In this document: piece by piece, positions 1 through 64,000 of the stretch
Position numbering within the stretch: position 1 is the stretch's first letter
Layout of the letters: the number at the start of each line of letters is the position of its first letter
Source of the DNA: a virus
Length of the DNA stretch: 64,000 nt
Direction: 5' to 3' (one strand)
IMG/VR virus record: IMGVR_UViG_3300045988_082442
Location: 32,001 to 96,000 of that record
Position numbers and translations under genes: made by a program
Notes under the pieces: generated by a model
The model's input: only the letters and a program-made list of their open reading frames with translations
Database searches by the model: none
What the model was told of the DNA's origin: nothing

Positions 1-2
1 GA

Positions 3-830
3 TTGGAACTATGTCATAAAGCATTACAATGTAGACACAATAGATTGCTTCATGTAAAATCAGATGTTGCTCCTATATTATGGCAAAATGGTGCATTAGC
101 TAGATTAGATAAGGGAGAAGGAATTAAACCTTTATTAGAGAATGGTTACTCTACAATATCATTGGGTTATGCTGGTTTATATGAATGTGTTAAATATATG
201 ACAGGTGACTCACATACTGGTAAAGGTAAAGAATTTGGACTTGCAGTTATGCAACATCTAAATGATGCTTGTGCTAAATGGAAAGAAGAAGAAAATATTG
301 ATTATTCAGTATATGGCACACCAATAGAAAGTACAACATATAAATTTGCTAAATGCTTGAAGAAAAGATTTGGTGATGATATATTTATTAAATTAGATGG
401 TAAAGATAGAAATTATATAACTAATTCATATCATGTGCCAGTATTTGAAGAAATAGATGCTTTTGAGAAATTAAGACTAGAAAGTGAGTTCCAAAGATTA
501 TCTCCTGGAGGTGCAATATCTTATATAGAAACTGCTAACCTACAAAATAATGTTAATGCTGTATTACAAGTTATCAAATTTATATATGGTAATATAATGT
601 ATGCAGAATTAAACACTAAATCAGACTACTGTCAAGAATGTGGTTATGATGGAGAAATTCTAATAGACGATAATTTAGAATGGTATTGTCCAAATTGTGG
701 AAATAGAAACCATGATACATTAAATGTAGCAAGAAGAACATGTGGTTACATTGGAAGCAATTTCTGGAATAAAGGAAGAACTCAAGAAATAAAAGAAAGA
801 GTGCTCCACTTGGATAACAAAGACGCTTAA
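3..830 (+). CDS. nrdD: anaerobic ribonucleoside-triphosphate reductase, C-terminal part (5' end outside window)
   Basis: ORF is open to the window edge. It has the C-terminal Cys cluster CQECG..CPNCG and the glycyl-radical motif RRTCGYIG typical of class III RNR. Confidence 0.9.
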   Translation: MELCHKALQCRHNRLLHVKSDVAPILWQNGALARLDKGEGIKPLLENGYSTISLGYAGLYECVKYMTGDSHTGKGKEFGLAVMQHLNDACAKWKEEENIDYSVYGTPIESTTYKFAKCLKKRFGDDIFIKLDGKDRNYITNSYHVPVFEEIDAFEKLRLESEFQRLSPGGAISYIETANLQNNVNAVLQVIKFIYGNIMYAELNTKSDYCQECGYDGEILIDDNLEWYCPNCGNRNHDTLNVARRTCGYIGSNFWNKGRTQEIKERVLHLDNKDA

Positions 831-856
831 TATATTATAATAGGAGGTATATTTTA

Positions 857-1210
857 ATGTGCGATAATAATTTAATAATAGGTGATTCATTAAAAATTAA
901 AGGTTATGGAGAACATATAGGAAAAGATTATTTCGTTTATTTTGAAAATATATCTCCTGATTTGTTAAAATATAAATTTCGTAATAGATGGGGAATGGAA
1001 GAATTTTTATATTCTAATGGTATTGAAAAATTTGATTATAAATCTTCTAATGGAAAAGTAATCACAAAAGTTTGGGAATATATTCCAGAAGAAGTAGAAG
1101 ATTGGAGAACTAGTTGGTGTAGAACTAAAACTGAAAAACAGAGGGGAATGCCAGAAAAATATACTTATGAAGACTGGCATTTAGGTCATTATATTAAGGA
1201 GAAAAAATAA
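857..1210 (+). CDS. hypothetical protein
   Basis: 117-aa ORF with a GGAGG RBS about 8 nt upstream. No motif recognised. Confidence 0.6.
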   Translation: MCDNNLIIGDSLKIKGYGEHIGKDYFVYFENISPDLLKYKFRNRWGMEEFLYSNGIEKFDYKSSNGKVITKVWEYIPEEVEDWRTSWCRTKTEKQRGMPEKYTYEDWHLGHYIKEKK

Positions 1211-1332
1211 TGGAAGAGAATTATTATTGTAAAATATGTGATTGTGAAATAACAAAATGGCAACATGAGAATAATGATGATATATGTACTTTTTGTCAAG
1301 AAGAAATTGATGAAGATGATAATGAGAATTAA
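1210..1332 (+). CDS. small Cys-rich (zinc-ribbon-like) protein, 40 aa
   Basis: ATG overlaps the upstream stop (TAATG), with an AAGGAG RBS. Contains CKICDC..CTFC. Below the ORF-track size cutoff, so read by hand. Confidence 0.45.
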   Translation: MEENYYCKICDCEITKWQHENNDDICTFCQEEIDEDDNEN

Positions 1333-1347
1333 GGTGGTGAATAACTT

Positions 1348-1521
1348 ATGGAAAATGATGAGATAGAAATAGTTTTTACTATTGAACAGTTAAGACTAAT
1401 AAGAGACGCTCTTAAAGGTCAATTAGTCAGAGAAAATGATATGAACTTTGACTACTTATCAAGAGTTACTACTATTGGTAAAAAGATAGAAAATGAATTG
1501 AGGTGTAACAATGCAATATAA
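1348..1521 (+). CDS. small hypothetical protein, 57 aa
   Basis: AAGGTGGTG RBS upstream of the ATG. The end overlaps the nrdG start. Hand-translated. Confidence 0.45.
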   Translation: MENDEIEIVFTIEQLRLIRDALKGQLVRENDMNFDYLSRVTTIGKKIENELRCNNAI

Positions 1522-2008
1522 TAAAATAAGAAAAATGGATATTTCAAATGGACCAGGTGTTAGGGTTTCTATATTTGTTCAAGGTTGTGCTTTTAACTGT
1601 AAAGGTTGTTTCAACCCAGAAACACATGATTTTAATTCTGGAAAAGAATTTACAACAATGGAAGCAAATAAGATAATACAATTAGCTAATAAAGATTATA
1701 TAAATGGGTTATCTATACTTGGTGGTGAACCTTTACATCCTAAAAATATAGAGAGTGTTTCTATGCTATGTGAATACTTCAAATATAAGTACCCATATAA
1801 AACAATATGGCTATGGTCAGGATTTAGATATGAAGATATACTAGAAAGAGAAAATAATTATAATATATTTAATTATATAGATGTTCTTGTAGATGGTCAA
1901 TTTAAGGAAGAATATCATAACCCAACTTTAAGATGGAAAGGTTCCTCTAATCAAAGAGTTATTGATGTTCAATCATCACTTAAAGAAGAAAGAGTAGTTG
2001 AATTATAA
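1511..2008 (+). CDS. nrdG: anaerobic RNR activating protein (radical SAM)
   Basis: Contains CAFNCKGCFN (CxxxCxxC radical-SAM cluster). Its size and position next to nrdD fit NrdG. Confidence 0.9.
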   Translation: MQYNKIRKMDISNGPGVRVSIFVQGCAFNCKGCFNPETHDFNSGKEFTTMEANKIIQLANKDYINGLSILGGEPLHPKNIESVSMLCEYFKYKYPYKTIWLWSGFRYEDILERENNYNIFNYIDVLVDGQFKEEYHNPTLRWKGSSNQRVIDVQSSLKEERVVEL

Positions 2009-2031
2009 TAGGTTGCTAATGTGTCAGGATG

Positions 2032-2060
2032 CCCCAGAATTGATTTTAAATATTCTGGGG
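2032..2060 (+). terminator. hairpin after nrdG (weak terminator candidate)
   Basis: 9-bp stem CCCCAGAAT/ATTCTGGGG with an 11-nt loop. The downstream tail is only weakly T-rich. Confidence 0.4.
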
Positions 2061-2090
2061 TATAATTTTATAGATGGAGGTATAAAAGCA

Positions 2091-2423
2091 ATGAGAATAA
2101 AGAATAAAAAGTTAGAGTGGTATGTTTTAAATTACAACTTTAATAAAAAGAAAGTAGTTCAATATAATATATTCTATCAAGACTTTATAGATGGTCTTTA
2201 TAAAGAATATAAAAAGAAGAATATACTTACAAAAGATGATTTAAAAGAATTTATCAAAAGATATTGCTTCAACTATATGGGAAGAAGAGAATATGAAATA
2301 ATGGTAGGTGACTTATTTGATGATATAGACAACTGTGAAAAGATAGATGTATATACTCAAGTAATGATGAATATTGATAGAATAGTTGACTATGTCAATG
2401 AGGAATTATCAATAGGACTATAA
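2091..2423 (+). CDS. hypothetical protein
   Basis: I chose the in-frame ATG at 2091 because it has a GGAGG RBS. The track start at 1998 lies over the hairpin. Confidence 0.6.
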   Translation: MRIKNKKLEWYVLNYNFNKKKVVQYNIFYQDFIDGLYKEYKKKNILTKDDLKEFIKRYCFNYMGRREYEIMVGDLFDDIDNCEKIDVYTQVMMNIDRIVDYVNEELSIGL

Positions 2424-2446
2424 AATATTAATAGGAGGGGTAAATT

Positions 2447-3115
2447 ATGAAGATTATAAAACCAGTAATAGAAGTAGAGAATTATGATGGTATTAAAATC
2501 ATGAAAAACATTGAAAGGGCTTGTAGAACTTGCTATAGAAGTGAGGGGCTTATAACAGAAGATAGCTATAAAAAATTATTGAATAACTGTATAAATAGGG
2601 GGCATGAATCTGTTCTAGAACATGAGAAAATAACAATTAGAATGACATGTGATATTGGTGTCTATAAAGATTTAACTCGTCATAGATTTGGTAGTTTCTC
2701 AATAGAATCTACAAGATACTGTAATTATGGTAAAGATAAATTTGATAATGAAATAAAATTTATAGAACCTTGTAATATAGATAGAGGTACAGTTGAATAT
2801 GCTCATTGGTTAAATGTTATGCAAGTTATAGATAATACATATAATGAGTTATCAAGAATAGGATGCACTCCAGACCAAATGAGAATGATATTACCTCATT
2901 CTACAGCAGCACAGGTTACAATGACAGCAAATATAAGAGAGTGGAGACATATATTAGATTTAAGAACAAAGAAAATGACACATCCATCTATTAGACAATT
3001 GCTTATTCCTTTATTACTTAAATTTAAAAGTGATATGCCAGAATTATTTGATAGTATTGAATATGACACTGACTTCCCAGTTGAGAAATATGCTGAACTT
3101 AAAATAATGGATTAG
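2447..3115 (+). CDS. thyX: FAD-dependent thymidylate synthase
   Basis: Carries the ThyX signature RHRFGSFSIESTRY (RHRxxSxxxxSxR). The 222-aa size is typical. Confidence 0.92.
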   Translation: MKIIKPVIEVENYDGIKIMKNIERACRTCYRSEGLITEDSYKKLLNNCINRGHESVLEHEKITIRMTCDIGVYKDLTRHRFGSFSIESTRYCNYGKDKFDNEIKFIEPCNIDRGTVEYAHWLNVMQVIDNTYNELSRIGCTPDQMRMILPHSTAAQVTMTANIREWRHILDLRTKKMTHPSIRQLLIPLLLKFKSDMPELFDSIEYDTDFPVEKYAELKIMD

Positions 3116-3126
3116 GAGGTGATATA

Positions 3127-3531
3127 ATGTTAAATATAGAATTAGATTTTGAAGTTGCAAATACAGAAATCTGTCAAGAACTAACTCTTATGAAATTGGA
3201 ACTTCTAAAAGATTATGATATAAATTATAGACCAGGATACAGAGTTGTATTGGAACATAATCTACAAAGTGCTAGAGATTTTGGACTTAAAGAATATAAA
3301 ACTAGAAAGAGAGAAGTGGAATTCTATGATAACTTAGAGAAAGCAATAAACTATTTGAAAGAAAAAGCAATAGACTATCAACTTAAAGCAGATGAAGAAA
3401 AAGCAAAACTTACAGATGAATACGATGCACCTATAAGAGAATATTGGTGTTACACTGCAGCTTATAGAGCAATGCAAGTGCTAATGAGACAGATAACAGA
3501 GGGGGATACTTATGTTATTAGAAACTGGTAA
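3127..3531 (+). CDS. hypothetical protein
   Basis: ORF with a GGAGGTG RBS. No motif recognised. Confidence 0.6.
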   Translation: MLNIELDFEVANTEICQELTLMKLELLKDYDINYRPGYRVVLEHNLQSARDFGLKEYKTRKREVEFYDNLEKAINYLKEKAIDYQLKADEEKAKLTDEYDAPIREYWCYTAAYRAMQVLMRQITEGDTYVIRNW

Positions 3532-3557
3532 TTATATTTAGATACGGAGGTTTTGTT

Positions 3558-3725
3558 ATGAAAGAATGTGATTGTTTAAAAGAATTTAAGGATAGTATTA
3601 TGAATTATACTTTTTATGATGAGCAACATAATTTAATATTATGCTTAAATGAAGATAAGATTAAAGAGATATTTGGTGTTGACAAAGTAATATTTCAAGA
3701 AGATTTTGGTTATGAAAGGAAATAG
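3558..3725 (+). CDS. small hypothetical protein, 55 aa
   Basis: Has a CGGAGG RBS. The stop lies inside the terminator stem. Confidence 0.45.
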   Translation: MKECDCLKEFKDSIMNYTFYDEQHNLILCLNEDKIKEIFGVDKVIFQEDFGYERK

Positions 3726-3749
3726 AGTACATAATGTACTCTATTTTTA
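3722..3749. terminator. bidirectional hairpin terminator between convergent genes
   Basis: 9-bp stem ATAGAGTAC/GTACTCTAT with a 5-nt loop, followed by TTTTTAT. It sits between the + gene end at 3725 and the - gene end at 3747. Confidence 0.6.
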
Positions 3750-3986
3750 TTCTTCATTATAAATTAAGTCTATTAAATCCCTAAATACAGTATGTATGTT
3801 TTCACCCTCTTTATAGTTTCTTAAATAATATTCAACCATAAGGATTTTATTACTATCTCTGAATTTATTAGATTTAAAAGTATGATATTCTTTTCTTGTT
3901 ATTTGTAGTTGAATATAAGTAATCAGAAATAATGTTAATAACAATATTATTACTAAAATCAGAATAATCATAATATTAGATACCAT
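3747..3986 (-). CDS. small membrane protein
   Basis: N-terminal hydrophobic helix IMIILILVIILLLTLFLITYI. Confidence 0.55.
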   Translation of the reverse strand: MVSNIMIILILVIILLLTLFLITYIQLQITRKEYHTFKSNKFRDSNKILMVEYYLRNYKEGENIHTVFRDLIDLIYNEE

Positions 3987-3988
3987 AA

Positions 3989-4516
3989 TTAGTCATCCTC
4001 CTCTTCCACATCTACTAAACAAGATTCAACAGCTTTTAAAATATATCTATCTTCTTGGAAATGGTTTACAGAAGACTTTATGTATGATGTAATTATTGAT
4101 ATACATATTTGACTTATTATGAAAGCTATCTCAATTCCTAAGCAGAATAAGATTACTCTTGTATCCTTATTATAAAGAAGCACAAATGCAAAATTTAATA
4201 CTGATACTATTGCTAATATAAGAGAAAATATCTTCTCAAAACTAATTATTTTATCTATTATCATAGAATCTGTTGTTCTATCTACCATTGTTGCTTTTAT
4301 GTTTTCTTCTATACTCTTCATTGATATAGTTCCCTTTTTAATTTTAACTGAAACTTCATCATCTTTCTTCACATCTTTCTTCACATCTTTTTTAGGTGTA
4401 TTTTTTACTTCTTTTTCAGAAGTTTCTTTTACCTTTGATGTTTTAGATTTAGGGCTAGTTTTCTTTACATCTTTCTTAACAGTAGATTTCTTTGTTGTTT
4501 TCTTTTCTTCTTCCAT
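3989..4516 (-). CDS. Lys-rich membrane protein
   Basis: The ATG at 4516 overlaps the upstream stop (ATGA) and has an AGGAGG RBS. The N-terminus is K-rich and low-complexity; the C-terminus has predicted TM segments. Confidence 0.6.
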   Translation of the reverse strand: MEEEKKTTKKSTVKKDVKKTSPKSKTSKVKETSEKEVKNTPKKDVKKDVKKDDEVSVKIKKGTISMKSIEENIKATMVDRTTDSMIIDKIISFEKIFSLILAIVSVLNFAFVLLYNKDTRVILFCLGIEIAFIISQICISIITSYIKSSVNHFQEDRYILKAVESCLVDVEEEDD

Positions 4517-4983
4517 CAAATACTCCTCCTTTCTATATTATAATTATCATTATGTAATTGTACTAATTTGTCCAATGTCATGTTATCTTCTCCTAGGAAT
4601 AATAATCTGAAATCACCATAGCCTGTAATTAGTTTAGATATGTCTTTTTTAGCAAACCTTTTTGACGAACAGGTAGTTTTACAAACAACTCTACCTACAT
4701 CATCAACAGCAATATAATCTCCTCTTAAATCTTCTATACCATCAGTGCTATTGCTACTTAATACATATATCTTTCTTTTTATGTTAAAATCTAAATCTTT
4801 CTTTTTAACATAATACTGAATACCTTTATATTTAACAATACAGAATGTTCCATATAAATTACTATAGTTATCATCTATTACAGCAACACAAGCTCCATTT
4901 GGTATATTCTTATATTTATGAGCAATTTGAGTTTTATAATCCTCATCTGCTAATTCTTTTAAGGCTCTGGCTTTATTCTTCAT
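4516..4983 (-). CDS. hypothetical protein
   Basis: ORF with a GGGGGA RBS. No motif recognised. Confidence 0.6.
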   Translation of the reverse strand: MKNKARALKELADEDYKTQIAHKYKNIPNGACVAVIDDNYSNLYGTFCIVKYKGIQYYVKKKDLDFNIKRKIYVLSSNSTDGIEDLRGDYIAVDDVGRVVCKTTCSSKRFAKKDISKLITGYGDFRLLFLGEDNMTLDKLVQLHNDNYNIERRSI

Positions 4984-4984
4984 C

Positions 4985-5209
4985 TTATTCTAATCCCCCA
5001 TCTGGTTTCTTATAACTTTTCACATAATTATCTAATTCATATTTTGTTTGTTCATAAGTTTTACCATTCTTCTTTTGGTATTCTTCATTTGACATATAAA
5101 ATTTACAGTTCTCTGATGTGCAATATAATCTTTTTAAACAAGCACAATCAACTGTTTTTAATCTTTGTTCATAAGCAAAGCAATCAGTTTTAGGTTGTTG
5201 TTTAATCAT
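4985..5209 (-). CDS. small Cys-rich protein
   Basis: ORF with a GGAGG RBS and six Cys residues. Confidence 0.55.
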   Translation of the reverse strand: MIKQQPKTDCFAYEQRLKTVDCACLKRLYCTSENCKFYMSNEEYQKKNGKTYEQTKYELDNYVKSYKKPDGGLE

Positions 5210-6206
5210 GATAATTTTCCTCCAATTCTTTTAATCTATATGCTAATATCTTATCAATAGCATACTCTTCAAGAGTATGTTTTGACTTACCTTTTACAAT
5301 ATTCATAACATCTTTTGCAAAAGAGTAGAACCTTTTATGTACATCTCTATCTTCTTTGTATTGCTCATCTGTTAAGCCTTCTGGACCGTTATATACAAAC
5401 CAATTATTTGCATCAATATATAAATAATCTTTATCTATAAACTTATTTAATAAACCAACATCATGCTCAATATCATCTTCATCTGCACCATCTGGAATAG
5501 CCAATTTTATATGAATACTAGGTGTGCAATCCTCAGATAATGTAACTAAATAGTCCATTGCCTTCAATTTTCTTACAAATTTCATAGATATTTTAGAATC
5601 CTTTTTAATTTGTTTTAATTTTGCATGGTCATACTTCCAGTTTGAGAATTTAGATTTTACATAGTATCTTAAGCATTGTAAATCTGATTTCTCATACCAA
5701 ATGTTTTCTCTACCACCATATACATAGGCTTTTATAGGATGGTTGTGCATCCAAGTTAATATTTCTGGTACATCAGATAGGTACCATTCTTCATTCTTAA
5801 TTCTTCTGTTTGTTTCTTCTGATTTCTCATACCAAGCACTTCTGTATATTCCTTGAACATAATCTGAATAAGATGGTTTAAACTTGTCAATTTCTTTTTC
5901 AGATTGTGTAAAGAACAACAACTCTGATTTAGAACTTACTTTATATTGGTCTGACCATAAAAGTATATTATTATCTATACATTGTGAAATCTTTGTAAAT
6001 CTATTTGTGTTCCAAAATGCAAATAGAAATCCAGGTATTTCTTTTATATGAAAATGACAGATACTATCTTTTGGTCCATCAAATAAAAAATATGTATTAG
6101 TGAAATATATATCTGTAGCGTGAAATCCTGTATATTCCTCAATTTCTTTTATTGCTGATAAAGCTAAGTTCTTGTTTGATAATTTACTTAATTTTGCTTC
6201 CCCCAT
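5202..6206 (-). CDS. hypothetical protein
   Basis: I chose the start at 6206 (MGEAKL) because it has an AAGGAG RBS. It lies downstream of the promoter at 6240-6268. Confidence 0.65.
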   Translation of the reverse strand: MGEAKLSKLSNKNLALSAIKEIEEYTGFHATDIYFTNTYFLFDGPKDSICHFHIKEIPGFLFAFWNTNRFTKISQCIDNNILLWSDQYKVSSKSELLFFTQSEKEIDKFKPSYSDYVQGIYRSAWYEKSEETNRRIKNEEWYLSDVPEILTWMHNHPIKAYVYGGRENIWYEKSDLQCLRYYVKSKFSNWKYDHAKLKQIKKDSKISMKFVRKLKAMDYLVTLSEDCTPSIHIKLAIPDGADEDDIEHDVGLLNKFIDKDYLYIDANNWFVYNGPEGLTDEQYKEDRDVHKRFYSFAKDVMNIVKGKSKHTLEEYAIDKILAYRLKELEENYHD

Positions 6207-6239
6207 TATAATTACTCCTTTATTTATAAAATTTACCAA

Positions 6240-6268
6240 ATTATATTATAAGTTTAAAAATATGTCAA
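6240..6268 (-). promoter_or_regulatory. sigma-A/70-like promoter (GCTTGACA class)
   Basis: On the minus strand: TTGACA, a 17-nt spacer, then TATAAT. It sits directly upstream of the gene starting at 6206. Confidence 0.55.
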
Positions 6269-6272
6269 GCAT

Positions 6273-6554
6273 TTATTCAAATAATTTATTTAATATTTCT
6301 GAATACCAATCAATTTCTTTTTGACTAATATATGGGTTTAATGCTTCCTTTTGGTATTCAATTTCTTCATCATTCAATTCTTTATGTCTAACCATATATC
6401 TCTCAATGTCTTTTTCCTTATATTTCTTAATACAGCTGTAAGAACGAACATATACTTCATATATAATCTCCTTATTATCACGAATCCAAGATTTACATAT
6501 AACTCCAATACATGTTCCATCTACAACTACTATATCTCCAAAACAAAATTTCAT
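6273..6554 (-). CDS. hypothetical protein
   Basis: ORF with a TAGGAG RBS. Confidence 0.6.
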   Translation of the reverse strand: MKFCFGDIVVVDGTCIGVICKSWIRDNKEIIYEVYVRSYSCIKKYKEKDIERYMVRHKELNDEEIEYQKEALNPYISQKEIDWYSEILNKLFE

Positions 6555-6562
6555 AATATCTC

Positions 6563-6850
6563 CTATCTCATCCTTCTTATGTAAGGTGTGTTATTATATA
6601 ATAAATTTTTATGCTCCTTATCATAAGTAACTAATTTAACTTTGATAGACTCATAACAAGAACCATCTATCTCTTGCTCTACAGCTTTGGTTACAATATT
6701 GATTAGAACTAAACCGTTATTTATTTCTGTCATATTTACTATTTTTGTTGTTCCAGTTGTTGATTGATTAGTAAACTTTCCAAATTTATAGCCAGAATTA
6801 TTAAATGCTTCTAATATTTCTTCTTTTAATTCTCTGCTAATTGTTTTCAT
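6563..6850 (-). CDS. hypothetical protein
   Basis: I chose the start at 6850 (MKTISREL) because it has a GAGGGGG RBS. Confidence 0.6.
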   Translation of the reverse strand: MKTISRELKEEILEAFNNSGYKFGKFTNQSTTGTTKIVNMTEINNGLVLINIVTKAVEQEIDGSCYESIKVKLVTYDKEHKNLLYNNTPYIRRMR

Positions 6851-6883
6851 AAAAATACCCCCTCTAAACAATTTCTTATTATG

Positions 6884-6912
6884 AGCATATCATAAGTTTT
6901 AAATTTTGTCAA
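6884..6912 (-). promoter_or_regulatory. sigma-A/70-like promoter (GCTTGACA class)
   Basis: On the minus strand: TTGACA, a 17-nt spacer, then TATGCT. The spacer AAATTTAAAACTTAT is nearly identical to the + strand copy at 36949. Confidence 0.5.
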
Positions 6913-6922
6913 GCATTTTTAT

Positions 6923-7575
6923 CTATTTCACAAATTCAGATACTTCATTTTTATAGAAGTCATAATTTATTGAATCTTTATGGTCAAGATATTCATTTAC
7001 AAATGCACTAATTAAATCTGCTAATCTAGTAAAATCTTCTTCTTTAAAACCTTTTGTAGTCATTGCAGGTGTTCCAATTCTAACACCAGAAGATTTTAAA
7101 GGTGGAAGCTCGTCATTAGGAATTTGATTTTTATTAAGAGTAATATTTATCTTATCAAGCTCAGTTTCTAAATCTTTACCTGTCATCTTCTTATTTGTAC
7201 TTGAATAAATATCTAGAACAAACATGTGATTTTGAGTTCCATTAGAGATTATCTTATAACCTAATCTTATAAATTCTTTTGCAAAAGCATCAGCATTTAA
7301 TATAACTTGTTTTGCATACTCTTTAAATTCAGGTTGTAATGCTTCCTCAAAACAAATACCTTTACCAGCAATAATATGTTCTAGTGGTCCTCCTTGTATT
7401 CCGTGGGAACACAGCAGAGTTTATTTTCTTTGTTAAATCTTCATCATTCCAAAGAATGATACCACCTCTTGGTCCTCTTAAAGTTTTATGTGTGGTAGAT
7501 GTAACAACATCAGCCCAACCAATAGGAGATGGGTGAACACCACCAGCAACTAAACCAGCAACATGTGCCATATCA
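6923..7575 (-). CDS. glyA: serine hydroxymethyltransferase, exon 2 (reading frame broken by a 1-nt insertion near 7403)
   Basis: Translation reads [34 protein letters not shown]. After skipping one C at 7403 it continues [28 protein letters not shown]. These are hallmark SHMT motifs. Confidence 0.8.
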
Positions 7576-8431
7576 CGATTTGTTATCTTTATGTTTCCAT
7601 AAAGTCCAGACTATACCATTAACTTTTATATTTCCAAATAAAACCTGAATAAGATTTATATTCATTAGTGCAATTTCTATAAATTCCGTCTATAGCAACT
7701 CCTGTAATTTTTGATGCTTCTTTTACACTTGGGAATGTTGCTATTAAATTTTGATTCATATCATATTGTTCTGTTATCTTTCCGTGTGTTCTTTGTGCTG
7801 CCTTTCTAACCCCATCTGCTAATCCTGTGTTGTATGCGTGTTGAGTATTATAGCCAGGAGTACACCATTCGAGATTAGTATATTTATTATTTCTTTTATT
7901 ACCGTCCTTATGATTTACTTGTGTGTTCTTATTAGGGTTCTTATTTTCTATAAATAAACTTGCAACCAATGTATGTATATATATTTGTTCAAATTTTCCC
8001 AAAAATCTAAATGTTGCAAGTGTATAGTCATTTGACTTAATATTAGAATAATCATAAATCTTTTCAGCCGAATGTCTCACTACTTTTTTACCTTTTCTTT
8101 CATAAGTAGTTTCTCTTGCCAAACTTTTTACTCTCCCATAATTACTAACTTCATATAACCCTTCCCAGTTAGGAACTGCTTTCCAAATTTCCAAATCTTA
8201 TTCACCTTCTTTCCATATAATAAGTTACTCCTTGGTAGTCGTTGAGAGCTTACCATGCCATAATGGTTTAGGTCTATCTCTGCTGATTGTCCAATCTTAA
8301 ATATTTTCAGGTGTTATTAAAATTTCTAATAATAACTACTAATTTAAGCTCTAAGGAGTTTCCAGCATATTCGGAGTTCAATAATATATTTCTATATTAA
8401 GGGGCTGCTTGCTTAGGCACAAAGCAAATTA
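7576..8431 (-). mobile_element. group I intron carrying an HNH homing endonuclease gene, inserted in glyA
   Basis: The SHMT frame breaks after ..VYMV and resumes at DMAHVAG. The insert follows a U and ends in G. Core-like P/Q/R/S elements are present, with GACUA/UAGUC P7 pairing. Confidence 0.8.
7619..8194 (-). CDS. HNH homing endonuclease (NUMOD4-type N-terminus)
   Basis: TTG start. Contains WKAVPNWEGLYEVSNYGRVKS (NUMOD4-like) and HKDGNKRNNKYTNLEWCTP (HNH), plus a C-terminal helix-turn-helix-like SKITGV module. Confidence 0.85.
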   Translation of the reverse strand: MEIWKAVPNWEGLYEVSNYGRVKSLARETTYERKGKKVVRHSAEKIYDYSNIKSNDYTLATFRFLGKFEQIYIHTLVASLFIENKNPNKNTQVNHKDGNKRNNKYTNLEWCTPGYNTQHAYNTGLADGVRKAAQRTHGKITEQYDMNQNLIATFPSVKEASKITGVAIDGIYRNCTNEYKSYSGFIWKYKS

Positions 8432-9018
8432 ACCATATATACAGGTCTATCTCCAGTTTTATTATAATAATCTTCTATTATTCTGGCTATTCTTTCATAA
8501 TCTATAATTTGTGAATAAGAACTTGCACCAACTAAAATCATTTTAGGGTTATATTGATATAATTTGTTTTCTATATCTTCATAATCAATAATACCATTTT
8601 CTGTAACACCATAGGAAACTATATTATAATCTTGTCCACTAAATGACATTTTATGTCCGTGTGTTAGATGTCCTCCAGCACCTAAATCCATACCTAAAAC
8701 TGTATCTCCATTATTTAATAATGCTCTGTAAACAGCTTGATTTGCAGAAGAACCACAATGTGGCTGAACATTAGCAAATTTGCAACCAAACAATTTACAT
8801 ACATCATCTATTGCTTTTTGCTCTATCATATCTATATATTTACAACCACCATAATATCTTTTATTAGGATAACCCTCTGCATATTTATTTGTTAGAATAG
8901 AACCACAAGCTGCTTTAACCCTATCACTACAAAAGTTTTCACTTGCTATCAATTCTATATTCTTATTTTGTCTGCCTTGTTCCATTTTAATTATATCTTC
9001 ATAAGAAGCTTCTATCAT
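8432..9018 (-). CDS. glyA: serine hydroxymethyltransferase, exon 1
   Basis: Contains [33 protein letters not shown], the canonical SHMT N-terminal motifs. Has an AAGGAGG RBS. Confidence 0.88.
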
Positions 9019-9019
9019 A

Positions 9020-9568
9020 TTAATATCCTCCTTTATCTAGGGTTTTCATCTTTTTATGATTTCTTACCCTTATTGCAAATGACCTTGTTCCATAATCTGC
9101 AATATCTTTTAATAGTTTTTCAATTAGTTTTTGAGTATCTGGGTGGAATATCATTGTAGGTTTATTCTTTTCATAATACTCTAATGGAGATTTTTGTGTC
9201 CACTTATCTCCCATATAAACTTTTCCAGCACCTATCCAATCACAAATCATTTCTGCAACATATCTATATGGAATTTTAGCTGGTTTATTTTCTTTGGTTC
9301 CTAAATTATCAATCCAATATTCCCAATGATGCTGATTTCTTCCTCTATGATGAAGCCATACATAAGAATAACCTTTTTCTTTCTTTTCTGCATCTATTGG
9401 ACTTGATGTTCCTTGAAAGTATTTAACACTTGTTTTAAATTCTGCCTTACTGAATTTACTCATATCATGTAATAATCCTTGTTTATATAGCCCACATTTA
9501 AAACAAATTTTTCCTACTTCCCATTTGTGTTTACACACAGTTTTGAAATGCTTTAAAGCCTTTTTCAT
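9020..9568 (-). CDS. conserved His-rich protein (DUF5662-like, from memory)
   Basis: I chose the start at 9568 because it has a GGAGGTG RBS. Motifs LLHDMSKF and [15 protein letters not shown] are present. The family assignment is from memory only. Confidence 0.55.
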
Positions 9569-9583
9569 TTCTACACCTCCTAT

Positions 9584-9599
9584 ATTATATAACATCTTT
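9584..9599 (-). promoter_or_regulatory. extended -10 promoter cassette (AAAGATGTTATATAAT)
   Basis: Minus-strand copy of the recurrent AAAGATGTTATAAT motif, immediately upstream of the RBS of the leftward operon. Confidence 0.55.
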
Positions 9600-9649
9600 A
9601 TTTTGTAAAATATTAATGAGGAGAAATTGTATTTAAAGGAGGTATATAA

Positions 9650-12340
9650 ATGGCTGATGCTTATGGTGGATTTGTTTTTGGTCATACAATTATAAGTGAC
9701 TCGTGTGAGGTTTCACATGACTTTTGGGGGCAAGGTACTAAAACAGCTTTTGGTAACCTAAGTATTACAGTATTTGCATGGAGAGAAAATAAGTTTAATG
9801 ATAAAACACTACATTGGTGTATATATAGTTCAAGCAGGAGCCCCTTAAATACTGGTTATGGTAAATTATTAGTAGGTTCTAGAGATAGTATGCTATCTGA
9901 AAATTATTATTTAAGAGCAATGTCTATGCAACTTTCTATAAATGGAACATATATAGTTAATGGAAAACCTACTTGGTCTGATGGTTCATATAAAATGCCA
10001 TATTTTGCTGCCAAAACCCTTGTTACAGGTAATGCCTCTGGTAATGTAGCAACACCAGCTGGTGCATTAACAGAAGAAAATAAAGACAGATTACCAAATG
10101 GAGAGACATCATGGAGATTATTAGAAAAAGAATTTACAAGCAGGCTATATTTTGGTTTCCAGGTTTCTGACCATGGTATTAACTTTCAGGATGTACGAAA
10201 CTGGACAGCAAATAAAACAAGACAGAACATGACTTTCAAATACCCACCATATATGCCAGTTCCTAGTAAAAATACTGATAGTTTCCCATCTACACCTAGC
10301 AACGGAAGTATGGATATAAGTGATGGTTCGACTAAACTTACAAACTGGTGGGCATATAAAATTACTAAAGCTTCCAATAATAAGAATGTATTTAACTGGA
10401 ATCCTTCAACATCTACTGGGGAATATGGTCTTGGAATAACTACAGACGTCATAATAAATGGAAATACATATAATGGTACTGGTTCTAGTTCAAAAGATTA
10501 TACACATAGTACAATAGCAAGTTCATATTCTGGTTATGTAAAAAGATATTATACAGATATGACAGGTATTTATACTATAAGTTCGTCATCAACTGCATAC
10601 ACTTATTCAAAGCCATCTCTTTCTGGTATAGCTTTGAGTAAATCTACTTTAAGTCCTAGAAGTGGTAGTAGTTTAAGAGTTACACTTAATGGAATGAATA
10701 ATAGAACTTGGGGTGTTGAAAATCATTTCGACACAAAGATTTGGAGTAATTGTAATGGTAGTAGTGGAAGCCCATACACAAACGAAAGAACTACTTCAAA
10801 CTACAAAGATTATGGGCAAGGTGATATAAGGGCATTATTCCCAGATACATCAGCTTCAAATGGTGTTGTAAATGGTACTATTTATACATTAAGACGTAAT
10901 ATGGGTGTTAAAGGTGGAAACCCTGGAAATGGAACACAGATATATGTAACAGGTGTAAAGCAAGCAAATGTAAAGATACAATATACACCAAAAGAAAAAA
11001 TAAATGTAGATGATGAGCCAAATGGTAACGATAATCATAGTGGATTAGCATACTATAAATGTGAAAATGGAGTACAAGGAAATAAGATAGCTGCAGCAAC
11101 TACTTGGGAATTATTAAATAATTATGATATTTCTAATATGACTGGTATAAGGGTTAATGTGCAATACCCTAAAACTGATGGTTCTGGTGTTATTAGTGGG
11201 TATAGAGTTAGATTGTATTCTGCAGTAGATGGTTCACCTAAATCAGATACAATGTATTATGAGAATCATTTTAACACTTCTGATTATAACTTTACATTTA
11301 CAATATTTTATAGTGAGCTAAGAAGAGGTGTTAGTGGTAATATTATAAAGATAACACCATATTATACAGCTTCTAATGGTGCTAAATGGTACGGACCAGA
11401 AGTAAGTAAAAGATTTGTTGATATTGCTTGGAGATTAAATAAACCAGTTATAGACTGTCCATTAAATGATACTACTTGGCATAATCACAAATATAGAATA
11501 CTATTTAGATTACCAATAGATAAAGATACACAATATAATGGAAATACAAACGATATAGAGAATTATTACGGAAGTGGAAATTATAGATACCAAAATATAT
11601 GTATTAAAATAAATGGTATTGATACATATTTTGATGATAAAACATTCTATAATGCTCATAATGCTTGGAACAGTCCTATATCAATATCAAATGCAAATCT
11701 AACTTATAGAAGAACAATTATTGTAAACCCATCTTTATTACCAAATTATAAAGATGAGGCATCTTATTCAATTCAAATAAGAGTTAGAAAAGCATACGGA
11801 CAAAATTCAAACTGTGATGGATGGAGTGATTGGTCAGATACTATATTTGTTAGAAGAAAAACTGTATCTAATGATGTAGTAAAAAGACATGAATATATTA
11901 TGGCTTCCCATTATAAAACAGTTCAAGATGCTTTTAATAATAGTCTTGCTTGTTATTCTAAAACAGCTTCTGATAATAAGAACTTTGTAATAAAGGAAAG
12001 TTTTGATAGAGTAAGGGGAGATAACATAAATGGACCACATTTAAGTCCACCAACAAATACACCATTAAGAACAATAAGGGAATATGTAAGTGAATTTAAT
12101 GACTTACATCAACTAAAGAATAAAATCAATAGTTATGCATCATTTGACACTGACCAAGATAGAAGTTTAGTTAAACTAGATAGTAAAAATAATCTATTGG
12201 CTAATTTTACACCTAGCCAAGAGTTTATTACAGCTGCCAAAGACCAAAATGGTGCAACAGAATGTGATAACATAAATACAATACTAAAAGGTAGAAATTA
12301 TATGAAATATATGTGTGATGAGTTAAATCATCTTTATTAG
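9650..12340 (+). CDS. large Asn/Ser/Thr/Gly/Tyr-rich protein (possible beta-rich structural or adhesin-like protein)
   Basis: 896-aa ORF with a strong AAGGAGG RBS and its own terminator. Only its composition suggests a fibre or Ig-like structural protein; no catalytic motif was seen. Confidence 0.75.
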   Translation: MADAYGGFVFGHTIISDSCEVSHDFWGQGTKTAFGNLSITVFAWRENKFNDKTLHWCIYSSSRSPLNTGYGKLLVGSRDSMLSENYYLRAMSMQLSINGTYIVNGKPTWSDGSYKMPYFAAKTLVTGNASGNVATPAGALTEENKDRLPNGETSWRLLEKEFTSRLYFGFQVSDHGINFQDVRNWTANKTRQNMTFKYPPYMPVPSKNTDSFPSTPSNGSMDISDGSTKLTNWWAYKITKASNNKNVFNWNPSTSTGEYGLGITTDVIINGNTYNGTGSSSKDYTHSTIASSYSGYVKRYYTDMTGIYTISSSSTAYTYSKPSLSGIALSKSTLSPRSGSSLRVTLNGMNNRTWGVENHFDTKIWSNCNGSSGSPYTNERTTSNYKDYGQGDIRALFPDTSASNGVVNGTIYTLRRNMGVKGGNPGNGTQIYVTGVKQANVKIQYTPKEKINVDDEPNGNDNHSGLAYYKCENGVQGNKIAAATTWELLNNYDISNMTGIRVNVQYPKTDGSGVISGYRVRLYSAVDGSPKSDTMYYENHFNTSDYNFTFTIFYSELRRGVSGNIIKITPYYTASNGAKWYGPEVSKRFVDIAWRLNKPVIDCPLNDTTWHNHKYRILFRLPIDKDTQYNGNTNDIENYYGSGNYRYQNICIKINGIDTYFDDKTFYNAHNAWNSPISISNANLTYRRTIIVNPSLLPNYKDEASYSIQIRVRKAYGQNSNCDGWSDWSDTIFVRRKTVSNDVVKRHEYIMASHYKTVQDAFNNSLACYSKTASDNKNFVIKESFDRVRGDNINGPHLSPPTNTPLRTIREYVSEFNDLHQLKNKINSYASFDTDQDRSLVKLDSKNNLLANFTPSQEFITAAKDQNGATECDNINTILKGRNYMKYMCDELNHLY

Positions 12341-12378
12341 AGGTAGAGGGAATATTTGTCCCCTACCTCTTTTCTTTT
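12339..12378 (+). terminator. rho-independent terminator
   Basis: Stem AGAGGTAG(A)GGG/CCCCTACCTCT with a 9-nt loop, followed by TTTCTTTT. Confidence 0.65.
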
Positions 12379-12394
12379 GGGGAGGTTGATTATT

Positions 12395-12574
12395 ATGTAC
12401 ACGAAACATAGTTGCTATAAATGTGAAAACAGAAAAGTGGGTTGTCATTCAAATTGTGAAATCTACAATAAATATAAAATGGAGTTAGATGTTATTAATA
12501 GTAGAAAAAAACAATTTAAAGAAAATGAATACAATCCAAGGAGGTGTAAAATATGGAAGATAACTCAAAAATGA
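12395..12574 (+). CDS. small Cys-rich protein
   Basis: The ATG at 12395 has a GGGGAGG RBS. Contains CYKCENRKVGCHSNC. Confidence 0.55.
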   Translation: MYTKHSCYKCENRKVGCHSNCEIYNKYKMELDVINSRKKQFKENEYNPRRCKIWKITQK

Positions 12575-12831
12575 AAAAAGAAGAACTAAATAATCTGGAA
12601 AAGAACCTAGTTACGAAGCTAAATGAAATAAGAGATATAATGGATGCACAAAAGAATACTCTTGCTGTTAGTATCAGAAGAGATGTTGTTGCTGTTCAAT
12701 TAAAAGACATTTTAGATGAACATACATCTTTTCATTCTTTAAAGAATGCATTAGAAGAATATATAGAATACCTTTATTCAAATATTGAAATAAAGGAGGT
12801 TACAGAAGATGAAAACAACAACAAAGAATGA
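12553..12831 (+). CDS. hypothetical protein
   Basis: ORF with an AAGGAGG RBS. Confidence 0.55.
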   Translation: MEDNSKMKKEELNNLEKNLVTKLNEIRDIMDAQKNTLAVSIRRDVVAVQLKDILDEHTSFHSLKNALEEYIEYLYSNIEIKEVTEDENNNKE

Positions 12832-12976
12832 TTATATAGAAATAACTTGTAAAAGATATTGTGCTAATTATGATACATGTGATAAAAAGCATATACATAT
12901 CCACGAAATAAGTGATAAAACAACCAGTATTAGTTGTATTGCTTACAAAAAAAAGGAGGAAACTCGTGAAAGTTAA
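12809..12976 (+). CDS. small Cys-containing protein overlapping the mazF-like start (candidate cognate antitoxin)
   Basis: 55-aa hand-read ORF with an AAGGAGG RBS. It ends 10 nt inside the toxin-like gene. The antitoxin role is inferred from position only. Confidence 0.4.
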   Translation: MKTTTKNDYIEITCKRYCANYDTCDKKHIHIHEISDKTTSISCIAYKKKEETRES

Positions 12977-13289
12977 AAGAGGTGAAATATGGTATTGTAA
13001 GAATTTTGGTAATGGGTTAAAAGGCATTATATCTGGTCCAAGACCAGTATTAGTAATTTCAAATGATACTTTTAATGCTTGTAGCCCAGTTGTAAATATT
13101 CTTGGAATATCTGGTCAAGATAAAGAAAGTCCTGTTCACTATAAGGTTGCATTAGAAGAAGATAGCTATGTAAATTGTGAACAAATATATACAGTGAATA
13201 AATCATATATGATGAGAAAGATGGGAGAATTGGACGACCATCAAATGTTAGAAATTGAAAACTTATTAATGTTTCAATTAAATATGTAA
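12966..13289 (+). CDS. MazF/PemK/EndoA-family endoribonuclease toxin homologue
   Basis: The GTG start has a GGAGGA RBS. VKRGEIWY..GPRPVLVISND..SPVVNILGISG..SYVNCEQIYTVNKS aligns with B. subtilis EndoA and E. coli MazF as recalled from memory. Confidence 0.8.
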   Translation: MKVKRGEIWYCKNFGNGLKGIISGPRPVLVISNDTFNACSPVVNILGISGQDKESPVHYKVALEEDSYVNCEQIYTVNKSYMMRKMGELDDHQMLEIENLLMFQLNM

Positions 13290-13303
13290 AAGATGTTATT
13301 TAA
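13288..13303 (+). promoter_or_regulatory. weak variant of the AAAGATGTTAT promoter cassette
   Basis: AAAAGATGTTATTTAA directly upstream of the RBS. The -10 is degenerate. Confidence 0.3.
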
Positions 13304-13315
13304 AAGGAGGCATAT

Positions 13316-13567
13316 ATGGAAATAGATTTACAAACAATACTAAAAGGTATAAATATGTATAAAGTTGCTTCTAGTAATTTAGCTGCAGTAGGATATAATG
13401 CAACTTCAAAAGTATTAAGGGTTATATTTAATGGTGGCTCTTCTTACTTATACTTTGGTGTAGAGCCTATTGTATGGGATGCTTTATGTAAAAGTCAAAG
13501 CAAGGGAAGATTTCTAACAGAAAATGTAACTAAAAGAAAAGATAAGTATAAATATATAAAGATTTAA
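13316..13567 (+). CDS. KTSC domain protein
   Basis: SSNLAAVGYN..LRVIFNGGSSYLYFGVEPIVWDAL..SKGRF matches the KTSC domain pattern as recalled. Confidence 0.7.
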   Translation: MEIDLQTILKGINMYKVASSNLAAVGYNATSKVLRVIFNGGSSYLYFGVEPIVWDALCKSQSKGRFLTENVTKRKDKYKYIKI

Positions 13568-13594
13568 TCTATTATGTCTCAGCACTATTCTTTT

Positions 13595-13619
13595 AAGGCA
13601 GAGTAAATCTGCCTTTTCT
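13595..13619 (+). terminator. rho-independent terminator
   Basis: Stem AAGGCAGA/TCTGCCTT with loop GTAAA, followed by TTTCT. Confidence 0.6.
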
Positions 13620-13646
13620 AAATATTATAATGAAGGAGATTTAAAA

Positions 13647-14720
13647 ATGGAAATTGTATTTAACAGAACATTACTTATAGATGGAAGTTATATGTTACAT
13701 CGTCAACTTTCTGTCATAAATCAATGGGATTTACAAACAACAACTGGTAAAAGAACTGGTGGTGTATTTGGAGTTATAAAGAGTGTATTCAAGGAAATGC
13801 AAAAATATAACTATTTTCCAATAATGGTGTTTGATGGTGGCTTAGCTCCAAGAAGATTAGCACTATATTCAAACTATAAGAGAAATGAAGAAAAACAGTT
13901 ATTATTAGAAAGTACTAGCTATACTGAAAAGACAGAACAACAACTAATGGATGAAGCATTTATGAGAGAATACAGAACACAAAGAAAAGACATAATAGAA
14001 TTTATGCATGGTATGGGTATTCCTTGTATTAGAATAAAAGACTGGGAGGGTGATGACTTATTATATATTCTATCTAAAATGTCAAAAGACAGTATAATAA
14101 TTTCTGATGATAAAGATTTAATTCAAGCTGCATTTGAAGATGAAAATAGAAGATGTAGAATTTGGAGAACTATGCATGAGGAAATGCTTGATACTCATAT
14201 ACTGGAAAAAGAAGGTCTAAATGCTTGGAGTTATATAAATAGAAAAGCTATTTGTGGTGACCCATCTGATAATATTCCTTCTGCTTGTTATGGTGTTGGA
14301 GAAAAGACAGCATTAGACTTAATAAAACTTTATGAAAGTTGTAAATTAAATAATGTTAGTTTTCCACATGATGAAAACAGTTTAGCTGATGCTTGTATTA
14401 AAGCTGGTATTTCAAAGAGAAAGGCATATACTAATTTTGATGAAGCACAATTCATTATCAATATGGAATTGATGAATTTAAAACTTGTAGATAATGACAT
14501 TACAGAACAATTTGTTAATAAATTATATGATGAAATAATGATGGAACTAGAGATGCCAGATGAAAATATAATAAGAGATAAAATAGAAGAACTAGAAATG
14601 TTCTCATTAGATACTAAATCAATGAGAAATAAGGTTATTAAATTAAAAGATTATTTAAAAATAGAGGATAGACAAAAAGTAGAAAATCACTCAGAAGAAA
14701 CAATCACTCATTTATTTTAG
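13647..14720 (+). CDS. 5'-3' exonuclease / flap endonuclease (RNase H-like)
   Basis: Contains LLIDGSYM, VFDGG, EGDDLLY, ISDDKDL and ICGDPSDNIP..GVGEKTA (H3TH), which are the FEN/Pol I 5'-nuclease motifs. Confidence 0.88.
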   Translation: MEIVFNRTLLIDGSYMLHRQLSVINQWDLQTTTGKRTGGVFGVIKSVFKEMQKYNYFPIMVFDGGLAPRRLALYSNYKRNEEKQLLLESTSYTEKTEQQLMDEAFMREYRTQRKDIIEFMHGMGIPCIRIKDWEGDDLLYILSKMSKDSIIISDDKDLIQAAFEDENRRCRIWRTMHEEMLDTHILEKEGLNAWSYINRKAICGDPSDNIPSACYGVGEKTALDLIKLYESCKLNNVSFPHDENSLADACIKAGISKRKAYTNFDEAQFIINMELMNLKLVDNDITEQFVNKLYDEIMMELEMPDENIIRDKIEELEMFSLDTKSMRNKVIKLKDYLKIEDRQKVENHSEETITHLF

Positions 14721-14762
14721 AAAAAAGCTAAAAAAATTTAAAGAAGTATAGATTTTTAGGTT

Positions 14763-14780
14763 ATAAGATGTTATATTATA
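14763..14780 (+). promoter_or_regulatory. promoter cassette variant (ATAAGATGTTATATTATA)
   Basis: Recurrent motif. It is enclosed by a 9-bp inverted repeat AGGTTATAA/TTATAACCT. Confidence 0.45.
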
Positions 14781-14842
14781 TAGGAGGTATAGCTTTTTAT
14801 AACCTTTTAAATTTTATTATAGGAAATGGGGCATAAAACGTA

Positions 14843-17209
14843 ATGATTAAGTTAAAACCAAAAGACATAAATTATACAATGTCTACATATTTGAAAAAGA
14901 AATTAAAGAAAGAAACTATAAAAAATAGTGACGACTTAATGTATATATTGACTAATGATAATAAATCATATAGAGAGATTCTTAATGAAGTAGGTTCAGA
15001 TATTCCAGATGAAGAGTTTTATGAAACTGTTAATGAATTTATGGAAACAAACCCTTTTAAAAAAGAAAGAAAGGGTATTGCTGAGCTTGAAGGAGATAAT
15101 ATAAGAGTATCTTATACTGTTGATACAGATGGTATGGCTCACTGGTTAGAATTAGAAGATTTAAACACATACTTATTTAATGATGTCAATGAAGGGAAAT
15201 ACTCTGATTTAGAATTATCTAAATTAGTTATAAATGCCTTTTCAAAAGCATACCCAGTTATTCCAAATAAAGGGGTTGTTTGTTTTGACTTAAAACTTAT
15301 TGCTGATAAATCTGAGGGGAAATTGTCCTTATATGATGTAGCAAGATATTTTTATAGAGCAAGTAAATGTGGATTCTATAAAGTAGTTAAAACCAGATTA
15401 AATGTAGGTAATATACATACAATATTTATGTGCAAAATTGAACATTCTGATTATATGTATCTTGATGGAGAATCATTTGATACTTGTATTAAAGTTCCTA
15501 CCCATAAAGGAGTTGCAAGACTTCAAGATATGTTCAAAGAAGATACTGATTTATCAGAAGAAGATGTAGAATTATCAGAAATAAGATATAATGTTAGAAC
15601 ACCTCATGTTCTATATTCAAATCATTCATTACATTTAATGCCAGATGGTTCTATTGGTTATATCCTAAATAGTTTATTCATAGGAGCAAAAATCAAATAT
15701 ATAAGTAATAGAGGAGTATCATGTGATATTGTTGCTATACACTCAAACAAGAAATGGGATTGTTTCTCAAAAGTAACACATGGAAAAGAAGTTCTAAGAC
15801 AAGCCTATGATGATAAAATGTCAGAAAAGATATATAATAATCATATCATAGTATATGGATTTACATTTGGAGATGATACAACACTTTGTAGCAAGTTATT
15901 TAGTGAACAAAATGACAAGAAAAGCAGAAATATAATGAGCCTTGAAAGTGGATGGTTTATTACTCCTTCTGGAAGTAATATTAAAGGTATCTACATATAT
16001 GATAAAGATACTAAATGGCATACTATTAAGCAAGAGTGTATTGAATATACTGAAAGAAGAGGTGTCAGATTAGAAACTGAAAGAGAGAAAATAGTTAGAG
16101 AAAATAGCATAAGCAGTATTGAAAGTGTAATAGGTAAGAACACAAATATAGATGGTATGTGGTCTTCTTATGATAGCATAAAATACTCAAAAACAGTTTT
16201 AGATAGCATAGGGGGTAGTGTCCCTTTATTAACAAGTGAAGATATAGATGATATGTTAGTTACAGATGTAACTCAATTTGCTCTATATCTAACTATAATA
16301 AAACCTTATATGTCTTATATAAGTTGGAAGATAGACCTTGAAATGAAAGATTTTAAAGGTATGGTTGTTGATGAATTATGTGCTGGATATAATGGAATAT
16401 CTTATAACCCAATGATAATGGAAAATAAAGATAATTTCACAATGCACTATATAAATAGAAAAATAACAGAACTTATAGATTCTGGTATTTATTTCACAAA
16501 CCCAGAATTAGAAGATACTATTAAAAGTATCAGAAGAATAAGAAATAAAGAAGTAAAAGTTCAAGAAGTATCTTCTAAATTAGGTAAATATATAAATTTA
16601 GATGAAGTAGAAGATATATATAATACTATGAAATTGAGATATGATTATCTACTTGAACAAATATCTGAATTTAAACACATCAATGATTTAAACGGTAGAT
16701 ACAGAATGAAATTAGCTAGATTTTATCATAAATATAATAAAGCAACAGGTAAGAGATTACCAATACAAAATTTTAAAATAAATGTAATAGATTTAACAAG
16801 TGATATAATAAATGATAATAAAGAATATATTAAAAGAACAAATAATAAAGAAGCAAAAACAAAATTAAAAGAACTAAATAAATCATTAAGAAAACACTCA
16901 ATGACATTAAGAAAGAACATATTAAAAGAAACAATATTTGCAGATTATAAAACAAATAAAAAAGATATAAAATTAAATGAGATAAATAATGAAGTAAAAA
17001 CAAGATTACAAGATATAGTAACAGATGAATATTTAATAAATAATGGATACGATATGAGTAGAATAATTAAATTACAAGGGTATGTTGCTGATATTGAAAA
17101 CAGAATGTATGAGATAGAAGATGGGGATATATACTCTAATTCTCTTGGAAATCTAAATAATACTTTTGTTAGAGTAGATTGGCAACGAAGATTTGGGTTT
17201 ATTATGTAA
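14843..17209 (+). CDS. large hypothetical protein with a Lys-rich coiled-coil-like C-terminus
   Basis: 788-aa ORF with a weak RBS. No motif recognised. Confidence 0.7.
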   Translation: MIKLKPKDINYTMSTYLKKKLKKETIKNSDDLMYILTNDNKSYREILNEVGSDIPDEEFYETVNEFMETNPFKKERKGIAELEGDNIRVSYTVDTDGMAHWLELEDLNTYLFNDVNEGKYSDLELSKLVINAFSKAYPVIPNKGVVCFDLKLIADKSEGKLSLYDVARYFYRASKCGFYKVVKTRLNVGNIHTIFMCKIEHSDYMYLDGESFDTCIKVPTHKGVARLQDMFKEDTDLSEEDVELSEIRYNVRTPHVLYSNHSLHLMPDGSIGYILNSLFIGAKIKYISNRGVSCDIVAIHSNKKWDCFSKVTHGKEVLRQAYDDKMSEKIYNNHIIVYGFTFGDDTTLCSKLFSEQNDKKSRNIMSLESGWFITPSGSNIKGIYIYDKDTKWHTIKQECIEYTERRGVRLETEREKIVRENSISSIESVIGKNTNIDGMWSSYDSIKYSKTVLDSIGGSVPLLTSEDIDDMLVTDVTQFALYLTIIKPYMSYISWKIDLEMKDFKGMVVDELCAGYNGISYNPMIMENKDNFTMHYINRKITELIDSGIYFTNPELEDTIKSIRRIRNKEVKVQEVSSKLGKYINLDEVEDIYNTMKLRYDYLLEQISEFKHINDLNGRYRMKLARFYHKYNKATGKRLPIQNFKINVIDLTSDIINDNKEYIKRTNNKEAKTKLKELNKSLRKHSMTLRKNILKETIFADYKTNKKDIKLNEINNEVKTRLQDIVTDEYLINNGYDMSRIIKLQGYVADIENRMYEIEDGDIYSNSLGNLNNTFVRVDWQRRFGFIM

Positions 17210-17245
17210 CTAAATCTTGCTAACCATTGGTACCGTAAGTGTTCA

Positions 17246-17275
17246 AGACTTTTAAAAATAAGGGTTTAAAAGTCT
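17246..17275 (+). terminator. hairpin after the 14843-17209 gene (weak terminator candidate)
   Basis: 11-bp stem AGACTTTTAAA/TTTAAAAGTCT with an 8-nt loop. The tail ATTTA is poor. Confidence 0.4.
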
Positions 17276-17652
17276 ATTTAGTGTTCCCAAAAATATTTAC
17301 AGTATCAGTAATTTTTTGAATTTTTTAAAAAAGTGTTATAAGTTTTAAAATATAACAAGCATTATTTTAGAAGTTTTCTAAAATCCTCAATTTTGCTAAC
17401 ACCCTCTCTAAAATTCTGGAAATTGTTATAAAAATTTCGGACATTCTCCCAGTTCCTATTAATAAGCTTCCTAGATTGGATTAGCTCTAAGCTTAAAAGA
17501 CCAATGATACAAATTTTAATATTTGTTATTCCAAAGGGTATTTAATTATTCTCCCCTCAAATGATTATATGTTTATATCTTATCCTCTTCAATATTCTGT
17601 CTAGTATCCTGTGTTTATTTCTATTTAGGTTCTAAATATTAGATAACCCATA

Positions 17653-17694
17653 GGAAAGTATTTGTCTAGTATAAAGGTCAAAAACAAATACTTT
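17653..17694. repeat. perfect 12-bp inverted repeat (hairpin) in an ORF-free region
   Basis: GAAAGTATTTGT (17653-17664) pairs with ACAAATACTTTC (17683-17694), leaving an 18-nt loop. Confidence 0.7.
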
Positions 17695-17936
17695 CAAAGA
17701 GCAGTTAGGAAGCAGAATATTCATTTTAAGTAAAGCACCCTCCTGAGTGCTTTGGAGTATTTGAACTTTTCCAGAAATTCTCCTTCTAACTAAAAATATT
17801 AAAGTATGCTAGTAATAAATTTAGAATAAAATATATCTCTTATAAGCTTTAAAATATATCAAGTATTTATTAGTTTTGTATAAGCTTTAAAATACTTCAA
17901 GCATTTAAGTAGTTTTAGAATATAACAATTTATTAT

Positions 17937-17951
17937 CAAAAGATGTTATAA
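17937..17951 (+). promoter_or_regulatory. extended -10 promoter cassette (AAAAGATGTTATAAT)
   Basis: TGnTATAAT with a conserved AAAGA upstream. The RBS and ATG of the helicase gene follow within 26 nt. Confidence 0.6.
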
Positions 17952-17976
17952 TATATGAAAGGTAGGTACATAACAA

Positions 17977-20259
17977 ATGGAAAATGAAGAGCTAAATAAA
18001 ATATTAGAACAATATAAAACTGATTTAACAACTCATAATTTAGACGAAGAATCTCAATTAGAGGAAGTATTGAAATCAAGCTGTAGCTTATCAACAAAGA
18101 GTATTTTTGCTCTCAAGGTATTAATAAAAAAAATTCCCAATGGGGAATTAAGACATCAACAATTAGAGCTGATACATAGAATGAGTAATGTTATAGAAAC
18201 AGAAGATGATGGATTACTTCAAGCTGGAACTGGTGTTGGTAAAAGTATATCTTATTTAATACCTGCCATTATTAGTGGGAAGAAATGTTTTGTAACAACT
18301 TCTACAAAACAACTAACATCACAATTAACAGATAAAGACTTACCCCTATTAAAAGAGTATCTATTCCCAGATTTACAATATTCTGGTTTACAAAGCTTAT
18401 CTAATTATATATGTATTAAGAAGTATTTAGATATGTTTGAGGAAATTCAAGAAAACCCAGGTTTATATGAAAAAACAAGACCAGATGATTTAAAATCAGT
18501 AATGATAATAAAGCCTTACTATGAGAAATACTTATTAGGTAATATAAAACCTGTTGATTTTACTTTAGAAAGTACAGGTTGTGAATGTGAGAGTGCTCAA
18601 TGTTCTGGAGCTGGTTGTATTAGAGGTTGTAAATTCAAAAATAAATCTATCTGTCCTGTATATAGGTTATGTCAACAAATAATGGCTAGTGATGTAGTTG
18701 TTACTAATCATGCTTATGTTAGTAAAATGCTTGTTGGTGCAAGTAAAGATAAAGCAAAAGAATTAGGTTTATTAAAAGGTAGACCACTTTGGATATGTGA
18801 TGAAGCACATGATTTAGAGGGATATTTAGAAAATGCTTTCTCAACCAAATTAGAAGCAGGTGTTTTAAAATATGTTTATATTCCTAAATTGAAGAAGTAT
18901 TTAGAAACAATGGTAATGCAAGAAACTTTTAATAATACATTTAAAGAATATGATACTAAATTAAGGGAATCAAATATACCTGTTGATGATGAGTGTAGAT
19001 ACCACAGTTACGAACAATTAGCAAATGATGTAAGGTCAATTGGTTTAGTAATAGGTAGAATACTGAAGGTAATGGATAGATATAGATTTGATGCTGAGAA
19101 TGAAATTGAAAGTAAGACTAGCGTTGAAAGAGAATTTGAGTTTGATGATTCTGATAATGAAGAGATAAGCAAATGTATTGATATACTATTAAAGATACAA
19201 ATAAGATTAGAAACACTTACATCAGTAAATGTTAAGTATGTTCCAACTATTAGAAATATTGTATCTGATTTAGCAAATGCACTAGAGATATTTTATAAGT
19301 CAAGTGGTAACAAAGAATCTTATGTAACATACTATGATTATATGGCTCCAAGACATGATAATGATGACCCATTTAGTATATCTTCTACATTTTTACAATC
19401 TGGGGAAGCATTACAAGCAGCACTTGGTTGTTTAGATTTAGAGAAATCAGAATTAGTAACTGTAAATAAGAATAAAATAAATATGATAGGTGTCTCAGCT
19501 ACATTATGTGTTGGTGGAAGCTTTAGGGATACAGCAGAAAAATTAGGAATGACAAAATTAAAAGATATGCACTGTCAATGCACAGATGTAGGAACAGTGT
19601 TTGACTACCAAAAACAAGGTTTGATGTATATACCACAGGGAATACCAGATGTAAAGAAGAATAGAACAGAACATTTTGATTACTTTAAAAAGTCAATAAA
19701 AGAACTTATAAAGATATCACATGGTGGAGCATTGATACTTTGTACTACTATAAAAGAAACAACAGAAACATATCATTACTTATTAGAAGAATTTGGGGGT
19801 ACTTATACAGTTTTAAGTGCTGAAGATAAAAGATGGAAAACCAAAAATGATTTAGTAAAAGCATTCAGGGATGATGAGAATAGTATTCTAATTGGTACAA
19901 GAGGATTTTTCCAAGGTTTAGATGTGCAAGGTGATTCATTAAGACTATTATGTTTAAATAAACTTCCTTTTGGAAACCCAGGAGTAGTTAGTAAGAGAAA
20001 AGGAGAAATTGCTAAGTCAAAAGGTTTAGATGATTTCAGAATAACAGCAATAGTTCCAACTACAATGATGTTATTACAAGCTGTTGGCAGACTTATTAGA
20101 CATACATCAGACAAAGGAGTTATAGCATTATATGATAATAGACTTTATACTGGTTCCTATTGGATAAGTCCATTAACAATGTCTTTACCACCATTTAGAA
20201 CTACTACAGATTTAAAGGATGTTGAAGAATTTTTTACTGAAAACAAAAGTGAAGAATAG
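17977..20259 (+). CDS. DinG/XPD(Rad3)-like superfamily 2 helicase with a Cys-rich (Fe-S-type) insert
   Basis: Contains AGTGVGKS (Walker A), VVVTNHAY and DEAHDLE (motif II). A Cys cluster CECESAQCSGAGCIRGC..CPVYRLC lies between motifs Ia and II. Confidence 0.8.
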   Translation: MENEELNKILEQYKTDLTTHNLDEESQLEEVLKSSCSLSTKSIFALKVLIKKIPNGELRHQQLELIHRMSNVIETEDDGLLQAGTGVGKSISYLIPAIISGKKCFVTTSTKQLTSQLTDKDLPLLKEYLFPDLQYSGLQSLSNYICIKKYLDMFEEIQENPGLYEKTRPDDLKSVMIIKPYYEKYLLGNIKPVDFTLESTGCECESAQCSGAGCIRGCKFKNKSICPVYRLCQQIMASDVVVTNHAYVSKMLVGASKDKAKELGLLKGRPLWICDEAHDLEGYLENAFSTKLEAGVLKYVYIPKLKKYLETMVMQETFNNTFKEYDTKLRESNIPVDDECRYHSYEQLANDVRSIGLVIGRILKVMDRYRFDAENEIESKTSVEREFEFDDSDNEEISKCIDILLKIQIRLETLTSVNVKYVPTIRNIVSDLANALEIFYKSSGNKESYVTYYDYMAPRHDNDDPFSISSTFLQSGEALQAALGCLDLEKSELVTVNKNKINMIGVSATLCVGGSFRDTAEKLGMTKLKDMHCQCTDVGTVFDYQKQGLMYIPQGIPDVKKNRTEHFDYFKKSIKELIKISHGGALILCTTIKETTETYHYLLEEFGGTYTVLSAEDKRWKTKNDLVKAFRDDENSILIGTRGFFQGLDVQGDSLRLLCLNKLPFGNPGVVSKRKGEIAKSKGLDDFRITAIVPTTMMLLQAVGRLIRHTSDKGVIALYDNRLYTGSYWISPLTMSLPPFRTTTDLKDVEEFFTENKSEE

Positions 20260-20271
20260 GAGGGTAATATC

Positions 20272-20403
20272 ATGGCTTTTGATTTAGATGATGAAGAATT
20301 AGAAGCAACTAGGGTATTTATCAATCATTTACCACCAAAGGAAAAACAAGATAGCAGTGTTGATAAAGATAACAAAGATGTTAAATTGAATGACAAGAAA
20401 TAA
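20272..20403 (+). CDS. small acidic protein, 43 aa
   Basis: Hand-read ORF with a TAGGAGGG RBS. Confidence 0.45.
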   Translation: MAFDLDDEELEATRVFINHLPPKEKQDSSVDKDNKDVKLNDKK

Positions 20404-20441
20404 GTTTTAAAAATTGTCAATAATTTTAGGAGGTAGAAATT

Positions 20442-20726
20442 ATGGAAACTGATATGTTTGTAAAGGCAGCAAAATATCTTATACAAGATTTTTATAATAA
20501 TAGTCTTGATAAAACAGATAATGTTACATTGAAGGATGATGACATTTATGTTGTCTGGTATGCTAAAACTTTAAAAAATTCAAAAGGTTTATTAAGTACA
20601 AGGCTAATAGACGGAATGTATTTTGAAATTACTTATAATGGAACTGATAAAGAGTTCTACTTTGATGCCTATAAGAAATGGCAAAATAAAGCAGTAAAGG
20701 TGGAAGATATTGATGTTCTTAAATAA
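20442..20726 (+). CDS. hypothetical protein
   Basis: ORF with a TAGGAGG RBS. Confidence 0.6.
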   Translation: METDMFVKAAKYLIQDFYNNSLDKTDNVTLKDDDIYVVWYAKTLKNSKGLLSTRLIDGMYFEITYNGTDKEFYFDAYKKWQNKAVKVEDIDVLK

Positions 20727-21150
20727 CAGGGAAGATATTAAGAAATCTATTACAAAATGTGAGCATTACCTAAAAAGTAATGCTCAAATACAGTATATAG
20801 AATCATGTGAAGATTCGGTAGCGTTTAAATCTGATGATATGACACATATAAAAGTTGTTACTGATGCTTTAAAAGAAGCTTTATATATGATTGATATACT
20901 AAATAAATCAGACTTTGACAAAGAAAAATCAAGTATGATGTATTATAATGATATGAAGGAATATAGAGATAAATCTAAAATGCAATCTGAAATGATTAGC
21001 CTTATGCTAGACTGGATAGTAGACCATAGTGATTGCCCATTAGAAAATGAAGATACTGATTTATACTGTGAAATTAGATGTAATGATGATAAAGGTTTAT
21101 ATAAAGATTGCTGGGAGCAGTTCTTTATAAATAAATTGAAGGATAAGTAG
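20713..21150 (+). CDS. hypothetical protein
   Basis: The ATG at 20713 follows AAGGTGGA. The track start at 20710 is a TTG. Confidence 0.6.
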   Translation: MFLNNREDIKKSITKCEHYLKSNAQIQYIESCEDSVAFKSDDMTHIKVVTDALKEALYMIDILNKSDFDKEKSSMMYYNDMKEYRDKSKMQSEMISLMLDWIVDHSDCPLENEDTDLYCEIRCNDDKGLYKDCWEQFFINKLKDK

Positions 21151-21161
21151 GTGAGATTCAA

Positions 21162-21503
21162 ATGAGAATACATTTTAGCAAAGATTTAAAACATTGGTAT
21201 AAATTTATATTACCAAAAGATTTAAGACTTGTAGAACCCAAAATAAAGTGGTTATTTTGGGATATAGAATTTACACCAACAGAACAAAGAGATTACATAC
21301 ATGATAAGACAGGGCAATCAACTTTTGTATATTGTCCAAATTGTAATAATGAATTAGTTAATAGTAATAGTTTTGTGAAGGACACAGACTATGTTTATTA
21401 TAAATGTGATAAATGTGGAACAGATAGTAAATGGGATTTTGATTTTATATGTCCTATTTTAGTTGAATTTAGAAAGGAAGAGTATATTGAAAATAAAGAA
21501 TGA
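21162..21503 (+). CDS. zinc-ribbon protein
   Basis: Contains CPNCNNE..CDKCG and has a GGTGAG RBS. Confidence 0.6.
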   Translation: MRIHFSKDLKHWYKFILPKDLRLVEPKIKWLFWDIEFTPTEQRDYIHDKTGQSTFVYCPNCNNELVNSNSFVKDTDYVYYKCDKCGTDSKWDFDFICPILVEFRKEEYIENKE

Positions 21504-21753
21504 TATTGATTTACAAAAGTTAAGGAATTTTGGGTTTGAGTATGAGCCAGCAACTGGTGGATATTATAAAGTATATTTTCCAAAGTTTTTAAAATTCATA
21601 CCAATGGCAAGAAGTAATAAAGTAAGAGGTTTAGCCATTTATGATGATAGAAATATAATAATAAAGAAAAAATATGGATTTATGTGGATACCAGCATTTG
21701 AAGATGAGTTTGCAATACAAGATTTAATAGATGCTGGATATGTTGAAGCATAA
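21463..21753 (+). CDS. hypothetical protein (start uncertain: TTG at 21463 or 21487)
   Basis: There is no in-frame ATG near the 5' end. The TTG at 21487 follows GGAAG. Confidence 0.5.
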   Translation: MNLERKSILKIKNDIDLQKLRNFGFEYEPATGGYYKVYFPKFLKFIPMARSNKVRGLAIYDDRNIIIKKKYGFMWIPAFEDEFAIQDLIDAGYVEA

Positions 21754-21767
21754 GAGGGGGTTTATAA

Positions 21768-22865
21768 ATGAAATTATTTTTATATTCAGATGTACATATA
21801 AGTAGAACAAGTAGTATTCTACCAACAGTTAGTGAAAATGAAAAATATACATACAGACAGAATATGATTATAAAAACAGCAGAATGGATGTCAGAGATTA
21901 TAAAACAAGAAAATGCTGATATGATAATAAATTTAGGAGATACTTTTGACCAAAACACAATTACAAGTTATGATGTAGAAACAGCAAGTGAGTTTTTTAA
22001 GAGATTTCCTTCTGGTATTCGTCATCTTGTATTATGTGGAAATCATGAAATGTTAAATAGTAAAGATAATGTATTAAAGCTTCTAAACAATATAGAATGT
22101 ATCTCAGTAATAGATACAGTAACATCAATAGATAACTTATTATTGGTACCATATTGTGATTATAAGGATTTAGACCTTACATCTTACAATGAAGCTGACT
22201 ATTTGTTTTTACATCATGATGTTTATGGGAGTCAAATTGCACCAGGCAGAGTTTTAGATTTTGGTATTGAACAAAATAGTTTATCTAAATTTAAAAGAGT
22301 ATTTAATGGGCATGTTCATGCATCAAGTAAATTTGGTAATATTGTAAATGTTGGTAGCATAACAACTCATTCATTTGCAGATAGTCCTATTTCATATCCT
22401 ACTTGCTATATATTTGATACAGTTACAGGTGAACTAAAAGAGTTTTATAATAGAAATTGTCCTTTATTTAGAAAGATAAAGGCAGATACAATTCAGGAAT
22501 TACAAAATTATTTAGCAGTAAATTTGGAACAAGGTTGGAACTATATATTACATATTGACTGTTCTTTTGAAATAAAGAGTTCAGTAGAAGATATTATTAA
22601 GAATAGACCAAATGTTCTTAACTATAAGATTACTACAAAATCTATTAAACAAGATGGAGTTCCCGAATTAGAAAATACTAAAATAGAAAGCAACCTTGAT
22701 GTTAAGAAGTCATTCAAGGATTTCCTAAATACTGGTATTGAATTAAGATACCCAATGAATTTATATAATGAAGTAATTGGGGAAATAAAAGATAAAGAAG
22801 AAAATGTTAAAACAGACGATAAGATTGAAATATTGTCAAGCAATAAAGCAAATTCATTATTTTAG
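21768..22865 (+). CDS. sbcD: Mre11/SbcD-like nuclease
   Basis: Carries the calcineurin-like phosphoesterase motifs YSDVH, GDTFD, GNHE, HH and GHVH. Confidence 0.85.
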   Translation: MKLFLYSDVHISRTSSILPTVSENEKYTYRQNMIIKTAEWMSEIIKQENADMIINLGDTFDQNTITSYDVETASEFFKRFPSGIRHLVLCGNHEMLNSKDNVLKLLNNIECISVIDTVTSIDNLLLVPYCDYKDLDLTSYNEADYLFLHHDVYGSQIAPGRVLDFGIEQNSLSKFKRVFNGHVHASSKFGNIVNVGSITTHSFADSPISYPTCYIFDTVTGELKEFYNRNCPLFRKIKADTIQELQNYLAVNLEQGWNYILHIDCSFEIKSSVEDIIKNRPNVLNYKITTKSIKQDGVPELENTKIESNLDVKKSFKDFLNTGIELRYPMNLYNEVIGEIKDKEENVKTDDKIEILSSNKANSLF

Positions 22866-22889
22866 ATATGAAAGAGAGGTTATAGAATA

Positions 22890-23060
22890 ATGAAGCATAA
22901 CTTTGAATTTAATATTGATTTCTGGGATAGTAAAACAGAATCAGACTTTTACAGATATAGGGATATATTAGTAAATCTTTCTGATATGGATACTATTCAA
23001 GCAACTCACTTTTTAGAAAATGTATATAGTTCAGTTGCAAGAGATTATGGAGATGAATAG
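22890..23060 (+). CDS. small hypothetical protein, 56 aa
   Basis: Hand-read ORF with an AGAGAGG RBS. Confidence 0.5.
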   Translation: MKHNFEFNIDFWDSKTESDFYRYRDILVNLSDMDTIQATHFLENVYSSVARDYGDE

Positions 23061-23070
23061 TTTTATCATT

Positions 23071-23084
23071 AAAGATGTTATAAT
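23071..23084 (+). promoter_or_regulatory. extended -10 promoter cassette (AAAGATGTTATAAT)
   Basis: Exact copy of the consensus, 20 nt upstream of the ATG at 23105. Confidence 0.6.
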
Positions 23085-23104
23085 TTATAGAGAGGTGTAA
23101 GAAG

Positions 23105-25786
23105 ATGAACTTAATACAAAATATTTTTCAAAACCCCAATTTTAAAGTTGAGGGTGACCATCATAAATTAAAGAAAAGAATATTGAAAGATATAATCAAC
23201 ATGAACTGGTTTAACGATTGTGATTTACTTATAGGATATTCAGATGGTCAAAGAGTATATACTAATCCAAAGCAATGGCAATTAGATGCAGCAAATAGTT
23301 TATTTGAGTTTTATTGGAATTATACAGTTGATAGATATACTAATTATGACGCACTAGAGGATGAAATTTATAACCACATGAAGAACTCAAAATATGTAGG
23401 GGTACAAACAACAGTATTACCAAAATTTACAATACCATTTAGAGCAGATAGTGGACAATGCATGATAGATGAAAATGGAAATCAAACATTTAGAGATGGA
23501 ACACCAACTAGACCATTTTATTCTTTAATCTATATTGCACAAAATGGATTTATTGATTTTGATGATAAGATTAGATTAAAAGACTGGGATTCAGTTATAA
23601 GAAGTAACCCTAAATATTTAAGATACTTTGAAACTTGTTTAGACCATTTTGCAGATGGTGAAAATAGTGTCAAGAAACAAATAAGAGATTTAGTTAAAAC
23701 ATATAAAGATTTTAGAGATTATTTGGACCCTAATCTTCCAATAGTAGAAGATAGAAAATGGTTGTATGATTTCTGTGTTGAAGTAGATGTAAAGTGTGAC
23801 CCTTATAAAAATTATGAAACAGAATTATTACATAAAAATGGTTTTATAGTTATGGGTGGTAATGAATATATTTATTATAATGATATACCATGTGTAAACT
23901 GTGGAAAACCACATTATAGAAATGGTTTATGTAAAGACTGTTGTGAAATGAATTTTAGAGATAGAATGATAGGTAATAAACTATATGGAAAAGCAAGTCA
24001 AAGAAGTAACTCAATGCATCTAAACGAAATAAAGTTAGCAGGTGCAGCTGCAAGTGCAAGTTCAAGTAGTTATAGAGTTAGTGGGGATACATCAAGACAA
24101 GCACACAGTATGGATGATGAGAGTATTATATCAGCAAGTACAAGTGCAATATCTAGCAGAGCAAGTAGAGCTGCAGGAGAACCAGCAACAGTAGGTATAA
24201 ATACATCTGGAAATTCAGCAGTTATAGTAGATGATGATATTGGTAACGCAGCAAGTTCAAATAGGTCAAGTTTTGTAAGTAGAGCTGCAGGTGTAAATCT
24301 ATCAAGTAGTATTACAGGTGTATCAACAGCAGTTTCAGAAGAAAGAATGTCAGACGCAAGTCATACAGCAGTAAAAAGTAACCCAAGTAGAGCTTCAGGT
24401 ATAACAGTTAGCCAGAATACAACTGGAATATCAACAGCAGTTTCAGAAGAAAGAATGTCAGACGCAAGTCATACAGCAGTTGCAAGTAAAGTAAGTAGAA
24501 TGCCAGGACAAAATATGGGAAATGTTACACAGGTAGGTACAACAACATCTGCTAGTAGTACATCTGTATCAGATGATGGTATTGGGGCAGCAGCAAATAC
24601 CAGTGTTTCAAGTGGAAGCAGTCAGTCAAGGGGACAAAATATTGGTATGCAAAAACCAAGTGCAACATCAAGTGTAATTGATGAGGAAACTTTACAATTT
24701 GCAAGTTATGATAGTAGAGTTGCAGCATTTACACATACTTCTGGTGCCTCAGATGTAACATCAAATGAAGAAGTACAAAGAGCAGGATTGGAATCAAGAA
24801 CAGCAGGTTTTCAAACAGCAGTTAGAGCTGTAAATATAGGAAACAGTGAATTTGCAAATTCTAGAACAAGAGTTGGTGTTAGCGTTGGAACTACAACATC
24901 AGAGCAATCATTTGCAAGGAATAAAGATACAGTTGATGAGACTGGAAAAGCAAGTAGGAGTAGTATTATAACATCCCCATCAGCAACAAATATAAATGAT
25001 GTTAATTTTATAGGAAATATAAAAGACTTTGTTTATACATCTCCTAATACAGTTAGATACTATTCATCTCAAGGTAAGATATTCGATATGACCATACCAA
25101 AAGGTTATAGATACCCAGATAATATATCAACAAATAGATTCTTTATGTTTGGTAGTTTTAATGGTAATCTTGAATTATTAAAACAATTCTGTCCACAAAA
25201 TGCTTTCGTATTTGACCCATTTGCAGGTCATGGAGATAGAGCATTATTCTTTATGGAATATGGTTGTAAAGCATATATAGGAAATGATACTAACGTAAAA
25301 GAATGGACATTTTTAAATGATAATCTAATCAAGTTAATAAACAAATACAAGAGATTTAACCAAAAATGTGAGGTTAGAATAAAGAACTCAATGATATATG
25401 AACCAGAATTAGAGAATAAAGTAGACTTTGTTTACACATCCCCACCATATTTTGATTTTGAAATGTATGATGGATTTACTGAACAGATAGCAGGAATGAA
25501 AACATACGATGACTTCCACAGAGAGTTTTCAGTACCTATATTCAAAAATGTATATAGATATATGAAAGATGGTGGTGTAGTTATTCTACAAACAGAAAAA
25601 GATGCAAAATTAAAACAAAAGTGGATAGATATGATGGTTAGTGTTGGTTTTAAAAACATTACAGAACATGATTTAAGTAATGAACAAAAACATGGAATAA
25701 ATAAAACTATTCAAGAGATAGGTATATTTGTTAAAGGTGACTATAACAGGGGAGAGGTAAAACAAACAACTAACACATTATTTTAG
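23105..25786 (+). CDS. three-part protein: conserved N-domain with Zn-ribbon, Ser/Ala-rich linker, C-terminal SAM-dependent methyltransferase domain
   Basis: VFDPFAGHGDRAL (motif I, FxGxG-like) is followed about 75 aa later by FVYTSPPYFDF (motif IV, SPPY). CVNCG..CKDCC sits in the N-domain. It is a paralogue of the next gene. Confidence 0.8.
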   Translation: MNLIQNIFQNPNFKVEGDHHKLKKRILKDIINMNWFNDCDLLIGYSDGQRVYTNPKQWQLDAANSLFEFYWNYTVDRYTNYDALEDEIYNHMKNSKYVGVQTTVLPKFTIPFRADSGQCMIDENGNQTFRDGTPTRPFYSLIYIAQNGFIDFDDKIRLKDWDSVIRSNPKYLRYFETCLDHFADGENSVKKQIRDLVKTYKDFRDYLDPNLPIVEDRKWLYDFCVEVDVKCDPYKNYETELLHKNGFIVMGGNEYIYYNDIPCVNCGKPHYRNGLCKDCCEMNFRDRMIGNKLYGKASQRSNSMHLNEIKLAGAAASASSSSYRVSGDTSRQAHSMDDESIISASTSAISSRASRAAGEPATVGINTSGNSAVIVDDDIGNAASSNRSSFVSRAAGVNLSSSITGVSTAVSEERMSDASHTAVKSNPSRASGITVSQNTTGISTAVSEERMSDASHTAVASKVSRMPGQNMGNVTQVGTTTSASSTSVSDDGIGAAANTSVSSGSSQSRGQNIGMQKPSATSSVIDEETLQFASYDSRVAAFTHTSGASDVTSNEEVQRAGLESRTAGFQTAVRAVNIGNSEFANSRTRVGVSVGTTTSEQSFARNKDTVDETGKASRSSIITSPSATNINDVNFIGNIKDFVYTSPNTVRYYSSQGKIFDMTIPKGYRYPDNISTNRFFMFGSFNGNLELLKQFCPQNAFVFDPFAGHGDRALFFMEYGCKAYIGNDTNVKEWTFLNDNLIKLINKYKRFNQKCEVRIKNSMIYEPELENKVDFVYTSPPYFDFEMYDGFTEQIAGMKTYDDFHREFSVPIFKNVYRYMKDGGVVILQTEKDAKLKQKWIDMMVSVGFKNITEHDLSNEQKHGINKTIQEIGIFVKGDYNRGEVKQTTNTLF
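24321..24480 (+). repeat. in-frame 108-nt-period duplication containing a perfect 52-nt repeat
   Basis: TATCAACAGCAGTTTCAGAAGAAAGAATGTCAGACGCAAGTCATACAGCAGT occurs at 24321-24372 and again at 24429-24480. It encodes STAVSEERMSDASHTAV twice. Confidence 0.9.
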
Positions 25787-25800
25787 AAAGAGGTTTTATA

Positions 25801-27714
25801 ATGAATCTAGTACAAAATATTTTTCAAAACCCTAACTTTGAGATAAAAGGAGATAGGGATAAATTAAAACAGAAAATAGCAAAAGATGTCATAAATATGT
25901 ACTGGTGGAATGACTGTGGTATCCTTAAAGGATATGACAGCTCATTCCGAGTATATGCCAACCCAGAGATATGGCAGTTAGATGCAGCAAATGACCTTTA
26001 TGAATACTATTGGAATAAACAACAGGATAGCGTTACACTGGACAAATTAGAGGATAGTATTTATAGATATATGAGAAGTAATACTGAATTTGATACAAAT
26101 AATGGTTATTTATCTACTTTTAATATGAAATATAGAATGGACCCACAGCAATTTATGTATGATAAAGAAGGAAATCAAACATTTAGAGATGGTACACATA
26201 ACAGAGCATTCTATTCATTAGTCTATTTAGGTCAAAATGGATTTATAGATAGAGATGGGTATTTAAAAATATGTGATTTTGATACAGCAATTTTAGGAAC
26301 TAAATATGAGAAATTCTTTAAACTTTCTAAACATAGAATAAAAAGTGAGAAGAGCATGGTATCAGAGGAAATAAATAAGTTAAAAGATGGCTATATGAAA
26401 TTTGATAAATATTTAGACCCAAATTTACCAGTATTAGAAGATAGAAAATGGTTATATGATTTCTTTATGTATGTTGAGTTAAAATGTGACCCATTTAAGA
26501 ATTATGAAGTTGAATTACTTGAAAAGAATGGTTCTATTGTAGGCTCTGGAAATGAAGATATTTATGTTGAAATAGATGGTAAGAAGTGTGCTAATTGTGG
26601 GGTTAATGAACCATATATAAATGGACTTTGTAAAGACTGTCAGGATGTAAAAATAAATCATAGTTCTAGAGCAACAAGAGCTTCTGGTGCAAGTATAGCA
26701 GTAAGAAGTATAGATGCAAATATACAAGACGCATCAGTTATGGTAAATACAACTAGCCACACATATCAACCAAGAGGTGAAAGAGTAGATGCAAAAGAAA
26801 GAGTAGATAGAATATCAAGTACTAGCACATCTTGTATTGCAAATACAGACATAGTAACATCAGCAGCATTTTCTACAAAAGCTTCAGCAACATATAGACC
26901 AAGAGGAATTAGGGTAACTAATAATCAATATATTGGTGGTATTAAATATTTCAAATACAATGAAGATGGTACAGTGCATTATGATTTCCCAAGTGGTAAG
27001 ATACAAATGGATATGTCAGTACCAGAAGGTTATACATATCCAAAACAGATAGCTATTGATAGATTTGCTATTTATGGTAGCTTCAAAGGTAACCCAGAGT
27101 TATTAAGACAGTTTTGCCCACAAAATGCCTTTGTATTTGACCCGTTTGCAGGTCATGGGGATAGAGCTTTGATGTTTGCTAAATGGGGTGTAAAGACCTA
27201 TATAGGAAATGATACTAATTCAAGAGAATGGAGTTGCTTGAATAACACACTTATGCCTTTATTAAATAAATACAAAAAGTTTGGACAATATTTTGAAGTA
27301 AGAATTAAAGACTCTAAAATATATGAACCAGAACTAGAAAATAAAGTAGATTTTGTTTATACATCTCCACCTTACTTTGATTTTGAGGTATATGATGGAT
27401 TTGCTGAACAAATAGAGGGTATGAAGGATTATGATGATTTTCATAAGTATTTCTCAACACCTATATTTACAAATGTATATAGATACATGAAAGACGGAGG
27501 CATAGTAATATTACAGACTGAAAGAATAAATAAATATAAGAATAAATGGATAAAGATGATGGAAAATGTTGGCTTTAAATGTTTAGACAGTAATGTATTA
27601 AATACAAAGAATGCAATGGCAAAAAGAGTTAATATGCTTCAAGAAGTTGCAATATTTGTAAAAGGAAATTATAAAACAGATGATGTAAAAGTACAACAGA
27701 ACACATTATTTTAA
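25801..27714 (+). CDS. paralogue of 23105-25786: same N-domain, shorter linker, same methyltransferase domain
   Basis: The N-terminus MNLVQNIFQNPNF.. and the C-terminal domain (FDPFAGHGDRAL, FVYTSPPYFDF, VYRYMKDGG) are collinear with the preceding protein. Confidence 0.8.
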   Translation: MNLVQNIFQNPNFEIKGDRDKLKQKIAKDVINMYWWNDCGILKGYDSSFRVYANPEIWQLDAANDLYEYYWNKQQDSVTLDKLEDSIYRYMRSNTEFDTNNGYLSTFNMKYRMDPQQFMYDKEGNQTFRDGTHNRAFYSLVYLGQNGFIDRDGYLKICDFDTAILGTKYEKFFKLSKHRIKSEKSMVSEEINKLKDGYMKFDKYLDPNLPVLEDRKWLYDFFMYVELKCDPFKNYEVELLEKNGSIVGSGNEDIYVEIDGKKCANCGVNEPYINGLCKDCQDVKINHSSRATRASGASIAVRSIDANIQDASVMVNTTSHTYQPRGERVDAKERVDRISSTSTSCIANTDIVTSAAFSTKASATYRPRGIRVTNNQYIGGIKYFKYNEDGTVHYDFPSGKIQMDMSVPEGYTYPKQIAIDRFAIYGSFKGNPELLRQFCPQNAFVFDPFAGHGDRALMFAKWGVKTYIGNDTNSREWSCLNNTLMPLLNKYKKFGQYFEVRIKDSKIYEPELENKVDFVYTSPPYFDFEVYDGFAEQIEGMKDYDDFHKYFSTPIFTNVYRYMKDGGIVILQTERINKYKNKWIKMMENVGFKCLDSNVLNTKNAMAKRVNMLQEVAIFVKGNYKTDDVKVQQNTLF

Positions 27715-27729
27715 GAGGTAGGTTTTCAA

Positions 27730-29682
27730 ATGAATTTATTATTTAAAAAGATATATATTCAAGGTTTTCAATCAGTAGATACTATTGAACTTGAATTAGA
27801 CGATAGAGGAATTTTAGTTGTAAAAGGTATAAATAATTATGAAAGTAATGTCAAAAGTAATGGTAGTGGTAAATCTAGTATATTTGAATCAATTATATTT
27901 GCATTATATGGAGAAACAAGTTTAGGTATAAAAGACCCAGAAAATAGAGTTTTGAATAATGGATATACTGTAAAATTAGATTTAAGTATAGATGGTGTAG
28001 ATTATACAATAAACAGATATAAAACTAATAATAAGTCTAATGTTCAGTTTATTCAAAATAATAATGATATATCAGGAAGAAATAAAACTGATACTGATAA
28101 GATTATTCAAAGAGAATTAGGAATAAGTAAAGAATTATTTTTAGACAGTATCTTTTTAGCACAGGGGGTTAGTACAAATTTAAGTTCACTATCTCCTACT
28201 GCTAGAAAGGAAAGATTAGAGATTTTAACTGGTACTGAGAAGCTTATAGAGGAATTTAAAGCATATATAAAAGAAAGACAACTTGAATATGAATCTAAAT
28301 GCACAGAATTGACATTAGCAAAGACAAAATTAGATGGTAATATACAATCATTAAACGGTCAAATAAGTACCTTAAAATCTAAAATAATAGAAATAAATAA
28401 TGAGAATGAAAGAAATAAGTCATTAGGTAATATAGATGATTTAAACTATCAAATACAACAGATAGAGAATGAAATATCAGTAATAGAAGTACAGACAATT
28501 CCAAACATAGAACATACTATAGAACAAAATCAAACCATAATAGATACATATAAAAATCAAAAGTTGGAAATGGAATCTAAAAAGGAAGAGATAAATAATA
28601 CTTTAAATCAACAAAGGGATGTTGTATATAACATAAATTCAGGAATTGATAAGTTGAATAATGACATAAATACATCAAGAAGAGAGATTTCCAGAATACA
28701 AAGTGATATTGAGACAATAAGAAATTCTGACACATGCCCAACTTGTGGTAGAAAATATGATAATATAAATGAAGACCATATAAATATGCTAATCGAAGGC
28801 TATAATAAAGACATTTCAGAGCATGATAATAAAATATCAGAGTTAAATGCAGTAATAGTAACTGAAACAGATAAATTAAATATGGAAACAACAAAAGGAA
28901 AAGCAATAAGAGAAGAATATGATTCAATACAAAATGATATACAGAAAATAAACAATGATATTCAGGTTAAAGAGGCAGAAAATCAAGGCAAGTCAAGAGA
29001 AATAAAAGAGCAAAGAGATATAATATCAAACAAACAATATCAAATAAAGGGATTACAGGCTAAGAAAGAGGAACTATTAAAGATAGAAATAAAGAGTACA
29101 ACAGAATATGAAGATATGATAAAAGATGCTGAAGATAAGATAAACAAAAGCAGTCTTGAAATCAGAGATATACAAGAAGAATGGGCTAAACAAAATGATT
29201 TGGTAGATGTGTGTAAATACTCACAACAACTTATAACCAAACCATTTAGAACATATTTATTACAAAATAGCATAAATCTTTTAAATGAGAAATTACATCA
29301 TTTAAGCACTAAATTATTTAGCAATGATAAAGATGTTATATATATTGATGGAGATGACTCAAAACTTGACATAAGACTAGGTAATGCAACATACGAAAGC
29401 TTATCTGGTGGTGAAAAGACAAGAGTTAATATGTGTTTACTTTTGGCACAGAAATACTTAGCATCAAATTTAGGAAATATAGATTGTAATATCATAGTTC
29501 TTGATGAGGTATTAGGACAATGTGATAGCGAAGCTGAAATAAATATTATAGACTTGATTATTGAAGAACTACAAAGCGTTTCAAGTATCATATTTATAGG
29601 ACATAAAGAGTTATCTATTCCAAATGATGAAATTATTACAGTTGTTAAAGATGAACACGGTCTATCAAGATTATTAAGATAA
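27730..29682 (+). CDS. sbcC: Rad50/SbcC-like SMC ATPase
   Basis: Contains NGSGKSSIFESI (Walker A), a long coiled coil with a CPTCG zinc hook, LSGGEKTR (signature) and IIVLDEV (Walker B). Confidence 0.85.
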   Translation: MNLLFKKIYIQGFQSVDTIELELDDRGILVVKGINNYESNVKSNGSGKSSIFESIIFALYGETSLGIKDPENRVLNNGYTVKLDLSIDGVDYTINRYKTNNKSNVQFIQNNNDISGRNKTDTDKIIQRELGISKELFLDSIFLAQGVSTNLSSLSPTARKERLEILTGTEKLIEEFKAYIKERQLEYESKCTELTLAKTKLDGNIQSLNGQISTLKSKIIEINNENERNKSLGNIDDLNYQIQQIENEISVIEVQTIPNIEHTIEQNQTIIDTYKNQKLEMESKKEEINNTLNQQRDVVYNINSGIDKLNNDINTSRREISRIQSDIETIRNSDTCPTCGRKYDNINEDHINMLIEGYNKDISEHDNKISELNAVIVTETDKLNMETTKGKAIREEYDSIQNDIQKINNDIQVKEAENQGKSREIKEQRDIISNKQYQIKGLQAKKEELLKIEIKSTTEYEDMIKDAEDKINKSSLEIRDIQEEWAKQNDLVDVCKYSQQLITKPFRTYLLQNSINLLNEKLHHLSTKLFSNDKDVIYIDGDDSKLDIRLGNATYESLSGGEKTRVNMCLLLAQKYLASNLGNIDCNIIVLDEVLGQCDSEAEINIIDLIIEELQSVSSIIFIGHKELSIPNDEIITVVKDEHGLSRLLR

Positions 29683-29694
29683 GGAGAATTTAAA

Positions 29695-30162
29695 ATGGAA
29701 AATGAGATTAAGTTTGAATTTACTGGTATTTTAAAAACAGATTCTGAAGGTGGACCTTTTAGATGTTTACCAGAAAGAAGTACAAAGGCATCAGCTGGTT
29801 ATGATTTCTATAACCCAGAAGAAGTTACAATTCCAGCACATAGCTTAAAGTTGATTAAAACAGGTATAAAAGCAAAATTTCCTAATAACATGACACTAAA
29901 ACTTTATAATAGAAGTTCAAACCCAAAAAAGAAAGGTGTTATGTTAGCTAATAGTGTTGGTATTGTGGACGCTGATTATTATGGAAACCCTGATAATGAT
30001 GGAGAGATTGGTTTTATGTTTTATAACTTTACAGATACTGATACAACATTTGCAAGAGGCGATAAACTAGGTCAAGGTATATTTGAAGCATATTATACAG
30101 TTACAGATGAGAATGAAATTACATCTGAAAGAACAGGTGGATTTGGAAGCACTGGAGCATAA
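29695..30162 (+). CDS. dut: dUTP diphosphatase
   Basis: Contains AGYDF, GIVDADYYG and RTGGFGSTG, the dUTPase motifs. Confidence 0.88.
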   Translation: MENEIKFEFTGILKTDSEGGPFRCLPERSTKASAGYDFYNPEEVTIPAHSLKLIKTGIKAKFPNNMTLKLYNRSSNPKKKGVMLANSVGIVDADYYGNPDNDGEIGFMFYNFTDTDTTFARGDKLGQGIFEAYYTVTDENEITSERTGGFGSTGA

Positions 30163-30163
30163 T

Positions 30164-30349
30164 ATGGTTTATGAAATAATAACCAGTGATTTTAGAAATA
30201 AATGTGGCAATTGTAAATTCTTTCAGACTGAAAATCACATAGATGGTAAGTGCATAAATTTAGAGAATAAACTAAGACCATGGAATAGAACAAGGGCTTA
30301 CAATAGTAAGTCCTGTGTTCATAAGGAGGTAATCAATGAAGAAATCTGA
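30164..30349 (+). CDS. small Cys-rich protein
   Basis: I chose the ATG at 30164, just after the dut stop. Contains CGNCKFF..GKC. Confidence 0.5.
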   Translation: MVYEIITSDFRNKCGNCKFFQTENHIDGKCINLENKLRPWNRTRAYNSKSCVHKEVINEEI

Positions 30350-30686
30350 TTTAGAATGTGCTATAAATGATTTAGAAGATTTAAGAGCTATAGCTGCAAA
30401 ACAGGACTATAACACCTCTATAGAAATAAATCAAAAACTTATAAAAGTTTTACCTTTATTGCAGACAGAATTATCTAAAATGGATAGAAACAACTTTGAT
30501 GTTACAAGTCCAATATATTTGGAAATAACACAAAGAGATTGTGAGGATACACATCAGTCAATGCAAGAATATATAAACAATAGTTTAGAGAATTTGTCTG
30601 ACAATGAAATAGATATAATAGACTTTGGAATACATTATATTGATGATAAAACAAAGGTAGGTTATATAAAATATAATAGGAGGTGA
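30336..30686 (+). CDS. hypothetical protein
   Basis: ORF with an AAGGAGG RBS. Confidence 0.6.
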   Translation: MKKSDLECAINDLEDLRAIAAKQDYNTSIEINQKLIKVLPLLQTELSKMDRNNFDVTSPIYLEITQRDCEDTHQSMQEYINNSLENLSDNEIDIIDFGIHYIDDKTKVGYIKYNRR

Positions 30687-30690
30687 TTAT

Positions 30691-30981
30691 ATGATAGCTA
30701 TGATAAGTCAACCAATGAAAAATAAATCTGTTGATGAAATAAATAAAGAAAGAGAAGATTTAGCAAAAGTATTAGAAGAACAAGGATATGATGTATTAGA
30801 TACAGTTTTAAGTGAATCTGATGTCAAAGAAGATGACCCACTTTATTATTTAGCAAAATCAATAGAATTTTTAGCAGAAGCAGATATTATAGTATTCATG
30901 AAAGGTTGGGAAGAAGCAAGAGGATGCAGAATAGAACATCAAATTGCAAAAGAATACAATAAAGAAATAATGGAATTATAG
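30691..30981 (+). CDS. DUF4406-like (nucleoside 2-deoxyribosyltransferase-like fold) protein
   Basis: The pattern ..ADIIVFMKGWEEARGCRIEHQIA resembles DUF4406. This is from memory, so confidence is low. Confidence 0.45.
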   Translation: MIAMISQPMKNKSVDEINKEREDLAKVLEEQGYDVLDTVLSESDVKEDDPLYYLAKSIEFLAEADIIVFMKGWEEARGCRIEHQIAKEYNKEIMEL

Positions 30982-30992
30982 GAGGACTTGTT

Positions 30993-31346
30993 ATGCAATA
31001 TTACCTAAAAGTGTATAACTTAAACAAGGGTATTCTTGTAGGTTATTATAAGTCAACAGGGTTGAGTTGCATTTCAAAACTACCAAAGGGAATTAAATAT
31101 TTCAATAATAAAGATGAGGCTATATTATTAGCTTTGGATATGAATTATAACGGTTTCATGAGGGATTCTGATGGCAAATACTATACACCGTTATGGGTAG
31201 TATGTGGTGACCATACAAGAGAACCTAAAAAGAATACATTTAAAAATCAATTTGAAGATGAGGATGGTGAGTTTGAATATGGTTTTAAAGCCTATTTACG
31301 ACAAAATCGTATTGAAAGTAAAGGATTACCAGGAGGTGACATCTGA
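30993..31346 (+). CDS. hypothetical protein
   Basis: ORF with a TAGGAGG RBS. Confidence 0.6.
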   Translation: MQYYLKVYNLNKGILVGYYKSTGLSCISKLPKGIKYFNNKDEAILLALDMNYNGFMRDSDGKYYTPLWVVCGDHTREPKKNTFKNQFEDEDGEFEYGFKAYLRQNRIESKGLPGGDI

Positions 31347-31584
31347 GACTGGACTAGAGTGGCATAAAGACATGAGTCAAAGTGCTAACTCAACATTAGT
31401 TGCAGAGGTAGTTGCTGTAGGTAACGGAAGATTATTACAAGATGGTACTACATTGCCATTAAGAGTAAATGTAGGAGATATGGTAGTTATATCAAAACAT
31501 CAAGGTGAAAGTTTTAATGATGGGAAACAAGATTATATAATTGTTTCAGAAAGTCATATTTTATCAATCATAGAGGAGGATTAA
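31279..31584 (+). CDS. groES: GroES-like co-chaperonin
   Basis: MVLKPIYDKIVLKV..VAEVVAVGNG..GDMVVISK matches the Cpn10 pattern. I chose the start by homology; 31264 is possible too. It overlaps the upstream gene. Confidence 0.7.
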   Translation: MVLKPIYDKIVLKVKDYQEVTSETGLEWHKDMSQSANSTLVAEVVAVGNGRLLQDGTTLPLRVNVGDMVVISKHQGESFNDGKQDYIIVSESHILSIIEED

Positions 31585-31586
31585 AA

Positions 31587-31862
31587 ATGCAAGGTGTAAA
31601 TGGAATAGAAATTACAGATGTAAAATTAAAGAAAGTAAACGGTGCTGATAAAATGATAGGGGACGTATCAATAACATTAAATAATTGTTTAGTAATACAT
31701 AATATTAAAATAATAAAAATAGATGAAAGAAGAATAATAGCATTCCCTAGTAGAAAAGTTGCTGATGGTTCTTTTAAAGATATTACACACCCTATAAATA
31801 GAGAATTAAGAAATTATGTTGAAAAAGTAATTTTGGATTTATATGATAAGGATGAAGATTAA
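31587..31862 (+). CDS. spoVG: SpoVG-family protein
   Basis: IEITDVKLKKV..GDVSITLNNCLVIHNIKII..AFPSRK..GSFKDITHPIN is collinear with bacterial SpoVG. Confidence 0.85.
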   Translation: MQGVNGIEITDVKLKKVNGADKMIGDVSITLNNCLVIHNIKIIKIDERRIIAFPSRKVADGSFKDITHPINRELRNYVEKVILDLYDKDED

Positions 31863-32080
31863 TGAAATTGATAGATGGTGATAATACCTACAATGTTTTA
31901 ACTTTAAATTTAGATGAGGGAGATGTATTGGTAGTTGATTTTAAGGATAATCAGCCAAATGCAGAATCCCTATCTAAATATAGGGAATATTTGAAAGATA
32001 TATTTCCTAATAATAGAATATTATTTATATCAAATGGTATAGAGTTAGGAATCATAAAGGGAGGTAGTAATATTGAGTAA
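31862..32080 (+). CDS. hypothetical protein
   Basis: ORF lying between spoVG and groEL. Confidence 0.55.
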   Translation: MKLIDGDNTYNVLTLNLDEGDVLVVDFKDNQPNAESLSKYREYLKDIFPNNRILFISNGIELGIIKGGSNIE

Positions 32081-33707
32081 AAATATAAAATATGGAGAAG
32101 AAGCACAAAGTTCTGTTGTAGATGGTATAAATGCTGTTGCAGATATTGTTAAAACTACAATAGGACCAAAAGGCAGAAATGTTCTAATCAGAGAGAAAGG
32201 AACTACACCAGTAATAACTAACGATGGTGTTACAATAGCAAAATCAATACAATTAAAAGATAATACAGAAGACGCAGGTGCATCTTTAATAATATCAGCT
32301 GCACAAAAAACAAATGATATAGCAGGAGATGGAACAACTACAACTACTTTATTGTCATCTGAAATTATAAATAGAGGATTTGAAGCTATTGATAAATATA
32401 ACTTAAATCCAGTGCAACTACAAAAAGGTTTAATATCTTTATCTAATAAAATTAGTGATATGTTATTAGATAATGCTATTGAAGTGAAAGATGATGATAG
32501 CATAAAAAGAGTTGCTTCAATATCAAGTGGTAGTGATGTTACAGGTGAGCTAATTGCTAATGCTTTCAAAGATGCAGGTACTTATGGAACAGTAATAGTA
32601 GAGGATAGTAAAACAGGAGTAACTGGATTATCAACTGTTATGGGTATGAAATTACCAAATGGTTCAGTATCGCCTTATCTATTAGAAAGAAGTACATTAT
32701 CATCAGAAATAGATGATGTGAGTGTTTTAGTTATGAAAGATAAAATAGATAATGTACCAGATTTAATACCAGTATTAGATTCTTGTAATAGGGAAGGAAG
32801 AAGGCTTTTAATTATATGTGATGATATTGAATTTGAACCATTAAACTTTGTTGTTATGAATAAAGCAAGGGGAGCAATAAATGTAAATATAATTAGATTA
32901 CCAGGATTAAATAATGATTTAAGAAATGCTGTAACAGATGATATTTGCATTGCTACTGGAGCAACATTAGTTAGTAGAGAATCTGGTAGACCATTAAAAG
33001 CATTTACATCAGAATGGTTCGGTGAATTAGAAAGTGCAAAAATAGAATTAGAAGAAACAGTATTAAAATTTAAAGATATAAGTTCTACTGGTGAGAATTT
33101 ATTAGCAGATAGAGAAAATAGAGTAGCTGAATTAGAAACACAAAAAGAAACATTAGGTGTTGGAAAAGATACTACACATTATGATAAGAGAATAGCAAAT
33201 TTAGTTGGTGGAATTTCTGTGATTGAAGTTGGTGGAAATTCAGAAATAGAAATAAAGGATACTAAATTGAGAATTGAAGATGCTTTAAATTCTGTTAAAG
33301 CTGCTATTGAAGAAGGAATTGTAGCAGGTGGTGGTTATAGTTTCCTTGAAATTGTAAAACAATTAGGAAATACTAATATGACAGCAGATGATGCTATTGT
33401 TGCAGATATTCTTACAGAATCATTAAAATCAGTTACTAGACAGATAGCTGAAAATGCTGGAATGAATGGTGATGAAGTAGTTAAGACTTGTATTGAAAAA
33501 GGTAAGGGCTTAAATGCAATGACTGGAGAATATACAAATTTAATAGAATCTGGTGTTATAAATGCTGTAAAAGTAGATAGATATTGTGTACTAAATGCTG
33601 TAAGTGTTGCTGGTACAGTTCTAACAATGGGTGGGGCAATTATAGAGGAGAATGAAAAAGACCAAAATCTTCTACAACTTATAAACCCAGGAGTACCAGT
33701 AATATAA
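32073..33707 (+). CDS. groEL: GroEL-like chaperonin (Cpn60)
   Basis: The TTG start has a GGGAGG RBS. Contains MSKNIKYGEEA, TIGPKGRNV, AGDGTTTTT and VAGGG. The 544-aa size is typical. Confidence 0.92.
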   Translation: MSKNIKYGEEAQSSVVDGINAVADIVKTTIGPKGRNVLIREKGTTPVITNDGVTIAKSIQLKDNTEDAGASLIISAAQKTNDIAGDGTTTTTLLSSEIINRGFEAIDKYNLNPVQLQKGLISLSNKISDMLLDNAIEVKDDDSIKRVASISSGSDVTGELIANAFKDAGTYGTVIVEDSKTGVTGLSTVMGMKLPNGSVSPYLLERSTLSSEIDDVSVLVMKDKIDNVPDLIPVLDSCNREGRRLLIICDDIEFEPLNFVVMNKARGAINVNIIRLPGLNNDLRNAVTDDICIATGATLVSRESGRPLKAFTSEWFGELESAKIELEETVLKFKDISSTGENLLADRENRVAELETQKETLGVGKDTTHYDKRIANLVGGISVIEVGGNSEIEIKDTKLRIEDALNSVKAAIEEGIVAGGGYSFLEIVKQLGNTNMTADDAIVADILTESLKSVTRQIAENAGMNGDEVVKTCIEKGKGLNAMTGEYTNLIESGVINAVKVDRYCVLNAVSVAGTVLTMGGAIIEENEKDQNLLQLINPGVPVI

Positions 33708-33721
33708 TAGGTGGTGTAGCC

Positions 33722-33904
33722 ATGAAAGTGTTAGGTAAAAGATATTTAAGGTGTAAAAGATGTCATAGAAAGTTGAAAACAAAGGAAGCACAAAAAAGAG
33801 GATATGGACATTATTGTTTTCAGAAGCATCTTGAAGATGTAAAAAAGAAAAGTAAAACATTGCTAGATTTAGCAGATGATTATATAGATAAAGGAAAGGT
33901 ATAG
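33722..33904 (+). CDS. small basic protein
   Basis: ORF with a GGTGGTG RBS. Contains CKRCH..HYC. Confidence 0.5.
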   Translation: MKVLGKRYLRCKRCHRKLKTKEAQKRGYGHYCFQKHLEDVKKKSKTLLDLADDYIDKGKV

Positions 33905-33912
33905 GTGATAAT

Positions 33913-34332
33913 GTGAAACAGAGTAGTTTTGAGAAAAGGTTGAATAAAGTTTTAAAAGAAGAGGAACACTATGTTTTAAATATATTATTACTTTCATACC
34001 TTACGGATGACGAAAGCTATAAAGACATAGCCGAGTTATGTTTTATGTTTGATGAGTATTCTAACTTTAAAAAGTTTATAAAATATTATGGTGGTAAAAC
34101 ATTGAAGATACCAACACAGGAAGAATTAAGACTAGCATTAAAACATTTACTATTATTTCAATATGTTAAAATAGATGGCATGAGTTTAGATGATGGATAT
34201 AAAAGTGTTAATTTGAAAGATTTAGGTGTTAGTAAGGAAGAGGCATCAAATACAATAGATAGATTTTATAATTATTTAAAAGAAAATGGCAATGAAATAT
34301 TTAGAGGTAGAAAAAGAAATAAACTATTTTAG
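33913..34332 (+). CDS. hypothetical protein (C-terminus ..RKRNKLF)
   Basis: GTG start with an AGGTGA RBS. Confidence 0.55.
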   Translation: MKQSSFEKRLNKVLKEEEHYVLNILLLSYLTDDESYKDIAELCFMFDEYSNFKKFIKYYGGKTLKIPTQEELRLALKHLLLFQYVKIDGMSLDDGYKSVNLKDLGVSKEEASNTIDRFYNYLKENGNEIFRGRKRNKLF

Positions 34333-34344
34333 GAGGTAAATGAT

Positions 34345-34704
34345 ATGGTAATCAGAGGACCTAAAAAATACTCTAATAGTGTTACATATAAACGAGATTA
34401 TGTAAAAGAACAATTCTGTTTAGATGTTAGTATTATTAAGTTTCTACAAGCAGATATTATAAGCCATAGAGCAGAAATAAAATCAGCTGTTTTAGATAAG
34501 AGAATAGAAGAAAGAATAACAAAAATAAGCAAGGACTATGATAACAAGGTAAATAAAATGTTAGACCATTTAATAGTTAATAATGACCTTGAAAAATACT
34601 CTATTGAAAATCTAAATAAACTTGTAGTATCTATAATGAGAGTAACAAAGTCATTAAGTAGCTCATTAGCAAGTATAGTTATTGGTTTGGAGGATATAAA
34701 ATGA
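34345..34704 (+). CDS. hypothetical protein
   Basis: ORF with a TAGGAGG RBS. Confidence 0.6.
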   Translation: MVIRGPKKYSNSVTYKRDYVKEQFCLDVSIIKFLQADIISHRAEIKSAVLDKRIEERITKISKDYDNKVNKMLDHLIVNNDLEKYSIENLNKLVVSIMRVTKSLSSSLASIVIGLEDIK

Positions 34705-35864
34705 TAGTATCAGCATTTGCAGGTGTGGGTAAAACCACACTTGCCCAAGAATATAAAGATGATGTAATAGATTTAGAGAGTGGTAATTTTAAATGGTTAA
34801 ATAATGAAAATACAGAAAGTTCAAAGGGTACTAATAGGGTGCAAAATCCTAGGTATCCTATAAACTATTTAGAAGCTATAAAATCTGCTAATTCTAAATA
34901 TAAAGTAGTTTTAGTAAGTCAGCACGAGATATTACGAAAATGTCTTGATGCAGTTAAGCTTGATTATATATTGATATACCCAGATAAATCACTTAAAGAT
35001 GAGTATATTGAAAGATATAGAGCAAGAGGGAATAATGATGGGTTTATAAATTTGATAAGCAATAGATGGGATTCCTGGATACATAATCTTGATAATATAA
35101 ATAATCATAATAAGATAGTGTTACAAAGTGGACAATTTTTATCAGACATTGCAGAACAATTAGGGTTAGAACCAAAGACAGATGTATCAAATACATTAGA
35201 TACTACTGATGTAAATACTACTGATGTAAATACTACTGATACAAACTCTGATGTGAAAGAACAAATTGTGGAAGAAGTTACAAATGAGATTGTGAATAAT
35301 GTGGATAACTCTGTGGATAACTTACCTCAAACAGTAAATAAAGAAGTATCTATATCAGATGTAATGGACAATAATTTCTGTATAGACGATTTAACTTTAA
35401 GGGATTTTAAAGTAGATGAGAATAAGATTAGGGCAGGTATGCTAATACAGGCAAAAAATAGATTATGCAGAATAGATAAGTTATTAAATACTTTAAATAA
35501 GCTGGAAGATGAACTATTTGATAGAATTGAAGATGATGTTCAATCTATGAGAACTGATAGAATAATTGAATATACAAAATTTATTAGTACACTTATTAAA
35601 GATACTAATGAGATGGTAATGTCAGTTATAGGTAACCCAAAATTACAAAACTTCTTCATAGTTGATAATAGTAGTAATGTAACAGTTGAGGATACTACTG
35701 GACTTGACATAAATAAGAGAAAGAGAGTAAGACACGCAGTACAAGTAGTATTAGAGAATATTGATAAGGTTGAAGAAGGTAAGATAGAGGAGGTCAAGTC
35801 ACCTAATATAATTATAGAAAATTCAGAAATACAAAAGGAGGATGAACAAAATGTCGATAATTAA
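34701..35864 (+). CDS. P-loop NTPase/kinase-like protein with a long C-terminal extension
   Basis: Has an N-terminal Walker A (FAGVGKTT). The rest is unassigned. Confidence 0.65.
   Translation: MIVSAFAGVGKTTLAQEYKDDVIDLESGNFKWLNNENTESSKGTNRVQNPRYPINYLEAIKSANSKYKVVLVSQHEILRKCLDAVKLDYILIYPDKSLKDEYIERYRARGNNDGFINLISNRWDSWIHNLDNINNHNKIVLQSGQFLSDIAEQLGLEPKTDVSNTLDTTDVNTTDVNTTDTNSDVKEQIVEEVTNEIVNNVDNSVDNLPQTVNKEVSISDVMDNNFCIDDLTLRDFKVDENKIRAGMLIQAKNRLCRIDKLLNTLNKLEDELFDRIEDDVQSMRTDRIIEYTKFISTLIKDTNEMVMSVIGNPKLQNFFIVDNSSNVTVEDTTGLDINKRKRVRHAVQVVLENIDKVEEGKIEEVKSPNIIIENSEIQKEDEQNVDN
35201..35245 (+). repeat. 15-nt tandem repeat x3 (encodes TTDVN TTDVN TTDTN)
   Basis: TACTACTGATGTAAA twice, then TACTACTGATACAAA. 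Confidence 0.85.
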
Positions 35865-36561
35865 TCCATCCCAATATGACTGTGATAATTCACAAAAAGG
35901 TGATTTAATATTAGTAAAACCAAGACCATTATGGTATAAATGGTACAGAAAGAATTTTCAAAAAGATAAAATAATTCTAAAAGTTAGGAAGGATTGGAAC
36001 TCAGAGGACCATATAGATGTTTATCAGGAAGATTGTACTTTAATTTTTAATTGGGAGATACAGAGTAGATGTGATTTCAAAGATGAGGTTCCTTATTATG
36101 TGGGTATAGATAATAAATACTTAAAACATGGTAAGTATCTTAGTAACTTACAATTTGGAAGTGAAAATATAAGTATTGTTTTAAAAAGTGGGTTATCTGT
36201 TTTAATTCCTACATCATACATAAGGGATGGAATCAGGAAATTAGATGAAGTTAAAAAGTCATTTGATGATAATAGGCAGATACAGGAAGCTTTGAAGTTT
36301 GCAAAATATAAGGGTGATTTCTTTGAAAAGAGATGTAAAGAATTAAATTTAAAGGAATGGTCAATATCTTATTGTAATGTATGTGGTAAACCTATAAATA
36401 TTAAATTTGATAAAGATGTCCCCTATGTAGAAAATGAATGTGATTGTGGTAATATGAAAGTAGAAGATGAAGATATAACATGGGATACAGTTGCATATTG
36501 GTATAACAGACAGATACTAAAACCATGCATCAATAAATATAAAGAATTTTGGAAGATTTAA
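35851..36561 (+). CDS. hypothetical protein with C-terminal Cys pairs
   Basis: I chose the second ATG (35851) because of its RBS spacing. Contains CNVCG..CDCG. Confidence 0.6.
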   Translation: MSIINPSQYDCDNSQKGDLILVKPRPLWYKWYRKNFQKDKIILKVRKDWNSEDHIDVYQEDCTLIFNWEIQSRCDFKDEVPYYVGIDNKYLKHGKYLSNLQFGSENISIVLKSGLSVLIPTSYIRDGIRKLDEVKKSFDDNRQIQEALKFAKYKGDFFEKRCKELNLKEWSISYCNVCGKPINIKFDKDVPYVENECDCGNMKVEDEDITWDTVAYWYNRQILKPCINKYKEFWKI

Positions 36562-36573
36562 GGTGTTTTAATT

Positions 36574-36942
36574 ATGAAGACAAGTGATGTTTATGATAGA
36601 TATAAAGAACTCTGTAATAATGATAAGTTTATATGCAGTCAGTCAGAATTACAGGAGTTTATGCTATATGGTTTAATATTGGAAACTGGTAAGAACAAAT
36701 ATATTTTAAGAAACACAGAAAAAAGAGATATTACAGTATTGAAAGATTTAAACCATAATTTTAATTTAGATTTAAGACAATATATAAATATAGATTTAAG
36801 TAATTATCCTACAAATAAAGTGTATTATATGTCAAAAGAAACATATAATAAATATAAAGAACAGGATTTGATTATATCAAAGGGTAGTAATGAGTATTAT
36901 AGACTATTTGCAGGAGAATTATGGTTAATACAAATTTTGTAA
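36574..36942 (+). CDS. hypothetical protein
   Basis: ORF with an AAGGTG RBS. Confidence 0.6.
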   Translation: MKTSDVYDRYKELCNNDKFICSQSELQEFMLYGLILETGKNKYILRNTEKRDITVLKDLNHNFNLDLRQYINIDLSNYPTNKVYYMSKETYNKYKEQDLIISKGSNEYYRLFAGELWLIQIL

Positions 36943-36948
36943 AAATGC

Positions 36949-36977
36949 TTGACAAAATTTAAAACTTATAATATACT
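36949..36977 (+). promoter_or_regulatory. sigma-A/70-like promoter (GCTTGACA class)
   Basis: TTGACA, a 17-nt spacer, then TATACT. It lies upstream of the RBS and ATG at 37009. Confidence 0.6.
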
Positions 36978-37008
36978 ATTTTCAAGATATAATTTGGAGG
37001 TAGATATT

Positions 37009-37392
37009 ATGAATATAAAAGAATGGTTAATTGAAATGAATAAGGATAATTTCCCATCAGATAAAAGACAAAAAGAATTAGCATGGGAAAGTTGGATTTG
37101 TGCAACTAATTTATTAGATGGAAAGAATAGATATTTAGAGAAAGTATTAGATAAATTATCTGATGATATAAAAGAGGATTATGATATTTCAATGATAAAT
37201 AATTATCAGAAGGAAAACTATGGGGGTTCTCTAACAACATACAGATTTAGGTCTAAACTTAGAAGAAATTTAGATTTAACAAAACAAGATATGACAATGA
37301 TGTATAGATATAATATTTATGAAAATGGTGTTCATTTAGTTGCAATAGAAGAGGTAGAAGATTTAATCACTTGGCTAAATAATAACCTTTAA
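37009..37392 (+). CDS. hypothetical protein
   Basis: I chose the ATG at 37009 because it has a GGAGG RBS. The track start at 36949 is the TTG of the -35 box. Confidence 0.6.
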   Translation: MNIKEWLIEMNKDNFPSDKRQKELAWESWICATNLLDGKNRYLEKVLDKLSDDIKEDYDISMINNYQKENYGGSLTTYRFRSKLRRNLDLTKQDMTMMYRYNIYENGVHLVAIEEVEDLITWLNNNL

Positions 37393-37411
37393 AATAGAAT
37401 AGATTTAGTAT

Positions 37412-37446
37412 AAAAGGTATGCAAAAAAGCATACCTTTTTTATTTT
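37412..37446 (+). terminator. rho-independent terminator
   Basis: Stem AAAAGGTATGC/GCATACCTTTT with an A6 loop, followed by a T-run. Confidence 0.8.
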
Positions 37447-37463
37447 AAAAGATGTTATTATAT
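37447..37463 (+). promoter_or_regulatory. promoter cassette (AAAAGATGTTATTATAT)
   Basis: Recurrent motif; first of two tandem copies. Confidence 0.5.
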
Positions 37464-37477
37464 ATGAGGACATTCTA

Positions 37478-37494
37478 ATAGATGTTATATAAAT
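37478..37494 (+). promoter_or_regulatory. promoter cassette (ATAGATGTTATATAAAT)
   Basis: Second tandem copy, immediately upstream of the RBS. Confidence 0.5.
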
Positions 37495-37511
37495 TAGGAG
37501 GTAGTACATAT

Positions 37512-38327
37512 ATGAATGAAGATTATATTAACGAGAGATGGAATGAGTTTGTTGGATTATTGAGAAAGACAAACAGAGATGGAATTGAAAGCTTGATAAG
37601 CTGGCTGGATACAAAGTCTGATTTTAAATATGCACCAGCAAGCACTAGATACCATCTAAACTGTAAGGGTGGTCTATTAGTACATTCTTTAAATGTTTAT
37701 TATACACTTATAGATGACTTTAAACCATTTATTGATATTTTTAAGATACCAGAGGATACTTTAATAATATCTGCATTACTACATGATATATGCAAGGCAA
37801 ATACATATACAACAGAGATGAGAAATGTAAAAAGAAATAACACCTGGGTACAGGAACCATACTATGCAACTGACGATGTATTCCCATTAGGACATGGAGA
37901 AAAAAGTGTTATTATTCTTCAAAACCACATAAAGTTAAATTCACTAGAGGTTTTAATGATAAGATGGCACATGGGATATTCAGACAGACCACAATATGAT
38001 GGACCTATTTCAGATGCCTATACTAAATTTCCACAGATATTAGTTTTAAATTGGGCAGATTGTGCTTCAACATTTATGATAGAAGGAAATTCAGAGGGAA
38101 CAGAGAAATTTAACTATGCTGGGTTTGATAATCTATTTGAAGGTAGAAGTGTTACAGATAGTTTAAACATTATGAATAAACCAAAAGAGATTGTTGTTGA
38201 TGGTACAACATACGAATTAGCACCACCAGATGCTGTTGTAGATGGTAACGAGATAATAATAGTTAATGCCTATAATGGGCAACCAGTAAAAGTTTATGCA
38301 CCATACGAAGATGGTCTACCATTTTAA
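37512..38327 (+). CDS. HD-domain phosphohydrolase (YhaM-like HD pattern)
   Basis: Contains YHLNCKGGLLVHSL, LLHDICK, GHGEKS and RWHMG. I chose the start at 37512 because it has a GGAGG RBS. Confidence 0.65.
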   Translation: MNEDYINERWNEFVGLLRKTNRDGIESLISWLDTKSDFKYAPASTRYHLNCKGGLLVHSLNVYYTLIDDFKPFIDIFKIPEDTLIISALLHDICKANTYTTEMRNVKRNNTWVQEPYYATDDVFPLGHGEKSVIILQNHIKLNSLEVLMIRWHMGYSDRPQYDGPISDAYTKFPQILVLNWADCASTFMIEGNSEGTEKFNYAGFDNLFEGRSVTDSLNIMNKPKEIVVDGTTYELAPPDAVVDGNEIIIVNAYNGQPVKVYAPYEDGLPF

Positions 38328-38339
38328 GGAGGTATTTAT

Positions 38340-39248
38340 ATGAAGCATGAAGTAAAAGCTTTTAGACTTACTTTACCAAAAGAAGTAAGAGGTTTAGCAG
38401 ATATACCTAAAGATGGGTTTGTTGATATTTCTTATGATGAAAATTTAAAAGGTATTGTAATTAGAAACTTAGAAAACCTAGAAGCATATAATAGTGAAGC
38501 TGAGAAGAGTAGTAAAGTTGTAAAAAATATTAGTAGTGAACCTATTAATAAAGAACTGGATATACATAAAAAGGAAATACCAAATGTACCAGATAAAGTA
38601 GAGGATAATATTGAAATAAAACCTACAAAGGCTCCAGTAAAAAGAAGTCAATCAGCAAAGAATAAAATTGTTGCAAACTTTGAAGATGCACCAAATTTAT
38701 ATAAAGCATATTTTAGTGAGTGTGGATTGGTTGTAAGAACAAAAACTAGATATGTAAATTCTTTCTGTGAAAAATGCAAAGGTCAACTTGCTAGAGAATG
38801 GGAAGATAAAGCAGAAGTAAAATGTAGGTATCTTGATACTTACAATGATATTTCATCTAAATCAGATAATAAGACAGAGGTAAATAAAGAGGACATAACT
38901 GAAAATCAAAATAAAGATACTTCTAGTAAAAGCATTGATATAGAATCTATGAAAGTACAAAGAAGAAATGACATAGAACAAATTACAAAATCTATATCAA
39001 AAGCAAAAAAGATTATATCTGATAAAATAGAATCTTTAAATAAAGATACTAATTCACAGGCTAAAGATAAAAGATATAGTAATGACCATACTGTTTTGAA
39101 GCCAATTAAATTAGATAAGGATAGCATTAGAAGTTGTGATAACTGTGGTGAATATCAGTCAAAAGGCTTTATGATAGATGATAGGTTTCTATGTAAAGAA
39201 TGTACTAAAAAAGATTTTAAAGAATATTTAAAGAGGAGAGGGATTTAA
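38340..39248 (+). CDS. putative DNA-binding protein (AbrB/SpoVT-like N-terminus, C-terminal Cys pairs)
   Basis: The N-terminus FRLTLPKEVRGLADIPKDGFVDISYDENLKGIVIR resembles the AbrB swapped-hairpin pattern. Also contains CEKCKG and CDNCG..CKEC. Confidence 0.5.
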   Translation: MKHEVKAFRLTLPKEVRGLADIPKDGFVDISYDENLKGIVIRNLENLEAYNSEAEKSSKVVKNISSEPINKELDIHKKEIPNVPDKVEDNIEIKPTKAPVKRSQSAKNKIVANFEDAPNLYKAYFSECGLVVRTKTRYVNSFCEKCKGQLAREWEDKAEVKCRYLDTYNDISSKSDNKTEVNKEDITENQNKDTSSKSIDIESMKVQRRNDIEQITKSISKAKKIISDKIESLNKDTNSQAKDKRYSNDHTVLKPIKLDKDSIRSCDNCGEYQSKGFMIDDRFLCKECTKKDFKEYLKRRGI

Positions 39249-39250
39249 GA

Positions 39251-40354
39251 ATGTTTGATTTATTAAATGCTAAATTGATTAGTGATGCAGAAGAAGTTGA
39301 GTTAGTAAGACCAAATGAGATAGCAATTTTAGAAGATGGGGAAGATAAACCTGCAGTATATCTTATTGAGAAGGGGGCAGCAAAATTTCTATATAAACAA
39401 TTAGGAATTAGTCAAAGTACAAGTAAAGAGTTATATAAGAATAACAGAGAAATATGGAAAACTTTTATAGAATCACAATTAGAAGATAAAGATGGTAAAA
39501 GAGCACCTTTTAAATTTACAGATAGTAATGTTAGATATATGGTTGATAATAATGGTAGCCTTGTAGACATGACAATAATGTCAGATGACTATTTTGAAGA
39601 TTTACAAAGTAAATTAGATATATTTACAATGGAAGTTGGCTCATTAGAACATACCAGAAAGTTTTATTTTGAGGGCAGTAACGGATTAGTAAAACTAATT
39701 ATCTATGATGCAGAAGCAGATATTGTAGAAGATAAATATACACCAGTAGTTATATTAGAGGTAAATAATAAAAAGGCAGAATATTCTGTATATACAGGTA
39801 TTATAATTTATGATTCATTTACAACATTTATACCATCTATGAACCCAGTTGTAACATATCAGTCATATATAGATTTTATAATGGGTGTAAATATATTAGG
39901 TACATTAGATATGTCAAAGGAAAAATCAGAAGATTTATATAATGCTTATCTTGATTTTAAATCTAGCCATGTTGAAATTTCATTAAGAGAGGTAATAAGA
40001 ATTTTAACAAAAGTTGGTTATAAATTAGATGTTAAGGAAGATGCAACATTAGATGATATAAGTAATCTAAATGACGAAGAAGCCAATATAGTATTAAAGA
40101 ACTTCTTTAATTCATTTAAAACAAAAACAGGTGAGTCAGCAGAGGATTTATTGAATTTAAGTGAAATAAGAAAGATATTTAGATATAACAAATTGACAAT
40201 AGTGGAATTATTGGAAATTTTATCAAAACAATATATCAGTGAAGATGGTGCAAAAATAACTGCTCAAATACTAAGTGATTTGGTATTTGGGTTATACACA
40301 AAGAAAACAGACAGTATAGATGCAAAAGGAATTATAGATGATATAAATAATTAG
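39251..40354 (+). CDS. hypothetical protein
   Basis: ORF with a GGAGAGGG RBS. Confidence 0.65.
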   Translation: MFDLLNAKLISDAEEVELVRPNEIAILEDGEDKPAVYLIEKGAAKFLYKQLGISQSTSKELYKNNREIWKTFIESQLEDKDGKRAPFKFTDSNVRYMVDNNGSLVDMTIMSDDYFEDLQSKLDIFTMEVGSLEHTRKFYFEGSNGLVKLIIYDAEADIVEDKYTPVVILEVNNKKAEYSVYTGIIIYDSFTTFIPSMNPVVTYQSYIDFIMGVNILGTLDMSKEKSEDLYNAYLDFKSSHVEISLREVIRILTKVGYKLDVKEDATLDDISNLNDEEANIVLKNFFNSFKTKTGESAEDLLNLSEIRKIFRYNKLTIVELLEILSKQYISEDGAKITAQILSDLVFGLYTKKTDSIDAKGIIDDINN

Positions 40355-40365
40355 GAGGGTTTAGT

Positions 40366-40749
40366 ATGTCATTTTCATTAGGTAATATGAATGTTGTGAA
40401 ACAGATAAAATCAAGCAATGGACAGGTTAAAAGAGATGCGATAGCAAAATGCTATGTAGTAATAAAGAAACAAGAAAAGATAACAGAGAATATAAGAAAA
40501 GCTTTAACAACTTATCTGACAACACGTTTGAAATCAGTATCAAGTACTAATTTATCTAGTGATTTACTACAGGATAACATCATAGAATTACTAGAGTTTT
40601 GCACACATAAAATATATGAAGCAATTACTATGGAAGATGTTATTGAATGTGAGGACCAAATATTACAGCAAATATATTGGTGTACTAAACACATGAATAC
40701 CAAAAGATTGATATTTGACGAATTTGAATATAATTCATCAAATAATTAG
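40366..40749 (+). CDS. hypothetical protein
   Basis: ORF with a TAGGAGGG RBS. Confidence 0.6.
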   Translation: MSFSLGNMNVVKQIKSSNGQVKRDAIAKCYVVIKKQEKITENIRKALTTYLTTRLKSVSSTNLSSDLLQDNIIELLEFCTHKIYEAITMEDVIECEDQILQQIYWCTKHMNTKRLIFDEFEYNSSNN

Positions 40750-40766
40750 GTTAAGAGGGATAAAAC

Positions 40767-41459
40767 ATGGCAGATATAGAAATAGAGTTTATAAAGAAAT
40801 TGGTACCCAGTCTTAACAGTATTACAGATAATGATGGGTACCTAATGAACAGATTTAAGGCATATAGAAATTTCATGGAACAGTCAGAAGTACCAGCAGA
40901 ATATATCTATACAATTTTAGAGAATCCAATGTCAGTTTCTGTTGCAATGAAACAGGAAGATGTCAGAGAGTTTTTTAATAATGTATCAGGGTTTTTAGAC
41001 AACGAGTTCAATTGTATTTTTAGATTTAGAGATGAGAGGGAATGTATAAAGTCAGCAGAGAAAGTATCAGCTTTTATAATTCAAAACTATATAAAACATT
41101 ATTTAGCATCAAATGAATACATGAAAAGGATGCTTTATATTGATACAGTATCTTTAATGGATGATTTGAAAAGAGTAATAAATTACAGTATGAGTTCAGA
41201 GACATCTATAAAAAGGACCTTTAATCATAACTACGAAACTTTAAGTAATGGAATTGAGAATTATGATTTTGTTATTTGGAATAGTCTTATGAGTCTAAAA
41301 ACAGATTATGAAAAAGAAGAACTAAATAGAATTTTGACAGTAAGACATAAAAAGGGTTTAAGTAATTTATTTATGGTATATGGGGACAACGGAAGTATTT
41401 GTGAAAAATTAGGTATTGCACATAGAATGCTAACAGGTTGTGGTGTTGTTGACATATAG
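40767..41459 (+). CDS. hypothetical protein (position suggests a helicase-associated factor)
   Basis: ORF with RBS, immediately upstream of the dnaB-like gene. No P-loop. Confidence 0.55.
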   Translation: MADIEIEFIKKLVPSLNSITDNDGYLMNRFKAYRNFMEQSEVPAEYIYTILENPMSVSVAMKQEDVREFFNNVSGFLDNEFNCIFRFRDERECIKSAEKVSAFIIQNYIKHYLASNEYMKRMLYIDTVSLMDDLKRVINYSMSSETSIKRTFNHNYETLSNGIENYDFVIWNSLMSLKTDYEKEELNRILTVRHKKGLSNLFMVYGDNGSICEKLGIAHRMLTGCGVVDI

Positions 41460-41480
41460 CATATAGAGGGAAGGTTCAAT

Positions 41481-42737
41481 ATGATAGATAGAATAGATGT
41501 GGAGTATGCACTACTGTTAAGTGTAGTTGAGAATAAGAATTTTGAAATTTTACTTAAAAATGATATAACTGAGGACTATTTTAGTAATACTGGTAAATTG
41601 ATATACCATCATATTGAAGATTATCTTAATAAATATTCAGAGTACATGCATGTAAATAATATACTTAAAGAGTTTGATATAGATTTAGATTATTATTCTA
41701 GCTTGAAGCTATTAGGTAACACACAATCTTTTATGGATACATTAAAACAACAACATGCATCAGATGTAATAGTTGATAAGTTGAGTGCTCTGAATGCAAG
41801 TTCAGGGTTGATATATACACAACCAGTAGAATTTCTGAAGTCTTTTGATGCAACTAATGATAGTTTAAAGCAACTTTTGGTAGAAAGGAAATCAGTAAAT
41901 TTATTAGATAACTTAGATAAGATTTTACAGTTAGATAGAAATAATGTTATAAAGACAGGATTTAAAGAACTAGATGATAAACTAATTGGTTGGAACAAAG
42001 GTGAGGAGCTTATAATTCTTATGGGTAGACCAGGACAGGGTAAATCATTTTTAGGTTTAAAGTTTTCTTTGGCAGCAGCAATACAGAAGTATAGAGTTGG
42101 TATTTATTCTGGAGAGATGTCAGAGGAACAAGTACAAAAAAGACTTATTATGCTAAATAAACAAGGTAGAACAATGACAGATGCAGAGTCAATAAGTGAT
42201 ATGAGAGCAAAAGATTTAAAACTTACGCTACTAACACAAAAAGAGTTACAAGGAAGAGCAACAGTAAAAGATTTAGAGTCAATGATATTAAAAGATGAGT
42301 TAGATTTTTTATTTGTAGACCAATTATCATTAATGGATGATTACCATTCAAGGGTATATGATACAAGAACCAGATTTGCAAATATATCAGCAGATTTGTT
42401 TTCATTGTCAATAAAATATTCAATACCAATAGTTTTAGCAGTACAAAGTAACAGAGATGGTGGTCTACAGAAAGATGCACCACAATTAGAGAATATAGCA
42501 GAATCAGATGTTGTAGGACAAAATGCAACAAGGGTTATTGGTATGAGAAGGGAAGCAAATATAACTACAATGAATATCTCAAAAAATAGATATGGTGATG
42601 ATAAGTTTATGCAAAAATATGATACAGATTTTGAGTTAGGTAAGTTTACACCAATAATGACAGCAGAGTCACCACTTGCACAAGCACAGGTACAATCACA
42701 GGCAAGAAAAAGAACATTAGGTTCTAGATATTTCTAA
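41481..42737 (+). CDS. dnaB: DnaB-type replicative helicase
   Basis: Contains GRPGQGKSFLGL (Walker A) and FLFVDQLSLM (Walker B) in a RecA-like C-domain, with a DnaB-like N-domain. Confidence 0.88.
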   Translation: MIDRIDVEYALLLSVVENKNFEILLKNDITEDYFSNTGKLIYHHIEDYLNKYSEYMHVNNILKEFDIDLDYYSSLKLLGNTQSFMDTLKQQHASDVIVDKLSALNASSGLIYTQPVEFLKSFDATNDSLKQLLVERKSVNLLDNLDKILQLDRNNVIKTGFKELDDKLIGWNKGEELIILMGRPGQGKSFLGLKFSLAAAIQKYRVGIYSGEMSEEQVQKRLIMLNKQGRTMTDAESISDMRAKDLKLTLLTQKELQGRATVKDLESMILKDELDFLFVDQLSLMDDYHSRVYDTRTRFANISADLFSLSIKYSIPIVLAVQSNRDGGLQKDAPQLENIAESDVVGQNATRVIGMRREANITTMNISKNRYGDDKFMQKYDTDFELGKFTPIMTAESPLAQAQVQSQARKRTLGSRYF

Positions 42738-42799
42738 TAAACATTTATAAGGATAATTTTACAATCCTTGCAAGAAGTTGCGAACTGTGTATTTTGATA

Positions 42800-43033
42800 T
42801 TTTTATAGCTATATAGGATAGCACAGATGTGAAAGAATAAGAATTTGCTTTATTAAGTACATGGTGTTTTATAGCTATATAGAATAACACAGGTGTAAAA
42901 GTTATACAATTATAAAACACGGTCATTTTGTGTTTTATAGCTATATAGAATAACACAGGTGTAAAAGAAGGTATATGATACAAGAACTAGATTTTCAGTT
43001 TTATAGCTATATAGAATAACACAGGTGTAAAAG
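42800..43033. CRISPR. mini-CRISPR array: four 36-nt repeats (one degenerate) and three 30-nt spacers
   Basis: GTTTTATAGCTATATAGAATAACACAGGTGTAAAAG occurs at 42866, 42932 and 42998. A copy with 5 mismatches is at 42800. The spacers at 42836-42865, 42902-42931 and 42968-42997 are all exactly 30 nt. Confidence 0.8.
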
Positions 43034-43081
43034 GTTGATATCCAACTAAATTTTTACAGTTTTAGATATGGGAGTAAGTAT

Positions 43082-44107
43082 ATGTATAATGTTGATTTTT
43101 TATTACAGTTAAAAGAGTATTTATATTCAAAAACAGGAAAAGTATATTTCAATAATATAAGAGATGGTAAAGAAGATATATTATGTACTTGTCCTATTCA
43201 TAAAGGTGGACAGGAAAGACACCCTAGTTGTGGTTTTTCTAAAATAGATAAAGAAAATATTAGTGCTGGATGGTTTCATTGCTTTAATTGTGGATTTACT
43301 GGTAATACATATACAGTTTTAAAAGAACTATTAGGTGAAAAGTTTGATAAAGAAGAAGCAAATAAAGTATTAGGAATTGAAGATTTTGAAGAAGATTATA
43401 GATTAAATAATAACCCAATAATCTTTACTATTCCACCAAAGGAACCAGTTAAATATGTAAGTAGAAAAGAATTAGAACAATACAGATACTATTCAGATTA
43501 TTTAAAATACAGGAATATCTCAATGAATACAGCAAATAAATTTGATATTGGAATGGATATAAGAACAAATGAAATAACATTTCCAATTAGAGATTATACA
43601 GGTAGGGCTTTAGCAGTAGGTAGGAGAAGTATTGCAGGAAAGAGATATGAGTACCCTTTGGGGTTTACAAAGCCATTGTATGGTGTTTATGAGTTACCAG
43701 TAATAATGAAAAATCAATATGTATGGGTTGTTGAAGGACCATTTAATCTGTGGAGTTTATATGAATATAAAGAAATAGGTGTAGCATTGTTAGGTACAGG
43801 AACACAAAGACAATTAGAACAGTTACTGACATTAGATTGTAAAGGTTTTATGTTGGCATTAGATGGGGATAAAGCAGGTAGAAGAGGTATAACAAAAATA
43901 GCTAAATTCTTACAAAGACATGGAAGAGAAGTTAGAGTGTACTGTGTACCAGATAATGAGGATATAAATAGTATGCCATCAAACTTATTTCCACAAATGG
44001 CAATAATGACATTTAGAGAATGGAGTAAGATGATAGCAAGAAGATTTAAAGATGAAGATAATTCTGGTAACAAAGATATACAACCAGAATTAGAGGATAT
44101 GAATTAG
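43082..44107 (+). CDS. dnaG: DnaG-type DNA primase
   Basis: Contains a zinc finger (CPIHKGGQERHPSCGF..CFNCG) and the TOPRIM motifs VVEGPFN and LDGDKAGRRG. Confidence 0.88.
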   Translation: MYNVDFLLQLKEYLYSKTGKVYFNNIRDGKEDILCTCPIHKGGQERHPSCGFSKIDKENISAGWFHCFNCGFTGNTYTVLKELLGEKFDKEEANKVLGIEDFEEDYRLNNNPIIFTIPPKEPVKYVSRKELEQYRYYSDYLKYRNISMNTANKFDIGMDIRTNEITFPIRDYTGRALAVGRRSIAGKRYEYPLGFTKPLYGVYELPVIMKNQYVWVVEGPFNLWSLYEYKEIGVALLGTGTQRQLEQLLTLDCKGFMLALDGDKAGRRGITKIAKFLQRHGREVRVYCVPDNEDINSMPSNLFPQMAIMTFREWSKMIARRFKDEDNSGNKDIQPELEDMN

Positions 44108-44121
44108 GTAATTACATCTTT

Positions 44122-44138
44122 AAAAGATGTTATTATAT
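44122..44138 (+). promoter_or_regulatory. promoter cassette (AAAAGATGTTATTATAT)
   Basis: Recurrent motif, about 85 nt upstream of the ATG at 44224. Confidence 0.55.
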
Positions 44139-44223
44139 ATGAGATTATTAAATCTCAAAATAAAATTTTATAGGCTCAAAAATTATAAGGGGTGAGCACC
44201 CAAACAAGAAAGGAGAAAATAGC

Positions 44224-44895
44224 ATGGGAAGAATTAATGTAGACCAAGCAGAAAAATTAAATGAAAGAAAGGGAGGAAATTATTTCAAAATAAACCAAGA
44301 CGAAAGTAAACAAGTAAGGTTTTTATGGGATTCAGCATCTGAAATTGCTGAAAAATGGTTATTTGGAGTACACTCAGTAACATCAGTAAGCCCAGATGGT
44401 TCAAGACACTATGCAATAGTAGATTGTCCAAAATCTGGTGGGGACCCAGATGCAATTTGTAAATATTGTGCAGGGGAAGTTATGAACCCAAATAACAGTA
44501 AAATTGTAACAGTACCAAGAGTTGTAATTCCATTATTCAATATAGATGAAGGAAGCATTCAATATTGGGTAAGAAGTTATGATTGGGTAAAGAAATCATT
44601 ATTACCAGTATTAGAGGAATCATCAGGATTACCAAGTTTAGCAAACCAAACATTTAAAGTTAAAAGAGCTGGTTCTGGATTAGATACATCATATACAGTT
44701 TTACCAGTAATCAACTCAAATGATGCTAGAACAAAAAATGATTTTGGTGAAATAAAAGACCCATTTGATTTAGGAATAATCAAGAGATATGGGGAAGAAA
44801 ATAATCAAAATCAAGGACAAAATCAAGGTCAAGGACAACCATTTGGTCAAGCACCACAAACAGGATATCAAAGAAGAACAACAGAAATGTTTTAA
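44224..44895 (+). CDS. candidate single-stranded DNA-binding protein (gp32-like Zn site, Gln/Gly linker, C-terminal ..EMF tip)
   Basis: Contains H..CPKSGGDPDAICKYC, a QNQGQNQGQGQ linker and a short terminal tail. It lies between the primase and polymerase genes. The assignment rests on architecture and position. Confidence 0.5.
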   Translation: MGRINVDQAEKLNERKGGNYFKINQDESKQVRFLWDSASEIAEKWLFGVHSVTSVSPDGSRHYAIVDCPKSGGDPDAICKYCAGEVMNPNNSKIVTVPRVVIPLFNIDEGSIQYWVRSYDWVKKSLLPVLEESSGLPSLANQTFKVKRAGSGLDTSYTVLPVINSNDARTKNDFGEIKDPFDLGIIKRYGEENNQNQGQNQGQGQPFGQAPQTGYQRRTTEMF

Positions 44896-44912
44896 TTGAA
44901 GAGGTGTGATAG

Positions 44913-46232
44913 ATGGCAGATTTATTTGATTTAACAATACCAAATAAAAAGCAAGCTGCATCATCTGTTAGAAAGACAAAGAGAACTGGAGGTATGGGAT
45001 TAGGTGAAAGGGTTATGGAAGCAAGAAGAGCAGTTGAAACCTCACTTGCTGGTTATAAAGATAAAGTTAGAACTATCATAACAATAGATGACTTAATCTC
45101 ATACTTTGAAAATGCAGGAGATTTGATAGCAATAGATACTGAAACAATGGGGCTTAACTATTTTAGTGATTATATAGTTGGAATATCAATGAGTAATGGT
45201 GGGGAAGGTATTTATATACCATTAAACCATTCAAATTATGTATATGGAACTAGAGTAGAAGGTCAGTTAGATGTAAAAGATGTTGCAGAAGTATTTAAAA
45301 AGTATATGAATAATATTAAGTGGATATACCATAACTCAAAGTTCGACCTTAATGTCTTAAAAACAGCATTTGGATTTGATATGCCAATGCACTATTGGGA
45401 TACTTTGATATTTGCACATTTATATAGGTCAAATGAGGAACATGGTTTGAAATACTTATATAATAAATATATTGCATTAGAGGACGAAGGTGTAAATAAA
45501 TTTGACAAATTGTTTAATGGATTGACCTTTGACCTAATTCCAATTGATGTAGCAACAGTATATGCTGGAAAGGATGCTATAATGACACATAAGTTATTTG
45601 AATGGCAATACAGCATACTAGATACAGAATTTGCAGAATCAAAAGACTTATTTTTGAATATAGAGAACCCATTATCCTATTATGTAGCAGAGATGCAAAG
45701 AACTGGTGTAGAATATGACAAGGAAGCATCTGATAAGTTAAGTGCAGAATTATTTAAAGAACAAGCAGAGGCTGAAAAGGTTGTATATAATGAGATAAAT
45801 AAATATAAATCACAAATAGATGAATACAAAATAACACACCCAAAGAATCCATTGGAAGACCCAATAAATCTAAAAAGTGAAAAACAATTAAGTACACTAT
45901 TTTATGATATTATAGGTTACAAAACAAAGGCAGGTAAAGGAACTGGTAGAGAAATATTACAAGAAATAAATGATGATTTGTGTAAGTCATTACTGAAATT
46001 AAGAACACTAACAAAATTGATAGATGCATTTATAGTAAGTTTGCCAGGGTTTATAGAACCAACAGATGGAAGAATACATACAAGTTTAAATCAGGATGGC
46101 ACAGAAACAGGAAGATTTAGTTCAAGTAAACCAAACCTACAACAAATTCCTGCAAGAAATCCAATAGGAAAGAAAATCAGACAATTATTTAAAGCATCCC
46201 CAGGTTATGTAATGATGTCTTCAGATTTCAGT
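44913..46232 (+). CDS. polA: family-A DNA polymerase, exon 1 (3'-5' exonuclease and start of pol domain)
   Basis: Contains IAIDTET (Exo I) and YHNSKFDL. The exon ends with ..MMSSDFS, the first half of motif A (DxSQxExR). Confidence 0.9.
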
Positions 46233-46547
46233 TAAATGATGGCTGCCTAGTAGGGTGACCTGCTAGTGAATAAACCACCTAATTCGGTGAAACCTTAGCA
46301 AGTAAAGTTGAAGGTAATACCGAGCAAAATATTATTTTATCTTGTGGATTTATAAATAATATTGTGTGTAGAGACTATCAAAATCATAGTATAAAAGAAA
46401 TATTTATATGAATAAGAGAGTAGAGTAAGACTTAAGCAAGTTTGAAATGGTGGTTATCTTATAAAGGTTAAAACAATATAAGATAAAGAGCTAGTCCGAC
46501 ACTTACAGAAATGTAAGAAATAATTTAGCGAATTATTAAACAGTGTG
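46233..46547 (+). mobile_element. ORF-less group I intron splitting polA motif A
   Basis: Exon 1 ends in U and the intron ends in G. Core elements: P UAAUUCGGUGAAAC (46281), Q AAUACCGAGC (46317), R GUAGAGACUAUCA (46369), S AAGAGCUAGUCCG (46487). Confidence 0.85.
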
Positions 46548-47489
46548 CAACAAGAACCAAGGGTACTTTGTCATTTATGCAATGATGAGCATTTAAGAAA
46601 AGCCTATGCAGATGGAAAAGACATATATGCTGAGATGGCTTCTAAAGCATTTCATGAAACCTATGAGAATTGTAGAGAGTTTTATGTAGATGAAAATGGA
46701 AACAAGATATTAGGTGATGATGGGGAACCAATAGAAAATGTAGAGGGGCATAAAAGAAGGTCAAGAATAAAGGGTGTTTTGTTAGGGCTATTATATGGAG
46801 AGTCAACAGCTACAATGGCTGAAGGAGCAGGAATATCAACAGATGAGGCACAACAAATAATTGATGACTTCTTTAAGGCTTACCCAAGAATACAAGAGTA
46901 TATCAATACACAACAGAAGATTGCAAAAGAAAGAGGATATACACTAACTCTCTGGGGTAGGAAAAGAATAATACCAAATATACAGAGAGAAGAATATGAG
47001 TTTTCATATAATGAAAATAGAAGAGTAGACTTTAATCCTATGTTCTGGAGTGATGATGTTGCAAGTACAGAAGTTAAAGATGAAATCAAACAACAATACA
47101 TCCAGAAACTAGAAAAAGCAAACTTTAATACAAAAAGAAAAATAATAGAACAAGCCAGATTAGCAGGTATTGATATTAGAGATAATAAAAAATATATTGC
47201 AGAGGCAAATAGAAAAGTTGTAAATAGTATAGTTCAAGGCACTGCAGCTGACATGAGCAAGTTAGCAATGTTAAAGATTGCAACTAATAAAGAACTAAGG
47301 GATTTAGGGTTTAGACAGTTATTCCCAGTACATGATGAAATAATAGGGGAATGTCCTATGGAAAACAAGGATAGATGTGCAGAGCTTATGAGTAAAATGA
47401 TGATAGAAGCAGGAGCTACAAAAGTTAGTGTACCTATGAAATGTGACGTTGCCAAATTTATAAACTGGGAAGGCGAAGGTATAAAATAG
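46548..47489 (+). CDS. polA: family-A DNA polymerase, exon 2
   Basis: Begins QQEPRVLCHL (the rest of motif A). Also contains RRSRIKGVLLGLLYG (motif B) and PVHDEI (motif C). Confidence 0.9.
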   Translation, partial: QQEPRVLCHLCNDEHLRKAYADGKDIYAEMASKAFHETYENCREFYVDENGNKILGDDGEPIENVEGHKRRSRIKGVLLGLLYGESTATMAEGAGISTDEAQQIIDDFFKAYPRIQEYINTQQKIAKERGYTLTLWGRKRIIPNIQREEYEFSYNENRRVDFNPMFWSDDVASTEVKDEIKQQYIQKLEKANFNTKRKIIEQARLAGIDIRDNKKYIAEANRKVVNSIVQGTAADMSKLAMLKIATNKELRDLGFRQLFPVHDEIIGECPMENKDRCAELMSKMMIEAGATKVSVPMKCDVAKFINWEGEGIK

Positions 47490-47526
47490 AATAAATTAAA
47501 AATAAATAGATGGGAGAATAAATATT

Positions 47527-48972
47527 ATGGAAGAAAACAATCAATATGGTGTACCAGTACAAGGTACAGAAAATGTAAATACTGGTATGGGGGTATCTGG
47601 TGATTATACAGTATCAAATAATTTAAGATATACAGTAAATCCAGATTCTAATGGAATTACAGTAAATGAAAATGCATCAGTAACATCTGATATAATGCAA
47701 CCAGTAATGAACAATGAAGTAAATAATCAAGTAGTAAATAATCAAGTAACAAATAATCAAGTAGTAAATAATGCTGGAGTAGCAGAACAACCAGAGCAAG
47801 CACAAGAAGTTGAAAGAATTGAAATACCACAAGAGGAAGCACAATTTCCAAGAATAGTTGTAAAAACAGATTTACTAAAATCAGCACTTGCAAAATCTAT
47901 AATAGTTGCTGGTAATAGTGAATTACAACCTGTTACAGAAGTTGCAGAGTTTAAATTTAATGGAAATAATCTACAAATTAGGTCATCTGACAAGGACAAC
48001 ATTCTAACTGTATATGTACCAGTTATAGAAGCAACAGATGGTGCTGCAATGACATTAAAAATAGCAGAAATTAAACCATTAGTAGATAAATTAAAATGTG
48101 CAACAGCAACATTTATAATAAAAGATTTAAAAGTAACATTATATGCAGGTGCAGGTAAATATGAATATAATCAAGCAATAGACTTAACAGAAAACAAAGC
48201 AATAGTTATACCAGAAGTTGAATCTTTTGGACCAGTTCCATTAGAATCAACAGTAGAGATGACAAATGCAGATTTTATGAAAGCAATTGAAAGTGTTTTC
48301 CCATTAGTTGCAGGTAAAGAATCTGGTAGCATTTATGGTTCTGTATTTATAAGTGATAAAGTTACATCTACAACTGGTTCTGAAATAGCTGTTGTATTTA
48401 CTGATATAAGAAGTAAATTAGGTTCATCAGTGTTCCTAAAATCAACAACAGTAAAAGAATTAATTGCATTAGGAGTTCCAGAGAAATTTAGAGTTGGTTT
48501 AGGTAATATAAATGGAAATCAAACAATCTGTATCTATGCAGATGATTATAGATTATATGCAGTATCAAAAGAGGGTGTAGAAGATTATCCATCTGATGAT
48601 ATAGATGCTTTATTATCAACACCAGTTGGAACATCAATATCAATAAGCAAAACACAATTACTTGATACTATTGACAGATTATGCACATTCCTAAGAACAA
48701 CAGTAAGAAAATCATTAGATGTTGAAAAAATAGGAAATAGAAAAGTATCTATAAGAACATCATCTGGTGGTGCTGAAACTTTAACTATAAATGGTGATGG
48801 TTCAGTTAAATTCAACTTTGATGCAGAAAGATTAAAGATAGTAGCAAAAGCTATTGAAACAGATGATTTACTAATAGAACCAATAAGTGATGGTGATGGA
48901 CCAGCATCATATATAAGAATTAGCTCTACAGATAAAAAACAATCATTTATTGTAAGCACAGTATTAGAATAA
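47527..48972 (+). CDS. dnaN: beta sliding clamp (DnaN-like) with an approx. 110-aa N-terminal low-complexity extension
   Basis: From about aa 110 the pattern IVVKTDLLKSALAKS..LQPVTEVAEFKFNGNNLQIRSSDKDNILTVYVPV follows the DnaN domain I pattern, and about 370 aa follow. Recognised by eye only. Confidence 0.65.
   Translation: MEENNQYGVPVQGTENVNTGMGVSGDYTVSNNLRYTVNPDSNGITVNENASVTSDIMQPVMNNEVNNQVVNNQVTNNQVVNNAGVAEQPEQAQEVERIEIPQEEAQFPRIVVKTDLLKSALAKSIIVAGNSELQPVTEVAEFKFNGNNLQIRSSDKDNILTVYVPVIEATDGAAMTLKIAEIKPLVDKLKCATATFIIKDLKVTLYAGAGKYEYNQAIDLTENKAIVIPEVESFGPVPLESTVEMTNADFMKAIESVFPLVAGKESGSIYGSVFISDKVTSTTGSEIAVVFTDIRSKLGSSVFLKSTTVKELIALGVPEKFRVGLGNINGNQTICIYADDYRLYAVSKEGVEDYPSDDIDALLSTPVGTSISISKTQLLDTIDRLCTFLRTTVRKSLDVEKIGNRKVSIRTSSGGAETLTINGDGSVKFNFDAERLKIVAKAIETDDLLIEPISDGDGPASYIRISSTDKKQSFIVSTVLE
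47721..47772 (+). repeat. 15-nt tandem repeat x3.5 (NNQVV/NNQVT)
   Basis: AAATAATCAAGTA recurs at 47721, 47736 and 47751. Confidence 0.85.
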
Positions 48973-48994
48973 TGATTATGGTAGGTGTTGTAAT

Positions 48995-49417
48995 ATGAGT
49001 AAAGCTAAAAGAATAGGTACAGCAGCTGAAACAGCAGTTGTAAACTATATGGTAGATTTTGGTTATAAAGATACAAAAAGAGTAGTGTTACATGGAAATA
49101 GAGATGAAGGTGATATTCATATAAACTGTAATAGCCAAGGTATTCCATCTATGATTATTGAAGTTAAATCAAGAAAAGATGAGTGTACTTATAAGGAAAT
49201 TGAAGGTTTTATGAAAGAACTTGAACAAGAAAGCATAAATACATGGGGGCATTCTGTTTTAAATTCTAATTCAGATTACAAAGCCTACCTTGTTGTGAAA
49301 AGACCAGGTAAAGGTAAAGTAGAAGACTGGTGGTTATGTTGGAAGGAATCAACTCCTTCTGACCTAATTACAGTAAGATGTAGATTAGGTGATTATTTTA
49401 ATAAAAAAGGGGTGTAA
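48995..49417 (+). CDS. PD-(D/E)xK nuclease, Hjc-like Holliday junction resolvase candidate
   Basis: GTAAETAVVNYM..GDIHI..MIIEVKSRKD resembles the archaeal Hjc motif order (E..D..E-x-K). Confidence 0.55.
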   Translation: MSKAKRIGTAAETAVVNYMVDFGYKDTKRVVLHGNRDEGDIHINCNSQGIPSMIIEVKSRKDECTYKEIEGFMKELEQESINTWGHSVLNSNSDYKAYLVVKRPGKGKVEDWWLCWKESTPSDLITVRCRLGDYFNKKGV

Positions 49418-49420
49418 ACA

Positions 49421-49924
49421 ATGAGTGATAATAGATTTCAAGTATCTGGTAAAATTGAGGAAAGAAGCCAGCCTATACAAGAAGTTGTTGAAAACATTGT
49501 AAAAAAATATTGTAAAGATTTGGACAGAATAATGACAACAATAAAAAGTTGGTTAAATGATGAAAGTAACATTTTGAATGACCAGGAACTTGAAGATTTA
49601 ATGATAAGAATACCATTATTCCTATATGATGTGTGTTCTAGTCAGGAGCTTGTTGGTTTACAAAGTTCTATTGCAGACCAAATACACAAAGAAGCTTATT
49701 CAGAAGCATTTAGGGTAGCAAGAGGAACAATTGCAGATAAGAATAGTGTTGCAGACTTAAACACTAGAAGTGAACAACTAGAAAAGATTATATTTGATAG
49801 AGCATATAAAGGAATAAAACTAAAAATAGAAATGGCAGTTGAAATGTTAGCAAGTATAAAGAAAGTACAGAGTGCAAGAATGCAACAATATGACTTATCT
49901 AAGTTTGGAAGCAATAGAATGTAA
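49421..49924 (+). CDS. hypothetical protein
   Basis: ORF with an AAGGGG RBS. Confidence 0.6.
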   Translation: MSDNRFQVSGKIEERSQPIQEVVENIVKKYCKDLDRIMTTIKSWLNDESNILNDQELEDLMIRIPLFLYDVCSSQELVGLQSSIADQIHKEAYSEAFRVARGTIADKNSVADLNTRSEQLEKIIFDRAYKGIKLKIEMAVEMLASIKKVQSARMQQYDLSKFGSNRM

Positions 49925-49947
49925 AATTATATTACTATGATAAATAA

Positions 49948-49982
49948 ATGCCTAGAAATCAATTCTCATTGTTTCTAGGCAT
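49948..49982. terminator. 11-bp hairpin (terminator candidate)
   Basis: ATGCCTAGAAA/TTTCTAGGCAT with a 13-nt loop. There is no strong T-run on the + side. Confidence 0.45.
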
Positions 49983-50012
49983 AAAATCTATAACTAATTT
50001 GGAGGATTATAA

Positions 50013-51101
50013 ATGAGCAAAATAGATGATTTAATGAAAGAGGTAAATAAGAAACATGGGGAAGCTACAATATCAGAAGGTCAAGTAGAAGTTAAATATG
50101 AAAAGATACCTTTTACAGCACCTAGATTAAATTATATGACTTATGGTGGTTTAGTTGAAGGAAGATTTCACATGTTTGCTGGTACTGAGGGAAGTGGTAA
50201 GACATTAACAGCATTAGATGTTTGTAAGAATGCTTTAGCAAAATACCCAGATAAAAAGATTTTCTATGCAGACCTTGAACAGACATTAGACCCAGTATGG
50301 AGTTTAAAGAATGGTGTAGATATAAATAAGTTTGTAATTTTTAGACCATCAACTTGTTCAACAGAATTTGTATTAGATACATTAAGAAAAGCAATAGAAA
50401 CAGGAGAATGTAGCTTAGTAGTGTTGGATAGTATTCCAACAATGGTATCAGAACAAATATATAATGATAGTGTAGGTCAAAATAAATATGGTGGTAATGC
50501 ACAAGCAATAGCAAGATTTTGTAACTTAACTGCAGGTGTATTAAAGAGAACTAATACAACAGTTCTATTCATAAACCAAGTAAGAGATGATTTAGGCTCA
50601 ATGTATGGGGGATATATTACACCAGGTGGTAGAGCTTTAAAATTTGCACTTTCAACATGGTTAGAATTTAGAAAAGGTAAATTCATAGATGCAGATGGTA
50701 AAGAACTAACAAATAATGCAGAAAACCCAGCAGGAAATTTAGTAAATGTAGTATTAAAGAAAAGTAAGGTATGTGTAAGCGATAGAAGATTAGGATACTA
50801 TACTTTAAATTATGTAAATGGAATAGATACAATAGCAGATTATGTAGAAATAGGATTACAAGTAAATGTTATAAATCAAAGGGGAGCATTCTTTGATATA
50901 GTAGACCCAACAACAGGAGAGATAGTTAATCAAGATAAGATACAAGGTAAGGTTAAATTAAGAGATGCCCTTGCAAAGCACCCAGAATGGATAGACTTAA
51001 TAAATAGCCAATTACAAGATAAGGAAATTGAAGAATTGATAGAAAAATCAGAGTTAGATAAAGTAAATATGTATATAAATGATTCAAAGGATACTGATTA
51101 A
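50013..51101 (+). CDS. recA: RecA-family recombinase
   Basis: Contains FAGTEGSGKT (Walker A), LVVLDSI (Walker B) and FINQVRDDLGSMYGGYITPGGRALKF (L2 region pattern). Confidence 0.88.
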   Translation: MSKIDDLMKEVNKKHGEATISEGQVEVKYEKIPFTAPRLNYMTYGGLVEGRFHMFAGTEGSGKTLTALDVCKNALAKYPDKKIFYADLEQTLDPVWSLKNGVDINKFVIFRPSTCSTEFVLDTLRKAIETGECSLVVLDSIPTMVSEQIYNDSVGQNKYGGNAQAIARFCNLTAGVLKRTNTTVLFINQVRDDLGSMYGGYITPGGRALKFALSTWLEFRKGKFIDADGKELTNNAENPAGNLVNVVLKKSKVCVSDRRLGYYTLNYVNGIDTIADYVEIGLQVNVINQRGAFFDIVDPTTGEIVNQDKIQGKVKLRDALAKHPEWIDLINSQLQDKEIEELIEKSELDKVNMYINDSKDTD

Positions 51102-51385
51102 TGACCCCTGAAGAACAAAGGGAATTAGGAAGATATAAGCATGAGGTACATTGTTATTTAGATACCTTATGGCTTATATCTACTAATAAATCAAAGGCAA
51201 GAAATTCTTGGTATAATTGGTTAGCACTTCAAATGGGAAAAGAAAGAGAAGATACTCACGTATCACAATTTACACTAGATGATTGCAAGAAGGCACTGTC
51301 AATATTGAAAAGAAAATATAAACAGTTGACAGGAAGAAATAATATACCTAAATCTGTTAAAAGACAGATGGGAAGGAGAAAATGA
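51101..51385 (+). CDS. hypothetical protein
   Basis: ORF coupled to recA by an ATGA overlap. Confidence 0.55.
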   Translation: MTPEEQRELGRYKHEVHCYLDTLWLISTNKSKARNSWYNWLALQMGKEREDTHVSQFTLDDCKKALSILKRKYKQLTGRNNIPKSVKRQMGRRK

Positions 51386-51708
51386 TGTACATAACATACA
51401 GTGCATATAGAAGTAAGAATAATGAGTTTATTGCAAAACGAACAATAAGTTTACCAATAGGAGATTTTAGACAATTACTTAATTTAGATGGTATTATATT
51501 ATCAGTTATAAAGAAGGACTTAAATAATTTACCAAATATAAATAAATTTGGTGTTGCTTATGTTGGTGATATTCATTGTGAAAAAATAGAAATTACAGAT
51601 GAGGATAATACAGATGCAATGAATGAAGAACAATTTAGAGAATACTTTAAAGAAATTTCTAATATACCATTAATATGGTCAAAGACAGGAGCTGAGAATA
51701 ATGACTAA
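51382..51708 (+). CDS. hypothetical protein
   Basis: ORF with a GGAAGGAG RBS. Confidence 0.55.
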   Translation: MMYITYSAYRSKNNEFIAKRTISLPIGDFRQLLNLDGIILSVIKKDLNNLPNINKFGVAYVGDIHCEKIEITDEDNTDAMNEEQFREYFKEISNIPLIWSKTGAENND

Positions 51709-52045
51709 AAATCAAAGTTCAACACGATTTGTAAGTACTAGACAGGAAAAAGCAATCTCAAAACAATTAGGAATGAATAGAACACCTAACAGTGGAGCCA
51801 CAGCATTTGTAAAAGGAGACTTAGAAGATAGGAGATGGCTAGTTGAAGCAAAAACTTGTATGGAACCTAAAAAGTCTTTTTCAATAAAGAAAGGGTGGTT
51901 AGATACTTTAAGGGAAGAGATGTATGCCTCAAATAAAGATTATAGAGCTTTATGCTTTGACTTTGGAGATGAAAAAGATAGATATTATATATTAGACGAA
52001 GATACTTTTAAATATATAAAAGAGCTATTAGATAATCAAGAGTAA
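51701..52045 (+). CDS. PD-(D/E)xK nuclease-like protein
   Basis: SGATAFVKGDL..WLVEAKT fits a D..E-x-K arrangement. Confidence 0.45.
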   Translation: MTKNQSSTRFVSTRQEKAISKQLGMNRTPNSGATAFVKGDLEDRRWLVEAKTCMEPKKSFSIKKGWLDTLREEMYASNKDYRALCFDFGDEKDRYYILDEDTFKYIKELLDNQE

Positions 52046-52056
52046 GATGTTATAAT
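52044..52056 (+). promoter_or_regulatory. extended -10 promoter cassette (AAGATGTTATAAT)
   Basis: Recurrent motif, 21 nt upstream of the ATG at 52078. Confidence 0.6.
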
Positions 52057-52077
52057 ACTTGAACAGGAGGTATAATT

Positions 52078-53088
52078 ATGAGTAAAGAAAGCTGGGCAGT
52101 AAAATACCGTCCAAAGGGATGGAGTGCATTAATAGGTCAGCCACATATAAAGAAAATATTAGAAAATCAAATTGAAACAGATAACATAAAGCATGCTTAT
52201 TTATTTTGTGGTGGTGCGGGTACAGGTAAAACTACATCAGCAAGAATTGTAGCTAATCTTATAAATGAAAATAAAGGCAGACCAATAGAATTGGACTGTG
52301 CAAGTAAGAATGGTGTTGATGATATAAGAGATATAATTGAAGAAAGTAAACATAAACCATTTGACTGTAAGTACAAGATTTTTATTCTTGACGAGTGTCA
52401 CATGTTATCACAGGGGGCTAATAACGCATTATTAAAGATATTGGAGGAGCCACCAGAATGGGTTATATTTATATTTTGTACTACTGACCCACAAAAGGTT
52501 ATAGGTACTATTCATAGCAGAGTACAAAAATTGACATTTAAGAAAGTATCAGTACCAGATTTAATTACAAATATGAAGAGAATATTGAGTGGAGAAGGTA
52601 TTACAACTTATACAGATGATGCACTAACATACATTGCAAGATTAGCTAAGGGTGGTGTACGTGATAGTATAACTACATTAGAGAAATGCTATGACTACAA
52701 CCATGAAATAAACTTAGATAATGTTATTCAAGCAACAGCTGGTGGAATAACAGAAGATATGCTTTTGAACTTTTTAGATTTAGTTTATAATAAGAATGCA
52801 AAGGAAGCACTACTAGCATTAAATGATATATACATGAGTGGTATTGATATGTCTTTATTTGATAAGTTATTTAAAGAATTTGTACAGGATTGTATTATGT
52901 ATCTAGTTGTAATGAATGGAAATATAACACATCTATCAGAAAATGTTATAAACATTCTGAACACAGGTAAATATGATAGATTGGTATTAGGTGGATTACT
53001 ACAATCATACTGTGATAGAAAAGGCACATATTTCTCAGATGAAATAAAAATGATAATAGAAGGGTGGATTATTTTAAAATGTATTTAG
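52078..53088 (+). CDS. dnaX: clamp-loader AAA+ subunit (DnaX gamma/tau-like)
   Basis: Contains WAVKYRP, GGAGTGKTT, LDECHML, NALLKILEEPP and SRVQ. Confidence 0.85.
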   Translation: MSKESWAVKYRPKGWSALIGQPHIKKILENQIETDNIKHAYLFCGGAGTGKTTSARIVANLINENKGRPIELDCASKNGVDDIRDIIEESKHKPFDCKYKIFILDECHMLSQGANNALLKILEEPPEWVIFIFCTTDPQKVIGTIHSRVQKLTFKKVSVPDLITNMKRILSGEGITTYTDDALTYIARLAKGGVRDSITTLEKCYDYNHEINLDNVIQATAGGITEDMLLNFLDLVYNKNAKEALLALNDIYMSGIDMSLFDKLFKEFVQDCIMYLVVMNGNITHLSENVINILNTGKYDRLVLGGLLQSYCDRKGTYFSDEIKMIIEGWIILKCI

Positions 53089-53891
53089 CAGGTCAGAAGA
53101 GTAATTTAGATTTAATTAAAAATTGGACTTCTATGCCTAGTTTTCTTATAGTACAGGGGAATAATGACACTGGTAAAACCTATTTTATAAAATACTTATG
53201 TAAGAAATTTGGTTTAGGTTATATGCTACTAGATAATAAAGTTGATACAGTAAGGAATTTGGTAGCAAATGCTCAACCAGATAGTAACATAGTATATCAT
53301 TTTAAAGACTTTCATCAGGCAAGTGTCAACGCTAAGAATGCTTTATTAAAGATAACAGAGGAGCCTTTGAAGGGTAATTACATAGCAATATCTGGATTAA
53401 AACAAATAGACACATTAGAGAGTAGAGCAAGAATAATTAGAATGCAACCTTATTCAGATGAGGAGTTACAGGACTTTATAAACAATTCTCCTATTGATAA
53501 AGATATTGCTAATAAGCTGTTAAAGTGTAATTTTAGAACACCATCAACATTATTAAAGTATGGTAATATTGAAGATATAGAAAAGATTATAGATTTTGCT
53601 GAATATACATTAACAGATATAACTAGCTTGAATCAAACAGACATAAATAATATAGCATTGAGATTTGATAGAAGTTATGATAAAGGTAAAGTTGATAAAG
53701 CATTAGTATTCATAGAGATACTATGCAATCTATTAGAAAGACAAATGTTACAGAAAAAGTATTTAGGGTTTAGACAAGAGTTTGAACGATTATTCCATGC
53801 TAAACATTTATTGACCCAAGGTACTAATTTCAACAGAAGATTATTACTTCAAAACACATTTGAAGGATTATTGTTTAGGAGTTCAGTATGA
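53079..53891 (+). CDS. clamp-loader delta-prime-like subunit
   Basis: Contains GNNDTGKT and KNALLKITEEP. I chose the ATG at 53079 after GGGTGG. Confidence 0.65.
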   Translation: MYLAGQKSNLDLIKNWTSMPSFLIVQGNNDTGKTYFIKYLCKKFGLGYMLLDNKVDTVRNLVANAQPDSNIVYHFKDFHQASVNAKNALLKITEEPLKGNYIAISGLKQIDTLESRARIIRMQPYSDEELQDFINNSPIDKDIANKLLKCNFRTPSTLLKYGNIEDIEKIIDFAEYTLTDITSLNQTDINNIALRFDRSYDKGKVDKALVFIEILCNLLERQMLQKKYLGFRQEFERLFHAKHLLTQGTNFNRRLLLQNTFEGLLFRSSV

Positions 53892-54880
53892 AAAATATAA
53901 AAGATTTAAAGGAAGATATTTTGAATAAAACTGCTGGTAACTTATTTGTATTCAATGGAGAAGAATGGGCAATAAAGAAACACTATATAAATAAGATAGC
54001 AGAAGATTATAAGAAGGTAAAATATGTAAAGGATACTTTTGAGTTATCTGATAGCATGGTATCAAAAGATTTATTTAAAAGAAAAACACTATATGTAGTA
54101 CCACATGATTTAGAGTTTCTAAAAGCAACTACACAGGAATTTGAGTCTATGATTAAGAGAATATTAAGCAGTACAGATGGTGCAATATGGGTATATTCTA
54201 CTGAAATACCAAAACAATTTGCTAGTCATTTTGATAAATATATGACAGATTTTGAGGTAGTTGAACCAGATATATTTGAGCAATTAGTACTACATGAGAT
54301 ACATCTATTGCCTAATCATGTGCAATATTTATGTCATCATTGTAATAGAAATTATGGACTTGCACTTATGGAGATAGATAAGATAAAAAATTATGCACAA
54401 TCAGAGGGTGTATCTAATGATGTGGCTTTTGAAGACCTTTTAATGAATAAAATGTTAGTTGAAGAAAAAGATAAGTTTAACTGTTCTGAATTTATGAATC
54501 ATTTCTTGATAGGAGATTTTAGAGGATTAGCACCTAGCTTAAAATGTCTATATGATACTAATTTTGAAAATGTATGGTTTTATTTAGAAGAAATGGTACA
54601 AGATTTAAAGATTGCCTATTGTTTTGTCAAGTATGGTAAATATGAGGGTGCAAAAATAGCATTTGATTCGGAGCATTTATTCTGGGGTAGAATTAGAGAG
54701 CTAAGAGATAATATATTATTTACAACAGATGGCTATAAGAAACCTATATGTTTGATACCTTATGATGCAGAATGTTTACAATGGTTAATATTGCAGTTAT
54801 CTGGATATGATAATCTAGCAAAACAAGGAAAGATAACAGGTAGAGAAGTTATAGAGAATATGTTTTATTATGATGTTTGA
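53888..54880 (+). CDS. hypothetical protein (possible delta-like clamp-loader subunit, by position and size only)
   Basis: 330-aa ORF coupled to the preceding clamp-loader genes. No motif recognised. Confidence 0.4.
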   Translation: MKNIKDLKEDILNKTAGNLFVFNGEEWAIKKHYINKIAEDYKKVKYVKDTFELSDSMVSKDLFKRKTLYVVPHDLEFLKATTQEFESMIKRILSSTDGAIWVYSTEIPKQFASHFDKYMTDFEVVEPDIFEQLVLHEIHLLPNHVQYLCHHCNRNYGLALMEIDKIKNYAQSEGVSNDVAFEDLLMNKMLVEEKDKFNCSEFMNHFLIGDFRGLAPSLKCLYDTNFENVWFYLEEMVQDLKIAYCFVKYGKYEGAKIAFDSEHLFWGRIRELRDNILFTTDGYKKPICLIPYDAECLQWLILQLSGYDNLAKQGKITGREVIENMFYYDV

Positions 54881-54891
54881 GGAGATGTATT

Positions 54892-55140
54892 ATGCAACTA
54901 AAAGAATTTAAAAATATTATAGACACTATGTTTAGTAAATATGGTGATATTGATATTATGATAGATTTAGCCACAAATAATGATGTAGATGATACTATAT
55001 ATAAAGATATTGAAACTGGGAATATTTATACAGAGCAAGTTTTAGATATTTCAGAAGTGAAAGATAATACAGGTGATAACGTCGAGGGTATATGTATATC
55101 TAACTATAAAATGAAGAATAATAATTGGGGAAGGGAGTAG
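54892..55140 (+). CDS. hypothetical protein
   Basis: I chose the ATG at 54892 after GAGGAG. Confidence 0.5.
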   Translation: MQLKEFKNIIDTMFSKYGDIDIMIDLATNNDVDDTIYKDIETGNIYTEQVLDISEVKDNTGDNVEGICISNYKMKNNNWGRE

Positions 55141-55145
55141 ATAAG

Positions 55146-56294
55146 ATGTATAAACCAAAAAGAGGGTTATGGACTTCTGAGGATGTAAGTCCACAACATC
55201 CAGACAGGGCAATGGATTTTGTTTCTGACTATATAATGGATAAGTTTGTTAAGGAAGACCCAAAATCACATGTTGCAATAGATGGTACTAATAAAAATGA
55301 ATGGGTTGTTTTAACTGGAGAAATTAGTTCAAGTGCAAATATTGATATTGAGGAAGCAGTTAAAGAGGCATATAAAGAAATAGGTTACACTTTTGAACCT
55401 AGAGTTATAAATTTGATATATAAGCAATCACCAGATATTGCACAGGGAATTGAGAAAGATGATGAAGAAATAGGTGCAGGTGACCAAGGTATAATGATAG
55501 GTTATGCAAATATAGAATCAGATGAGTATTTACCATTGGCACTATACTTGTCAAAGAGAATAATTAGTGAATTATATAAGGCAAAAGACATATATCCATT
55601 TATGAGAGGTGATATGAAATCACAGGTTACAATAGATTATGACAAGGAAGAGCCAGAAGTAAATACTATTGTGGTTGCTTGTCAACATACAGAAGATGCT
55701 AATATAGAGATGTTGAAAGATACTATAAAGGGTATTGTAAATCAAGTATTAATGAATGCAAATGTAAAGGTATCCAATAATTTAATATGGCATATAAATG
55801 GAACTGGAAAATTTGTAATAGGTGGACCAGAAGGTGATAGTGGAGAAGTAGGAAGAAAACTTATTTGTGATTCTTATGGTGGATATGCAGCTATTGGTGG
55901 TGGTAATACACATGGTAAAGATGCCACAAAAGTAGACGCTTCAGCTGCTTATGCTACAAGATGGTTGGCTAAGAATATTGTTGCTTCTGGATTATCAGAT
56001 GAGTGTGAGGTACAATTAGGCTATGTAATAGGTGTTGCAGAGCCAGTATCTATAAATGTTGATTTGAAAGGACAACAGAAAACATCTGTAACAGAAGAAG
56101 ATATAGAAAGGTTTATAGAAGAGAATATATCTTTATCAGTAAAAGGAATTATAGATAGATTTGATTTAAGAAGACCTTTAAGACATATTTGGTCAAGACA
56201 AGGATACACTGGTAACTCATTTAGTACAGTAACACCACCTTGGGAGGAATTAGATTTAATAGATGATTTGAGGTTAATTTCTTATTATGGGTAA
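55146..56294 (+). CDS. metK: S-adenosylmethionine synthetase
   Basis: Contains TSEDVSPQHPDR, GAGDQGIMIGYA and GGGNTHGKD..KVD.SAAY, the MetK hallmark motifs. I chose the start at 55146 because it has a GGGAG RBS. Confidence 0.9.
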   Translation: MYKPKRGLWTSEDVSPQHPDRAMDFVSDYIMDKFVKEDPKSHVAIDGTNKNEWVVLTGEISSSANIDIEEAVKEAYKEIGYTFEPRVINLIYKQSPDIAQGIEKDDEEIGAGDQGIMIGYANIESDEYLPLALYLSKRIISELYKAKDIYPFMRGDMKSQVTIDYDKEEPEVNTIVVACQHTEDANIEMLKDTIKGIVNQVLMNANVKVSNNLIWHINGTGKFVIGGPEGDSGEVGRKLICDSYGGYAAIGGGNTHGKDATKVDASAAYATRWLAKNIVASGLSDECEVQLGYVIGVAEPVSINVDLKGQQKTSVTEEDIERFIEENISLSVKGIIDRFDLRRPLRHIWSRQGYTGNSFSTVTPPWEELDLIDDLRLISYYG

Positions 56295-56355
56295 TAGGAT
56301 ATTCTTTCAAACCATCTAAATGTAAGTAATTTTTAAATTATTTTACATAACTTGC

Positions 56356-56385
56356 TTGACATAAGGTAACAAATTATGTTAAGAT
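56356..56385 (+). promoter_or_regulatory. sigma-A/70-like promoter with TG-extended -10
   Basis: GCTTGACA, an 18-nt spacer containing TGn, then TAAGAT. Confidence 0.55.
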
Positions 56386-56519
56386 ATGTGTAGGGTAAGA
56401 CATAAATTTAAGAATTTTGTTTAAAATCCTGGATTTGAGAACCTACCCTTACATAAATATTTGAAAAATGAAACTGCAGAAGTAGATAGAGTTTTTATTA
56501 TAAAATTCTATCTATTTTT
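56386..56519 (+). ncRNA. candidate approx. 130-nt small RNA (promoter-to-terminator unit without an ORF)
   Basis: It lies between the promoter at 56356 and the terminator at 56483. A 5' helix forms between 56386-56399 and 56443-56455. There is no RBS or ORF. Confidence 0.35.
56483..56519 (+). terminator. rho-independent terminator
   Basis: Stem TAGATAGA/TCTATCTA with a 16-nt loop, followed by TTTTT. Confidence 0.6.
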
Positions 56520-56528
56520 GCTTTCATC

Positions 56529-56570
56529 TTTGTAATAATTTTGTAATAATTTTGTAACATAAATGTAATA
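56529..56570 (+). repeat. four TGTAAYA boxes phased at 11 bp
   Basis: TTTGTAATAAT twice, then TTTGTAACATA and AATGTAATATA. They lie just upstream of the -35 box at 56591. Confidence 0.7.
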
Positions 56571-56590
56571 TAAAACTTTTGGAAAAATTA

Positions 56591-56619
56591 TTGACAAATT
56601 TTAAAATTATATATAAAAT
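56591..56619 (+). promoter_or_regulatory. sigma-A/70-like promoter
   Basis: TTGACA, a 17-nt spacer, then TAAAAT. The spacer resembles that of the GCTTGACA-class promoters. Confidence 0.6.
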
Positions 56620-56673
56620 AATTCCAGTTTCAAATTTTAAAAATTTAATATTTATGTAAGGGAGGTTTTCACT

Positions 56674-57690
56674 ATGGCAAGTAATCAAATGCCTGTTGCT
56701 GAAAAAGCACGATTAATCTCTGAAACTTTCACTGTTCCACAAATGGACATTGAAAGATTAGGAAGAAAGGAGATAGAAAACTGTACTACTCTTGAAGCAT
56801 ATATAAAGGAAGGCAATTCTCATATACCATTTGAAATGGTTAGAGAAATACAAAAGAAAGAAGTAGCAGATTGCTCAACATTAGAATTAAAAATAAGATA
56901 TAATGATGAGAATTTGGGTAAGTTACCTGATTGGTTTGATTATAGTCTTATTGATGATATTATATGGAAAGCAGTTAATTTTTCTTGGACTGGACAACTA
57001 GAACCAAATTATAGCAGGGAAGACATACATAGTGCTTGTTGGGAGCACTTATTGTTAAAGTCAAAGGAAATAACAAAGGTAGGAGAACAAGATTATATAA
57101 AGTTTTCCAAACATTTAATAAAATGGCATATTAGTAACTTTTATTGTTACAATAAGAAACATAGTAAATACATAAACTTTAATATGGAAATACCATCAGA
57201 TGACGAATATAGTTGTTATACAGGAAGAGATGGTGTAAACAGACTACCAGAAGTATTTTATAACTTAAATGAGTCTGACGAAGAGATTAGAAAAAGTACA
57301 AAATCAGTATTTTATCTTGATACAACAAAAACAGTAAAATCTGCACAAGTTGAAAATAAGATATTAGATACCCTAGAAGAGGAAATGGATATGTTAAATA
57401 CCATAAAATCTATAAGTGATATAACAACAAGAGACTTATTAAGTATTACAGCTTACATATTAGCAGGTTTAGATAGTTTTAAAGGTTTATATCAAGAAGC
57501 AGTTTCAAGAATGACATCAGACAGAAGAACAAAATTCCTTGAAATTATTGAAGGAAAAGGTGGTAAAAAAGCTGATTTTAAAAAGATATTAAAGTTATTT
57601 GTAGGTAAAGAGTCAGGTACATATTTAGAGCAGATAAGTGATTGCTTGCAAAAGATGATGATAAACCCAGGTTTATTGGCAGAAGTTTAA
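56674..57690 (+). CDS. hypothetical protein, possibly a divergent sigma-like factor
   Basis: 338-aa ORF with a strong GGGAGG RBS. It has only weak region-2-like (WEHLLLK..KWHISNF) and C-terminal HTH-like patterns. It is adjacent to a clear sigma gene. Confidence 0.6.
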   Translation: MASNQMPVAEKARLISETFTVPQMDIERLGRKEIENCTTLEAYIKEGNSHIPFEMVREIQKKEVADCSTLELKIRYNDENLGKLPDWFDYSLIDDIIWKAVNFSWTGQLEPNYSREDIHSACWEHLLLKSKEITKVGEQDYIKFSKHLIKWHISNFYCYNKKHSKYINFNMEIPSDDEYSCYTGRDGVNRLPEVFYNLNESDEEIRKSTKSVFYLDTTKTVKSAQVENKILDTLEEEMDMLNTIKSISDITTRDLLSITAYILAGLDSFKGLYQEAVSRMTSDRRTKFLEIIEGKGGKKADFKKILKLFVGKESGTYLEQISDCLQKMMINPGLLAEV

Positions 57691-57713
57691 AGAATTTATA
57701 TAAAAATTACATC

Positions 57714-57728
57714 AAAAGATGTTATAAT
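57714..57728 (+). promoter_or_regulatory. extended -10 promoter cassette (AAAAGATGTTATAAT)
   Basis: Exact copy of the consensus. Confidence 0.6.
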
Positions 57729-57810
57729 ATATAGATAGATGTTCTGATTACAAGATTGCTATATAACGAGAGAAACATCATGTGCATAGTATATGAGTGG
57801 AGGTATTGTT

Positions 57811-58464
57811 ATGAGTAATCCAGATGAAGAAAGTAGTAAACAAAATAACAATCTAGAGCTAACACATGATGAAGCTTTAGAGTTGTTTGAAAAGAATAAG
57901 GGATTGGCAGAGAGTTTTGCTAGAAAATATTATAAAACAGGTTATTGGGAATTTGACCATGCCTTACAGATAGCTTATGAGGGACTATGGAGGGCTTGTA
58001 TGCACTTTAAGCCTTCCAAAGGGTTCCAGTTATCAACATTGGCTTGGAGAATAATGACCAATAGGTTTATAGAAGAACAAAAGGAAATAGACCGTCAACC
58101 AAAGATATTATTTAGCGTTGATGAATTTTCAGTTGAAGATGGTTTTGATGAGGGAAATTTACCCTTAACATTAATGGATGTTTTAGAGGATGATGCAAGT
58201 AGTGTTGACCAATTAGTAGAAGCAGATAGCTTGAGAGAATTAAAACAAGATATAGTGTATATATTAGATGATATTGCAGATGAGCTAAAGGTTTCTAAAA
58301 GGGTTGTAAAGACAGCTTATATGTGTTTAAATGAACAGATGTTATATAAGAATGCAGAGACAAAACAGGAAATAAACGCATTGTCAAAATTAGTTGGTAC
58401 ATCATTAATAAGAAAAGTTAAAACAATGCTTCAAGAAAAGTTATCAGATTTAGACTATAACTAA
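57811..58464 (+). CDS. sigma-70 family RNA polymerase sigma factor
   Basis: The region 2 pattern is LAESFARKYY..ALQIAYEGLWRACMHFKPSKGFQLSTLAWRIMTNRFIE. There is a region-4-like C-terminus. I chose the start at 57811 after GGAGG. Confidence 0.8.
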   Translation: MSNPDEESSKQNNNLELTHDEALELFEKNKGLAESFARKYYKTGYWEFDHALQIAYEGLWRACMHFKPSKGFQLSTLAWRIMTNRFIEEQKEIDRQPKILFSVDEFSVEDGFDEGNLPLTLMDVLEDDASSVDQLVEADSLRELKQDIVYILDDIADELKVSKRVVKTAYMCLNEQMLYKNAETKQEINALSKLVGTSLIRKVKTMLQEKLSDLDYN

Positions 58465-58469
58465 TCTAT

Positions 58470-58486
58470 AAAAGATGTTTATATAT
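58470..58486 (+). promoter_or_regulatory. promoter cassette variant (AAAAGATGTTTATATAT)
   Basis: Recurrent motif with a 1-nt insertion. Confidence 0.45.
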
Positions 58487-58520
58487 CTGTAATATATAAT
58501 TGAAAGGTGGTATAATTTTT

Positions 58521-59150
58521 ATGGACTTAAAAGAGACTAAAAAGAAATATGAGGATGAAATAGCTAGGCTAACATCAATAGCACAAACATTAGAAAAGCA
58601 ATATCAAGGAAAATACAATGAGATTAAGAAAGCTGAAAATGATTTACTAAATGAATTTAATACTGAATTACAGAAAATAACTATTGGTATTGAAAGATTA
58701 AGAGGTGCTTATACAGCATTATGTGATGTTGAGGATGATAAAGAACCAACATTAGTAGAAAATGGAATGCTAAAAGATTATGAAGTTATTGACGAAGAGG
58801 ATTCTGAAAATGAAGAAGATGTTAATATAAATGAACAAGATGAGGAAACAGTTGAATCAGAGTTACCAGATGAAAGCATAGACAATGTAGAAAGCGAAGA
58901 AGAGAAACTAGACGAGTTAAAGCATAAAGCAGACAAATTAGTTAAAGAAGCCAAGGAATCTGGTAAAGTAACATCTTATGAAGATTTTTCTAAATCAGAA
59001 TTAGCAAAAGAAACAGCATTGTCAGAAGAAGAAATTGAGGCATTAAAAGCTGTTACAGAAAATGAATCAAAACCAGTTGAAAAACCAGTAAAAGAAGTAA
59101 ATATGGATGATGTACCAGATTATTTAAAGGACCAATATACTAATAAATAG
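58521..59150 (+). CDS. acidic coiled-coil protein
   Basis: I chose the ATG at 58521 after AAGGTGG. The central region is rich in Glu and Asp. Confidence 0.65.
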   Translation: MDLKETKKKYEDEIARLTSIAQTLEKQYQGKYNEIKKAENDLLNEFNTELQKITIGIERLRGAYTALCDVEDDKEPTLVENGMLKDYEVIDEEDSENEEDVNINEQDEETVESELPDESIDNVESEEEKLDELKHKADKLVKEAKESGKVTSYEDFSKSELAKETALSEEEIEALKAVTENESKPVEKPVKEVNMDDVPDYLKDQYTNK

Positions 59151-59161
59151 GGGTGTTTTAA

Positions 59162-59707
59162 ATGGAAGTAAGTGTTGATAACTGGAAACATAATATTGAA
59201 GGGATTATATTAAATATAAAACCAGAATTAGAATTAACAATATTATTAAAGAAATTTGATGGTATAACATTTGAGGGAAGAACACCTATTGATGGTGATA
59301 GAGAGAAAGCTATTGATGAAATGTGTAAGGTATTAGATAAACTAGAATTAGTACCTTATCAAATAGAAAGGCATAAAGAAGTATCAAATGCCTATATAGT
59401 TCAGTTTCCAGAATTAGATGTTATATATAGTAATGATGAGAAGATTCATAAGTATAAAATGATATTCAAGTTTTTATTGGATAACATTAATCAAAATAGA
59501 GAAGAACCTGTTTCAAAGAGTTCTGTATTAGAAAGTATGGATATTTATATCAAACAGACAATTCAAGCATTTGCAAGAGGTGATATAAATAGATATAAAT
59601 TGTCTGAAAAAGATTTACTAAATGATATGGAATATAGAAAGCATCTTGAAACACTATTTATAAATTATGTAGATGAATATTTTAAAAACAAGGTTCTAGC
59701 AGAATAA
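59162..59707 (+). CDS. hypothetical protein
   Basis: ORF with a GGGGTG RBS. Confidence 0.65.
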   Translation: MEVSVDNWKHNIEGIILNIKPELELTILLKKFDGITFEGRTPIDGDREKAIDEMCKVLDKLELVPYQIERHKEVSNAYIVQFPELDVIYSNDEKIHKYKMIFKFLLDNINQNREEPVSKSSVLESMDIYIKQTIQAFARGDINRYKLSEKDLLNDMEYRKHLETLFINYVDEYFKNKVLAE

Positions 59708-59719
59708 AGGTGGTTATTT

Positions 59720-59944
59720 ATGAAAGCATTAGATATATGGATTATATGGGAGATAGTAATAATCTTATTAGTAGTTATTATATATTTCTTATATAAGTTA
59801 TACAAAAGGCACAAAGACAAAAATAAAGTAAAAACTGTACTAGACTATTTACAATATAAAACAGGAAATATAGAAGTTGAAAAACTACAAAAGATACTAG
59901 GAGTGAATAAAAATGAAAGTAAGAGTAAGAATAAACAAAAGTAG
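59720..59944 (+). CDS. small membrane protein
   Basis: TM helix IWIIWEIVIILLVVIIYFLY followed by a basic tail. Confidence 0.55.
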   Translation: MKALDIWIIWEIVIILLVVIIYFLYKLYKRHKDKNKVKTVLDYLQYKTGNIEVEKLQKILGVNKNESKSKNKQK

Positions 59945-60107
59945 AGTAGATGCTTATATTCTTGAGTGTAATCACATACCAAGATATAAAGAGTTTATAG
60001 ACGTAGCAGATAGAAGATATAGAGTAGAATATGTGGTACATAATGTTGAAGAAGTATTGCAAAATGAAATAACAGATGTTATAATATATGTATCAGAAAT
60101 TTATTAG
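59913..60107 (+). CDS. hypothetical protein
   Basis: ORF with a TAGGAG RBS. Confidence 0.5.
   Translation: MKVRVRINKSRVDAYILECNHIPRYKEFIDVADRRYRVEYVVHNVEEVLQNEITDVIIYVSEIY
60070..60084 (+). promoter_or_regulatory. promoter cassette (TAACAGATGTTATAAT) inside the 3' end of a gene, facing an ORF-free region
   Basis: GATGTTATAAT core. The next 530 nt downstream have no credible ORF. Confidence 0.45.
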
Positions 60108-60117
60108 TTAAATTATA

Positions 60118-60523
60118 TGGCAAAAGAAGTTCCTATTATATAAAAGAAAGATTGGTTATCTATTATATACTTCTCGCCTATAATATATAATATGGGGTTG
60201 ACAAAAGAAGTTCCTATTAATATCAAATGGCTTCACGCCATTCCACAGAACACAATGTTGAGTACACTGTACTTGATTTATTCAAGTATTAGAGTACGAA
60301 TACTTCTCGCCACCCTTACAATAAAGATAATACTGTATTCTGGTGAATTCCAGTATGTATTAGTACACATTCTAAAGTATTTTGTGTATGATGAAGTACA
60401 GATAGTTGAAGCCAGAGGATGACAAAGTAGAGTTCCTATTAAGTTATTTTGGAAAATTTATCAGGAATATCTGTCAGTGCCTGTAATTAGGATACTGTAT
60501 GATATTCAAAATTTACTCTCCGT
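60118..60523 (+). repeat. three direct units, each with an A box (GACAAAAGAAGTTCCTATTA-like) and a downstream B box (ATACTTCTCGCC-like)
   Basis: A boxes are at 60118-60138, 60197-60220 and 60417-60442. B boxes are at 60166-60177, 60299-60310 and 60512-60523. Confidence 0.65.
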
Positions 60524-60598
60524 CGTTGTATTATTCTTGAGTGCTATTATAGATAGAGCCAGCTTGTATTGATTTATGGGTTGGTTCTTTCTTTTATA

Positions 60599-60615
60599 TA
60601 AAAAGATGTTATAAA
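60599..60615 (+). promoter_or_regulatory. promoter cassette (AAAAAGATGTTATAAAT)
   Basis: Recurrent motif, 20 nt upstream of the ATG at 60636. Confidence 0.6.
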
Positions 60616-60635
60616 TATTAGAAAGGTACATAGAT

Positions 60636-60839
60636 ATGAGAGAATTAGGTAGAATACCAAACATAATAGATAAATTAGAAGCAGTGTGGATAAATAAACC
60701 AGATTTAAGGTTAGGTCAATTACTTGTAAATATGGCACCACAAAGACTTAATAATGATATTTATTATTGGGAAGATAGTGATTTAGAAAAGCAATTAGAT
60801 ACAATAATTGAGAATATTATAAATAAGGAGGGTAAATAA
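60636..60839 (+). CDS. hypothetical protein
   Basis: ORF with an AAAGG RBS. Confidence 0.6.
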   Translation: MRELGRIPNIIDKLEAVWINKPDLRLGQLLVNMAPQRLNNDIYYWEDSDLEKQLDTIIENIINKEGK

Positions 60840-60840
60840 T

Positions 60841-61191
60841 ATGGCTTTATATGGATATGTAGAAGGAAGAGATGACGGTTTAGGAGTACCAGATAATGTT
60901 ATTTTAAGATGCTCATGTGTAGATAGATGTGAGATTGAAGTTGAAAAACAAAAGGGGGAAGTAATAGAAAAACAAGGTGATACAGAAGCAAGATTACCAG
61001 ATGAATATTATATAACCTTTAAATCAAAAGCATACTATAACACATTAAATATGATAGATGCATTAAAGATTAAGTTAAAAAAGATTTGGTGTATCATAAG
61101 AGGAAAAGATTATACATATTATGATATTGAAGTACAGTCAGAAGCAATGAAGAAATTTGTTAAGGGCTTAGAAGAGTTGTTAAAGAATTAG
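60841..61191 (+). CDS. hypothetical protein
   Basis: ORF with an AAGGAGGG RBS. Confidence 0.6.
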   Translation: MALYGYVEGRDDGLGVPDNVILRCSCVDRCEIEVEKQKGEVIEKQGDTEARLPDEYYITFKSKAYYNTLNMIDALKIKLKKIWCIIRGKDYTYYDIEVQSEAMKKFVKGLEELLKN

Positions 61192-61194
61192 GAG

Positions 61195-61686
61195 TTGTTG
61201 AATGTGTCAAATGAATATTATATTTTAAAATGTCCGTTTTGTGATGATGATATTACTTCTGTAATGGAAAGCCCAGATGCAAAGGTTACATGTCCAAAGT
61301 GTAATAAGGAACTAAATTTATACACAGTATTTGGATATAATATGTGGTTAGTTGAAAATAATAAAATTACAAAAGTCAGTAAAAGACCAATTAAAGATAT
61401 TAAGATAAAAAATAAAAACTATGGAAATATAAAGACAGAAGAATGGGAAGATGGAAATTCAAGACATATCAAGTTTATAGTTTCATCTGATGAAGATACT
61501 GATGATTATAAAGAAACAGATAATTTTGAGGAATCTGATGGAGAACCAAAGACCTATGAAGATTTATTATTATTTAATGCTGCAATTTGTCATAAACAAT
61601 ATGACTTTTTAGTTCAGGCAGGGTTTAAAGAAAAGGATGCTCTTGATATGGTTAAGAAACTAATTGACCAAGGGTTTATATTATAG
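61195..61686 (+). CDS. zinc-ribbon protein (non-ATG start: TTG 61195 or GTG 61204)
   Basis: Contains CPFCDD..CPKCN. A TAGGAG RBS lies upstream. Confidence 0.55.
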   Translation: MLNVSNEYYILKCPFCDDDITSVMESPDAKVTCPKCNKELNLYTVFGYNMWLVENNKITKVSKRPIKDIKIKNKNYGNIKTEEWEDGNSRHIKFIVSSDEDTDDYKETDNFEESDGEPKTYEDLLLFNAAICHKQYDFLVQAGFKEKDALDMVKKLIDQGFIL

Positions 61687-61698
61687 GGGGGTAGAATT

Positions 61699-63861
61699 AT
61701 GTCAGTATCTCATAAGCAAATACATAATACAAGAATTACAAAAATTATGATAGGGGGTAGAATTATGTCAGTATATTATAAAGAAGTATTAAGATTATTT
61801 AAAGGTGTTCTTACAGATGAACATATTAATGAAATACCAGATGAGGAAGCATTAAAGTATGGTGTCTATATATTTAAAGATTTCCCAGAAGAAGTGAAAA
61901 AAGAAGCCATAAAACAATATGGTAGAAATGGGGAAGAAGCTAATCAAACATTTCATAAGTCATTATTTAAAGTTGCAAAAGCAGATGAAATACAGCTATA
62001 TTTTGAACAATTAGTTCACTATTTAACAACTTATGGAGCAGAGCAATTAGGTATTTATGATTCTGATACTGTGTTTATTCCAAAAGAAAAGTTAGAGATA
62101 CCAGAATTATTAGAAGATACAAAGCTAGTAGTAATAAAACCAATTACAGAATCTGAATTAAGGGATAGAATAAAAGAAATGATTACATCTAATATTGCAT
62201 TGTCAAAGCAAACAGTAAAGGACATTGTTGCTTTAAGTGATTATATAGATGTAAAAGAATATTCAGAGGGTGATAATTATCTATGTAAGATACAAAATAA
62301 AGAGGTTAGGTCAGCATTATATGGTAAGTTTGGTATATTACCTAAAAGGGGTGACGAGTTTTTAAGATATTTTATTGCTAAGAAATGTGATACTACATTA
62401 TTGATTAAGAGCAAGGAACTAGAAAGAGAAATTAGTTGGGTATCCCCAGCTGAGACATTAGAATTATTAAAAAGGTATAAAGAACAATATGGATTAGAGA
62501 ATCTTTCAAAAGTATTTAATAGGTTTAAACCATTATTCCTATCAATGAAATCACACCCAAAGGATACAATAGCACAATATTATAGAAAAGAAGATTTAGA
62601 TTGTATGGCAGAATTAAATAAATATATCAACTACATATCTAAATCTAGTAAGAAGTATCATACACCTATGAGAGATAATGATTTAAACAAATTTGTAGAA
62701 TGGGTTGGCTCATTAGATAGCTCTGATACTAATGCTTATAAGAAAGCAATTTATGAGAAATTTGATAATGCAGGGATTTACACAGCTATTAGAATATTGA
62801 ATTATCTTAAAAGAGAGAAATCATCAAAGTTAGATTTCAAACTTTATAAGGTTAGAAATGGTAAAATTTATGTTAAAGATAATACAGAAATAATTAGTTC
62901 TAATTTTACATTATTACAAATAATAGTAGAAAATTATATAGTTGAGCATATCAAACAAAATGTTAGTGGTAAGACAGTATATATTCCTGATGAGATTTCT
63001 TATAGATTACCTCAATCAGAAAAACAATATACAGGAAACATACCATTTGGTTCAGTAGTAACAGTTGACAAACAACCTTTGCTTGTTGGTATTCATTGGT
63101 GCAATGTGAAGTATGATGATTATGAACATAGAGTAGACTTAGATTTACATTTGACATCTAGTAACAGAAGTTATGGCTGGAATGCTGGTTACAGAAGTAG
63201 TAATAACTCTATTATATTTACTGGTGATAATACTGATGCACCTTTACCAAAAGGTTCCTCTGAATTTATGTATATAAGTAATGACGTTGCAGATAAATGT
63301 TTTGAATTAAAGATAAACAATTATACAAGAGATGTTGGACCAATTCCATACGAAATTATAATAGGTAAAGCAAATCCAAATGCTCATTATGCAGACAATA
63401 GAAATTTCATAATAGACCCTAATGATATTTTGGTTAAAATTCCAATGCAAATGGAATTAGGTCAGGCAGAACAAGTTGTTGGTATTATATCAATGCAAGA
63501 CACATCAATAGATTTGATAATGACTGATTTAGTAACATCTAATCAAAGGGTATCAAATAATAAAGAGTTTAGTCAAAAGATAAGAACATTTATACTAGAG
63601 CAATCAAGACTACAAATGGATTTGAAAAGAGCATTATTAATGTCTGGTGCTAATATAGTAGATAAACCATACACTGTAATAGAGGTACCTTATGTTTATA
63701 CATCTAATAATATTATGATTAGTAAAGAAATAGCAGATAAAGAAGGTATAGAGTATCTACCAGAAAATATTTATAGCAAAAAAGAGAAAGTACCAGTAGA
63801 TATAGATTTCAGCTTAGAATCTTTAACAAAGGATAGTTTTATAAAGTTATTAAAGAAATAG
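61699..63861 (+). CDS. large hypothetical protein (alternative in-frame start at 61765)
   Basis: 720-aa ORF. The RBS and ATG are duplicated 66 nt apart. No motif assigned. Confidence 0.75.
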   Translation: MSVSHKQIHNTRITKIMIGGRIMSVYYKEVLRLFKGVLTDEHINEIPDEEALKYGVYIFKDFPEEVKKEAIKQYGRNGEEANQTFHKSLFKVAKADEIQLYFEQLVHYLTTYGAEQLGIYDSDTVFIPKEKLEIPELLEDTKLVVIKPITESELRDRIKEMITSNIALSKQTVKDIVALSDYIDVKEYSEGDNYLCKIQNKEVRSALYGKFGILPKRGDEFLRYFIAKKCDTTLLIKSKELEREISWVSPAETLELLKRYKEQYGLENLSKVFNRFKPLFLSMKSHPKDTIAQYYRKEDLDCMAELNKYINYISKSSKKYHTPMRDNDLNKFVEWVGSLDSSDTNAYKKAIYEKFDNAGIYTAIRILNYLKREKSSKLDFKLYKVRNGKIYVKDNTEIISSNFTLLQIIVENYIVEHIKQNVSGKTVYIPDEISYRLPQSEKQYTGNIPFGSVVTVDKQPLLVGIHWCNVKYDDYEHRVDLDLHLTSSNRSYGWNAGYRSSNNSIIFTGDNTDAPLPKGSSEFMYISNDVADKCFELKINNYTRDVGPIPYEIIIGKANPNAHYADNRNFIIDPNDILVKIPMQMELGQAEQVVGIISMQDTSIDLIMTDLVTSNQRVSNNKEFSQKIRTFILEQSRLQMDLKRALLMSGANIVDKPYTVIEVPYVYTSNNIMISKEIADKEGIEYLPENIYSKKEKVPVDIDFSLESLTKDSFIKLLKK

Positions 63862-63870
63862 GTGATAATT

Positions 63871-64000
63871 ATGATGAAAAAGAAACCTGAAGTAGGAAGT
63901 TTTACAATAGTATCAAAGTACCCAAAGGGGCAGAAAGGAAATACCATATATCTTTTTAAATATCAAAGGGATAATAAGCCAAGGATATATGAGGCAAAAA
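63871..64000 (+). CDS. hypothetical protein (3' end outside window)
   Basis: The ATG follows AGGTGA. The ORF is open to the window edge. Confidence 0.5.
   Translation, partial: MMKKKPEVGSFTIVSKYPKGQKGNTIYLFKYQRDNKPRIYEAK

Follow-up and report, generated by a model that had tools for sequence, protein, structure and literature searches.

A C-terminal Leu-Phe motif on five proteins of an uncultured phage is a candidate docking signal for the phage's own beta clamp

Partners of the bacterial beta sliding clamp bind it through QL(S/D)LF-like peptides, which frequently sit at a terminus and may depart from the consensus (PMC9690074). The phage Mu activators Mor and MuC also bind beta, by terminal x[D/E][L/M]F and QPDLF motifs, and the Mu terminal motif is needed for clamp-dependent late transcription (PMC12867686). 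In phage T7, the gp2.5 tail contacts the polymerase and the helicase (PMC4124056). The window described here, a stretch of 64,000 nucleotides from IMG/VR record IMGVR_UViG_3300045988_082442, comes from the AT-rich, roughly 200-kb genome of an uncultured phage, relatives of which carry a T4-type portal. The replication set of this phage comprises an intron-split family A polymerase, DnaB, DnaG, SSB and its own bacterial-type beta clamp and loader (Table 1). The genetic code is standard, as judged from long contiguous ORFs and from stop positions equal to those of homologues called by others. The initial annotation of the window had proposed that eight proteins ending in phenylalanine share one class of clamp-binding tail. 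All eight C-termini read exactly as it gave them, and its assignments of FEN, SbcD, SSB, DnaB and the HD hydrolase were borne out by Pfam and PHROG matches, but the tails are heterogeneous: five end in Leu-Phe, and those of SSB, DnaB and HD are of other, familiar kinds, so that the idea of a single class has to be abandoned.

The ending x-[N/T]-x-L-F-COOH is common to FEN, the SbcD/Mre11-like nuclease, two paralogous SPPY DNA methyltransferases (MT1 and MT2) and a 139-aa helical protein (ORF139), and the alignments show it to be a genuine short linear motif. Its likeness to the bacterial QL[SD]LF motif of Pol II/IV/V, MutS, delta and Hda lies in a terminal peptide that ends in L-F after a flexible linker, and the two systems also have in common several DNA-metabolism clients, a three-domain beta clamp and a DnaX-type loader (PMC9690074). 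In contrast to the bacterial peptides, the phage tails lack the conserved Q1 and L2, usually have N or T (most often N) at position 2 and always occupy a free C-terminus; a Q in register with QL[SD]LF is found only in the MT2 tail. The clamp here is moreover encoded by the phage, shares only 12-17% identity with DnaN and starts with an extension of about 104 aa that is of low complexity and rich in N, Q and V. The replicative polymerase belongs to family A and has its motif at the N-terminus, and DNA methyltransferases, SbcD and an HNH-like ORF are among the putative clients. ORF139 resembles the Mu activators in being a small, helical phage protein with a YYGGxTIxIP segment and a terminal motif (..NKLF). 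However, Mu uses the host clamp, and Pfam Mor is matched only weakly, by 4 of 13 ORF139 family members (best E 0.089); a Foldseek search with the ORF139 model gave no significant match, 1rr7, the Mor comparison, included. The gp45 clamp of T4 and RB69 is likewise a phage-encoded hub, with clients (gp43, gp33 and gp55) that bear hydrophobic C-terminal tails, and ORF139, as a possible small non-enzymatic client, recalls gp33. Yet gp45, like PCNA, is a trimer whose subunits have two domains, whereas the clamp here is of the three-domain beta type, and the T4 clamp-tail motifs differ in sequence from the phage LF tails. In eukaryotes and archaea, the terminal PIP-box peptide tethers FEN1 and DNMT1 to the replication clamp PCNA, which likewise brings a flap endonuclease and a DNA methyltransferase together as clients of one clamp, but the clamp family and the motif (Qxx[ILM]xx[FY][FY]) are different, and the phage tails have no second aromatic residue.

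Table 1. Features of the replication module, with C-terminal sequences where these end in phenylalanine
Feature	C-terminus	Position in window	Strand	Basis
FEN / 5'-3' exonuclease	..ETITHLF	13647..14720	+	Pfam 5_3_exonuc_N 8.5e-20, phrog_107
SbcD/Mre11-like nuclease	..KANSLF	21768..22865	+	phrog_100 1.6e-34
MT1, SPPY DNA methyltransferase	..QTTNTLF	23105..25786	+	MTase domain FDPFAGHG ... SPPY
MT2, paralogue of MT1	..VQQNTLF	25801..27714	+	paralogy with MT1
ORF139, 139-aa all-helical protein	..RKRNKLF (basic)	33913..34332	+	AF2 pLDDT 84.5
HD phosphohydrolase	..EDGLPF	37482..38327	+	phrog_28876 2e-32
DnaB-type helicase	..RKRTLGSRYF (basic)	41481..42737	+	Pfam DnaB_C 6e-25
SSB	..RRTTEMF	44224..44895	+	phrog_14578 2e-11
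Family A DNA polymerase (PolA)		44913..47489	+	Pfam
Three-domain beta-type sliding clamp, phage-encoded		47527..48972	+	phrog_947, AF2, Foldseek, profile
DnaX (gamma/tau)-like clamp-loader ATPase		52078..53088	+	Pfam DNA_pol3_delta2 5e-31, AAA, DNAX lid
delta'-like clamp-loader subunit		53064..53891	+	Pfam DNA_pol3_delta2 2.7e-5
delta-like clamp-loader subunit		53888..54880	+	phrog_20214 'clamp loader' 1.4e-6

In orthologues, the LF tips are kept and the linkers diverge, which is the behavior of a short linear motif. The tail is kept in 116 of 118 full-length FEN homologues, which are 43-71% identical: [LF][FLM] is terminal in 98 of them and lies within 10 residues of the end in another 18. 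Positions -1 and -2 have entropies of 0.62 and 0.41 bits, compared with 2.7-3.7 bits at -3 to -15. The FEN tip itself, ITHLF (14703-14717), follows a linker of about 14 aa. SbcD carries an appended tail of about 25 aa tipped by ANSLF (22848-22862); the subclade genomes keep the tip (SSNLF, FGALF, MNTLF) on a diverging linker, and orthologues at 51% identity or less end directly after the core. MT1 has a Cys4 motif in its N-terminal domain (about 280 aa), which a disordered, Ser/Thr-rich linker of about 350 aa joins to the methyltransferase domain; the protein ends in TNTLF (25769-25783), and three other genomes have SNTLF or TNTLF at this place. MT2 ends in QNTLF (27697-27711), with QNKLF, SDTLF or KNTLF in relatives. 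The tails of MT1, MT2 and SbcD are thus kept across three to four subclade genomes despite their diverging linkers, and the homologous methyltransferase of a Staphylococcus Twort-like phage stops at the last core strand without a tail. On these alignments, the LF tail of SbcD and the methyltransferases is an appended feature confined to the subclade of the window. Unrelated LF-tailed ORFs follow SbcD in two sister genomes: a 291-aa ORF in L002, HNH by PHROG, ends in ..SNKLF, and a 288-aa ORF at the same position in L108, for which the HNH label comes from the L002 match only, ends in ..SASHLF. The ORF139 tip (34315-34329) falls in residues 134-139, which have pLDDT below 50 in the AF2 model, the only tail-bearing model made, where the tail is disordered. 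Of the ORF139 homologues, 31 of 32 end in [LF]F. In one lineage the FEN and ORF139 tails covary, both ending in ..LL, a single event made less clear by the ..KLK and ..KFK with which ORF139 ends elsewhere.

The presence of a phage-encoded beta-type clamp and clamp loader, also claimed by the initial annotation, was confirmed by AF2, Foldseek, profile and Pfam matches. The clamp model (pLDDT 95.1, pTM 0.89) had only bacterial DnaN proteins as its top Foldseek matches (TM 0.76-0.83), and the clamp profile found DnaN in the PDB at 1.5e-26. Because the phage clamp aligns unreliably to E. coli beta, conservation of the pocket can be read from two segments only, a TxG...hydrophobic segment and a hydrophobic C-terminal strand. 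The delta'-like loader subunit ends in ..EGLLFRSSV, and in ..ESLLFKG in a relative. Assignment of the third loader subunit as delta-like is based on weak profile matches, one member of its family matching PF21694 DNA_pol3_delta_C at 5.5e-10. In the family alignment, L62-F63 of this subunit (54071-54076) lies within SKDLFKRKTLYVV, which we take to be the counterpart of AMSLFASRQTLLLL, the beta-binding wrench of E. coli delta; this L-F aligns with L73-F74 of E. coli delta and is replaced by I-I, L-L or F-I in relatives. In PolA, a group I intron (about 46233-46547; Rfam RF00028, 51.2 bits, E 4e-12) separates exon 1 (44913-46232) from exon 2 (46548-47489), and the splice junction matches an unsplit relative. 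The PolA N-terminus MADLF (44913-44927) is a candidate clamp-binding motif of the polymerase, which is necessarily a client of the clamp: an N-terminal M-x-(x)-L-F is present in all lineages examined, at 28-83% identity (MADLFDL, MPLFDI, MRLFSS, MALFNP, MGLFSK, MKLFSA). In most of these lineages the clamp HMM places the beta clamp gene directly after PolA; one lineage gave no match to the HMM, and the contig of another stops after PolA.

We consider the five LF tails to be candidate docking motifs for the phage's own beta clamp, with a probability of roughly 0.6. Docking on the clamp is the best-supported reading because of the terminal M-x-L-F of PolA, the L-F at the wrench position of the delta-like subunit and the appended nature of the tails, the first two being points in its favor that go beyond the initial annotation. 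The claim made there that the clamp acts as a hub has support for the five LF tails but not for SSB, DnaB and HD. A point counted against docking on the phage clamp is that the clamp evolves fast while the tails stay constant: it is only 38% identical between the window and a relative, in a pair of phages whose other replication proteins are 65-86% identical.

Constant tails facing such a clamp would be expected for a slowly evolving host receptor, and the strongest competing explanation, which we regard as possible but unlikely, is that the LF tip does serve for docking, but on a receptor other than the phage clamp, such as the host beta clamp, the phage SSB, RecA, the DnaB helicase, SbcC or the polymerase. 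Conservation of the motif is silent on the identity of the receptor, and T7-like terminal-F tails bind polymerase and helicase and not a clamp (PMC4124056). The phage SSB and DnaB are likewise F-terminated. However, a terminal L-F is found on the polymerase of every lineage examined, mostly with the clamp gene next to it, and an L-F stands at the delta-like wrench. We also know of no SSB, RecA or helicase with a pocket for the LF-COOH tips of partners. Known beta-clamp ligands, in contrast, are anchored by an L-F dipeptide (PMC9690074, PMC12867686). The host's own beta clamp could be a target of the LF tails, either additionally or instead.

It is highly improbable, in our judgment, that the hydrophobic C-terminal dipeptide is a C-degron or stability signal through which a protease of the host or the phage would clear early DNA-metabolism enzymes at a set time. 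Non-polar C-termini do direct proteins to ClpXP, Tsp and other bacterial proteases, every carrier is an early or middle protein of the replication module, and the tails are exposed and disordered. A degron would nevertheless leave the L-F at the PolA N-terminus and inside the delta-like subunit unexplained, strict L-F over 118 FEN homologues fits a specific pocket better than generic hydrophobics would, and a protease gene linked to the module is absent.

Eight of the 82 ORFs in the window end in F, all within 13.6-44.9 kb, in agreement with the initial observation that few others do so; composition predicts 3.2 (binomial P=0.014). Terminal LF was counted five times where 0.29 is expected (P about 1e-5, an excess of about 17-fold), a count equivalent to about four independent cases given the paralogy of MT1 and MT2. 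As an empirical background, 329 non-redundant ORFs were taken from related phage loci, with no homologue of the eight among them; seven of these end in F (2.1%; Fisher P 0.002), and LF is found at the end of only one, an HNH endonuclease (Fisher P 0.0015). The DNA 9-mer TTATTTTAG occurs five times against 3.65 expected, without enrichment, so the tail signal is at the protein level. Chance, in the form of an AT-rich genome with many TTT codons and a count inflated by MT1/MT2 paralogy without any shared function, would accommodate the modest enrichment of terminal F and the three of eight tails that belong to other classes, but as the source of the LF tails it is ruled out, as far as sequence analysis goes, by the orthologue data, with -1 and -2 conserved on variable linkers and independent gains by SbcD, the methyltransferases and the HNH-like ORF in sister phages, and it also conflicts with the LF excess, with the lack of LF in 328 of 329 ORFs from related AT-rich loci and with the unremarkable 9-mer.

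The SSB has a Q/G-rich linker before its tip RRTTEMF; the terminal F is kept in most relatives at 21-52% identity, with one exception ending in ..RRRDED, and in distant relatives it closes an acidic or basic tail. Because this F stands at the end of a charged tail, as in T7 gp2.5 and the bacterial SSB tip, the SSB would itself be a hub; its tail is probably of the hub type, and the SSB is probably not a clamp client. The DnaB tail forms a separate class that resembles T7 gp4: relatives end in ..GSNTF, ..GGGF, ..GTKF or ..STFR, the closest having the shifted ..TFR, and distant relatives have acidic tails closing in F or W. As in T7, an F-terminated SSB and helicase occur together, and the terminal F is conserved in most of the distant relatives, but the tails in the window (RRTTEMF and RKRTLGSRYF) are basic, not acidic. 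The HD tip DGLPF (38310-38324), strongly conserved in relatives at identities as low as 43% apart from a single DGLPI, is likewise a class of its own, nearer to the bacterial SSB tip DDD[IL]PF than to QL[SD]LF, although its carrier is an HD hydrolase and not an SSB.

For the five LF tails, we infer a physical contact with the phage clamp in which the LF tip would be a minimal clamp-binding motif on a flexible C-terminal extension. The Leu-Phe of the tip would occupy the clamp's hydrophobic cleft, which in bacteria accepts the L-F of QL[SD]LF ligands as well as that of the delta wrench. Clamps left behind on new DNA would then recruit the LF-tailed proteins: FEN would remove Okazaki primers, SbcCD would process ends and hairpins, the methyltransferases would methylate the DNA as soon as it is replicated, and a small regulator might be drawn in as well. 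All of them would compete with the polymerase, whose N-terminus has the same L-F.

The eight phenylalanine termini listed in the initial annotation, those of the FEN nuclease, the SbcD/Mre11-like nuclease, the paralogous SPPY DNA methyltransferases MT1 and MT2, the 139-aa helical protein ORF139, the HD hydrolase, DnaB and SSB, read exactly as described there, and its remark that few other proteins end in this way is borne out by the 82-gene set, which holds no further F-ending ORF. The enrichment test that it called for, here run on these 82 ORFs, gave 8 terminal F observed against 3.2 expected (P=0.014), while terminal LF occurs five times in the window against 0.29 expected (P about 1e-5). 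Among 329 non-redundant background ORFs taken from related AT-rich loci, seven end in F and a single HNH endonuclease ends in LF, so that Fisher comparison of window and background gives P = 0.002 for F and 0.0015 for LF. A DNA-level motif, TTATTTTAG, was rejected as the source of the tails because the 9-mer behind L-F-stop is not enriched. Stop-codon recoding was likewise rejected, since the ORFs are long, the stops of homologues fall at the same place and the MT2 stop is TAA. As a separate observation, four of the five LF-ending genes (13647-34332) stop at TAG compared with 29% TAG overall, on small numbers (P about 0.03), and no sign of recoding was seen.

Coordinates of the features discussed, in the window except where a related phage locus (L-number) is named
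Feature	Coordinates	Terminus or tip	Remark
ORF, 93 aa, minus strand	6273-6554	..ILNKLFE
FEN	13647-14720	ITHLF
ORF-free gap, 767 nt	17210-17976		no ORF >=30 aa; between 788-aa ORF and SF2 helicase gene
SbcD/Mre11-like	21768-22865	ANSLF
MT1	23105-25786	TNTLF
MT2	25801-27714	QNTLF
ORF139	33913-34332	RNKLF
HD hydrolase	37482-38327	DGLPF	tip at 38310-38324
DnaB	41481-42737
SSB	44224-44895	RRTTEMF
PolA group I intron	46223-46547		~315 nt; Rfam RF00028, 51.2 bits, E 4e-12
Beta-type clamp	47527-48972
Clamp N-terminal extension	47527-47838		~104 aa
DnaX-like loader subunit	52078-53088
delta'-like loader subunit	53064-53891	..EGLLFRSSV
delta-like loader subunit	53888-54880		phrog_20214 1.4e-6
SAM synthetase	55125-56294
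Extra ORF, L002	11182-12057	..SNKLF	291 aa; HNH endonuclease by PHROG (phrog_959, 2.4e-10)
Extra ORF, L108	19097-19963	..SASHLF	288 aa
Five adjacent ORFs, L049	1236-5996	..SKLW, ..LELW, ..ETLW, ..SALW, ..GNLW	231-460 aa
Split DnaB, L105	17433-18696
Split DnaB, L106	17448-18702

The five LF tails share the consensus x-[N/T]-x-L-F-COOH, and their tips are kept among relatives, which answers the conservation check proposed in the initial annotation. For FEN, 98 of 118 full-length homologues (43-71% identity) terminate in [LF][FLM], a further 18 have LF, FF or IF no more than ten residues from the C-terminus, and two have neither. The last two positions show entropies of 0.62 and 0.41 bits, compared with 2.7-3.7 bits at the thirteen preceding ones. 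Homologues of ORF139 end in [LF]F in 31 of 32 cases. In the subclade genomes compared (L002/L004, L105, L106, L107 and L108), the tips are SNTLF, SNTLF and TNTLF for MT1, QNKLF, SDTLF and KNTLF for MT2, and SSNLF, FGALF and MNTLF for SbcD, and they persist while the 10-25 residues upstream diverge. The tail of ORF139, the only one modelled, is predicted to be disordered (pLDDT below 50). The FEN entropy, this low pLDDT and the diverging SbcD linker with its LF retained all fit the flexible terminus that characterizes a beta-clamp-binding motif (CBM, of the QL[SD]LF type). FEN ..TLL and ORF139 ..KLL occur together in one lineage (L022 and L031, 96% nucleotide identity), but we set this covariation aside as evidence because it is a single event and ORF139 ends in ..KLK or ..KFK in other lineages.

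The LF tip is an add-on to core proteins. Once identity falls to 51% or below, SbcD orthologues end straight after the conserved core, and the methyltransferase homologue of a Staphylococcus Twort-like phage ends at the last core strand. An extra LF-ending ORF lies between SbcD and MT1 in L002 and at the corresponding position in L108; neither has a homologue in the window. Near-terminal LF was also noted in the delta'-like subunit, whose relative reads ..ESLLFKG, and in a minus-strand ORF. In the distant phage locus L049 (38% GC, SbcC 28% identical), five adjacent ORFs all end in L-W, which may be an analogous terminal motif of another lineage or a paralogous family; L025 and L047 have single ..LW termini.

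Both methyltransferases contain a complete small MTase domain in which motif I (FDPFAGHG) precedes motif IV (SPPY), and the Pfam C-terminal half-match to them was discarded as an artefact of the beta-class model. Upstream, a conserved domain of ~280 aa containing four Cys forms the N-terminal part, and a very long, disordered linker rich in Ser/Thr/Ala (~350 aa in MT1) follows it. The two genes are found between sbcD and sbcC in this subclade only. A SAM synthetase gene is present downstream in the window. We found no paper that ascribes a clamp-binding motif to an MTase of bacteria or phages. ORF139 is entirely helical and contains a YYGGxTIxIP segment that recalls Mor/C proteins; 4 of 13 family members match Pfam Mor, weakly (best E 0.089), and Foldseek returned nothing significant against the PDB (1rr7 at rank 13, E 1.7) or BFVD. 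Four short ..YKD[VLM]F-ending ORFs of distant loci, at first aligned with ORF139, were dropped as not homologous. A role for ORF139 as a regulator coupled to the clamp is appealing but unproven.

The initial annotation held that the phage encodes its own beta-clamp and clamp loader, and both statements find support here. The clamp core (aa 105-481, 377 aa) is predicted to adopt a three-domain beta fold (AF2 pLDDT 95.1) whose top Foldseek matches are all bacterial DnaN structures (TM 0.76-0.83, 12-17% identity), and the family profile matches DnaN chains at 1.5e-26; Pfam gave no match to the clamp. It is preceded by an N/Q/V-rich low-complexity extension (..NNEVNNQVVNNQVTNNQVVNN..). Every close homologue has such an extension, 80-115 aa long; the ~360-aa beta clamps found at lower similarity have none. 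DnaX-like and delta'-like loader subunits were identified, and on weak evidence the gene that follows them may encode a delta-like subunit; PF21694 matches one of seven members of its family (5.5e-10), and the family profile found no match among PDB sequences. Residues 58-70 of this protein are SKDLFKRKTLYVV, in which L62-F63 align with a hydrophobic pair throughout the family. The segment parallels AMSLFASRQTLLLL of E. coli delta, in which L73-F74 reportedly enter the beta cleft (Jeruzalmi 2001, cited in PMC9690074).

The family A polymerase (PolA) begins MADLFDL, and all related polymerases, down to 28% identity, start M-x-(x)-L-F, with a basic, variable linker coming next. The clamp HMM places a beta clamp right behind PolA and beside the loader in most of these distant lineages; it found no match in L017, and the L010 contig stops after PolA. 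A group I intron splits the PolA gene of the window within the SSD[FY]S|QQE motif, and the joined exons correspond to the gene of the closest relative, which is unsplit; in the more distant L016 and L020, larger inserts split PolA at the identical site.

The L-F pair anchors QL(S/D)LF ligands, whose consensus is loose (PMC9690074). This anchor, the N-terminal L-F of PolA, the position of the clamp next to PolA and the L-F in the delta-like subunit make the clamp the most probable receptor, and the leading hypothesis, to which we give a probability of about 0.6, is that the five LF tails are clamp-docking peptides. A 2026 study found that Mu Mor/MuC bind beta for late transcription through terminal x[D/E][L/M]F and QPDLF (PMC12867686). 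Measured against the CBM consensus (Q-L-[SD]-L-F or Qxx[LM]xF), the tails always have L4-F5, Q1 is in register in MT2 (QNTLF) only, and N or T stands in place of L at position 2; the consensus does tolerate variation (PMC9690074, PMC12867686). Since the tails lack the Q1-L2 pair, since the clamp changes far more quickly than the tails do (38% identity to a relative, against 65-86% for its other replication proteins) and since pocket mapping by sequence failed, it is possible that the tails dock instead onto the clamp of the host or onto a different phage protein. In that mapping, MAFFT alignment of E. coli DnaN (reference sequence identical to 1mmi_A) with the phage clamp family was clearly out of register at ~14% identity, so the phage pocket can be described only qualitatively, as a TTGSEIA segment plus a hydrophobic C-terminal strand. 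It is also possible that the LF tip is a C-degron, but this would leave the L-F of PolA and of the delta-like subunit unexplained.

The reading of the tails as clamp-binding tips stands as the leading hypothesis for the five LF tails and is not supported for those of SSB, DnaB and the HD hydrolase. The HD tip forms a second class and is kept down to 43% identity. Bacterial SSBs end in DDD[IL]PF. The HD tip resembles this, and ..[EK]DGLPF occurs on the HD hydrolase only; the phage SSB itself does not carry an SSB-type tip. By analogy, the HD tip may act as a mimic and compete for the pockets that bind SSB tips. The SSB, for which a sequence search of the PDB gave no match, retains its terminal F in most relatives at 21-30% identity (..RRGDNF, ..RREERF, ..RDEDDF, ..TEPVKF), L012 being an exception (..RRRDED). 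Distant helicases have acidic tails with a final F or W, and DnaB of the closest relative ends ..STFR. The SSB and DnaB tails are basic in the window, but distant relatives have acidic ones (..DDDFEVGVQF, ..RDEDDF); the terminal F is conserved. They recall the T7 gp2.5/gp4 arrangement, where polymerase and helicase are contacted by the SSB tail (PMC4124056), and by this analogy would mark hubs of a polymerase-helicase-SSB core rather than clamp clients.

The window has a GC content of 28% and almost all of its genes on the plus strand. Metagenomic contigs of 202-216 kb encode near-identical proteins, relatives carry a T4-type portal, and their record names point, apparently, to rumen or gut samples. 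Searches of cultured phages by megablast with the MT region and by tblastn with the clamp protein gave no matches, and a related-locus search seeded with DnaB yielded no confirmed locus. The replication and recombination module comprises FEN, an SF2 helicase, SbcD, SbcC, the HD hydrolase, DnaB, DnaG, SSB, the family A polymerase, the clamp, RecA, three clamp-loader subunits and SAM synthetase, together with GroEL and, through Pfam-annotated orthologues in L105-L107, putative Cpn10/GroES-like and SpoVG-like ORFs and a dUTPase. Regulatory elements, an origin or an RNA might lie in the ORF-free gap, in which Rfam found nothing at the gathering threshold. The DnaB gene is broken into two ORFs in L105 and L106, where an insertion, a frameshift or an error of assembly could be the cause.

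Peptides that bind clamps are familiar, and the phage system would represent that principle in a form whose clients are unusual and whose polymerase belongs to family A. A T4 gp45-type clamp (PCNA/gp45-like trimer with two-domain subunits) does not fit the three-domain core, and the double aromatic of the PIP box Qxx[ILM]xx[FY][FY] is in register in none of the eight tails. A wider proposal, which we advance tentatively and at somewhat under even odds, is that the phage beta clamp serves as a toolbelt well beyond replication, its clients and PolA sharing the cleft through LF. A minimal xLF-COOH tip, readily gained through tail extension, would plug clients into the clamp. It would place the methyltransferases on clamps that have just been loaded, so that anti-restriction methylation follows replication at once, and would also plug in the SbcCD nuclease, the homing-type HNH endonuclease and a small regulator, possibly coupling late transcription to replication as T4 gp33/gp55 and Mu MuC do. 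The polymerase would occupy the same cleft by its N-terminus.

To our knowledge, the partners of phage-encoded beta clamps have hardly been charted. If the LF tails do dock onto the clamp, uncultured AT-rich phages of ~200 kb, which form a large clade, would use the N-terminal L-F of their family A polymerase to tether it to a very divergent beta clamp missed by Pfam. In some PolA jumbo phages, clamp loaders have been reported without a detectable clamp (PMC7824862). The DNA methyltransferases and SbcD would become added beta-clamp clients, the former a bacterial-type, prokaryotic parallel to DNMT1-PCNA and a mechanism to methylate phage DNA during its synthesis. The subclade-specific gain of tips by SbcD, the methyltransferases and the HNH-like ORF would be a clean natural case of a two-residue motif rewiring a hub, and xLF-COOH after a variable linker would offer a simple rule for predicting clamp clients, such as ORF139, among unannotated phage ORFs.

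Follow-up and report, generated by a model that had tools for sequence, protein, structure and literature searches.

Tandem methyltransferase-domain paralogues of an uncultured phage: probable orphan DNA amino-methyltransferases with a putative clamp motif

Two large tandem genes, each encoding a methyltransferase (MTase) domain, lie between the SbcD-like and SbcC-like genes in a 64,000-nucleotide stretch of viral DNA (hereafter the window; Table 1). What do their products modify, and does their position matter? Our preferred answer, held with moderate confidence and drawn from sequence comparison, is that they are paralogous orphan DNA amino-MTases of an uncultured ~220-kb phage whose host is a low-GC Firmicute, most likely methylating the phage's own DNA and probably at cytosine N4. 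Orphan phage DNA methyltransferases are an already known kind of enzyme.

Table 1 Features of the window on which the analysis draws
Feature	Position	Strand	Evidence or remark
5'-3' (FEN-type) exonuclease, ends THLF	13647..14720	+	PF02739, PF01367
SbcD/Mre11-like nuclease, ends ANSLF	21768..22865	+	phrog_100, E 1.6e-34; Pfam Metallophos
56-aa ORF	22890-23060		between SbcD-like gene and long paralogue
Long paralogue, 893 aa	23105..25786	+	N-domain, Zn ribbon, ~355-aa linker, MTase, NTLF tail
N-domain, aa 1-262, unknown fold (long)	23105..23890	+	profile search, 13 clusters
CxxC-x10-CxxC zinc ribbon, aa 263-279 (long)	23891..23941	+	sequence
Ser/Ala/Thr-rich linker (long)	23960..25009	+	composition, Arg contexts, TRF
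Amino-MTase domain (long)	25010..25771	+	motif I 25211-25237; motif IV TSPPYF 25436-25453
NTLF tail (long)	25772..25783	+	N[TK]LF in orthologues
Short paralogue, 637 aa	25801..27714	+	architecture as long paralogue, linker ~100 aa
N-domain, aa 1-262, unknown fold (short)	25801..26586	+	profile search, 13 clusters
CxxC-x11-CxxC zinc ribbon, aa 263-280 (short)	26587..26640	+	sequence
Linker, ~100 aa (short)	26641..26931	+	
Amino-MTase domain (short)	26932..27699	+	motif I 27136-27162; motif IV 27361-27378
NTLF tail (short)	27700..27711	+	N[TK]LF in orthologues
SbcC/Rad50-like ATPase	27730..29682	+	phrog_77, E 1.6e-72
Beta-clamp-like processivity factor	47527..48972	+	phrog_947, E 3.8e-16; PDB 8dt6, E 2.9e-4
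Three clamp-loader subunit genes	52078..54880	+	DNA_pol3_delta2, DNAX lid; clamp-loader PHROGs
S-adenosylmethionine synthetase (MetK)	55125..56294	+	Pfam S-AdoMet_synt N, M, C; PDB 7r3b, E 1.8e-84

The gene pair and its locus

Both ORFs of the original prediction are present and have an RBS and an ATG each, and BLASTP aligns their products over the N-terminal ~280 aa (41% identity, E 7e-95) and the C-terminal ~350 aa (50% identity, E 2e-113), which places their paralogy far beyond chance. The three-part build described for them is likewise confirmed, with an N-domain followed by a Cys4 ribbon, a variable linker and a C-terminal MTase domain, as is the NTLF ending of both proteins. Orthologues of the long paralogue in related contigs have 935-1048 aa and those of the short paralogue are 77-86% identical; the duplication took place before this phage clade radiated.

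The pair does lie between the SbcD-like and SbcC-like genes, with the correction that the gap also holds a 56-aa ORF, which is not conserved in relatives. The proposed comparison of synteny found the same order (SbcD-like, MTase pair, SbcC-like) in related ~220-kb contigs, and homing endonucleases occupying the variable sbcD-sbcC gap. Because the gap is variable and distant homologues of the N-domain/MTase fusion occur in other genomic places, the idea that insertion between sbcD and sbcC is meaningful is not supported. The pair is found in the early or replication block of the window and of its relatives, and structural genes are not adjacent.

The catalytic domain

Judged by sequence, both proteins have a complete, unpermuted group-1 (PF01555-related) core with motifs I and IV intact: FDPFAGHGD (aa 703-711 in the long and 446-454 in the short paralogue) is followed 75 aa downstream by TSPPYF (aa 778-783 and 521-526), in agreement with the motif order and spacing first noted. 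Pfam PF01555 scores 34.4 bits (long) and 43.0 bits (short), above its gathering cut-off of 26.7 bits, and is precomputed for all relatives; Type II MTase models of PADLOC also match the pair. The C-domain is homologous to ParB-fused phage methylases across the whole catalytic core (hhalign, 99.3% probability over 187 columns, I-to-IV order in common), and it aligns to PDB 2zie in two pieces of permuted order. Its best fold matches in BFVD are phage DNA methylases, several of them annotated as cytosine-N4. PF01555, hhalign and the viral fold matches thus bear out the reading of the C-domains as amino (N6-A or N4-C) DNA MTases and support their assignment to the DNA N6/N4 amino-methyltransferase family. 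Because TSPPYF is invariant in stand-alone and ParB-fused relatives, cytosine N4 is the probable target; a Ser first in the strand-4 motif marks N4C MTases, and unpermuted group-1 enzymes are known from phage ParB loci (PMC4738411). In jumbo phages permuted and unpermuted MTase forms are both present (PMC7824862).

Among distant homologues, L007 is directly 3' of a primase/helicase and a DNA polymerase, L009 and L013 adjoin other DNA MTases, L010 directly follows a ParB-like gene and has an SbcC-like gene in its vicinity, and L012 has RecT and a glycosyltransferase gene near it; tail, lysis or terminase genes adjoin L011, L012 and L013. A further homologue (P0027) contains an intein-like insertion within motif I, for which inteins in phage N6_N4 methylases provide a precedent (PMC5050341).

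The C-terminal tail and the replication machinery

Both proteins close with an extension of 12-15 aa that ends N-x-L-F, which distant homologues lack. N[TK]LF is kept in all orthologues, and the residues upstream of it vary. LF endings are found in 5 of the 81 genes of the window, against 0.27 expected: besides both MTases, the bearers are SbcD, the FEN-type exonuclease and a protein of 139 aa. No xLF tail is present on the family-A polymerase pieces that the window contains. SbcD of relatives ends in SVLF or SNLF, and a C-terminal clamp motif on Mre11 has precedent (PMC6009593).

The candidate partner of these tails is the beta-clamp-like factor, although its match to the beta sliding clamp of PDB 8dt6 covers the N-terminal part only. 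The phage S-adenosylmethionine synthetase likely supplies the cofactor of the MTases. Clamp-tethered, replication-coupled self-methylation would fit, since a clamp-like factor, loader subunits, this synthetase and xLF on the exonuclease and SbcD all occur together; with the common tail, they lend circumstantial support to the replication-coupled modification originally suggested, the coupling itself being something that we still infer.

A competing explanation, unlikely in our view but deserving weight, is that xLF-COOH is not a clamp motif but a by-product or some other sort of signal, for instance a translational-coupling or RNA element (UUAUUUUAG beside the next RBS), a localisation tag or a degron, with the MTases working untethered. 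Gln and Leu, both conserved in the QL[SD]LF motif of bacteria, are missing from the tail, which in relatives is also carried by the mobile homing endonucleases of the sbcD-sbcC gap. At the DNA level the tail varies unusually little: 13 of 15 tails use TTA TTT TAG, often with GAGG directly 3', and TAG provides only 28% of the stops in the window; a role of the RNA or DNA itself is conceivable for this reason. However, TTATTTTAG has only four copies on the + strand, three of them at these gene ends, and so does not mark intergenic regions in general; synonymous changes are seen among orthologues in the N and T codons of the tail, nearly all bearers of the tail are DNA-metabolism proteins, and the phage encodes both a clamp-like factor and loader subunits.

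The N-domain, zinc ribbon and linker

The N-domain, which the original prediction did not recognise, has no recognisable relative in Pfam, PDB, PHROGs or NCBIfam, and a Foldseek search of the PDB with that of the short paralogue (poor AF2 model, pLDDT 48.7) gave no match. An exhaustive profile search of 1.84 billion representatives returned 13 clusters, all full-length members of which consist of N-domain, low-complexity linker and methyltransferase, the domain occurring only as a fusion to this MTase. The members come from diverse phage contigs, where replication genes or further DNA methylases are often adjacent. The N-domain appears to be novel and of very narrow distribution. At ~25% identity its invariant residues are D29, G44, Y45, R50, E68, R112, Q117, R135, D150, D152 and D230; in this clade the domain has an acidic pI of 5-6, in others a basic one, and no DNA-binding signature was seen in it.

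The Cys4 ribbon is invariant within the close clade and missing in distant homologues; that of the short paralogue matches Zn_ribbon_LapB weakly (E 0.02-0.05, below the cut-off). In the long paralogue, whose linker is 20% Ser, 12% Ala and 9% Thr, the linker contains a tandem duplication of 108 bp (24277-24522, TRF) and a recurring S-R-[AVTM]-[ASP]-G, and Ser precedes 11 of its 20 Arg (4.2 expected). As no insert for target recognition is obvious in the catalytic core, the N-domain, in this clade together with the Zn ribbon, may act on its disordered Ser/Ala-rich linker as a module that recognises DNA or a partner.

We consider it improbable that the N-domain is instead a second enzyme of bifunctional DNA-modification proteins, in which, for example, a group is added or processed and then methylated, or that hypermodification is involved. 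The charged or polar invariants (D29, R50, E68, R112, Q117, R135, D150-x-D152, D230), the confinement of the domain to this fusion and the glycosyltransferase gene near L012 would agree with such an activity, but those residues may equally be structural, the database searches revealed no similarity to enzyme families, and hypermodification-type nucleotide-metabolism genes were not seen beside the pair.

Alternative substrates and timing

That the C-domains act on RNA (rRNA, tRNA, mRNA) or on a protein amide instead of DNA is quite improbable. RsmD, Trm11, TrmN6 and HemK are also unpermuted (D/N/S)PPY MTases, one relative carries the label TrmN6 in a source, the C-domains have weak, sub-threshold matches to Cons_hypoth95, and their top PDB fold matches are MnmM, Trm11, Bud23 and an rRNA m4,2C synthase. 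These folds, however, are generic Rossmann MTases, including RNA and small-molecule enzymes, matched with a low-confidence model at TM ~0.4, too low to tell such families apart (both structure models are of poor quality, with pLDDT 57 and 48.7), whereas PF01555 is above threshold by sequence profile, homologues are fused to ParB domains or adjoined by DNA MTases and replication genes, and viral DNA methylases are the best matches.

Virion-packaged, co-injected anti-restriction MTases like P1 DarB, or methylation during packaging, with the N-domain targeting capsid or portal and the linker as a flexible tether, are very improbable: the long disordered linker, the obligate N-terminal module, the tail, lysis or terminase genes beside three homologues and the proposal that ParB-terminase-linked MTases work during packaging (PMC4738411) fit, but the genes stand in an early or replication block away from structural genes and share their tail with replication and repair enzymes.

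Proposed role

We propose that the pair methylates phage DNA, which would protect it from host restriction, and that the two paralogues may provide two specificities or, alternatively, form a heterodimer. Through the N-x-L-F extension both enzymes would attach to the sliding clamp of the phage and methylate newly made DNA at the fork; the xLF tail may likewise recruit SbcD and the 5'-3' exonuclease.

Comparison with known systems

The pair resembles the unpermuted group-1 (M.MboIIA/M.MunI-related, DpnA-like) phage MTases, including the ParB-fused ones (PF01555 +/- PF02195), in the motif order X-I-II-III-IV...VIII, in the invariant TSPPYF and FxGxG and as phage-borne orphan enzymes. It differs from them by a ~260-aa N-domain of unknown fold, a long low-complexity linker, the Zn ribbon and xLF tail of this clade and the tandem duplication, and, unlike in the ParB-fused MTases, no ParB domain was found in it. 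With beta-class M.PvuII, M.RsrI and TTHA0409 (PDB 2zie) it shares sequence similarity at motifs IV-V and X-I, and with the N4-cytosine enzymes of that class the Ser-Pro-Pro-Tyr, but it is circularly permuted relative to them and lacks their central target-recognition domain. Among cultured phages, the nearest catalytic domains, with 35-38% identity, belong to ~325-aa stand-alone MTases (phrog_12517) of Twort-like Staphylococcus/Mammaliicoccus phages, which have a ~130-aa N-terminal region unrelated to the N-domain and neither linker nor tail. Packaged MTases of the P1 DarB type are similarly large, multi-domain phage MTases that carry accessory parts at the N-terminus and presumably counter restriction, but the pair has no helicase domain, and no sequence similarity to DarB was found.

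Among the DNA methyltransferases of bacteria and phages, we are aware of none that has been shown to bind a clamp, and the putative clamp motif here is N-x-L-F, not QL[SD]LF or a PIP box. Nevertheless, as in Dnmt1-PCNA, FEN1-PCNA, Pyrococcus Mre11-PCNA (PMC6009593) and the QL[SD]LF clients, a short hydrophobic motif stands at the extreme C-terminus of a flexible extension, and its bearers are MTases, a flap-type exonuclease and an Mre11-type nuclease of a genome with genes for a clamp-like factor and loader subunits.

Results

The original prediction described the two ORFs between sbcD and sbcC as paralogues sharing an N-terminal domain (N-domain), a Cys4 ribbon, a Ser/Ala-rich linker and a C-terminal methyltransferase (MTase) domain (C-domain) with motifs I and IV; coordinates and BLASTP confirm all of these parts, and the sequence confirms the NTLF ending of both proteins. 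The long and the short paralogue are separated by 14 bp. They align in two collinear blocks, an N-terminal one of ~280 aa (41% identity, E 7e-95) and a C-terminal one of ~350 aa (50% identity, E 2e-113), while the region in between is weakly alignable. The SAM-binding motif I, FDPFAGHGD, lies at aa 703-711 (long) and 446-454 (short), and the catalytic motif IV, TSPPYF, 75 aa downstream of it in both. The ribbon, CxxC-x10/11-CxxC, occupies aa 263-279 (C263/C266 and C276/C279) in the long and aa 263-280 (C263/C266 and C277/C280) in the short paralogue; the two CxxC knuckles are spaced as in zinc ribbons (10-12 residues), the Pfam match of this putative ribbon is below threshold, and an N-domain alignment including distant homologues restricts it to the ~220-kb clade, the close relatives of the phage. 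Searched by HMM in all six frames, the ORFs of the window contained no further copy of either domain; the window has 25-34% G+C and carries its genes almost all on one strand. A scan of 21500-30300 detected no terminator, and no promoters above those of shuffled sequences. Megablast against 50,697 GenBank phages gave no nucleotide match to the locus or the window.

Features of the window and of contigs bearing relatives of the fusion gene (L numbers)
Feature	Position	Strand	Match or context
Large ORF, 896 aa	9650-12340	+	no PHROG match; no Pfam match either
Tail, FEN-type 5'-3' exonuclease	14709-14720	+	PF02739 and PF01367
Large ORF, 788 aa	14843-17209	+	no PHROG match
SbcD-like phosphoesterase flanking the pair			phrog_100, E 1.6e-34
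Tail, SbcD	22854-22865	+
Gap between SbcD and long paralogue	22866-23104
56-aa ORF in this gap	22890-23060
Long paralogue, 893 aa	23105-25786	+	own RBS and ATG
108-bp tandem duplication, long-paralogue linker	24277-24522		TRF, 1.9 copies, 79-85% matches
Tail, long MTase	25772-25786	+
Short paralogue, 637 aa	25801-27714	+	own RBS and ATG
Tail, short MTase	27700-27714	+
SbcC-like ATPase flanking the pair			phrog_77, E 1.6e-72
dUTPase (by correspondence with L001), GroES-like, SpoVG-like, 544-aa GroEL-type chaperonin	29695-33707	+	downstream of SbcC, as in L001
Tail, 139-aa protein	34321-34332	+
SSB-like protein	44224-44895	+	phrog_14578
Family-A DNA polymerase, two ORFs	44913-46235; 46545-47489	+	~310-bp gap
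Beta-clamp-like processivity factor, 481 aa	47527-48972	+	phrog_947, E 3.8e-16
Three clamp-loader subunits	52078-53088; 53064-53891; 53888-54880	+	bacterial DnaX/delta' type
S-adenosylmethionine synthetase (MetK)	55125-56294	+	all three Pfam domains; PDB 7r3b, E 1.8e-84
Large ORF, 720 aa	61699-63861	+	no PHROG match
SbcD/long MTase gap, L001	6231-7141		HNH_3 endonuclease and 82-aa ORF
SbcD/long MTase gap, L002	5804-6679		NUMOD4-type protein
P0027 gene, L006	3715-6345
Fusion gene, L007			after DHH phosphoesterase, exonucleases, primase/helicase, DNA polymerase
Fusion gene, L009 and L013			after another DNA MTase
Coding minisatellite (GCAAGCNNN copies) in linker, L009	10748-10902
Fusion gene, L010			directly after stand-alone ParB-like gene; SbcC-like gene 3.5 kb upstream
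Locus features, L010	3364-5388; 8244-8936		~20-kb viral contig, 52% G+C
Fusion gene, L011			after tail genes
Fusion gene, L012			between regulators and RecT
Coding minisatellite (GCAAGCNNN copies) in linker, L012	10783-11018

The C-domain was originally read as an amino-methyltransferase, and PF01555 (N6_N4_Mtase) upholds this with 34.4 bits (long) and 43.0 bits (short) against a gathering cut-off of 26.7, in an alignment restricted to profile positions 1-108/119 of 221, i.e. from motif IV onward. Type II MTase models and a mad2 model of PADLOC also match it, and TSPPYF and FDPFAGHGD (motif I FxGxG) are invariant in both paralogues and all relatives. The beta-class arrangement, with motif IV N-terminal to motif I and a central target-recognition domain, was not found. 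The beta-class enzyme PDB 2zie aligned to the C-domain profile in two pieces in swapped order; the C-domain is thus circularly permuted with respect to the beta class, which corresponds to the unpermuted Rossmann order X-I-II-III-IV...VIII, and motif I preceding motif IV by 75 aa likewise makes it an unpermuted relative outside that class. A profile search recovered 220 C-domain relatives, mainly stand-alone proteins of ~325 aa and ParB-fused proteins of ~450 aa with PF01555, both kinds having the same motif order and an invariant TSPPYF. Homology to the ParB-fused MTases is strong (hhalign: 99.3% probability, E 2.4e-20, 187 columns), so that in core and motif order the C-domain agrees with the unpermuted group-1 phage MTases. 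Such N6A/N4C enzymes occur in phage ParB loci (PMC4738411) and are known from jumbo phages (PMC7824862). The paralogues gave no PF02195 match that would indicate a ParB/Srx-like N-terminal domain.

N4-cytosine enzymes have Ser as the first residue of the strand-4 motif (PMC4738411), and the SPPY of TSPPYF conforms to this in both paralogues. The best matches of the C-domain among predicted viral structures (BFVD) are phage entries named "DNA methylase" or "modification methylase", and several are giant-virus cytosine-N4 MTases, names that are annotations, not assays. AlphaFold modelled the C-domain with middling confidence (pLDDT 57, pTM 0.61); the PDB fold matches of this model are class I MTases at TM ~0.4 and were rejected as a substrate discriminator, being generic Rossmann MTases matched to a model of this quality. 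The core stops directly after its last strand, with no obvious target-recognition insert. The pair likely consists of DNA MTases, namely orphan phage DNA amino-methyltransferases, probably of the N4-cytosine type. The catalytic motifs are intact in both copies, which therefore are two predicted active enzymes and not an active/inactive pair; they may have two specificities or may act as a heterodimer.

That the N-domain is unrecognisable, as the first reading had it, holds across (i) its profile, which matched nothing in PDB sequences, Pfam, NCBIfam or PHROGs; and (ii) its AlphaFold2 model, a poor one (pLDDT 48.7, from a 10-sequence alignment), for which Foldseek found nothing in the PDB under E 0.9, so that no fold could be assigned. 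Exhaustive HMMER searching of 1.84 billion representatives yielded 13 clusters with the N-domain, and the full-length members (P0024, P0026, P0027, P0028 and P0033) all combine it with a low-complexity linker and a TSPPYF methyltransferase. The fusion family is present on 12 viral contigs in IMG/VR and, among 185,579 species genomes, on two MAG contigs only. It is absent from GenBank phages: with the window protein and two distant homologues as tblastn queries, 50,697 of these phages gave matches to the C-domain only. Residues kept at ~25-30% identity are F13, D29, G44, Y45, R50, L66, E68, R112, Q117, R135, D150, D152 and D230. By hhalign, the N-domain is related neither to the ParB-MTases (0.1% probability) nor to the N-terminal region of the stand-alone MTases. 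Inspection of the alignment dismissed a PD-(D/E)xK nuclease reading of the acidic residues, there being no conserved (D/E)xK after DxD, and net charge was discarded as a cue to DNA binding for its inconsistency between clades. The N-domain is, as judged from these sequence searches, a new phage-restricted family. Because it accompanies a single methyltransferase clade and no other, it is a candidate for a new module of DNA recognition or recruitment; the main argument is that it is solely fused to an MTase core without a recognition insert.

The long paralogue joins the two domains by a linker of ~355 aa (20% Ser, 12% Ala and 9% Thr), the short paralogue by one of ~100 aa. In distant homologues, 17-25 tandem copies of the 9-bp unit GCAAGCNNN encode the linker, an almost perfect (Ala-Ser-x)n run, whereas the window linker is degenerate. 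The tandem duplication in the long paralogue repeats the peptide ...TG[VI]STAVSEERMSDASHTAV..., and the Arg residues of this paralogue's linker lie mostly within S-R-[AVTM]-[ASP]-G, Ser preceding 11 of the 20 (4.2 expected). We take the linker to be a predicted disordered tether whose length varies and which may have a short-linear-motif function.

A word-indexed protein search returned 23 proteins, all of them close relatives. Those of a short group have 631-682 aa and are 77-86% identical, those of a long group have 893-1048 aa, and both groups lie on contigs that reach 224 kb; the NCBI name of one protein is "DNA methyltransferase [uncultured Clostridium sp.]". L001, a MAG contig of 222 kb, keeps these genes in the order SbcD, long, short, SbcC, and so do L002, L003 and L014, of which one is a contig of 220 kb, and the partial L004; the duplication therefore predates the ~220-kb clade. 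The location of the pair between sbcD and sbcC, pointed out in the original prediction, thus stands, but the significance attached to it is not supported. Between SbcD and the long paralogue, the content of the gap differs among relatives: in the window it is a 56-aa ORF not conserved in relatives, in L001 and L002 it is homing endonuclease-type genes. This makes the sbcD-sbcC interval resemble a tolerated insertion site more than the mark of a functional unit. Only the ~220-kb clade conserves the adjacency, the gene lying elsewhere in other lineages, and a functional link to SbcCD was accordingly rejected; the position is lineage-specific and probably incidental.

The distant homologues are single-copy, on viral contigs of 20-49 kb and 30-57% G+C. 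Their placement is scattered and enriched in DNA-metabolism genes, as is typical of orphan phage methylases; it points to DNA as the substrate and away from any obligatory SbcCD link. The L010 neighbourhood recalls the ParB-MTase fusions as well as the SbcC vicinity of the window. In P0027, an insertion of ~345 aa lies exactly within motif I (FDPF\|C...GN\|CGHGTT); it starts with Cys, ends in ...GN followed by Cys, has a weak LAGLIDADG_3 match and looks like an intein, an element documented in phage N6_N4 methylases (PMC5050341).

An LF ending is found in 5 of the 81 predicted window genes, against 0.27 expected from composition, and takes the form x-N/S-x-L-F at the C-terminus of the tail-bearing proteins. 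The L001 and L002 orthologues retain it as SVLF, SNLF, NTLF, NKLF or NRLF, and the gap homing endonucleases of relatives (HNH_3, NUMOD4) are tailed as well. In the MTases, N-x-L-F-COOH sits on a ~12-15-aa extension that is modelled as disordered (pLDDT <50 at residues 264-271 of the C-domain model) and is missing from distant homologues. Gln occurs near the tail in some members only (e.g. QQNTLF, QQNKLF), the reference clamp motif being QL[SD]LF or QxxLxxFF. TTA TTT TAG encodes 13 of 15 tail ends, frequently abutting the GAGG of the next gene; synonymous variation in the Asn and Thr codons speaks for selection at the peptide level. A test in the window ruled out TTATTTTAG as a general intergenic element.

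The phage carries its own predicted clamp system, consisting of a beta-clamp-like factor and three loader genes, and its FEN-type exonuclease and SbcD are tailed like the MTases. The clamp-like factor has an N-terminal extension of ~110 aa relative to the profile and matches PDB 8dt6 (E 2.9e-4) in its N-terminal part. SSB, primase, a DnaB-like helicase and a RecA-like protein are also encoded. The SSB-like protein ends in ...RRTTEMF, a hydrophobic tip that recalls bacterial SSB tails. The first ORF of the split polymerase contains the exonuclease and the start of the polymerase domain and the second the remaining polymerase domain; an intron, a frameshift or a gene split in two may lie behind this arrangement. 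MetK is a likely source of cofactor for the two MTases, and its presence fits a high SAM demand.

Discussion

A C-terminal clamp-interaction motif has been described in Pyrococcus Mre11 (PMC6009593). With this precedent, the distribution of the tail and the replisome genes, it is reasonable to hypothesise that the MTases are tethered to the clamp. The most far-reaching reading is a phage-specific family in which a minisatellite-encoded disordered tether would join a minimal MTase core to a recognition domain of ~260 aa. In the ~220-kb clade, where the family is duplicated, it would have been equipped with the C-terminal N-x-L-F tail, which would dock both MTases on the phage beta-type clamp, as it would the flap exonuclease, SbcD and even the resident homing endonucleases; the phage SAM synthetase would supply the resulting fork-coupled self-methylation. 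That the tail couples the MTases to replication is plausible, with the balance leaning somewhat against it; the complete scheme, in which an N4C/N6A core, a previously unseen recognition domain of ~260 aa, a disordered tether and a clamp-docking tail bring about self-methylation at the fork, we regard as rather unlikely.

If the proposal holds, the phage couples DNA methylation to its own replisome via a clamp-binding tail. To our knowledge, such coupling has been shown for no phage or bacterial methyltransferase. The common tail allows testable predictions of which proteins are clamp clients in this uncultured phage lineage. If the proposal fails, the pair represents two more orphan anti-restriction methylases. 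The MTase pair and the phage MetK predict heavily methylated virion DNA, which would matter for the sequencing, cloning and host-range barriers of gut Firmicute phages.

The ParB-associated group-1 MTases have a like catalytic core, but the ParB domain is absent from the window proteins. The proposed clamp-docked phage MTases would be a prokaryotic-virus analogue of Dnmt1-PCNA.

Follow-up and report, generated by a model that had tools for sequence, protein, structure and literature searches.

A CRISPR-like mini-array in a human-gut jumbo phage carries a spacer apparently gained from the dnaB gene of a relative

Introduction

What is a short CRISPR-like array, one of whose spacers closely resembles the phage's own replicative helicase gene, doing between the helicase and primase genes of a bacteriophage? 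We examined this question for a 64,000-nt stretch of viral DNA (IMG/VR record IMGVR_UViG_3300045988_082442, positions 32,001 to 96,000), hereafter the window. The carrier is a ≈214-kb human-gut phage of 28% GC, and its contig encodes baseplate, holin, lysin, and replication genes.

Arrays carried by viruses have precedents. The Sulfolobales portogloboviruses SPV1 and SPV2 bear mini-CRISPR arrays in interviral conflict, where the carrier's orthologous loci are mutated and the targets lie close to the array (Medvedeva et al. 2019, PMC6858448). Compact CRISPR arrays also occur in huge phages and are often not accompanied by Cas genes (Al-Shayeb et al. 2020, PMC7162821). Transposon-CRISPR intermediates, or TranC systems, pair TnpB-like nucleases with CRISPR arrays and include the phage-borne CauTranC9 (bioRxiv 10.64898/2026.03.27.714800; review PMC13565253).

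Results

A leader-bearing array lies between dnaB and the primase gene

The array in the window (array A) consists of four 36-nt repeats and three 30-nt spacers with a 66-nt period. The features of the locus are as follows.

41481-42737, + strand: dnaB-like replicative helicase gene, 418 aa (Pfam DnaB_C, 6.3e-25)
42351-42380, + strand: the phage's own protospacer allele, AGGGTATATGATACAAGAACCAGATTTGCA
42738-42799, + strand: array A leader, with promoter-like TAAACA-16-TACAAT (42738-42765), a hairpin (42768-42783), and the repeat-side junction ...TATTTTGATA
42800-42835, + strand: repeat R1, agreeing with the consensus at 31/36 positions; the 3' half, CACAGATGTGAAA, is the same as in the array B and L060 repeats described below
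42836-42865, + strand: spacer 1, for which no target was found; strains have either T or G at position 3
42866-42901, + strand: repeat R2, GTTTTATAGCTATATAGAATAACACAGGTGTAAAAG
42902-42931, + strand: spacer 2, no target found
42932-42967, + strand: repeat R3
42968-42997, + strand: spacer 3, AAGGTATATGATACAAGAACTAGATTTTCA, apparently derived from a relative's dnaB; present only in the lineage of the window's contig, with perfect 36-nt repeats on both sides
42998-43033, + strand: repeat R4
43034-43081, + strand: trailing flank, ending at the primase start
43082-44107, + strand: DnaG-type primase gene (Toprim_2, 6.4e-12)

Repeats R2, R3, and R4 are identical to one another and conserved across strains. 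The repeat ends in AAAG and contains a hairpin at positions 2-19 that is kept in 94% of cells, the pair 7-14 being found as GC, UA, GU, and UG. The same leader, R1, spacer 1, R2, spacer 2, and R3 recur on contigs from at least five samples, whereas the entire segment 42738-43081 is missing from relatives at ≈70% DnaB identity, in which only 10-20 nt separate dnaB from the primase gene. The array at this locus is real and inherited with the phage.

A second array (array B), sister to array A, lies in the same phage 3.6 kb outside the window. The two leaders are identical at 53 of 60 positions, and the differences in their hairpin, a compensatory A-U/G-C change and a U.G wobble, preserve the structure. 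The leader contains a TACAAT element resembling a -10 box, from which we predict a promoter on sequence grounds. At the boundary with the first repeat, array A reads TATTTTGATA then TTTTT and array B reads AATTTGAT then GTTTT. At least two CRISPR-like mini-arrays are therefore present in the phage. Both have a leader of their own, and neither has a cas gene nearby. A minus-strand reading with a right-hand leader, first suggested by the divergent R1 and the terminal position of spacer 3, was dropped because the left flank is a conserved leader.

Spacer 3 matches the phage's own dnaB imperfectly and in frame

The first-pass annotation of this DNA had reported that spacer 3 matches the phage's own dnaB at 27 of 30 positions on the same strand, differing at spacer positions 2, 21, and 28. 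Both statements hold, and 42351-42380 is the sole other match to spacer 3 in the window at ≤3 mismatches. The annotation's view that a chance match is negligible is likewise supported, a second match appearing in 0 of 100 dinucleotide-preserving shuffles. Position 42351 is codon position 1 of the 41481-42737 reading frame, so the match is in frame, and the coding effect comes out as described: one synonymous change, R to K, and A to S, giving RVYDTRTRFA in the gene versus KVYDTRTRFS in the spacer. An identical copy of the carrier DnaB protein is encoded on five metagenome contigs. A recombination scar as the source of the 30-mer was ruled out because the duplicated dnaB sequence is limited to the 30-mer itself. 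Spacers 1 and 2, for which the annotation had found no convincing match in the window, indeed reach only 9-10 mismatches at best.

Spacer 3 appears to be a recent gain from a relative

Metagenome variants of the same phage have only spacers 1 and 2, which is why we take spacer 3 to be a recent gain. Because it is confined to the window's lineage, and the nearest neighbors by either array flank have two spacers, a single gain is the simplest history. Two-spacer and three-spacer sister genomes (L001 and L002) differ at only 10 of 11,487 nt (0.09%), whereas spacer 3 differs from the phage's own site at 3 of 30. All three of these differences are alleles present in relatives, and each base of the spacer is seen in some sampled allele. 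The conspecific strain L037 matches spacer 3 at 28/30, as does the P0009 lineage (L004-L007; 70% DnaB identity), whose peptide over this segment, KVYDTRTRFS, is identical to that of the spacer. Given the 0.09% divergence of the sisters and the occurrence of every self-mismatch in relatives, spacer 3 appears to come from the dnaB of a close relative rather than to be a drifted copy of the phage's own gene. The annotation's proposal of a spacer aimed at a relative's helicase stands as to origin from a relative's allele; that the spacer mediates interference we infer.

These same observations bear on the idea that the spacer was taken from the phage itself and the gene later diverged to escape, or that it is an imperfect guide regulating the phage's own dnaB. 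In its favor, array and target share a strand and are separated by 600 nt, and two codon changes at the protospacer edge, described below, resemble escape mutations. Yet the carrier's dnaB allele is found unchanged in strains that lack spacer 3, the three differences are states found in relatives, and 3/30 against a background of 0.09% requires three hits within the spacer. We consider a self-derived or self-regulating spacer highly improbable.

The annotation had also expected an exact, 30/30 protospacer in related phages. None was present in IMG/VR, in JGI metagenomes (searched with the dnaB flank included in the pattern), in GenBank phages, or in the fetched relatives, and a codon-degenerate version of the pattern retrieved only the 28/30 allele. 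Spacers 1 and 2, both array B spacers, and 19 spacers of the related arrays described below had no targets in IMG/VR, GenBank phages, or the fetched loci, so no PAM could be derived.

The carrier's orthologous site is altered and lies in a recombination patch

At the site corresponding to spacer 3, the carrier has not only the three mismatches but also a changed 5' flank, CATTCA, versus C(A/G)TCCA in the 28/30 alleles. Two further features describe this region.

42348-42353, + strand: codons S290 and R291 at the protospacer 5' edge, unique to the carrier lineage; relatives have P/x and then K
42332-42470, + strand: recombination patch over the protospacer; L037 differs at 14 positions here, and the remaining dnaB is nearly identical

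The uniqueness of S290 and R291 comes from an alignment of 10 DnaB homologues; even the same-species strain L037 has P-K at these residues. The underlying changes fall at -3 and +2 of the protospacer. Lineage-unique residues make up 48 of the 418 in DnaB, and the chance of S290/R291 being placed here is roughly 1%, for an argument made post hoc. The surrounding region is a recombination mosaic, in which the left flank groups with L036 and L039 and the right flank with L037.

Searches for an effector and for a host array

We looked for Cas and TnpB-like genes in the window extended by 10 kb in both directions (84 of 213.6 kb). Pfam, NCBIfam, and PHROGs searches of 30 ORFs, tblastn, and a TnpB HMM run on all ORFs in the 84 kb were all negative. 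Three large unknown ORFs were negative for an effector by PDB sequence search and hhalign, and none of the best 120 TnpB homologues lies on a 213,644-bp contig. A DinG-like helicase gene (17977-20259), considered as a possible Csf4, was ruled out by its scores (YoaA/DinG, 303 bits; Csf4, 43 bits).

The exact repeat had 0 matches in 185,579 GTDB species-representative genomes. A double 11-mer search of the same set yielded one type II-A locus, the only array sharing an 11-mer, with a repeat identical at 23/36 positions; it contains genuine cas9-cas1-cas2-csn2 genes in a gut Erysipelotrichaceae MAG of 26-28% GC, none of whose spacers match the phage. A host-array scan of JGI data returned coding and tandem repeats only. 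No tracrRNA-like anti-repeat was found at ≤3 mismatches outside the array in the 84 kb; spacer 2 shows weak complementarity to the repeat (P ≈ 0.02).

An array for which these searches gave neither effector nor host counterpart might be an inert passenger, its leader-repeat cassettes and spacer 3 recombined in from the array of another element, with no compatible nuclease to serve and with the dnaB match a fossil of foreign immunity. The empty effector and host-array searches fit this picture, as do the mosaic structure of the region, the decayed state of a related array (L047, below), and the four of five spacers that are targetless. It is harder to reconcile with two 53/60-identical leaders whose changes preserve structure, with R2-R4 repeats that are identical and conserved across strains, with spacer turnover on a background of only ≈0.1% divergence, and with a location between two essential genes, a place in which useless sequence would carry a cost. 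We regard this explanation as unlikely.

Related repeats adjoin TnpB-like nuclease genes in other gut phages

In three further contigs of gut phages (L047, L060, and L061/62), TnpB-like nuclease genes are flanked by related repeats (27-29/36). The L047 repeat (29/36) was located via the translated repeat, with TnpB not used. L060 (27/36) and L062 (28/36, with the 3' 14 nt identical) were located by TnpB homology alone, and both bear the same repeat family. At each locus, a ≈420-446-aa TnpB-like gene whose catalytic residues are intact stands beside short arrays of 36-nt repeats; a structured 55-126-nt segment separates gene from array, and adaptation genes are absent. Against guided_TnpB the L047 protein reaches 234 bits, and its D/E/D residues and zinc finger have aligned counterparts in ISDra2 TnpB; the L047 array is heavily decayed. 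Candidate scaffold sequences are AATATAGCTATAAAAT in L047 and, in L062, a 55-nt element present in four copies. No counterpart of these sequences was found in the window, and homology of the window's left flank and spacer 2 to the L047 pre-array segment fell short of significance (P = 0.11 and 0.16). In Rfam, no CRISPR-DR, tracrRNA, or omega-RNA family matched, and searches of IMG/VR and GenBank phages returned neither this phage nor any array of the repeat family.

At the related loci the arrays are always co-oriented with the TnpB gene, and 20-mers conserved between loci begin exactly at the 3' ends of repeats. Because the leader is on the left and these guide-like 20-mers directly follow repeats in the related arrays, PAM and seed would lie at the left end of the spacer, which suggests a type V/TnpB-like guide geometry.

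That the repeat family belongs to the nucleases of other gut phages could also point to a decoy function resembling that of RNA anti-CRISPRs, in which array transcripts would sequester a TnpB-like or Cas nuclease of a competing phage or the host and spacer content would be incidental. The arrays are orphan, short, and equipped with their own promoter-like leader, and similar roles have been proposed for effector-less arrays of huge phages (PMC7162821). A decoy needs no recently gained 30-nt spacer from an essential gene of relatives, though, and the regular 30-nt spacers point to true guide units. The decoy reading strikes us as very unlikely.

Comparison with type II-A systems

The first-pass annotation had read the array rightward as in type II systems. 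Type II-A arrays have a leader-repeat junction of ATTTGAG or CTRCGAG followed by GTTT, and repeats ending in AAAC (PMC5382924). In the corresponding model, a host type II-A Cas9 would target the relative's dnaB with a crRNA made of spacer and the 5' part of the downstream repeat, with a PAM on the right (AATAT...) and a right-hand seed. Much in the array resembles such a system: 36-nt repeats, spacers of exactly 30 nt, a GTTT repeat start, and, in array B and L047, a leader end ATTTGAT followed by GTTT that matches 6/7 of the group-1 motif ATTTGAG before GTTT (PMC5382924). The first 13-15 nt of the repeat equal those of the Erysipelotrichaceae II-A repeat, and the GC content of that MAG (26-28%) compares with 28% for the phage. 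The geometry is also favorable, as carrier mismatches would lie 3 and 10 nt from the PAM and the P0009 allele would have one PAM-distal mismatch in the last 20 nt. R1 would be dispensable, consistent with its divergence.

Other features depart from type II-A. No cas9, cas1, cas2, csn2, or tracrRNA was found in the 84 kb, the weak spacer 2 case being the only anti-repeat candidate; a host tracrRNA serving this array would need to pair with GUUUUAUAGCUAU. Overall identity to the II-A repeat is 23/36 in either orientation, and the shared 11-mer was itself the search criterion. The repeats end in AAAG and contain a conserved internal hairpin, unusual for type II; the new spacer lies at the end away from the leader; TnpB genes adjoin every one of the closest repeats; and the spacers of the MAG miss the phage. 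With 27-29/36 identity to TnpB-flanking repeats against 23/36 to II-A, the type II assignment is doubtful, and we judge a fully type II-A explanation improbable, on a par with an inert passenger.

Discussion

The reading we favor, with a probability of about 0.55, is that the mini-array is aimed at the dnaB of relatives and works with a nuclease supplied in trans, probably TnpB-like or type V-like, while the carrier is spared by its sequence differences. Spacer 3 appears to have been picked up recently from the dnaB allele of a close relative circulating alongside the carrier. It would direct the in-trans RNA-guided nuclease to that relative's replication gene, so that superinfection is excluded or a viral competitor is disadvantaged. 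Because it differs from spacer 3, the dnaB of the carrier itself would escape. We infer transcription, guide geometry, the in-trans effector, and interference from sequence. If the effector is TnpB-like or type V-like, as seems most likely, the + strand array would be read from the left leader, a guide would follow each repeat on its 3' side, and the left end of the protospacer would be the PAM and seed side. The annotation had held that mismatches in the carrier, two of them in a seed in the right-hand third, avert self-targeting. The carrier's site does differ, but a right-third seed is doubtful, and under a left seed the protecting differences would be the position-2 mismatch, perhaps joined by the change in the -3 flank (S290/R291). 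In that geometry, just one mismatch within the first 20 nt, together with a putative PAM difference, would separate carrier from guide, which weakens the case for self-avoidance.

Cas1-Cas2 normally inserts new spacers at the leader end of an array. Spacer 3 is leader-distal, which counts against the favored explanation, as do the empty searches for a 30/30 protospacer, an effector, and a host array and the four other spacers for which no target was found.

A more elaborate variant, which we put forward tentatively as a rather unlikely one, divides the system in two: guide-only cassettes would be read by a TnpB-like nuclease, but their spacers would be written by host type II-A adaptation. The proposal of type II-A writing follows from the retention of a II-A-like leader-repeat junction and of the 36/30-nt ruler. 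S290/R291 would then be the scar of an intraspecies arms race, with guides and escape patches exchanged by recombination. In such a split system the nuclease would be encoded in another part of the phage genome, by a co-infecting phage, or by the host.

Like SPV1 and SPV2, the phage has more than one array per genome, with 1-3 spacers, a promoter-bearing leader (here predicted), and no cas genes; the carrier's orthologous locus is point-mutated, the target is near the array, and spacers turn over between strains. The two cases differ in that spacers of SPV1 and SPV2 match close relatives at 100%, whereas here the best match is 28/30 and for spacer 3 only. Repeats and leaders of SPV1 and SPV2 also matched host arrays, whereas here no host array was found and the closest repeats flank phage TnpB-like genes. 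SPV1 and SPV2 are archaeal viruses, and the present carrier is a bacterial jumbo phage of the human gut. With the arrays of huge phages it shares a genome of >200 kb, a short array, no nearby adaptation or interference genes, and a spacer against a core gene of another phage; spacer gain and target polymorphism seen in population data set it apart. Similarity to TranC lies in L047, L060, and L061/62, which pair a TnpB-like gene with short arrays and no adaptation genes. The arrays here have the form of TranC-type short arrays (3-20 repeats of 32-38 bp, no adaptation genes) but no adjacent nuclease. RNA anti-CRISPRs and solitary repeat units on mobile elements have reportedly been described by Camara-Wilpert et al. 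in 2023 and Faure et al. in 2019. The present arrays share with them virus-borne, Cas-less repeats, and differ in having full repeat-spacer-repeat units and, in spacer 3, a spacer of identifiable and relevant origin. A Cas-less array of virus against virus is thus of a kind already known, and the TnpB-associated repeat family is the new aspect.

Cas-less viral arrays are thought to arm a virus against its kin, but few bacterial cases are documented at population resolution. Here, public metagenomes show spacer gain, a polymorphic target, and a recombination patch over that target together, and the repeats tie the array to phage-borne TnpB-like nucleases. The finding bears on how TnpB-derived systems may acquire spacers without Cas1-Cas2 and on whether guides and nucleases can be carried by separate elements. 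Three nuclease loci and two orphan arrays make both questions testable.

Array anatomy and the dnaB match

A CRISPR-like array, array A, is flanked by the genes of a DnaB-type helicase and a DnaG-type primase. In it, four direct repeats of 36 nt each recur with a 66-nt period and are separated by three unique 30-nt spacers.

Features of array A and its flanking genes (window coordinates)
41481-42737, DnaB-type helicase gene (DnaB_C, 6.3e-25)
42800-42835, repeat R1, 36 nt
42866-42901, repeat R2, 36 nt
42932-42967, repeat R3, 36 nt
42968-42997, spacer 3, 30 nt
42998-43033, repeat R4, 36 nt
43082-44107, DnaG-type primase gene

Spacer 3 is identical to dnaB 42351-42380 at 27 of 30 positions on the same strand, and the match is in frame, reading KVYDTRTRFS in the spacer and RVYDTRTRFA in the gene. 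Coordinates, translation and 100 dinucleotide-preserving shuffles, none of which yielded a second spacer-3 match, confirm this match as the first-pass annotation had described it. A recombination scar was rejected because no duplication extends past the 30-mer.

Spacer 2 is anti-repeat-like, with 42903-42920 complementary at 15 of 18 positions to the 5′ ends of the flanking repeats (42864-42881 and 42930-42947); by itself this complementarity has P ~0.02 against window 30-mers. For 42836-42967, the stretch that opens with spacer 1 and closes with R3, the folding z-score is -3.5, and the main stem is formed by spacer 2 and the 5′ part of R3. A comparable anti-repeat lies immediately upstream of the first repeat in L047, another gut phage locus described below.

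Origin of spacer 3

We compared alleles of the protospacer site from all fetched relatives. The allele of the carrier, the phage lineage of the window, differs from spacer 3 at positions 2, 21 and 28 (27/30), and that of L037, a contig of the same species, at positions 9 and 28 (28/30). Also at 28/30 is the P0009 lineage, comprising one Logan and three IMG/VR contigs at 70% DnaB identity, which departs from the spacer at positions 3 and 15 and encodes a peptide identical to that of the spacer; the remaining lineages have 4-5 mismatches. Each spacer-3 base is present in some sampled allele, and all three self-differences are states found in relatives. This supports in substance the earlier proposal that the spacer derives from a relative's dnaB; the exact protospacer it had anticipated did not turn up, with no 30/30 match in IMG/VR, JGI metagenomes or GenBank phages. 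A drifted copy of the carrier's own gene is excluded by the background divergence of 0.09%. The donor was another, unsampled allele in the same gene pool.

The dnaB genes of L037 and the carrier are nearly identical except for 14 mostly synonymous substitutions in a 140-bp patch (42332-42470) that covers, and centres on, the protospacer. This patch looks like a gene-conversion tract and points to movement of protospacer-site alleles by recombination.

Probable gain of spacer 3 among strains

The leader, R1, spacer 1, R2, spacer 2 and R3 are shared by conspecific contigs from other samples, which lack spacer 3. In these two-spacer contigs (L001/L036, L037 and L039) the only differences are single-base changes that fall within spacer 1, spacer 2 or R2. 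Upstream of the array, the three-spacer form differs from L001 at 10 of 11,487 nt, and its closest relatives, L036 and L039 on the left and L037 on the right, all have two spacers, so the simplest history is a single recent gain of spacer 3. The array flanks are a recombination mosaic. Because spacer 3 is leader-distal under type II and TnpB-like readings alike, it may have arrived via recombination between arrays rather than Cas1-Cas2 insertion. Relatives at ~70% DnaB identity have no array, and their dnaB-primase gap is 10-20 nt.

A second array and its leader

The same phage carries a second array, array B, 3.6 kb past the window's right end, where an SNF2 helicase gene is followed by two small ORFs that flank the array. 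Its three repeats, GTTTTATAGCTATGTAAAATGACACAGATGTGAAAG, match the window's at 31/36 positions, and its two spacers, each of 30 nt, have no known target. Over the 60 nt that precede them, the two arrays are 53/60 identical, and each has a TACAAT -10-like element together with a hairpin (UUGCAA-GAAG-UUGCGA in array A, UUGCAG-GAAA-CUGCAA in array B). Where the two hairpins differ, pairing is preserved: one difference is a compensatory A-U/G-C change, the other a U.G wobble possible only in + strand RNA. This places the leader on the left and makes the + strand the likely transcript.

Repeat family and TnpB-like loci

The window and its flanks (84 kb in all) contain no Cas or TnpB-like gene, and a search of 185,579 species genomes gave no copy of the exact repeat. 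When both open frames of this repeat were translated and a protein collection was searched for array-spanning false ORFs, L047 emerged, an array of 12 units on a different gut phage contig of 127.7 kb. Its repeat is 29/36 identical to the window's, including the first 16 nt, and immediately upstream of the array, in the same orientation, is a 419-aa TnpB gene. Against guided_TnpB the encoded protein reaches 234 bits; ISDra2 TnpB is its closest solved relative, and the two align at the D/E/D residues and the zinc finger. Two further gut phage loci, L060 and L061/L062, were located purely by protein as homologues of this TnpB (40% and 38% identity), and both genes are flanked by arrays of same-family repeats. 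The L060 repeat (27/36 to the window's) has a 3′ half identical to that of R1 and array B, and the L061/L062 repeat (28/36) shares its 3′ 14 nt with the window consensus. On the TnpB coding strand, repeats read GTTTTA...AAAC in 3/3 loci, and samples with identical TnpB genes differ in spacer content. This architecture resembles that of TranC, published TnpB-to-Cas12 intermediates, one of them phage-borne.

Elements at the TnpB-linked loci and array B
L056 15871-16099, array B with leader (repeats/spacers 15932-16099), equivalent to window 67569-67797, beyond the window end
L047 ~9805-9824 and ~9761-9780 (- strand), L060 30-49, L062 1009-1028, conserved 20-nt units
L062 600-658, 760-817, 1490-1549 and 3230-3283, ~55-nt structured segment

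The ~55-nt segment, TTCACCGAGGTTTAATCGGGCAGTGCACAC...GGTGTGAAATTTGG, follows the TnpB stop codon in L062 and recurs in three more copies, each at the head of a mini-array; it may be a leader that originated from a tracr or omega RNA.

Guide polarity and the type II-A alternative

Across 22 family repeats, positions 2-19 form a hairpin with pairing in 94% of cells, and pair 7-14 is present as GC (13), UA (7), GU (1) or UG (1). The otherwise divergent TnpB-linked arrays have in common two spacer-like 20-mers, AACGGCTT[A/G]AAAGTTTGGTA and GATAGTGAATT[G/A]AAAAAGAA, kept at 19/20 positions between loci whose TnpB genes are only 38-40% identical. Both start exactly at a repeat 3′ end, suggesting that the guide lies 3′ of its repeat, as in TnpB/type V, with PAM and seed at the protospacer's left end. 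The type II seed argument of the first-pass annotation, which placed the seed in the right-hand third, is probably wrong.

We rate a type II-A reading of the arrays below the TnpB-like one. The arrays do resemble type II-A in adaptation-relevant features (36-nt repeats, spacers of exactly 30 nt, a GTTT repeat start), and the leaders of array B and L047 end ATTTGAT/GTTT, compared with the II-A group-1 motif ATTTGAG/GTTT. A right-hand PAM would also leave two seed mismatches in the carrier and only a distal one in the P0009 allele. However, a double 11-mer scan returned a single genuine type II-A locus, cas9-cas1-cas2-csn2 of Erysipelotrichaceae MAG SUG468 (L019 1-7403; cas9 of 1337 aa, at least 22 repeats, GTTTTATAGCTATGTTGTTTCAAATGATTCCAAAAC, leader ending GTACGAG), whose repeat shares its first 13-15 nt (5′ end) with the phage repeats and is just 23/36 to the window's overall. 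None of its spacers matches the phage.

Under the left-seed geometry of the TnpB-like reading, the carrier and the guide disagree at position 2, and the carrier's flank is TCA in place of the CCA of the 28/30 alleles. The codons concerned, S290 and R291, occur in the carrier lineage alone; relatives have P/x followed by K. With 48 of 418 DnaB residues lineage-unique, the chance of this is roughly 1%, and the argument is post hoc. Since two-spacer strains also carry the S-R allele, either it is older than the acquisition of spacer 3, or it records targeting, elsewhere, by guides of a similar kind.

Phage and genome context

The window (28% GC, no tRNA or Rfam matches) is part of scaffold_17 of ena:ERZ28663717, a metagenome contig of 213,644 bp that comes from a sample of human gut. 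Together with its 10-kb flanks it encodes GroEL/GroES, split PolA, RecA, SbcCD, NrdD, ThyX and MetK, as well as a sigma factor, baseplate protein, holin and lysin. The carrier is a jumbo phage, with no near relative among GenBank phages or in IMG/VR. Its GroEL gene (32073-33707) has GroES and SpoVG upstream, its MetK S-adenosylmethionine synthetase (55125-56294) is complete, and a DinG/YoaA-type helicase (17977-20259) weakly matches the type IV Csf4 model (43 bits).

The family A DNA polymerase gene (44913-47489) is split into 44913-46235 and 46545-47489 by a 309-nt insert. At the split site L001 has a GIY-YIG endonuclease ORF and additional splits, and the gene is uninterrupted in L032 and L041; the splits look like mobile intron or homing-endonuclease traffic. 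The serine hydroxymethyltransferase gene (6923-9018, - strand; fragments 6923-7225 and 8413-9018) is broken by an HNH/NUMOD endonuclease ORF (7619-8194), in place of which L057 has a GIY-YIG ORF. Near 36947, Logan contigs of the phage and four related lineages (L003, L025-L035) all start ~60-70 nt before one and the same gene (126-127 aa), suggesting an assembly-breaking repeat or hypervariable junction.

Comparison with known systems

Like the virus-borne mini-CRISPR arrays of interviral conflict (PMC6858448), array A is short, leader-bearing, without cas genes and probably directed against close relatives; the carrier's own orthologous site is mutated, and the target lies close to the array. 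Array A also corresponds in anatomy to the compact, effector-less arrays known from huge phages (PMC7162821). Its transcription, a PAM, an effector and interference itself are inferred. Array A is of a known kind; what sets it apart from both precedents is that no host array matches it and that its repeat family is tied to phage TnpB-like nucleases.
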